A stretch of DNA of 20,286 nucleotides from an uncultured Deinococcales bacterium (GTDB lineage: Bacteria; Deinococcota; Deinococci; Deinococcales; JAAFIG01): positions 1 through 20,286 of the forward strand of contig CAXTTL010000071.1 of the NCBI GenBank assembly GCA_964247135.1, read 5' to 3'. Positions 1 to 20,286 of the stretch are shown here, one piece after another. The notes beneath the pieces are model-generated. The model searched no databases. It was not told the DNA's origin and worked only from the letters and a program-made list of their open reading frames with translations. The translations under genes and the position numbers were made by a program. The first letter of the stretch is position 1; the number at the start of each line of letters is the position of its first letter.

Positions 1-38
1 TTTTTAGATTGCGGTTATCGTTTGGCGCGTCAACCATT

Positions 39-407
39 ATGAAAACCGCTGTAAATAACCCTCGAGCAGATGCAAGCAATGTTTTACATAGCCCAATACT
101 GCTGCATCAACTCGGTTCAATTGACCTCACAGGAGCCGAACTCGAGTACGGAGAACGTCAAATCAACATTTTAAACGGCAAGCTCGGACGCATCAACCCA
201 GAAACCGGTTTGGCGAACGGTCATTTGAGTGTTATCAGTCATACCAAACCCAGCTTATTCTCGAACAAGGCACGCATCGGATGGCGAAATCTCGAGTTTG
301 AACTGATGATGATCTCAATTCAGGAATTGAGCCTGCAAGCCGAATTAAAACTCAAATTTGTGGCGCGTTGTATTTCACTGTCGCAAACAAAACGTTTTTT
401 CTCGTGA
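39..407 (+). CDS. Hypothetical protein (about 122 aa; frame is open from the window edge, so the start is uncertain)
   Basis: Open frame from position 3 to TGA at 405-407; first ATG at 39; two CTCGAG read in-frame as LE; no recognisable motif. Confidence 0.4.
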   Translation: MKTAVNNPRADASNVLHSPILLHQLGSIDLTGAELEYGERQINILNGKLGRINPETGLANGHLSVISHTKPSLFSNKARIGWRNLEFELMMISIQELSLQAELKLKFVARCISLSQTKRFFS

Positions 408-460
408 TTATTTTTCCGTGATTATTTTCTTCGTGTCTGGATGACCAGATGCAGTTTTTG

Positions 461-507
461 GGCAGCACCAAGACCTCCCGCTTGGTGCTGTTGCCTATGG
501 CAGCACC
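461..507. repeat. Intergenic inverted/direct repeat with alternative hairpins, possibly a terminator between convergent genes
   Basis: CAGCACCAAG (463-472) pairs perfectly with CTTGGTGCTG (481-490); GGCAGCACC occurs at 461 and again at 499. Confidence 0.55.
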
Positions 508-534
508 TTGGGTTTTGATTGACAAATTGCGCCA

Positions 535-921
535 TCAAGTTTGGGCTTTCACCGCCGTGACACGCTCGAGGATTAAACCCAAGCGCTCTTTACCAAAAGC
601 CCGTTTTCCCTCGAGCAACCCATTCTCGCCGGCGTGCAAGTGAAACTCGAGATGCCCGCCCATGACGCGCAAATGAATGCCTTTGAGGGGGTCTTGCGGG
701 GGCGAAACGCTGGCAATCACGACAGCCGTGCCGTTGAGAAGACCGATGCTGGCGCTTTGCACGGTGGTCGGCAGCGGGTAATCGCGTTCCATGCGGTAAA
801 TGTACTGCGTGAAATCGGACTCTTTGTCAAAGCGCAAACCCTTGATTGCCGCCCAGTCGCGCATCCACTCGAGCAGTTGCACCCATTGTTGATAAAACAC
901 CGCATCAGTTACGTGAGCCAT
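535..921 (-). CDS. nqo15: NADH-quinone oxidoreductase subunit 15 (frataxin-like complex I accessory subunit)
   Basis: 128 aa; YQQWVQLLEWMRDWA..KGLRFDKESDF..YIYRMER.Y.LPTT and the His-rich HLEFHLH strand closely match my recollection of Thermus thermophilus Nqo15. Confidence 0.9.
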   Translation of the reverse strand: MAHVTDAVFYQQWVQLLEWMRDWAAIKGLRFDKESDFTQYIYRMERDYPLPTTVQSASIGLLNGTAVVIASVSPPQDPLKGIHLRVMGGHLEFHLHAGENGLLEGKRAFGKERLGLILERVTAVKAQT

Positions 922-953
922 TCTGGATTCAATCTACCACCTCGAGCCAGTTT

Positions 954-2138
954 TCACGAGTGGTTGGTGGCTCGAGGGTCTTTGAATCTAAAATCGAATT
1001 CTGATGAAACTCGAGCTTTGATTTCGACGCGGTTGCGCCCTGAAAGCTTGGCGCTGTACAGGTTTTCATCGGCTCGGCGCATCAGGTCATTGGTGCTTTC
1101 AAGGGGCAACAGGCTGGCAACCCCAAAACTGGCGGTGACCTGACCCGTTTTAAACTTGTGTTTTGCCAAGGTTGTTCTTAAAGTTTCGGCTTGAATCCGA
1201 GCTTGCTCGAGGGTCGCATGGGGAAGCAAAATCAAGAATTCCTCGCCGCCCCAGCGCCCCACACTGCCCAGGTTGCCCAGAGTCTTTTGAAAAACCTGAG
1301 TGAGTTCTTGCAGCACGGCGTCGCCTGCATGATGACCGTACAAGTCGTTGATGCTTTTAAAATGGTCAATGTCGAGCAAGATCACGCTAAAAGTACGTTT
1401 TTGATTCTGACACGCCTGCCATTCACGTTCCAAAGAGTTGTACATTTGCCAGCGGTTCGCCGCCCCCGTCAAGGGATCGGTGCTCGAGCGAATTTGTTCG
1501 ACCGCCAAGAGGTCTTTGGTCAGTGCCAGGACATACGAAAATGCCAGAAATGCCCCCGCCAAGGAAAGTTGACCGATCAACAAATCAATCAAACCCGATC
1601 TGGCAGGTGTGGCAGGCATTGACATGATCTTGACGGTATCCAAAGTCAGCATCGCACCAAAGACAATCAAAGCGGCGCGTAATGCCGTGCGGGTGCTCAG
1701 CATGATGTATGCCATCAGACCAATCAATGCGATTGAACTGTACGTTTCATGGAAGACCGCCGTGACCGCCGTTTCGTTTTGTGCCCGAAACAACGAATAT
1801 GCCGCACGCGACAAGATAAAAATTGCCGAGTACCAAAAGCCAAAACGCTCGATCTGCCCAATTTGAACTCGAGGGTTGAGGTTCAAAGCAATATTTGTTG
1901 CAGTGCAGAGCAGCAACACGACAAACAACATTTTGAGCACAAATTCACTGGTGTTGAAAAATCCGACCGCAATTCCAGGAAATCCTGCAAGGCAAACCAG
2001 CAAATACGCCCGCCGTTTGAATCCCGCCAAACGGGACTCTTGGGCGCTTAAACCTTCGGTGGCTTGAAGTTTCGTGCTCAATGGGTGCTCCAACTCGAGC
2101 CTAGCACCGCTTTTGAATTTCCTGGGGGCAGTTTGCAC
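954..2138 (-). CDS. Membrane-anchored diguanylate cyclase (GGDEF domain)
   Basis: About 6 hydrophobic N-terminal helices, then TDPLTGAANR, LLDIDHFKSINDLYGHHAGDAVL, RWGGEEF, ADENLYSAKLSGRN. Confidence 0.93.
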   Translation of the reverse strand: MQTAPRKFKSGARLELEHPLSTKLQATEGLSAQESRLAGFKRRAYLLVCLAGFPGIAVGFFNTSEFVLKMLFVVLLLCTATNIALNLNPRVQIGQIERFGFWYSAIFILSRAAYSLFRAQNETAVTAVFHETYSSIALIGLMAYIMLSTRTALRAALIVFGAMLTLDTVKIMSMPATPARSGLIDLLIGQLSLAGAFLAFSYVLALTKDLLAVEQIRSSTDPLTGAANRWQMYNSLEREWQACQNQKRTFSVILLDIDHFKSINDLYGHHAGDAVLQELTQVFQKTLGNLGSVGRWGGEEFLILLPHATLEQARIQAETLRTTLAKHKFKTGQVTASFGVASLLPLESTNDLMRRADENLYSAKLSGRNRVEIKARVSSEFDFRFKDPRATNHS

Positions 2139-2191
2139 ATCAGGTTTGATCAGCTTACGATCTTGATTCTGTTTTGGGCGTAGAATAAGGT

Positions 2192-4087
2192 GTGGAACTC
2201 GAGCAGGCAGGTTTAATCCCCACCCAACCAGGCGTCTACATTTTTCGCACGCCGCACGGTCGCGTGATTTACGTCGGCAAAGCCAACAACATCAAAACCC
2301 GCATCAGCCAGCATTTTAAATCTGGCGGCAAATCCAGCCGCATCACCCGAGATGCCGGCAGCCTCGAGTTCATCACCACCCAAAACGAGGTCGAAGCCTT
2401 GATTCTCGAGGCGAACCTCATCAAGCAGCACCGTCCACGTTACAACGTGCTGTTAAAAGACGACAAGCATTACCCGTTTTTAAAACTGACCAAAGAAGCC
2501 TTCCCGATGCTGGTCGTGACGCGCAAAGTCATCAAGGACGGCGGCAAATATTACGGACCCTACCCAGATTCCAGGGCGGTCTGGCGTGCCAAAAACCTGA
2601 TTGACACGACCTTTCCGCTTCGCAAAAACTCTGGCATTCCGTTCACGCCGCGCAAACGCCCGTGCCTGAATTACCACATGAAACGCTGCCTCGCGCCGTG
2701 CGTCGGTTTTGTCACGCCCGAAGATTATGCTCAGGCTGTGATCGACGTGACCCAGGTGCTCGAGGGCAAAGCCGCCGATGTCATGACAAAACTCAAACTC
2801 GAGATGAAAGAAGCCGCATTGCGTCAAGAATTTGAACAGGCGGGCGCGATTCGTGACCGACTCGAGGCGGTGCAAAAACTGTTCGGCACAGATCAGGTTG
2901 CACTCAACACCGACCTCGAGGACATGGATTTTCTGGGCGTGGCGCAAGCCGGTGAGTACGCAATGGTGCAACACTTTCAGATGCGGGCGGGTCGCGTCAT
3001 CGGGCGCGACAAACGCTTTTTGACGGGCGCTGAGGACGCGACGCTCGAGGAGATTTTGAAAGCCTTCATGCAAGATTATTACGGCGTGGCGATGCAAGTT
3101 CCGCCACTGGTGCTTATTTCAGTCGAATTTGAGGACGCAAGCGTCTGGCAAGAATTTTTGTCCTCTCGGGCGCACCGCAAAGTTGAACTGCGTTTCCCGC
3201 AACGCGGCGAAAAAGTCGATTTGCTCGAGATGGCAACCCGCAACGCTCACACGGGCTTGGAAGCCGAACTGGCGCTCCTCGAGAAACGCGGCGAGAATCC
3301 TGGTTTGGAGGCTTTAAAAGAGGTTCTGGCGCTTCCCGAACGCCCGTGGCGCATCGAAGGTTACGACAACAGCAACTTGTTCGGCACAAACATTGTCTCG
3401 GGCATGGTGGTCTTTGAAGGTGGACGCTCGAGAAAGGGCGAGCACCGACGCTTTAAAGTCAAAGGCTTGGACCACCCCGACGATTACACCGCCATGCGTC
3501 AAACCATCACACGGCGCTTTACGGGCGGCTTGTCCGACAAACTGCCGATTCCAGATTTACTGATGATCGACGGCGGTCACGGGCAAGTCAACGCGGCGCT
3601 GGATGCCCTGCGAGAAGTTGGACTCGAGATTCCTGTGGTGGGATTAGCCAAACGCGAAGAAACCATGATTCTGCCCAGCATTTACGGGGCGCAGTGGTGG
3701 CTGAAATCTGGCACCATCCTCGATCAAAAACGCGAGATCAAACTGCCCGAAACGCACCCCGCTTTAAGAATGTTAATTGCCGTGCGCGACGAAGTTCACC
3801 AGTACGCCATCACCTACCACCGCAAACTTCGCGCCGATGCCATGATGACCAGCATCTTTGACGACATTCCAGGCGTCGGACCCAAACGCCGCGAGGCATT
3901 GCTCGAGCATTTCACATCACTCGAGGAACTTCGTGCGGCAAGACTTGAAGTGATCGCTCGAGTGCCAGGGGTTGGCTTGACGGCGGCGCACGCGATCAAA
4001 ACGCATTTGGGAAATGGAACTGGGGCGGTGGTGACGGACGTGGGGAATGCTGCCAAAGAAGCGAAAGATGGAATCTCGAGCGTTTGA
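2192..4087 (+). CDS. uvrC: Excinuclease ABC subunit C
   Basis: GIY-YIG N-terminus (PGVY..IYVGKA), [11 protein letters not shown], Cys cluster [18 protein letters not shown] domain, [17 protein letters not shown], HhH motifs IPGVGPKR and VPGVG; GTG start. Confidence 0.98.
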
Positions 4088-4132
4088 AACCCAATCTTTG
4101 AAAATCAAAACGTAATTTAGAAGTTTACAACA

Positions 4133-4582
4133 ATGAACATTTTTAATGATCCAAAATACAATGACTACTATCGATATTTAATTATGTTCACCTTAATTAT
4201 AGTTGGTTTTATAATTTTATTAAGTGATGATTTTATTTCACAGTTAAAAACCTTTACCTGGATTCAACAAAAAGGAAATTTAATCACTATTTCTTATTTA
4301 ACAGATCGACGCCAAGGCACTCATAAAACGCTTGCACATTATTCATATATTTTTGAAGGTGCAGAATATCAATCTTATTTTGTTGGTTTTGGAAGAGCCG
4401 AAAATGATTTTTATCCAAGATCAAATTCACTCGTTGCTTATGTAAACCCATCGAACCCTCAAGAAAGTGTCTTGAGAAGAATGGATTATATTGCCCTTAC
4501 TTTCTGTATCATTTTTATTGGTATGGGAATCGCTTCTTTCTTTTTCTCAAAAGAAGTTGATAAAATTCATGATCTGACCTAA
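4133..4582 (+). CDS. DUF3592-like two-TM membrane protein, markedly AT-rich
   Basis: TM helix, W...G, YSY..EG.EY.S, VAYVNPSNPQESVL, then a second TM helix: the layout typical of DUF3592. Confidence 0.75.
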   Translation: MNIFNDPKYNDYYRYLIMFTLIIVGFIILLSDDFISQLKTFTWIQQKGNLITISYLTDRRQGTHKTLAHYSYIFEGAEYQSYFVGFGRAENDFYPRSNSLVAYVNPSNPQESVLRRMDYIALTFCIIFIGMGIASFFFSKEVDKIHDLT

Positions 4583-4651
4583 AACATTTGGATTCAATGC
4601 TGCCTTCGATTCAGGTGCTCGAGACACAATAACTGCACTTCTCGAGACAGC

Positions 4652-4680
4652 AAAAACCTCCTATTGTCAAGGAGGTTTTT
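4652..4680. terminator. Bidirectional rho-independent terminator
   Basis: AAAAACCTCCT-attgtca-AGGAGGTTTTT lies between the convergent DUF3592 gene and trxA. Confidence 0.85.
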
Positions 4681-4698
4681 GGTCTTAAAACTCGGGTT

Positions 4699-5046
4699 TT
4701 ACGCGCTGGCAGCAACAGGTGCGGCAGGCACGGCTTTGTTCAGCATGTTGCGGTACTTATCGCCGCGCATGTCCGCGCCGACCATGACTTCACTCACTTC
4801 GCCGTCCTTGAAAACAATCACGGTTGGGATGCTCATGACACGGAATTTCATGGCGGTTTGTTGGTTGTCGTCAACGTTGATCTTGGCAATCTTGGCTTTT
4901 CCGGCGTACTCGTCTGCCAGACCTTCGATCACTGGGGCGACCATGCGGCACGGTCCGCACCAGGGTGCCCAGAAATCCACCAGGGTAACGCCTTGGCTGA
5001 TTGATTCGTTAAAGTTTGCATCTGTCAATTCAATGTATTTACCCAT
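4699..5046 (-). CDS. trxA: Thioredoxin
   Basis: [10 protein letters not shown] active site, SIPT cis-Pro loop; AGGAGG SD at 5056-5061 on the minus strand. Confidence 0.97.
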
Positions 5047-5228
5047 ATCAGTTTTCCTCCTGTGCGCCTTGTCTCGAGCGCGAACATTGCCAATATTACA
5101 CCCGTATCCTGCCTAAAGTGCGTACTGAAAATGACATTGTTAAAGTTTTATCCCCTCAGCATTGTCACAGCTTTGGCATTGAGTGAAATTGGCAAATACG
5201 CTAGACTGGGTATCTCGAGGTGAAGTGA

Positions 5229-5390
5229 ATGGTTATTTTTAGAATCGTTGTTTTTGTGATTGCTTCCATTATTGCCTGTGTCATGCTGCCGCTTTTGGCG
5301 GTTCAGTACCCAATTGTTTTTTTGATCGTGATTGCGATTGGTGTGTTCTTGTTCTCACGGTCATTCTCGAGCCGGAAACAACATCAATGA
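5229..5390 (+). CDS. Small 53-aa two-helix membrane protein (not in the ORF track)
   Basis: MVIFRIVVFVIASIIACVMLPLLAVQYPIVFLIVIAIGVFLFSRSFSSRKQHQ; GAGGTGA SD at 5217-5223; its stop overlaps the hpt start (ATGA). Confidence 0.7.
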   Translation: MVIFRIVVFVIASIIACVMLPLLAVQYPIVFLIVIAIGVFLFSRSFSSRKQHQ

Positions 5391-5932
5391 GCGATTCTTC
5401 AATTTGGACGCCTGGCGACGGCGAGGTGCAAATCACTGCGGCACAAATTCATGCTCGGATTCTCGAGTTGGGTGCGCAGATTACCAAAGATTACACGGGT
5501 AAAAAACCGCATTTGATCTGTGTTTTAAACGGCGCGTATCATTTCATGTCCGACCTCACCCGAGCCATCGAATTGCCGCTGACCATCGATTTTCTGGCAG
5601 TCTCGAGTTACGGCACGCAAACCAAAACCTCTGGCGAAGTGAAACTCGTTAAAGATTTAAGCCTGCCGCTTCACGATCTGGACGTGATTTTGGTCGAGGA
5701 CATCGTGGACACGGGTTTGACCATGAATTATCTGCTCGGTTATTTGGGCGGGCGCGGTCCTGCCAGTTTAAAAGTCGCGGCATTACTGTCCAAACCCTCG
5801 AGGCGCAAAGTCGAAGTGCCAGTCGATTACTTGGGATTCACGATCCCAGACGCTTACGTGTACGGTTATGGCTTGGACCGCGCGCATCACGACCGCAACA
5901 TTCCGTTTATCTCGAGCATCAAATCTGATTAA
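5387..5932 (+). CDS. hpt: Hypoxanthine phosphoribosyltransferase
   Basis: PRPP-binding motif VILVEDIVDTGLT, VSSYG loop, YVYGYGLD, RNIPFI. Confidence 0.97.
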   Translation: MSDSSIWTPGDGEVQITAAQIHARILELGAQITKDYTGKKPHLICVLNGAYHFMSDLTRAIELPLTIDFLAVSSYGTQTKTSGEVKLVKDLSLPLHDLDVILVEDIVDTGLTMNYLLGYLGGRGPASLKVAALLSKPSRRKVEVPVDYLGFTIPDAYVYGYGLDRAHHDRNIPFISSIKSD

Positions 5933-5933
5933 T

Positions 5934-6347
5934 TTAAGAACCCGAGTCTGTGCTGATGATCGTGCCAAGGGCGGTGGCGCAACATTTTTCTGTGCCATCT
6001 GCAATTGCAAAGACATCACAACGCACCACCGCTTGACGTTTTCCCGCGTACAGCACTTCGGCTCGGGCTTTCAGGCGCTCGCCTTTGGCGGGACGCAAGT
6101 AATTGATCTTAAATTCGCTGGTGAGCACATTCACGCCCAAAACCCCGCCGCCCGCAAACGTGATGGCATTGTCAGCCAGGTAAGAGACAATGCCGCCATG
6201 CGCAAAACCGTTTTGTTGCAGCATTTCTGCTCGTAAACTTAACTCGAGCGTGGTGTTTTCGCTCGAGAACGCCGTGATGGTCGTGCCAAGCCAAACGCTG
6301 AACGGTTGCGCCCCGAGCACGGTTTTGCCAAGTTCAAGCATGTCCAT
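5934..6347 (-). CDS. PaaI-family (hotdog fold) thioesterase
   Basis: QQNGFAHGGIVSYLAD and EFKINYLRPA motifs. Confidence 0.93.
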   Translation of the reverse strand: MDMLELGKTVLGAQPFSVWLGTTITAFSSENTTLELSLRAEMLQQNGFAHGGIVSYLADNAITFAGGGVLGVNVLTSEFKINYLRPAKGERLKARAEVLYAGKRQAVVRCDVFAIADGTEKCCATALGTIISTDSGS

Positions 6348-6379
6348 GCCGTAGCTTAGCCCAATTTAAACCCGAACAT

Positions 6380-8491
6380 TTACAGTGAGGTTGTCAAAGC
6401 TTGGATATTGACACCCACTCCACAAAACGCCGCATTGCCCGTCAAATCATCCAGCAGCAATTCATCGGTCAAATCGTTGATGCTGATTCCCGCATTCTGG
6501 TGTGCCACCTCGAGCTTCACGCCTTCACGAGCGTGACCAAAGCCGTGCGGAATGCTGACCACTCCAGGCATGATGTTCTCCGTGATTTCGGCTGGCAGTT
6601 CAACGCTGCCGACCTTTGAGCTAACCCGCACGCTCGAGCCTTCAAGAATTCCTTTGTGCGCGGCATCGCTGGGGTGAATCATCAGCGTGCAACGGTTTTT
6701 GCCGCGCACCAGCCGCTCCGCGTTGTGCATCCAAGAATTGTTGCTGCGCAACTCGCGGCGTCCAATCAAGACCAGTTCGGGGCTGGCTTGCTCGAGATCA
6801 ATTCTGGCTCGAACAAGATCGGCGATCAACAAGTCTGGCGCGAGTTGCAAGCGCTTGTTCGGTGTCAACAATCGTTCTGGCAATCGTGACTCGAGTGCGC
6901 CCAAATCCAAACCGTGCGGGTTTTCACGCAATGTCTCGAGGCTCAATTTGTATGTTCCAGTTTTTAAACCCAACTCGAGTTTTTCGGCTGGGTCACGCGG
7001 CGCTTTCAGCGTGCCTCCAGGCTCGAGCGTCAGGCGGTTGCGCAGTTCCTCGAAAATTTCCCAATCGTATTTTGCGCCCGTCGTTTTGGGCAGCGTCGCC
7101 TCGGAATATTTTGCGTGGTTGGAAACCGCCAGATGATGAAAGATCAAATCGTAATGCGCCGTCTCGAGTCCGGTGGCTGGCGGTAAAATGATGTTTGCAT
7201 GACGCGTGGTTTCGTTGATGTATATGTCAATCGCCACAAAAAACTCGAGTTTCTCGAGCGCCGTCTCGAGCCTTGAACCGTTCGGGGTGGACAGCACCGG
7301 ATTGCCCGAATTCGTGATGAAGGCTTTGATCTGACCCTCGCCTAGGGTCAACATTTCTTCCGCCATCGCCGCCACAGGATATTCCCCGTCAAATTCTGGC
7401 AGACCGCGAACTCGAGTTTGAGCACGGTTGAAAATATTCTCCTTGGTTTTGGCGCGGATCAAATCAATTGCGGGCGTGGTCAGCATCGCGCCGCCAGCCC
7501 GATCAAAATTGCCCGTGACAATGTTCAGCGCCGTGACCAACCACTGACTCGAGCCGCCAAACGCCTGGGTGCTCAGCCCGATTCGACCATACGCCACGGC
7601 TGAGGGCGCATTCGCAAAATCTCGAGCCAAACCCCGAATCGCCTCCACAGTCCAACCGATGCGAGCGCTGACCCGTTCTGGTGTGAACTCGCGCACGGCT
7701 TCACGCAGCCCCTCCAAACCATCCGTAAAATCCGCCAGTCGCCCGAGTTTCACCAGGTTTTCGGCAAAAATCACCTCGAGCATCGCCAGCAGCAAAAACA
7801 CATCCGTGCCAGGACGAATAAAATGATGCTCGCTCGAGATTGCCGCAGTTTCGTTGCGGCGCGGGTCAACCAAAACAATTTTGCCACCACGCTTTTTGAT
7901 CTTCTCGAGCCGCCGCTTGACGCCCGCCGCCGTCATCAGGCTGCCGTTGGACGCCAGCGGATTCGCGCCCAAAATCAGCATGAAATCCGTGCGGTCAATG
8001 TCAGGAATCGCAACCAAGAGCGGATGCCCGAGCATTTGCCACGCCGCGAAATGATGCGGCAATTGATCCGCGCTGGTTGCCGAAAATTTGCTGCTCGAGC
8101 CGAGCGCTTTAAAAAATCCGCTGGCGGTCAGCATCGTTCCAGAATTGTGAACGCTCGGATTGCCCTGATAGACGCCCACCGCGTCCTTGCCGTATTTGGC
8201 TTGCACGGCTTTCAAACTCGAGACGACCTCATCAAAAGCCTCATCCCAAGAAATTTGCTGCCAGCCGCCTTCGGTACGGCGCACCGGAAATTTAAGTCGG
8301 TTCGGATCGTTGTACACATCCTCGAGCGCCGTCGCCTTCGGGCAGATGTGCCCCTTCGAGAACGAATCAAGTTCATCCCCCCGAATCGAAACAATCTTGT
8401 CCCCCTCAAGCTTGATCTCGAGTCCACACATCGCCTCGCACAGATTGCAAGTCCGATACGCTGTTCGCACCTTAGAAGATTCGGTTTTCAT
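6380..8491 (-). CDS. Molybdopterin (bis-MGD) oxidoreductase catalytic subunit with an N-terminal 4Fe-4S cluster
   Basis: CNLCEAMC...GHICPK, ISWDEA, GANPLASNG, VDPRRNETA, IRPGTD, DIYINETT..A..ILP, NSWMHN, IHPSDA; no Tat signal. Confidence 0.93.
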   Translation of the reverse strand: MKTESSKVRTAYRTCNLCEAMCGLEIKLEGDKIVSIRGDELDSFSKGHICPKATALEDVYNDPNRLKFPVRRTEGGWQQISWDEAFDEVVSSLKAVQAKYGKDAVGVYQGNPSVHNSGTMLTASGFFKALGSSSKFSATSADQLPHHFAAWQMLGHPLLVAIPDIDRTDFMLILGANPLASNGSLMTAAGVKRRLEKIKKRGGKIVLVDPRRNETAAISSEHHFIRPGTDVFLLLAMLEVIFAENLVKLGRLADFTDGLEGLREAVREFTPERVSARIGWTVEAIRGLARDFANAPSAVAYGRIGLSTQAFGGSSQWLVTALNIVTGNFDRAGGAMLTTPAIDLIRAKTKENIFNRAQTRVRGLPEFDGEYPVAAMAEEMLTLGEGQIKAFITNSGNPVLSTPNGSRLETALEKLEFFVAIDIYINETTRHANIILPPATGLETAHYDLIFHHLAVSNHAKYSEATLPKTTGAKYDWEIFEELRNRLTLEPGGTLKAPRDPAEKLELGLKTGTYKLSLETLRENPHGLDLGALESRLPERLLTPNKRLQLAPDLLIADLVRARIDLEQASPELVLIGRRELRSNNSWMHNAERLVRGKNRCTLMIHPSDAAHKGILEGSSVRVSSKVGSVELPAEITENIMPGVVSIPHGFGHAREGVKLEVAHQNAGISINDLTDELLLDDLTGNAAFCGVGVNIQALTTSL

Positions 8492-8557
8492 GTTGAAACC
8501 AGTTTACGCCCCAAGCTCGAGTTTGGGTTTTTCAGGGTTCGAGCGTACAATTGCGCC

Positions 8558-9280
8558 GTGAAAGAAAATACCGCCCCCCAAACGTTTCGTTACTTTGACC
8601 TGATCCTCGCCGCGTTTGCCGTGATTCTGGTCGTCTCCAACATTGCCAGCACCAAACTTGTGAGTGCCACCATTGGCAATTGGAAACCCACTTTCGACGG
8701 CGGTACGATCCTGTTCCCGCTGACCTACATTTTTGGCGATGTCCTGACCGAAGTCTACGGTTATGCCAGGGCTAAACGCGTAATCTGGTTTGGAATGGCA
8801 GCCAACCTCTTTGCCAGCCTGATTTTTGCGCTGGTGGTGGTGCTTCCGACTGACCCAAACAGTTTTACCAAAGGCTCATTCGAGGCAGTCCTTGGCTTTG
8901 TGCCCCAGATTGTGCTTGCGAGTTTGGCAGCACTTTTCGTTGGGGAATTCTTGAATTCCTATGTGCTCGCTAAACTCAAAATCATGACCAATGGGCGTTA
9001 TCTGTGGGTGCGAACCATTGGCAGCACCTTGATCGGAGAAGGCGCTGATACCCTGACATTCTCGTGGCTTGCCTTCGGCATTGGTGCGAACGCGATGAAA
9101 GCAAACGAATTATGGAATTTAATTGCAGTCGTTTATTTTTATAAAGTCGCGCTCGAGGTGCTACTCACGCCACTCACGTATGTTGTGGTGGGCATCCTAA
9201 AACGTGCCGAAGGTGTGGATGTTTATGACCACAAAACAAACTTTAATCCATTTGTGTTCCGCGAAAAGGTTTCGACGTAA
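8558..9280 (+). CDS. yhhQ: Queuosine precursor transporter (YhhQ/VUT family); true start is probably the GTG at 8558
   Basis: SNIASTK, DGGTILFPLTYIFGDVLTEVYG, ASL.A..VGEFLNSYV..KLK, RTIGST..G...DT, YK...E...TP. Confidence 0.93.
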   Translation: MKENTAPQTFRYFDLILAAFAVILVVSNIASTKLVSATIGNWKPTFDGGTILFPLTYIFGDVLTEVYGYARAKRVIWFGMAANLFASLIFALVVVLPTDPNSFTKGSFEAVLGFVPQIVLASLAALFVGEFLNSYVLAKLKIMTNGRYLWVRTIGSTLIGEGADTLTFSWLAFGIGANAMKANELWNLIAVVYFYKVALEVLLTPLTYVVVGILKRAEGVDVYDHKTNFNPFVFREKVST

Positions 9281-9330
9281 AGCTCGAGCTTTCTTTTCAA
9301 GATTCCAAACTCGAGTTGTAAGATAATGTC

Positions 9331-9942
9331 GTGAAGAGCGAACAAAATTCAACTGAATCCCTCGAGCTTTGGAATCTCGAGGCGGCAACGTTTGACAAAG
9401 AACCAGATCATGGTTTGTTTGATCCAGTCACGCGTGAAGCTTGGCGTGAACTTTTGCAACAATGGCTACCAACAACCTCGTCTTTGGTGCTGGATGTTGG
9501 CTGTGGCACAGGCTCACTGAGCGTTTTGGTTGCTGAGGCAGGTCACAAGGTTGTTGGTATTGATTTTTCGCCGAACATGATTGAGCTTGCTGTCACCAAA
9601 GCAAAACAAATTGCTCAAGAAATCGCATTTCAAGTGATGGATGCTGCCCACCCTCAATTTCCAGTCCAAAGTTTTGATGTGGTGATGTGCCGGCATGTGC
9701 TCTGGACATTACCAGAGCCTGAGAAAGTGCCACAACGCTGGATGGAATTACTTCGATCTGGAGGGCGTTTAATCTTGATTGAAGGGTATTGGATGACTGG
9801 GGCTGGTCTTCGTGCCAGTCAAATCACTCAGATGTTGTCCACATCGTTGTCGAATCTGACCCTGCACAAGTTAAGCGATCAGACTGTTCTTTGGGGCAAT
9901 AACATTAATGACGAAAGATATGCGATTGTGGCAAGTCGCTGA
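9331..9942 (+). CDS. Class I SAM-dependent methyltransferase (small-molecule type)
   Basis: VLDVGCGTG, GIDFSPNM, FDVVMCRHVLW, LRSGGRLILIE. Confidence 0.92.
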   Translation: MKSEQNSTESLELWNLEAATFDKEPDHGLFDPVTREAWRELLQQWLPTTSSLVLDVGCGTGSLSVLVAEAGHKVVGIDFSPNMIELAVTKAKQIAQEIAFQVMDAAHPQFPVQSFDVVMCRHVLWTLPEPEKVPQRWMELLRSGGRLILIEGYWMTGAGLRASQITQMLSTSLSNLTLHKLSDQTVLWGNNINDERYAIVASR

Positions 9943-9967
9943 CAGCCAATTCTTAGGGAGCGAGTTG

Positions 9968-11083
9968 TTATTTTTTGGCAGCCTCGAGCGCCATCGTGAT
10001 GTTTCTCAGTCCCAACTCGAGGTCGCTTGTGGTCGCCCAGGAGTACCCAAGGCGAAAATGCTGGTCTGGTGTGGTCACACCCACACTTTGCTCGAACCAG
10101 TGCCCAGGTCCGACGAACGTGCCTGAAGCCTCGAGAATTTTGTAAAATTTGGGAATATCAATCTCGCCCGAGATTTTGGGGAAGCAGACGACACCACCGC
10201 TCGGTTCGACCCAAGTGAGGTGCTTTTGCTCGAGCATCCACGCTTTGAGGATTGTAAAATTTGTTTTGATCGTGGCGCGGGTTGACTCGAGGATGGTGTC
10301 GCGTTTGACGAATACTTGGTACGCCACTTCTTCGTCGAGCACACTGTTGCCAATCAAAATCTGTTCTTTGGCGGCTAAGAATTTTTCTTGCAATGTTTTG
10401 TCTTTTGTCATCAACCAACCCATGCGAATTCCGGGCAAGCCGTAACTTTTGGACAGGCTCGAGACGCTGATGGCGCGTTTTGAGAGGCTGGCGGCGAGCG
10501 GTGCGATACTCTCAAAATTCATGTCGCGGTAGGTTTCATCGAACAGCAAATACGCGTTGCTGGCTTGGACGATATCGATCACATTGCCAAGCGTGGCTCG
10601 GGTCATGACCATGCCCGTTGGGTTGTGCGGATTGGTCAGGCTGACCAGTTTCGTCTCAGGGGTGATCTGGCGCTCGAGTGCGTTCAGGTCAAGCTTAAAG
10701 CCATCTTCAAAGTGCAAGTCCAGATAATCGATTTGCGCTCCAATGGCTTTTGGCGTCTCGAGGTTGGTGGCATAATTTGGACGCATCACCAAGATGCGGC
10801 TGCCCGCATCTAACAAGCTGCTGTGAATGATAAATAAGGCTGCCGCCGCGCCAGGGGTCAGGAGCACGTCATCAGGCGAAAGGTTTGCCTCAGTTGCCAA
10901 AGCTTGGCGCAACTCGAGTTTGCCATGGTGATCGCCGTAAGCCAGCACCAAGTTTTCAAGATCAATCCCCAAACTTGAAAATTTGAGGTCTGTCACGGAA
11001 CTTTCGGCAAGGTTGTATTTGATGCGCCCGTAACCGAATTGTTCGGGGCTTTCGATTTCAATTGGCATTCGACGGTAATCCAT
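9968..11083 (-). CDS. PLP-dependent aminotransferase, class I/II
   Basis: NPHNPTG, FDETY, SLSKSYGLPGIRMGW (PLP-binding lysine), FRLGY. Confidence 0.93.
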   Translation of the reverse strand: MDYRRMPIEIESPEQFGYGRIKYNLAESSVTDLKFSSLGIDLENLVLAYGDHHGKLELRQALATEANLSPDDVLLTPGAAAALFIIHSSLLDAGSRILVMRPNYATNLETPKAIGAQIDYLDLHFEDGFKLDLNALERQITPETKLVSLTNPHNPTGMVMTRATLGNVIDIVQASNAYLLFDETYRDMNFESIAPLAASLSKRAISVSSLSKSYGLPGIRMGWLMTKDKTLQEKFLAAKEQILIGNSVLDEEVAYQVFVKRDTILESTRATIKTNFTILKAWMLEQKHLTWVEPSGGVVCFPKISGEIDIPKFYKILEASGTFVGPGHWFEQSVGVTTPDQHFRLGYSWATTSDLELGLRNITMALEAAKK

Positions 11084-11205
11084 GCGTCATGATACGTGAT
11101 GCTCGAGTCAAACCTCAGCTTGGTTTTCAAGAATGTGAACGCGGGAGGGTGTCTCTCACCGAAGCTTTGGTAGGCTCGAGGTGGTTTTCAAAAAGGAGGC
11201 AGTTT

Positions 11206-11697
11206 ATGAAGACATTTGGTTTGAAAAAATGGTTGATTGTGCTGGTGGCGTTTTTTGGTTTGGCTGGGGTGGGTTCGGCGCAAAAAATCGATTTGGGTTT
11301 TCATTTTGGCACCAACCCGTATTTTTCGGCATTCGGTGGCAATTTGGACTTGGCGTTCTCGAACACTTTAAGTTTGAGGTTTGATCTGGACTTGGCGCTT
11401 GGAACGGGTGGAGGCGGCAATGTTGCTGTTGGTTTTGGAATCGATGCCGACCTGCTTTTTAGCTTTCCATTGTCTCCAACTGGTTCGGAGTTGTATATCG
11501 GACCTGGAGTATTTCTGGGCGTGGTCGGGGGAAATGCAACATTTGGCTTGGGTGCATTGTTGGGTGTTGAAATTCAACTTGCGCCAAAAGTGGGATATTT
11601 TGTCGAAACCAGTCCTTTACTCATTAAATTTACCAATCCGGTCGATTTTGGTTTCGGTTCATTGATGGTGAGAACCGGTCTCAAATTCCGTCTGTAA
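11206..11697 (+). CDS. Secreted probable small outer-membrane beta-barrel protein (163 aa)
   Basis: AAGGAGG SD before the ATG at 11206; signal peptide ending GSA|QK; Gly/aromatic alternating strands; C-terminal VRTGLKFRL strand. Confidence 0.75.
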   Translation: MKTFGLKKWLIVLVAFFGLAGVGSAQKIDLGFHFGTNPYFSAFGGNLDLAFSNTLSLRFDLDLALGTGGGGNVAVGFGIDADLLFSFPLSPTGSELYIGPGVFLGVVGGNATFGLGALLGVEIQLAPKVGYFVETSPLLIKFTNPVDFGFGSLMVRTGLKFRL

Positions 11698-11716
11698 AAA
11701 AATCTTGACAAGACAG

Positions 11717-11750
11717 AAATCTCGAGAGGATCGTGCTTCTCGAGATTTTC
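11717..11750 (+). terminator. Hairpin, probable intrinsic terminator, whose two arms are CTCGAG copies
   Basis: AAATCTCGAGAGG-atcgtg-CTTCTCGAGATTT(T) about 20 nt after the stop at 11697. Confidence 0.6.
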
Positions 11751-11761
11751 CTGTTCAGGGT

Positions 11762-11797
11762 TTGCGTTTTGCCCGAATTCTTTTATACTAAGTTCAA
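11762..11797 (+). promoter_or_regulatory. Sigma70-type promoter of fadD with an overlapping pseudo-palindromic operator (FadR/TetR-like)
   Basis: TTGCGT-16 nt-TATACT; TTATACTAAGTTCAA (11783-11797) overlaps the -10 box. Confidence 0.55.
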
Positions 11798-11851
11798 CTT
11801 TTAACTTGATAGATCATTCGCACTCGAGCAACGCTTTAAGGACGTGGATTC

Positions 11852-13582
11852 ATGACCGAAAAACCCTGGCTTCAACATTATGACCAACACGTTTCACACG
11901 AGCTTCACTACCCCGAAGCCGCCATTACAGGTTTGCTCGAGGGGGCAGCCAAACGCCAGCCAAACCGCATGGCGCTCGAGTTTCTGGGCTTCACCATGAA
12001 TTACGCTCAACTCTGGACGGCGGCGCAAAAATTTGCCACGGCATTGCAACAGCTCGGCGTCAAAAAGGGTGATCGGGTGGCGGTCATGCTGCCCAACAGT
12101 CCACAATTTGTGATCTCGTTTTACGGCGCAACCCTGGCGGGGGCGGTGGTCGTCAACACCAGTCCGTTGTACGTGGCTCGTGAACTCGAGCATCAACTCA
12201 AAGATTCCGGCGCGGAAACCCTGATTTTGCTCAGTAACTTTTTTCCGCGCTACCGTGAAATTGCTGCGAACGTGCCCGTCAAGCGCGTGATCGTCACGGG
12301 CATCGAAGATTATTTGCCGTTTCCCAAAAATGTTCTGTACCCGATCAAAGCCAGACGCGAAAAAACCTGGGTCAGCGTCAAACCAGAGCAACACATTTTT
12401 TTCTTCAAGCACCTGCTCGAGAAATACCCAGCCCAGCCCGAAAATGCTCGAGTCACCGCCGATGATCTGGCGTTGTTGCAGTACACGGGCGGCACGACCG
12501 GAACGCCCAAAGGGGCAATGCTAACGCACCGAAATTTAATGGCGAACGTCTTTCAAGCCGCCGCCTGGACGGCATACGCCAAAGACGGGCAGGAGGTGGT
12601 GCTCGGCGTGATTCCGTTCTTTCACGTTTACGGCATGACCGTTGCCATGAACCTGGCAGTCAAATACGCCGCCAGCATTGTGCTGCTGCCGCGTTTTAAC
12701 ACCAAAGACGTTTTGGAGGCAATTCAAAAACACCGTCCGACCATGTTCCCAGGTGTGCCAACCATGTACATTGCGATCAACAATGACAAAGACGTGGCAA
12801 AATACGACCTCTCGAGCATCAAAGCCTGCATTTCTGGGGCGGCGCCCTTGCCGCTCGAGGTGGCGCACGCGTTTGAGGGTTTAACGGGAGGACATCTGGT
12901 CGAGGGTTACGGCTTGACCGAAGCCAGCCCGTGCACGCACAACAACCCAATCTTCGGCGAAAAACGCGAGGGCAGCATTGGAATGCCGATGCCTGGCATG
13001 GATTGTCGCATCGTCAACGAACTCGGGCAGAGCCTTGGGGTCGGCGAAATCGGCGAGCTGGCGGTGAGCGGTCCAAACGTCATGCAAGGCTACTGGCAGC
13101 GCCCCGAGGAAACCGCCAAGTGCATCCGCGACAGCTTGGACGACGGTCAAACCCCAGGGCGTTGGTTGCTGACCGGCGACATGGTGCGCATGGATGCGGA
13201 CGGCTACTTTTACATCGTGGACCGCAAAAAAGACATGATCGCCGCCAGCGGCTACAACGTTTACCCCAGGGAGGTCGAAGAAGTTCTGTACCAACACCCA
13301 AAAGTCAAAGAAGCCGTGGTGGTCGGCGTGCCAGACCCGTACCGAGGCGAAACGGTCAAAGCCTACGTGGTGTTAAAAGACGACCAAACCGCCAGCGAAG
13401 CCGAAATTCTCGAGTTTTGCAAACTCAAACTCGCGCCTTATAAAACCCCAAAGTTGCTCGAGTTTAGGGACGAATTGCCCAAAACCTTGGTCGGTAAAAT
13501 ATTGCGTCGGGCACTTCTGGAAGAAGAAAAAGCCAAAACCAAAGCACCCGCCGAGGCAAATGTTGTAGAACATCATGGTTAA
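11852..13582 (+). CDS. fadD: Long-chain fatty acid--CoA ligase
   Basis: QYTGGTTGTPKGAMLTH, PFFHVYG, EGYGLTEASP, TGD, DRKKDMI, ELPKTLVGKILRR. Confidence 0.95.
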   Translation: MTEKPWLQHYDQHVSHELHYPEAAITGLLEGAAKRQPNRMALEFLGFTMNYAQLWTAAQKFATALQQLGVKKGDRVAVMLPNSPQFVISFYGATLAGAVVVNTSPLYVARELEHQLKDSGAETLILLSNFFPRYREIAANVPVKRVIVTGIEDYLPFPKNVLYPIKARREKTWVSVKPEQHIFFFKHLLEKYPAQPENARVTADDLALLQYTGGTTGTPKGAMLTHRNLMANVFQAAAWTAYAKDGQEVVLGVIPFFHVYGMTVAMNLAVKYAASIVLLPRFNTKDVLEAIQKHRPTMFPGVPTMYIAINNDKDVAKYDLSSIKACISGAAPLPLEVAHAFEGLTGGHLVEGYGLTEASPCTHNNPIFGEKREGSIGMPMPGMDCRIVNELGQSLGVGEIGELAVSGPNVMQGYWQRPEETAKCIRDSLDDGQTPGRWLLTGDMVRMDADGYFYIVDRKKDMIAASGYNVYPREVEEVLYQHPKVKEAVVVGVPDPYRGETVKAYVVLKDDQTASEAEILEFCKLKLAPYKTPKLLEFRDELPKTLVGKILRRALLEEEKAKTKAPAEANVVEHHG

Positions 13583-13603
13583 AAAGACTCAACTCGAGCT
13601 AGA

Positions 13604-14029
13604 ATGACAGTCCTGATGAGCAAAGCCGCGCCAGCCAAGATTTTGGTCGTCGATGACGACGCGTCAACTCGGACCTTGCTTGAGTTGATTCTCAGCTCCG
13701 GCGGTCACGAAATAACGCTTTTAAACGACGGGCGCGAGGCGCTGGCGTACTTGAAAACCAACACGCCAGAATTGATTGTGATTGACGTCAACATGCCAGT
13801 TTTGGACGGCATTGAAGTGTGCTCGAGGATCAAAAAACTGCCGCGTTTTAAGCGCATTCCGGTCATTGTCCTGACCTCAATGAACGACGCTGAAACCCGT
13901 ACTCGAGCGACCACCGCCCACGCCAGCGAGATTGTTTATAAGCCTTTAACGGGCAAAAATTTCTTGCAAACTGTTCAAAATTTTCTGAACGCGCCTCCAG
14001 CCGAAAATGACGGCTTAAATAAGTGGTAA
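13604..14029 (+). CDS. Single-domain response regulator (receiver only); alternative start at 13616
   Basis: ILVVDDD, IDVNMPVLDG (phospho-Asp), IPVIVLTS, YKP. Confidence 0.92.
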   Translation: MTVLMSKAAPAKILVVDDDASTRTLLELILSSGGHEITLLNDGREALAYLKTNTPELIVIDVNMPVLDGIEVCSRIKKLPRFKRIPVIVLTSMNDAETRTRATTAHASEIVYKPLTGKNFLQTVQNFLNAPPAENDGLNKW

Positions 14030-14155
14030 ACACCATCAAAACCCGAGTTTATTGTTGTCATCAAAGGCTTGCCGAGTCATTTATGTGCACAATTCCATGA
14101 GAGGCACACTCACACGCAAAGCCCTTCAAAGCCCTAAACTGCGCTCGAGGTTTAC

Positions 14156-16507
14156 ATGAACACCGTCTTACGAATTTTAAAAATCCTTGTCGCCCTGGTC
14201 ATGGTCGCCGTGATTTCGGGCGCAGCCATCGGCGCAACATTTTTGCTGCGCTGGGGACGGAACCTGCCCGACATCAGACAACTGGATCAGTTAAGGCTTG
14301 AAGGCACGACCAAAGTTTACGCTCGAGATGGTACGGCGATGGGTGTGCTCGCGCCAACCGTCAACGGTGAACGGCTCGACCGCAGCCCAGTCAAACTCGA
14401 TGAAGTCTCGCCGCTGGCGGTGGCTGCCGTGATCGCCGCCGAGGACGCCGAATTTTTTAAGCACTTTGGTTTTAATCCCGTGCGCGTCGGCGCGAGTTTG
14501 TACCAAACTTTTTTTAAGGGCAACCAACAGGGCGGTTCGACGATCACCCAACAACTGATGCGCAACACGCTTTTAAGCCAAGAACAAACCGCCGAACGTA
14601 AAATCAAAGAATTGATGCTGTCCGTCGAGTCTGAGCGCTATTTTACCAAAGCCGAAATTTTAACCGCGTATTTAAACGTTGCCTTCTGGGGCGGCAACAT
14701 TCGCGGCATTCGCGCCGCCGCCAAATCGTATTTGGGCAAAGACCCCATCAATTTAACGATTGAGGACGGCTTGTACCTCTCGAGTTTGATTCCTTCCCCG
14801 AACGTTTTCTTTCAAAATCTCTGCCGCACCCGCGAGGGCATGAAAATTAGGTTAAAACGCATGATCGACGAAAAATGGATCACCAAACGCGAAGGTGACG
14901 CCGCTTGGCGCGTCAAACTGGTGCCCAAAGGCTGGAGCAACGTGCATTACGATAAAGACGGCAAACTGCTGGGCTGCTCGAGCGAAACCGATCCAAACCA
15001 TCCCAAATTGGTTGATCCCAAAGTCAATATTGTTCAAGAAATCCGCACATCTTTAGCGCCGTATTTCATGTACGAAATTCGCAAGATTTTAAACTCGCCA
15101 AAATACAACGACAAAGCCTTCTCCGGCGGTGGTTTGCGGGTTTACACCACGCTTGACCCCAAAGCCCAACGCGCCGCCGAACAAGCCGTGGTGAACGCCA
15201 AGCGACCTTACGGGCAAAGTGAAGCTGAAATCGCCACCGTCGGCATTAACCCCTACACCGGCGAAATTCTGGCGATGGTCGGTGGGCGTGACCAATCCGG
15301 CGCAGACCAATACAACCGCACCAACAGCTCGCAGTTCAACCGCAGTCCAGGCTCGAGCATCAAACCGCTCTTGTACACCTTGGCTATCGAAAAAAATTAT
15401 GAACAATGGAGTACCTTCTCGAACAAACCAATCTACATGTACGTTTCTGGCAATCCAGCCCAGCCTGGCTGCCAAAGAAATTATTACTGTCCCAAAAACT
15501 TTGACAACAGCATCTCTGACCCGCTTGTGCCTTTAAGAAAATCGCTCGACTGGTCACTCAATTTACCCACCATCAACTTGGCTCGAGCGGTGGGTTACGA
15601 TGCCTTTCGTGACAAGCTCCGATTGCTTGGTTTTGACGTTCCAGATCAACTCCCGATCTCGAGTCCCATCGGTGGGATTGAAGTCACGCCGCTTCAAATG
15701 GCAACCGCTTACGCCAGTTTGGTCAACGGTGGTTTCTGGATCGAACCCTCGTACATTCGGCGCATTGAAGACAGCGAAGGTCGGGTCTTGTACCCTGCCA
15801 GCGACGAAGACAAACCCTTGCAACGTCGCGTTTGGACGCCCCAAGCCGCATTCGTTGGTTTGGACATGATCAAAGGCGTTGTGTACGACCCGCCGGGTTT
15901 AAGCGAACAGCTTTCCAAAGACGCCAAAATTTCTGGACGCACCATTGCCGGCAAAACAGGCACCACCAACGACGTCAAAGACATGTGGTTTGTCGGCAGT
16001 ACCCCGACCATGACCGCCGCCGTCTGGATGGGACACGACAAACCCAAAAACATGGGCTACCGAACCTATTCGGGCGAATGGATGCCAATCATTTGGAAGC
16101 ACTTTATTGAGAATGCCCTGGCAGGAACACCTCCAGGTGCGTTCAGACAACCAAAATACATTGGCTACCGCAACATGATGGGGGTCAACATGGCATACGC
16201 CTACAGGCAAGAAAGCTTAAAACTGAGCACCCCAGCCCCAGCCGCGCCGCAAATCGAAGCCGACACCGTCACCCACCGCCCAGAAGTTTCACAATTACCC
16301 ACCAGCAATGAAGCTCGAGTGACCATTGCGCTCGACAACTGCAAACGCAACGTGGCTCAAGTTCCACCTCGAGCCGACGAGTTCACGACCACGAGTTGCC
16401 TTGTCATGCGCAGCGTGCTGGTCAAAGACCTCGAGTTGTACGACCCGAATTATCAAGCGCCAGTGCTCGCCCCAGATGGGACGACAACGACACCCAGTAA
16501 TCCGTAG
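14156..16507 (+). CDS. Class A penicillin-binding protein (transglycosylase/transpeptidase, PBP1A family)
   Basis: N-terminal TM helix; AED..F..H.G, GGSTITQQL, RK.KE glycosyltransferase motifs; SSIK, SLN, KTGT transpeptidase motifs. Confidence 0.96.
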   Translation: MNTVLRILKILVALVMVAVISGAAIGATFLLRWGRNLPDIRQLDQLRLEGTTKVYARDGTAMGVLAPTVNGERLDRSPVKLDEVSPLAVAAVIAAEDAEFFKHFGFNPVRVGASLYQTFFKGNQQGGSTITQQLMRNTLLSQEQTAERKIKELMLSVESERYFTKAEILTAYLNVAFWGGNIRGIRAAAKSYLGKDPINLTIEDGLYLSSLIPSPNVFFQNLCRTREGMKIRLKRMIDEKWITKREGDAAWRVKLVPKGWSNVHYDKDGKLLGCSSETDPNHPKLVDPKVNIVQEIRTSLAPYFMYEIRKILNSPKYNDKAFSGGGLRVYTTLDPKAQRAAEQAVVNAKRPYGQSEAEIATVGINPYTGEILAMVGGRDQSGADQYNRTNSSQFNRSPGSSIKPLLYTLAIEKNYEQWSTFSNKPIYMYVSGNPAQPGCQRNYYCPKNFDNSISDPLVPLRKSLDWSLNLPTINLARAVGYDAFRDKLRLLGFDVPDQLPISSPIGGIEVTPLQMATAYASLVNGGFWIEPSYIRRIEDSEGRVLYPASDEDKPLQRRVWTPQAAFVGLDMIKGVVYDPPGLSEQLSKDAKISGRTIAGKTGTTNDVKDMWFVGSTPTMTAAVWMGHDKPKNMGYRTYSGEWMPIIWKHFIENALAGTPPGAFRQPKYIGYRNMMGVNMAYAYRQESLKLSTPAPAAPQIEADTVTHRPEVSQLPTSNEARVTIALDNCKRNVAQVPPRADEFTTTSCLVMRSVLVKDLELYDPNYQAPVLAPDGTTTTPSNP

Positions 16508-16532
16508 CGGCACATACATAAGGCAGGGCGCA

Positions 16533-16557
16533 GTAGGGGCGCTGCTTGCTGCGCCCT
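16533..16557 (+). repeat. GTAG-type REP-like palindrome
   Basis: GTAG followed by GGGCGC-tgcttgct-GCGCCC; intergenic. Confidence 0.6.
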
Positions 16558-16571
16558 CTCGAGAGGTCAAA

Positions 16572-16979
16572 ATGCGTTTTTTTGTGATTTGTCTAATCGT
16601 TTTGTTCGGCGTTGCGTTCGCCATCGTGCCACTTGGTGCAGCCGTCGCGCCAGAAGTCCGTCAAGGTTTGACGGGCGCGTACTTTATTGCGTTCGTCAGC
16701 CCAAGCTGCCTGACCGAACAAACCAGGGCGCAACATTGGGGTGCGCTCGAGGGCACAAACGTGCTGCGGGTCGATGCGAAAGCCGTGGCTCAACCCGCCC
16801 TGCTCGAGCGTTGGCGGTTTTTGAAAGGTGAGGCTGCCACGAATCTCACCCGAGATTTGAAAGTCAGAACCCTGCCAACCACCGTCATGGTGGACCGCGA
16901 AAACCGTATTCGAGCCGTGTTTGAGGGGGTACTCGAGAAAAAATGGGTGCTCGAGAAATTGCAAGATTACGGACAATAG
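16572..16979 (+). CDS. Secreted thioredoxin-fold (TlpA/ResA-like) protein lacking a CxxC motif, 135 aa
   Basis: GAGG SD, signal peptide ending AFA, FVSPSC, and LPTTVMVDRENRIRAVFEG resembling the TlpA cis-Pro segment. Confidence 0.7.
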   Translation: MRFFVICLIVLFGVAFAIVPLGAAVAPEVRQGLTGAYFIAFVSPSCLTEQTRAQHWGALEGTNVLRVDAKAVAQPALLERWRFLKGEAATNLTRDLKVRTLPTTVMVDRENRIRAVFEGVLEKKWVLEKLQDYGQ

Positions 16980-18212
16980 TCACTCGGGCCATTCGCCGAG
17001 AAGTTCACGGTCCACGTGGTATCCAGCCGACTCGAGATGCGCAATCACCTCGCGCCCGTGCGCCTCATCGCGCACCTCGAGCACCAGTTCGACGCCAACT
17101 TTGCCAAGCGGCGCGAGCCACAAGGCGCGACGGTGAAAAATATCGATGATGTTGGCTTTCACCAGCGCCAGATGATCGACCAGTTGCGCCAGAATGCCAG
17201 GGCGGTCAATCACCGCCAGCTTTAAGAGCATGTACCGTCCTTGACGCACCATGACCTGTTCGATCACCCTCGAGAGCAGGTTGCCGTCGATGTTGCCGCC
17301 GCAAAGAAGCGCACAGACCGTATCGTTCGGCTCGAGTTTGATTTTACCCGCGATCAATGCCGCCAGTCCCGCCGCGCCAGCGCCCTCGACCACCAGTTTT
17401 GCGCGTTGCGAACAATGCACGATTGCCCGCGCAATCTCGTCGTCGCTGACCTCGAGCACCTCATCGACCAGCGCTCGAATGATCGGCAGGGTTAACTCGC
17501 CAGGGCGTTTGACCGCGATCCCATCGGCGATGGTTTGCGCCGCCGCCACCGCCACGGGCGCTCCAGCCGCCAAGGAAGGCTTGACCGCCGCACAACCCGC
17601 TGCCTGAACCCCAACGATGCGCACACTGGGTTTTAAAGTCTTGACTGCCGTCGCAATGCCAGCGATCAAGCCACCGCCGCCAATCGGCACGATCAGCACT
17701 GAAACTTCGGGCAGTGCCTCGAGAACCTCCAAACCAATCGTGCCCTGCCCCGCCATGACTTTTTCGTCATTGAAGGCGTGAACGAAAGTCAACCCGCGCT
17801 GGGTCGCCAAGGCTCGAGCGTGCGCCGCCGCATCGTCAAAGGTTGTCCCCTCGAGAATCACCGTCGCGCCGTAACCACGGGTCGCCTCGACTTTGGTCAG
17901 CGGCGCGAAACTCGGCATGACAATCGTACACGTCACGCCGTGGACACTTGCCGCCAGTGCCACACCCTGCGCGTGGTTGCCCGCCGAAGGCGCAATCACC
18001 CCTCGAGCCTTTTCTTCAGCCGTCAAACTCGAGATTTTATTGAACGCCCCACGAATTTTAAACGACCCAGACCGTTGCAAACACTCCGCCTTCAAAAACA
18101 CTGGCACGCCAAAATCTTTGGACAAGGTTTCATCGTGCAGCATTGGCGTCAGCGTGATCACATCGCGCACCGTTTCTCGAGCGGCACGAACATCGGAGAG
18201 GGTTATGGTCAT
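16980..18212 (-). CDS. ilvA: Threonine ammonia-lyase (short form with one C-terminal ACT domain)
   Basis: KAECLQRSGSFKIRGA, SAGNHAQG, PIGGGGLIAG, GGNID, DRPG ACT domain. Confidence 0.93.
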   Translation of the reverse strand: MTITLSDVRAARETVRDVITLTPMLHDETLSKDFGVPVFLKAECLQRSGSFKIRGAFNKISSLTAEEKARGVIAPSAGNHAQGVALAASVHGVTCTIVMPSFAPLTKVEATRGYGATVILEGTTFDDAAAHARALATQRGLTFVHAFNDEKVMAGQGTIGLEVLEALPEVSVLIVPIGGGGLIAGIATAVKTLKPSVRIVGVQAAGCAAVKPSLAAGAPVAVAAAQTIADGIAVKRPGELTLPIIRALVDEVLEVSDDEIARAIVHCSQRAKLVVEGAGAAGLAALIAGKIKLEPNDTVCALLCGGNIDGNLLSRVIEQVMVRQGRYMLLKLAVIDRPGILAQLVDHLALVKANIIDIFHRRALWLAPLGKVGVELVLEVRDEAHGREVIAHLESAGYHVDRELLGEWPE

Positions 18213-18283
18213 TTGGATGTAGTGTACTTGAAGATTTCATACCTCGAGCGCATTGTTTTTGCGCGGAGACAATTGCTCTTTCT

Positions 18284-18322
18284 CCTCTCATCCCCAGCCC
18301 TTCTCTCCCAGGAGAGAAGGGC
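18284..18322. repeat. Intergenic purine/pyrimidine palindromic element
   Basis: CCTCTCATCCCCA followed by the perfect 12-bp inverted repeat GCCCTTCTCTCC-ca-GGAGAGAAGGGC. Confidence 0.6.
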
Positions 18323-18361
18323 GCTTTGTTTATTTCTCGAGGGACGAAATTTCGTGTTTTG

Positions 18362-19102
18362 CTACTCGCCAATGGCTATCTGCTCCAAAAATTCGAGTGT
18401 CAATCTGTTAAATTCCGTACTGCGGTCAAACATCAAATTGTGCCCAGCGCCAGGAATCATTTCGAGTGTGGAATTGACCAGACCGCGTTGAAGTTCATTC
18501 GCCATCTCGAGTGTGACCAGCAAATCCCTCGAGCCGTGCAACAACAACGTTGGTGTGGTGACTCGAGCTAAAATGGATGTTGGATTGTCGCGCGTTAAAG
18601 CCTGAGCCGCCGACCACAGATTGAATAAACCAGCCTGAAAACCATCGGAGAGCACCGTGGGAATAAATTCGTAGGCGCCCATGAACGAGGCTGGAATCAA
18701 CCAAGCCACGCTGTTCAGCACAGGACGGTTGACAAAAGCGCTCGAGGCTGCCAGCACCAGACCAGAAAAACAATTCGGCTCGAGTGCTGCCGCGTGCAAG
18801 CTTGCGTGGGCGCCCATCGAATGCCCAATCAACACGCAACCCTCAAGCTCTGAAGCCTTGACAAATTCGAGGATCAGGGCGCCCAAGGCGGGTAAGTCCA
18901 AAATTTTTTGTGCTCGAGCCGTACCAAAACCAGGAAGCTCGAGCACAAAGACGCGGTACTCTTTTTTGAACGCAGGAATATTTCTTGACCACCAACGCTT
19001 AGAACCACTCAGACCATGCACCAAAACAACATCGCCCTTGGCATTTTCTGAACCGTAAATATCGTACTCGAGCCATGCCGAAGAACCTTGAAAAACTGCC
19101 AC
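18362..19102 (-). CDS. Alpha/beta-fold hydrolase
   Basis: VLVHG, ELPGFG, GHSMG nucleophile elbow, GSRD acid, GAGH histidine. Confidence 0.93.
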   Translation of the reverse strand: MAVFQGSSAWLEYDIYGSENAKGDVVLVHGLSGSKRWWSRNIPAFKKEYRVFVLELPGFGTARAQKILDLPALGALILEFVKASELEGCVLIGHSMGAHASLHAAALEPNCFSGLVLAASSAFVNRPVLNSVAWLIPASFMGAYEFIPTVLSDGFQAGLFNLWSAAQALTRDNPTSILARVTTPTLLLHGSRDLLVTLEMANELQRGLVNSTLEMIPGAGHNLMFDRSTEFNRLTLEFLEQIAIGE

Positions 19103-19154
19103 AGTGCAATCATAACGCTTGTGCTCAGCTTAACTTTGGGTGTAACCTTGCCAC

Positions 19155-19260
19155 GGTCATCGGGGGAGCAACGCCAGACTCGAGAAAACGAGCATCTGAC
19201 CGCGCTGAGAATTAAACCCCAAGAACCTGACCCGGGTAATGCCGGCGTAGGGAGTGTGAC
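19155..19260 (+). promoter_or_regulatory. TPP riboswitch (THI element)
   Basis: GGGGAGC...GCTGAGA...ACCC..AGAACCTGA.CCGGGTAATGCCGGCGTAGGGA consensus directly upstream of a thiamine-binding protein gene. Confidence 0.96.
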
Positions 19261-19324
19261 GTGCAAAAACAATTTGCCACTCGAGCTGCTTTCTCAGGTT
19301 CTCCTTTCGACCAAAAGGGGAAAT

Positions 19325-20286
19325 ATGCGTAAACGTATTGCAGGTTTTGCTTTGCTAACGGCGTTCGGAATCACCACTTTGGCTTTTGGGGCAAACTCGA
19401 GTTTGACCATTGTCACGCACGATTCGTTTGATCTGGACAAGAAACTCGTGCAAGCTTTTGAAGCCAATAACAACGTTGACCTGAAATTCATCAAAGCCGG
19501 CGACGCGGGCGCGATGCTCTCCAAGCTCGTGCTCTCCAAAGCCAACCCAATCGCCGACGTTGCCTTCGGCGTGGACAATGCGCTGCTCGAGCGTGCCAAA
19601 CGCGAAGATGTCTTCCAGGTTTTTAAGCCCAAAACCGCCAAAGACCTCAACGCTAGGTACTTTTTTGACCCGACCTGGCACGTCACGCCCGTTGATTACG
19701 GTTTTGTATCGCTGAATTATGACAAAGCCTGGTTTGAAAAGAACAAACTCGAGCTTCCCAAAACCCTGTCCGACCTGACCAAACCCGCTTACAAGGGCTT
19801 GCTGGTCGTTGAAAACCCAAGCGCCTCGAGCACCGGAAACGCGTTCTTGCTGGCGACCATCAAAACCTTTGGCGAGACGGGCGCACTTAAATTCTGGAAA
19901 GCCTTGCGCGGGAATGATCTGAAAGTTGCCGCAGGTTGGGACGGCGCGTATTATACCGAATTCAGCCTCAACGGCGGCGCTCGCCCGATTGTGGTTTCAT
20001 ACGCCTCGAGTCCAGCCGCCGAAGTGTTCTACGCCAAAGACAAACCCAGCACCGCCCCCACCGCAAATTTATTGCTCCCAGGCTCGAGCTTCTTGCAAAT
20101 TGAAGGCGTGGGCATTCTGAAAGGCACGAAAAACCTTACGCTGGCACAAAAATTTGTTGAATTCATGGTGTCCAAAGAAGTGCAAGCCGACATTCCAACC
20201 CGCATGTGGATTTACCCCGTCAACAAAAACGTTGCGTTGCCCGAGATTTTCTCGTTCGCCACGATTCCAACACTTAAACAAATCTC
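19325..20286 (+). CDS. thiB: Thiamine ABC transporter substrate-binding protein (3' end lies beyond the window)
   Basis: My translation from the ATG at 19325: signal peptide, LTIVTHDSF, GDAGAMLSKL.L.K.NP.ADVAFGVDN, PVDYG, SSTG..F, VVSYASSP..E, QIEG; downstream of the TPP riboswitch. Confidence 0.93.
   Translation, partial: MRKRIAGFALLTAFGITTLAFGANSSLTIVTHDSFDLDKKLVQAFEANNNVDLKFIKAGDAGAMLSKLVLSKANPIADVAFGVDNALLERAKREDVFQVFKPKTAKDLNARYFFDPTWHVTPVDYGFVSLNYDKAWFEKNKLELPKTLSDLTKPAYKGLLVVENPSASSTGNAFLLATIKTFGETGALKFWKALRGNDLKVAAGWDGAYYTEFSLNGGARPIVVSYASSPAAEVFYAKDKPSTAPTANLLLPGSSFLQIEGVGILKGTKNLTLAQKFVEFMVSKEVQADIPTRMWIYPVNKNVALPEIFSFATIPTLKQI

Follow-up and report, generated by a model that had tools for sequence, protein, structure and literature searches.

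To our knowledge, three decades of work on highly iterated palindromes have dealt with cyanobacteria alone, and whether methylation-linked repair, selection or DNA uptake causes them is a matter of continuing debate. The uptake sequences of the Pasteurellaceae (USS) and Neisseriaceae (DUS) are non-palindromic words of 9-12 bases, present about once per kb, for which biased uptake has been shown experimentally; they may build up through transmission bias even if the cell gains nothing from them. Thermus and Deinococcus are naturally competent. In E. coli, very-short-patch repair by Dcm and Vsr raises CCWGG and lowers its T:G-derived neighbours, an effect on word frequencies that is small and requires a C5 methyltransferase as well as Vsr. 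The XhoI family (PF04555) takes its name from an enzyme that recognises CTCGAG; for the homologues considered below that specificity is putative. HIP1 (GCGATCGC) and the alternate highly iterated palindromes of cyanobacteria are treated by Elhai (2015, PMC4390886) and by Xu, Lawrence and Durand (2018, PMC5861425). Methylation-linked repair is the published model for HIP1 (Elhai 2015, PMC4390886), while a further report describes HIP1 spacing along the chromosome as quasi-periodic, states that HIP1 raises transformation efficiency and proposes it as a broad uptake sequence (PMC13756078).

The window analysed here is a stretch of 20,286 bases, in which the 15 ORFs of our analysis served for frame assignment; the genome assembly to which it belongs comprises 5,091,702 bases in 386 contigs and is 84% complete. 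We found no published account of hyper-abundant CTCGAG in Deinococcales. The data presented below show CTCGAG to be a genuine highly iterated palindrome, the signature word of an uncultured Deinococcales family. We are confident that it is a real word, acting at the level of DNA, maintained, and not linked to a methylase in the manner of HIP1.

Abundance of CTCGAG

The original count, about 138 copies of CTCGAG in the window, was exact: 138 are present, running from 61 to a last copy at 20083-20088, against 3.37 expected (sd 1.89, largest value 10) from 100 dinucleotide-preserving shuffles, none of which reached 138. The copies and elements discussed in the text are the following.

61..20088, no strand: all 138 CTCGAG copies, about one per 147 bases
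2198..2203, plus strand: in-frame CTC-GAG (Leu-Glu, reading LEQ), codons 3-4 of uvrC (ORF 2192-4087; UvrC domains)
3427..3432, plus strand: frame-2 copy in uvrC, CGC-TCG-AGA (Arg-Ser-Arg)
3957..3962, plus strand: frame-1 copy in uvrC, GCT-CGA-GTG (Ala-Arg-Val)
7411..7416, no strand: genome-specific site in a molybdopterin oxidoreductase gene (minus strand), from congener alignment
9279..9292, no strand: intergenic copy within the 14-base perfect palindrome AAAGCTCGAGCTTT
12447..12452, no strand: genome-specific site, from congener alignment
15582..15587, no strand: genome-specific site in a penicillin-binding-protein gene, from congener alignment
18270..18360, no strand: REP-like dispersed repeat between two genes, containing the copy at 18336

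Relative to the 15 ORFs, 63 copies are in-frame Leu-Glu, frames 1 and 2 hold 20 and 26, and the other 29 are outside. The codon readings proposed earlier for the copies at 2198, 3957, 3427 and 5602 (the last Val-Ser-Ser) all hold. Fifteen positions had also been called intergenic; 13 of them do lie outside the ORFs, and the remaining two, 5073 and 19280, fall inside ORFs whose true start is uncertain.

In the whole genome CTCGAG is the commonest hexamer, with 33,925 copies (6.7 per kb, about one per 150 bases), 24.8 times the expectation from base composition. This is a genome-wide palindrome excess of at least an order of magnitude, of the HIP1 type. It is not confined to the window, since every one of the 297 contigs of 5 kb or more has at least 2.56 sites per kb.

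Independence from codon usage

The enrichment is not a codon-pair artefact, either in the window or in the genome. The window ORFs contain 109 copies against 13.0 +/- 3.3 once synonymous codons are shuffled within genes (largest of 200 shuffles, 23). Genome-wide, coding DNA holds 28,560 copies, compared with 3,941 after synonymous shuffling and 1,651 after whole-codon shuffling. The three coding frames contain 17,440, 4,523 and 6,597 copies, against 3,050, 324 and 566 in the synonymous shuffles, so that frames 1 and 2 are enriched 14-fold and 12-fold. Density is 7.47 per kb in non-ORF DNA and 6.50 per kb in ORFs, and the observed/expected ratio in non-ORF DNA is 34. As had been proposed, the word therefore acts at the DNA level: like a HIP1-type palindrome, it is frame-independent, intergenic and above codon-aware expectation.

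Protein sequences are biased as a result, which also agrees with the earlier proposal. Leu-Glu dipeptides number 22,677 where 9,504 are expected (2.4-fold), whereas Glu-Leu numbers 9,641; 77% of Leu-Glu pairs are encoded as CTCGAG, and about 13,000 such pairs have been added to the proteome by the word.

Flanks and spacing

Three longer palindromes around CTCGAG, at 9279-9292, 16555-16566 and 19392-19405, are present as reported. Genome-wide, such extensions are incidental, because flanking bases are complementary at 21.5% of sites, about the chance level. No flanking base exceeds a frequency of 0.39 in the whole genome or 0.42 in non-ORF DNA, and no shared extended flanks of the kind seen in dispersed repeats (REP/MITE) were found around the copies. 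The REP-like repeat at 18270-18360, with dozens of 40-90-base matches across five congeneric genomes, is an element in its own right and does not explain why CTCGAG is so abundant.

Counts per kb have a variance/mean ratio of 1.12, near-Poisson rather than even. Pair correlation over the 72 contigs of 20 kb or more revealed no quasi-periodic spacing; besides the codon phase it showed only a slow trend and a repulsion at short range. The repulsion reduces pairs 7-12 bases apart to 0.41 of the random frequency in non-ORF DNA and to 0.26 in ORFs, and there is a slight excess of pairs 61-100 bases apart.

Distribution across the order

The trait was suspected to be lineage-wide, and the 19 family genomes, from 5 genera, are indeed all rich in CTCGAG, at 4.3-6.8 sites per kb. 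A weaker excess is found across most of the order, with up to 3.4 sites per kb in Meiothermus-like genera, whereas Deinococcus-like genomes avoid the word, which is near absent from them. That Meiothermus DNA is rich in CTCGAG, as suggested earlier, is confirmed: named Meiothermus/Thermaceae loci carry 3.0 times the number in synonymous shuffles, an excess seen in every frame as well as in non-ORF DNA. Named loci of 44-60% GC show 3.6-9.3-fold excesses over such shuffles. The Mu-like Meiothermus phage MMP17 has 80 copies in its ORFs against 29.2 +/- 4.9, a host-like density. In accessory and foreign DNA, an accessory 20-kb metabolic island with little match in congeners contains 140 sites, and a low-GC restriction cassette contains one in about 1.55 kb.

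Site turnover

Between congeners, CTCGAG is intact in 343 of 440 site-pairs (78%), against 38-45% for control hexamers, and in non-coding DNA the corresponding values are 85% and 38%. On each terminal branch CTCGAG is lost at 0.119 and 0.118 and control words at 0.277 and 0.321, so that its sites disappear 2.3-2.7 times more slowly, and 274 of 467 positions are common to three species, as opposed to 1,740 of 8,802 for control words. Conservation between relatives is thus above background, as for HIP1-type words. Gains and losses roughly balance, with 80 lineage-specific sites and 113 single-lineage absences.

The gains are peculiar in form. From words at one, two and three mismatches, CTCGAG arose in 2/200, 8/1,865 and 7/8,963 cases (rates of 1.0e-2, 4.3e-3 and 7.8e-4), and from four mismatches in 0/20,040. 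These rates are 1.1, 8.5 and 24 times those of 11 other Leu-Glu words, and 1.4, 12.7 and 25 times in a partly overlapping three-genome set; the gain data as a whole contain 12 independent strict events. Stable one-mismatch neighbours are converted at 2/200 and 3/172, the control rate and not faster. New sites are mainly the product of 2-3 substitutions confined to the hexamer. Indeed, 25 of 29 lineage-specific sites differ at two or more positions from the hexamer of the other genomes, against 42% of 4,025 control singletons, and in the strict set all seven do, against 25% of controls. At lineage-specific sites the hexamer itself has diverged by about 40% and its 60-base flanks by 16%, on terminal branches that are long (about 12% divergence). 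Six of 11 coding gain events, about half, are fully synonymous recodings.

Three genome-specific sites of the window illustrate this. At 7411-7416, four of four congeners have CCCTGG, three substitutions away and within similar flanks, and Ser-Arg-Val becomes Thr-Arg-Val. At 12447-12452, where three of three congeners have CCAGGG, the three-base recoding (Arg AGG becomes CGA, and the wobble base before it changes too) is fully synonymous and keeps Ala-Arg-Val. At 15582-15587, CTAAAA in three of three congeners is also three substitutions away, and Ala-Lys-Thr becomes Ala-Arg-Ala.

In non-ORF DNA, words at one, two and three mismatches have observed/expected ratios of 1.09, 0.88 and 0.98, with no gradient. 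Like the control-rate conversion of one-mismatch neighbours, this speaks against any simple selection or drive on the finished word, which would not account for the excess of multi-base gains.

Methyltransferases, nucleases and repair

A solitary CTCGAG methyltransferase acting with methyl-directed repair had been suggested as the cause. This suggestion was not borne out: we found no common methyltransferase, no Vsr and no depletion of one-mismatch neighbours. The XhoI-family nuclease (PF04555) is present in 0 of 19 family genomes, and the type of methyltransferase that partners it has an orthologue in 0 of 18 family relatives, while XhoI-type systems (PF04555 nuclease with PF01555 methyltransferase) are present in Thermus-like genomes of the same order. 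No Vsr family match was found in this genome, in an assembly 84% complete. The genome has 12 methyltransferase candidates, five of which were left out of the family-wide comparison. Seven protein probes run over 18 relatives, mostly incomplete MAGs, detected no methyltransferase with an orthologue in every family genome, and the six of this genome's own methyltransferases that were probed are all patchy. A census of three Pfam families in five genomes, in which specificity is not readable from sequence, gave no orthologous group among the 17 methyltransferase ORFs compared. The single-contig family member G011, with 23,515 CTCGAG sites, has no beta-class methyltransferase and no PF01555 match; G008 has no PF00145 match and no C5 methyltransferase was found in it; G015 has no full-length match in the three families.

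The one-mismatch variants, whose depletion was to be expected under the repair proposal, show no depletion, and their conversion is no faster than that of control words. The deamination-type neighbours TTCGAG and CTTGAG have observed/expected ratios of 1.73 and 1.16, and one-base variants number 9,573 at the outer position against 8,267 and 4,572 at the inner ones. The restriction targets of this genome are purged, not enriched: GAGCTC has zero copies beside a resident SacI-type restriction system, and CCSGG has an observed/expected ratio of 0.07. CTCGAG does not behave as the target of a resident XhoI-type system, for which nuclease and partner are absent, being enriched rather than avoided. 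Nor does it show a bias driven by very-short-patch repair, with no Vsr, patchy C5 methyltransferases and T:G-derived neighbours that are not depleted.

Origin of the abundance

CTCGAG does not owe its abundance to codon usage or to a repeat family, nor, in all likelihood, to a conserved cognate methyltransferase with short-patch repair. We propose instead that a pervasive, selection-like force would favour the complete hexamer wherever DNA tolerates it, acting in any reading frame, between genes and in species-specific accessory DNA. As to the agent, we tentatively suggest a putative CTCGAG-reading protein, whose most plausible setting would be the uptake or recombination of DNA; this follows the earlier alternative of an uptake, recombination or chromosome-organisation signal, the direction that we favour. 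In that case the word would label kin DNA and be propagated by transmission bias, a scheme now put forward for HIP1 as well. The uptake reading is an argument by analogy, from the HIP1 uptake proposal and the known competence of Thermus and Deinococcus. A six-base palindrome at 6.7 per kb with near-Poisson spacing speaks against it, and the host-like density of MMP17 is as compatible with any process inside the cell, or with mimicry, as it is with uptake. For the explanation as a whole, a maintained DNA-level word, a selection-like force and a putative reader in uptake or recombination, we estimate a probability of about 0.5.

Several other explanations bear on the same data. The Leu-Glu frame does hold 61% of coding sites, as codon or dicodon usage or translational selection might produce, and MAG binning relies on oligonucleotide composition, so atypical contigs could be excluded from MAGs. 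However, CTCGAG stands 7.2-fold above synonymous shuffles that themselves retain the inflated codon usage, the other two frames and non-ORF DNA are enriched as well, the flanks are near-random, and the trait recurs in named public records and across 19 genomes that were assembled separately, including one in a single contig. Codon usage, a dispersed repeat family and an assembly or binning artefact are thus refuted for practical purposes. Methylation-directed repair, in which sites are marked by an orphan methyltransferase for CTCGAG or TCGA and near-cognate mismatches are corrected to the full word with the help of a Vsr-like nuclease, has in its favour that it is the published HIP1 model (PMC4390886), that one-base variants are commonest at the outer position, resembling the bias described for HIP1, that this genome has many methyltransferase genes, and that an annotated Vsr lies next to a D12 methyltransferase in MMP17, a phage of a CTCGAG-enriched host. 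It is nevertheless disfavoured, and we think it very unlikely, given enzymes that were patchy or not found in these mostly incomplete genomes and the over-represented TTCGAG and CTTGAG; moreover, one-mismatch words convert at the control rate, and single-mismatch repair cannot make most gains in one step because these need 2-3 changes.

Binding sites or a self-marker, each copy being slightly advantageous, might also maintain the word, the reader being an abundant nucleoid-organising protein or a nuclease defence that spares word-rich DNA by a Chi-like logic. The maintenance of non-coding sites agrees with this, and under a simple reversible model a scaled advantage of about 3 would fit both their loss ratio (about 0.17) and their site-to-neighbour ratio (17-40). 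The repulsion at 7-12 bases is what a protein footprint would give, but could instead reflect avoided hairpins from two close palindromes; a phage at host density is again compatible. Against it, no candidate protein was identified, periodicity beyond the codon phase is absent and one-mismatch conversion is not accelerated, and we regard this explanation as unlikely. The multi-position differences, the divergence concentrated in the hexamer and the absent stepwise abundance gradient would rather suit concerted writing, in which a multi-base event, whether templated short-patch conversion or clustered mutation, installs each site whole rather than stepwise. Yet the gain rate still falls with mismatch distance, and prior sequence therefore matters; the fully synonymous events could each pass through neutral intermediates; branches are long and numbers small; and we know of no mechanism that targets one hexamer for multi-base writing. 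Concerted writing seems to us quite unlikely. A bolder form of the reader proposal is improbable, though worth stating: CTCGAG might be a methylation-independent kin barcode of the whole order, read by a putative protein, installed by hexamer-precise rewriting of 2-3 bases and purged in the Deinococcus lineage, a sister lineage that would have switched over from accumulating it. If true, this would amount to a sequence-specific molecular drive of a new kind and, the weaker version in cultured Meiothermus being open to experiment, would offer a key to the 30-year-old HIP1 puzzle.

Comparison with known systems

The same word is the recognition site of the name-giving enzyme of XhoI-type restriction-modification, whose nuclease and partner methyltransferase the CTCGAG-rich family lacks (0/19 and 0/18). 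With Dcm/Vsr, CTCGAG would share a repair process that shifts oligonucleotide frequencies genome-wide, but here there is no Vsr, no consistent C5 methyltransferase and no depletion of one-base neighbours. Like USS and DUS, it is over-represented in genes and spacers, skews peptides and is common to related species; unlike them, it is a six-base palindrome at 6.7 per kb, to which the flanks add little information.

CTCGAG also resembles HIP1. It, too, is a short GC-containing palindrome, tens-fold over-represented in every frame and between genes, clade-wide, conserved between relatives above background, with one-base variants commonest at the outer positions. It differs from the cyanobacterial octamer in being a hexamer, in another phylum and very dense (one per 150 bases), in lacking quasi-periodic spacing, in being avoided almost completely by a sister lineage, and in that no cognate orphan methyltransferase common to its carriers was found (7 probes over 18 relatives; three-Pfam census in 5 genomes). 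The phenomenon, as this case suggests, probably does not need a conserved cognate methyltransferase. CTCGAG distorts codon, dipeptide and k-mer statistics, with effects on gene calling, binning and the detection of horizontal transfer, and XhoI digestion would yield fragments of about 150 bases from such DNA. One order offers a natural dose series, from hyper-abundant through intermediate to purged, and its cultured Meiothermus and Thermus members carry the weaker form, so that binding, uptake and methylome experiments are feasible. CTCGAG is thus a second, denser counterpart of HIP1, an independent case in another phylum.

Abundance and reading frame

The window holds exactly 138 copies of CTCGAG, in agreement with the hand count of the original prediction, against 3.37 expected from 100 dinucleotide-preserving shuffles, the highest of which gave 10. 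The codon readings it had assigned to individual copies (4/4) and the longer palindromes it had placed around others (3/3) proved correct. Of the 15 positions it took to be intergenic, 13 lie outside called ORFs and two fall inside ORFs whose starts are uncertain. Gene content is unremarkable (uvrC, a GGDEF protein, a molybdopterin oxidoreductase, an acyl-CoA synthetase-type enzyme and a class A penicillin-binding protein, among others), and the relatives of the UvrC protein are records titled uncultured Deinococcales MAGs. One repeated element is present:

Window 18270-18360: REP-like short element between genes; all five congeneric genomes together give dozens of matches 40-90 bases long.

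Enrichment is not confined to the window. The source assembly (5,091,702 bases in 386 contigs, 84% complete, the window being contig C71) contains 33,925 copies, or one in every 150 bases, making CTCGAG the commonest hexamer of the genome at 24.8 times the composition expectation; 62% of all TCGA tetranucleotides lie within it. All 297 contigs of at least 5 kb have a density of at least 2.56 per kb, and every 4-kb stretch of the genome holds at least 5 copies.

This genome-wide abundance is no coding artefact, and the claim that codon pairs do not account for it stands. With simple gene calls (4,326 non-overlapping ORFs of at least 120 codons), 28,560 coding copies were counted, against 3,941 after within-gene shuffling of synonymous codons and 1,651 after whole-codon shuffling; the synonymous control is conservative, since codon usage is already inflated by CTCGAG. 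All three reading frames are enriched (17,440, 4,523 and 6,597 copies versus 3,050, 324 and 566 after the synonymous shuffle), and the density is higher in non-ORF DNA (7.47 per kb, observed/expected 34) than in ORFs (6.50 per kb). Protein sequences are biased, as had been proposed: Leu-Glu, the frame-0 reading, occurs 22,677 times where residue frequencies predict 9,504 (Glu-Leu, 9,641), and 77% of the Leu-Glu pairs are encoded as CTCGAG.

The iterated unit is the bare hexamer. Its flanks are weakly informative, the strongest bias being an A at position -3 (0.37 genome-wide, 0.42 in non-ORF DNA), and the bases on either side are complementary in only 21.5% of sites, so that the longer palindromes are incidental. 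Copy numbers per kb are close to a Poisson distribution (variance/mean 1.12), and a search of the pair correlation for periodicity found none except codon phase. At short range the copies repel each other: for adjacent copies separated by 7-12 bases, the frequency relative to random placement is 0.41 in non-ORF DNA and 0.26 in ORFs, and there is a slight excess at 61-100 bases. No two copies have a spacing of exactly 6, since that arrangement would generate GAGCTC.

Distribution across the order

The trait is lineage-wide, as had been suspected: the 18 other species genomes of the CTCGAG-rich family, which spans five genera, all have densities of 4.3-6.8 per kb. Named loci of this clade, with GC contents of 44-60%, exceed synonymous shuffles 3.6- to 9.3-fold; by frame the enrichment is 5.7-, 9.4- and 14.7-fold, with 31-fold in non-ORF DNA and 2.38-fold for Leu-Glu. 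The original prediction was also right to name Meiothermus DNA as CTCGAG-rich, since named Meiothermus/Thermaceae loci are enriched 3.0-fold overall (frames 2.5, 8.3 and 3.5; non-ORF 4.5; Leu-Glu 1.47), and densities in Meiothermus-like genomes reach 2-3.4 per kb. Outside the family, the highest density in the order (201 genomes) is 3.42 per kb. Named Deinococcus loci have 17 copies in 393 kb of ORFs versus about 104 after shuffling, and none in 49 kb of non-ORF DNA versus 16 expected. In the genome group inferred to be Deinococcus, densities are 0.009-0.27 per kb, with a minimum of 26 copies in 2.9 Mb. Despite this near-total avoidance, an XhoI-family nuclease was found in none of the 53 Deinococcus-like genomes searched. 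CTCGAG abundance thus varies by degrees across the whole order, and in one lineage it is reversed to avoidance. The Deinococcus-like genomes also avoid GAGCTC.

Accessory and phage DNA can carry the word as well.

L188 (source genome, contig C1, 40001-60000): 20-kb island of hydantoinase/oxoprolinase genes and an oligopeptide ABC transporter, largely unmatched at DNA level in the five congeners.
L355 (Mu-like Meiothermus phage MMP17, MH939157), 26062-27388: annotated very-short-patch-repair (Vsr) endonuclease beside a D12 methyltransferase.

The species-specific metabolic island L188 contains 140 copies in its 20 kb. MMP17 contains 87 in 33 kb, a density like that of its host, and its ORFs hold 80 versus 29.2 +/- 4.9 after shuffling, with every frame enriched; Thermus phage P23-77 has 2 CTCGAG and 3 TCGA. 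The phage data hint, without being decisive, that any DNA resident for long may be affected. MMP17 was rejected as a discriminator: being Mu-like, it may reside in the chromosome and cannot separate uptake from processes inside the cell. The MMP17 methyltransferase shares 37% identity with the SacI-partnered methyltransferase on contig C320 of the source genome (see below), and its Vsr has no match in that genome. Viral contigs with three clustered CTCGAG (at least 80 loci) were also rejected as a host signature; the densest of the loci counted are mostly GC-rich, and GAGCTC is common in them too, which indicates a codon-driven pattern and not one particular to the CTCGAG-rich clade.

Turnover of sites among relatives

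The original prediction proposed comparing site turnover among relatives. Between the source genome and five congeners that are about 85% identical to it in nucleotide sequence, CTCGAG is kept above controls: 343 of 440 site-pairs are intact versus 38-45% for control hexamers, and in non-coding DNA 85% versus 38%. Third codon positions are 86.8% identical inside the sites and 71.3% outside. Among 268 positions in 40 kb aligned in at least four genomes, 118 are occupied in all genomes, 71 in all but one, 50 in an intermediate number and 29 in one only; of control words in the same alignment, 9% are present in all genomes and 46% in one. CTCGAG is maintained everywhere, the species-specific island included.

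Losses resemble ordinary decay: a single substitution separates 54 of the 71 from CTCGAG (controls 79%), and for 42 of the 54 that substitution is a transition. Gains do not fit this pattern: 25 of 29 lineage-specific copies are at least two substitutions from the commonest hexamer of the other genomes (controls 42%), as are all seven strict gains, in which the other genomes agree (controls 25%). Divergence of the flanks is only slightly raised at gains, to 0.160, with 0.146 at losses and a background of 0.117, and in the alignments at gains the change is confined to the hexamer. Per opportunity, CTCGAG arose from one, two and three mismatches in 2/200, 8/1,865 and 7/8,963 cases, which is 0.9, 12.8 and 40.6 times the rate of all words pooled. 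The pooled control was rejected as unmatched, because in each of its three frames CTCGAG contains a codon with six-fold degeneracy (Leu, Arg or Ser), and was replaced by the remaining 11 hexamers that encode Leu-Glu, taken together with their reverse complements; against these the ratios are 1.1, 8.5 and 24, a smaller effect that persists.

A three-genome set (56,559 columns, with the most distant congener as outgroup), which partly overlaps the first gain set, gave gain ratios of 1.4, 12.7, 25 and 27 at one to four mismatches, and a loss rate of 0.118 versus 0.321 for controls. It contains 80 lineage-specific copies versus 113 single-lineage absences, and turnover is therefore near balance. 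Net decay was rejected, since the apparent excess of losses in the strict sets arose from the condition that the other genomes be in agreement. Among the 12 independent strict gains, one was one-step, five were two-step and six three-step; 11 lie in ORFs, six of them fully synonymous (e.g. Arg AGG to CGA together with the preceding wobble base), and one is non-coding. Given these small counts, the multi-step pattern of gain is a lead.

Restriction targets and other palindromes

GAGCTC, the SacI word, occurs nowhere in the 5.09 Mb of the source genome, versus about 1,371 copies expected; 15 of the 18 relatives have 3-25 copies and the other three 114-568. Two gene pairs of the source genome bear on such words:

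C320 (L106), 1061-2155, minus strand: SacI-family nuclease gene (PF09566, 29.7 bits).
C320 (L106), 2152-2985, minus strand: D12 methyltransferase gene, overlapping the nuclease gene by 4 bases.
C189 (L097), 4077-5632, minus strand: low-GC (0.37-0.42) two-gene cassette of an MvaI/BcnI-family nuclease and a beta-class methyltransferase, beside ftsZ.

The SacI-type system resident on C320 offers a classical explanation for the absence of GAGCTC, and a causal tie between that absence and the abundance of CTCGAG was dropped for this reason. No orthologue of the C320 methyltransferase was found in the three GAGCTC-richer relatives. The C189 cassette holds one CTCGAG over about 1.55 kb and appears to have been inserted too recently to have gained the signature; CCSGG stands at 0.07 of expectation genome-wide and CCWGG is normal (1.15). 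Both methyltransferases are members of conventional restriction systems directed at other words.

Palindromes are widely purged from the source genome, 31 of the 64 palindromic hexamers being below 0.12 of expectation and 48 below 0.5. The rarest are GGGCCC (1 copy), CGGCCG (3), AGGCCT (4), CGTACG (5) and GGATCC (7); GGCC has 380 copies (observed/expected 0.016) and CTAG stands at 0.07. CTCGAG thus behaves in the opposite way to the words that this lineage treats as restriction targets. Purging as a peculiarity of the CTCGAG-rich family was rejected: the other 63 palindromic hexamers, pooled, stand at 0.29-0.51 there, 0.43 in Deinococcus loci and 0.58 in Thermaceae loci.

Methyltransferases and the maintenance of CTCGAG

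The original prediction suggested that a solitary CTCGAG methyltransferase with methyl-directed repair creates the sites. In the source genome (84% complete) neither the XhoI nuclease family nor Vsr has a match. About a dozen DNA methyltransferase genes are present, among them that of C189, a 466-residue ORF on C4, a giant one on C112 and two for MmeI-like enzymes. Six others served as probes over the 18 relatives, and all six are patchy:

C36 beta-class methyltransferase: orthologues in two family genomes, and a 79% N-terminal fragment in a third.
Two C5 methyltransferases: orthologues in three family genomes each.
C207/C4 methyltransferase: full-length orthologues in four, and a 91% N-terminal fragment in a fifth.
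D12 methyltransferase: orthologues in six family genomes.
HsdM-like methyltransferase: scattered among relatives.

A census of three Pfam families in five family genomes gave 17 methyltransferase ORFs with no common orthologous group (identities mostly 21-41%, one pair 82%). The single-contig genome G011, with 23,515 CTCGAG, has no match to PF01555, G008 (21,883 copies) none to PF00145, and G015 (12,028 copies) no full-length match to any of the three families. Of the 201 genomes of the order, six have an XhoI-family nuclease, which in one of them is broken by stop codons; the 19 family genomes have none. In the two carriers inspected, which are Thermus-like, the partner is a 340-residue PF01555 methyltransferase:

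L144 (G021, contig C1, 70000-82000) and L145 (G105, contig C8, 31000-41000): XhoI-family nuclease convergent with the methyltransferase.

Close homologues of this partner type (63% identity) were found in two genomes of other families; within the CTCGAG-rich family there are distant, motif-level matches only. The two carriers still hold 0.7-1.8 CTCGAG per kb. The reading that couples a methylase to repair is thus unsupported, but keeps a small probability.

More generally, three independent lines speak against repair of single mismatches toward CTCGAG: the enzymes it would need did not turn up in these searches, one-mismatch neighbours are not depleted, and one-step conversion is not accelerated. 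The depletion of neighbours that had been raised as a check is not seen, partial matches having observed/expected ratios of 1.09, 0.88 and 0.98 at one, two and three mismatches, with no gradient of abundance; as a test of a strong drive at the last step, this measure was rejected as non-discriminating, because the 34,000 sites, as they decay, keep supplying new neighbours. A force favouring the complete word could be either selection per site or a bias in transmission. In a simple reversible model, we infer (without fitting) that a scaled advantage of about 3 for complete CTCGAG would suit two non-coding measures, the site-to-neighbour ratio of 17-40 and the loss ratio of about 0.17 derived from the 85% versus 38% intact. 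As the agent we tentatively favour a factor of DNA uptake or recombination that recognises CTCGAG, a reading to which we give a probability of about 0.3; it leans by analogy on current work on HIP1, the highly iterated palindrome of cyanobacteria (PMC13756078; bioRxiv 10.1101/2024.09.10.611283). No simple model considered accounts for the excess of multi-base gains without a gradient of partial matches.

Comparison with HIP1

In the searchable literature, which excludes subscription journals and supplements, no paper on CTCGAG over-representation in Deinococcota was found, and the text of Elhai 2015 (PMC4390886) contains none of the words "CTCGAG", "Deinococcus" and "Thermus". CTCGAG differs from cyanobacterial HIP1 in showing no methyltransferase association in the genomes surveyed; it is a highly iterated palindrome outside the cyanobacteria, and a denser one than HIP1.
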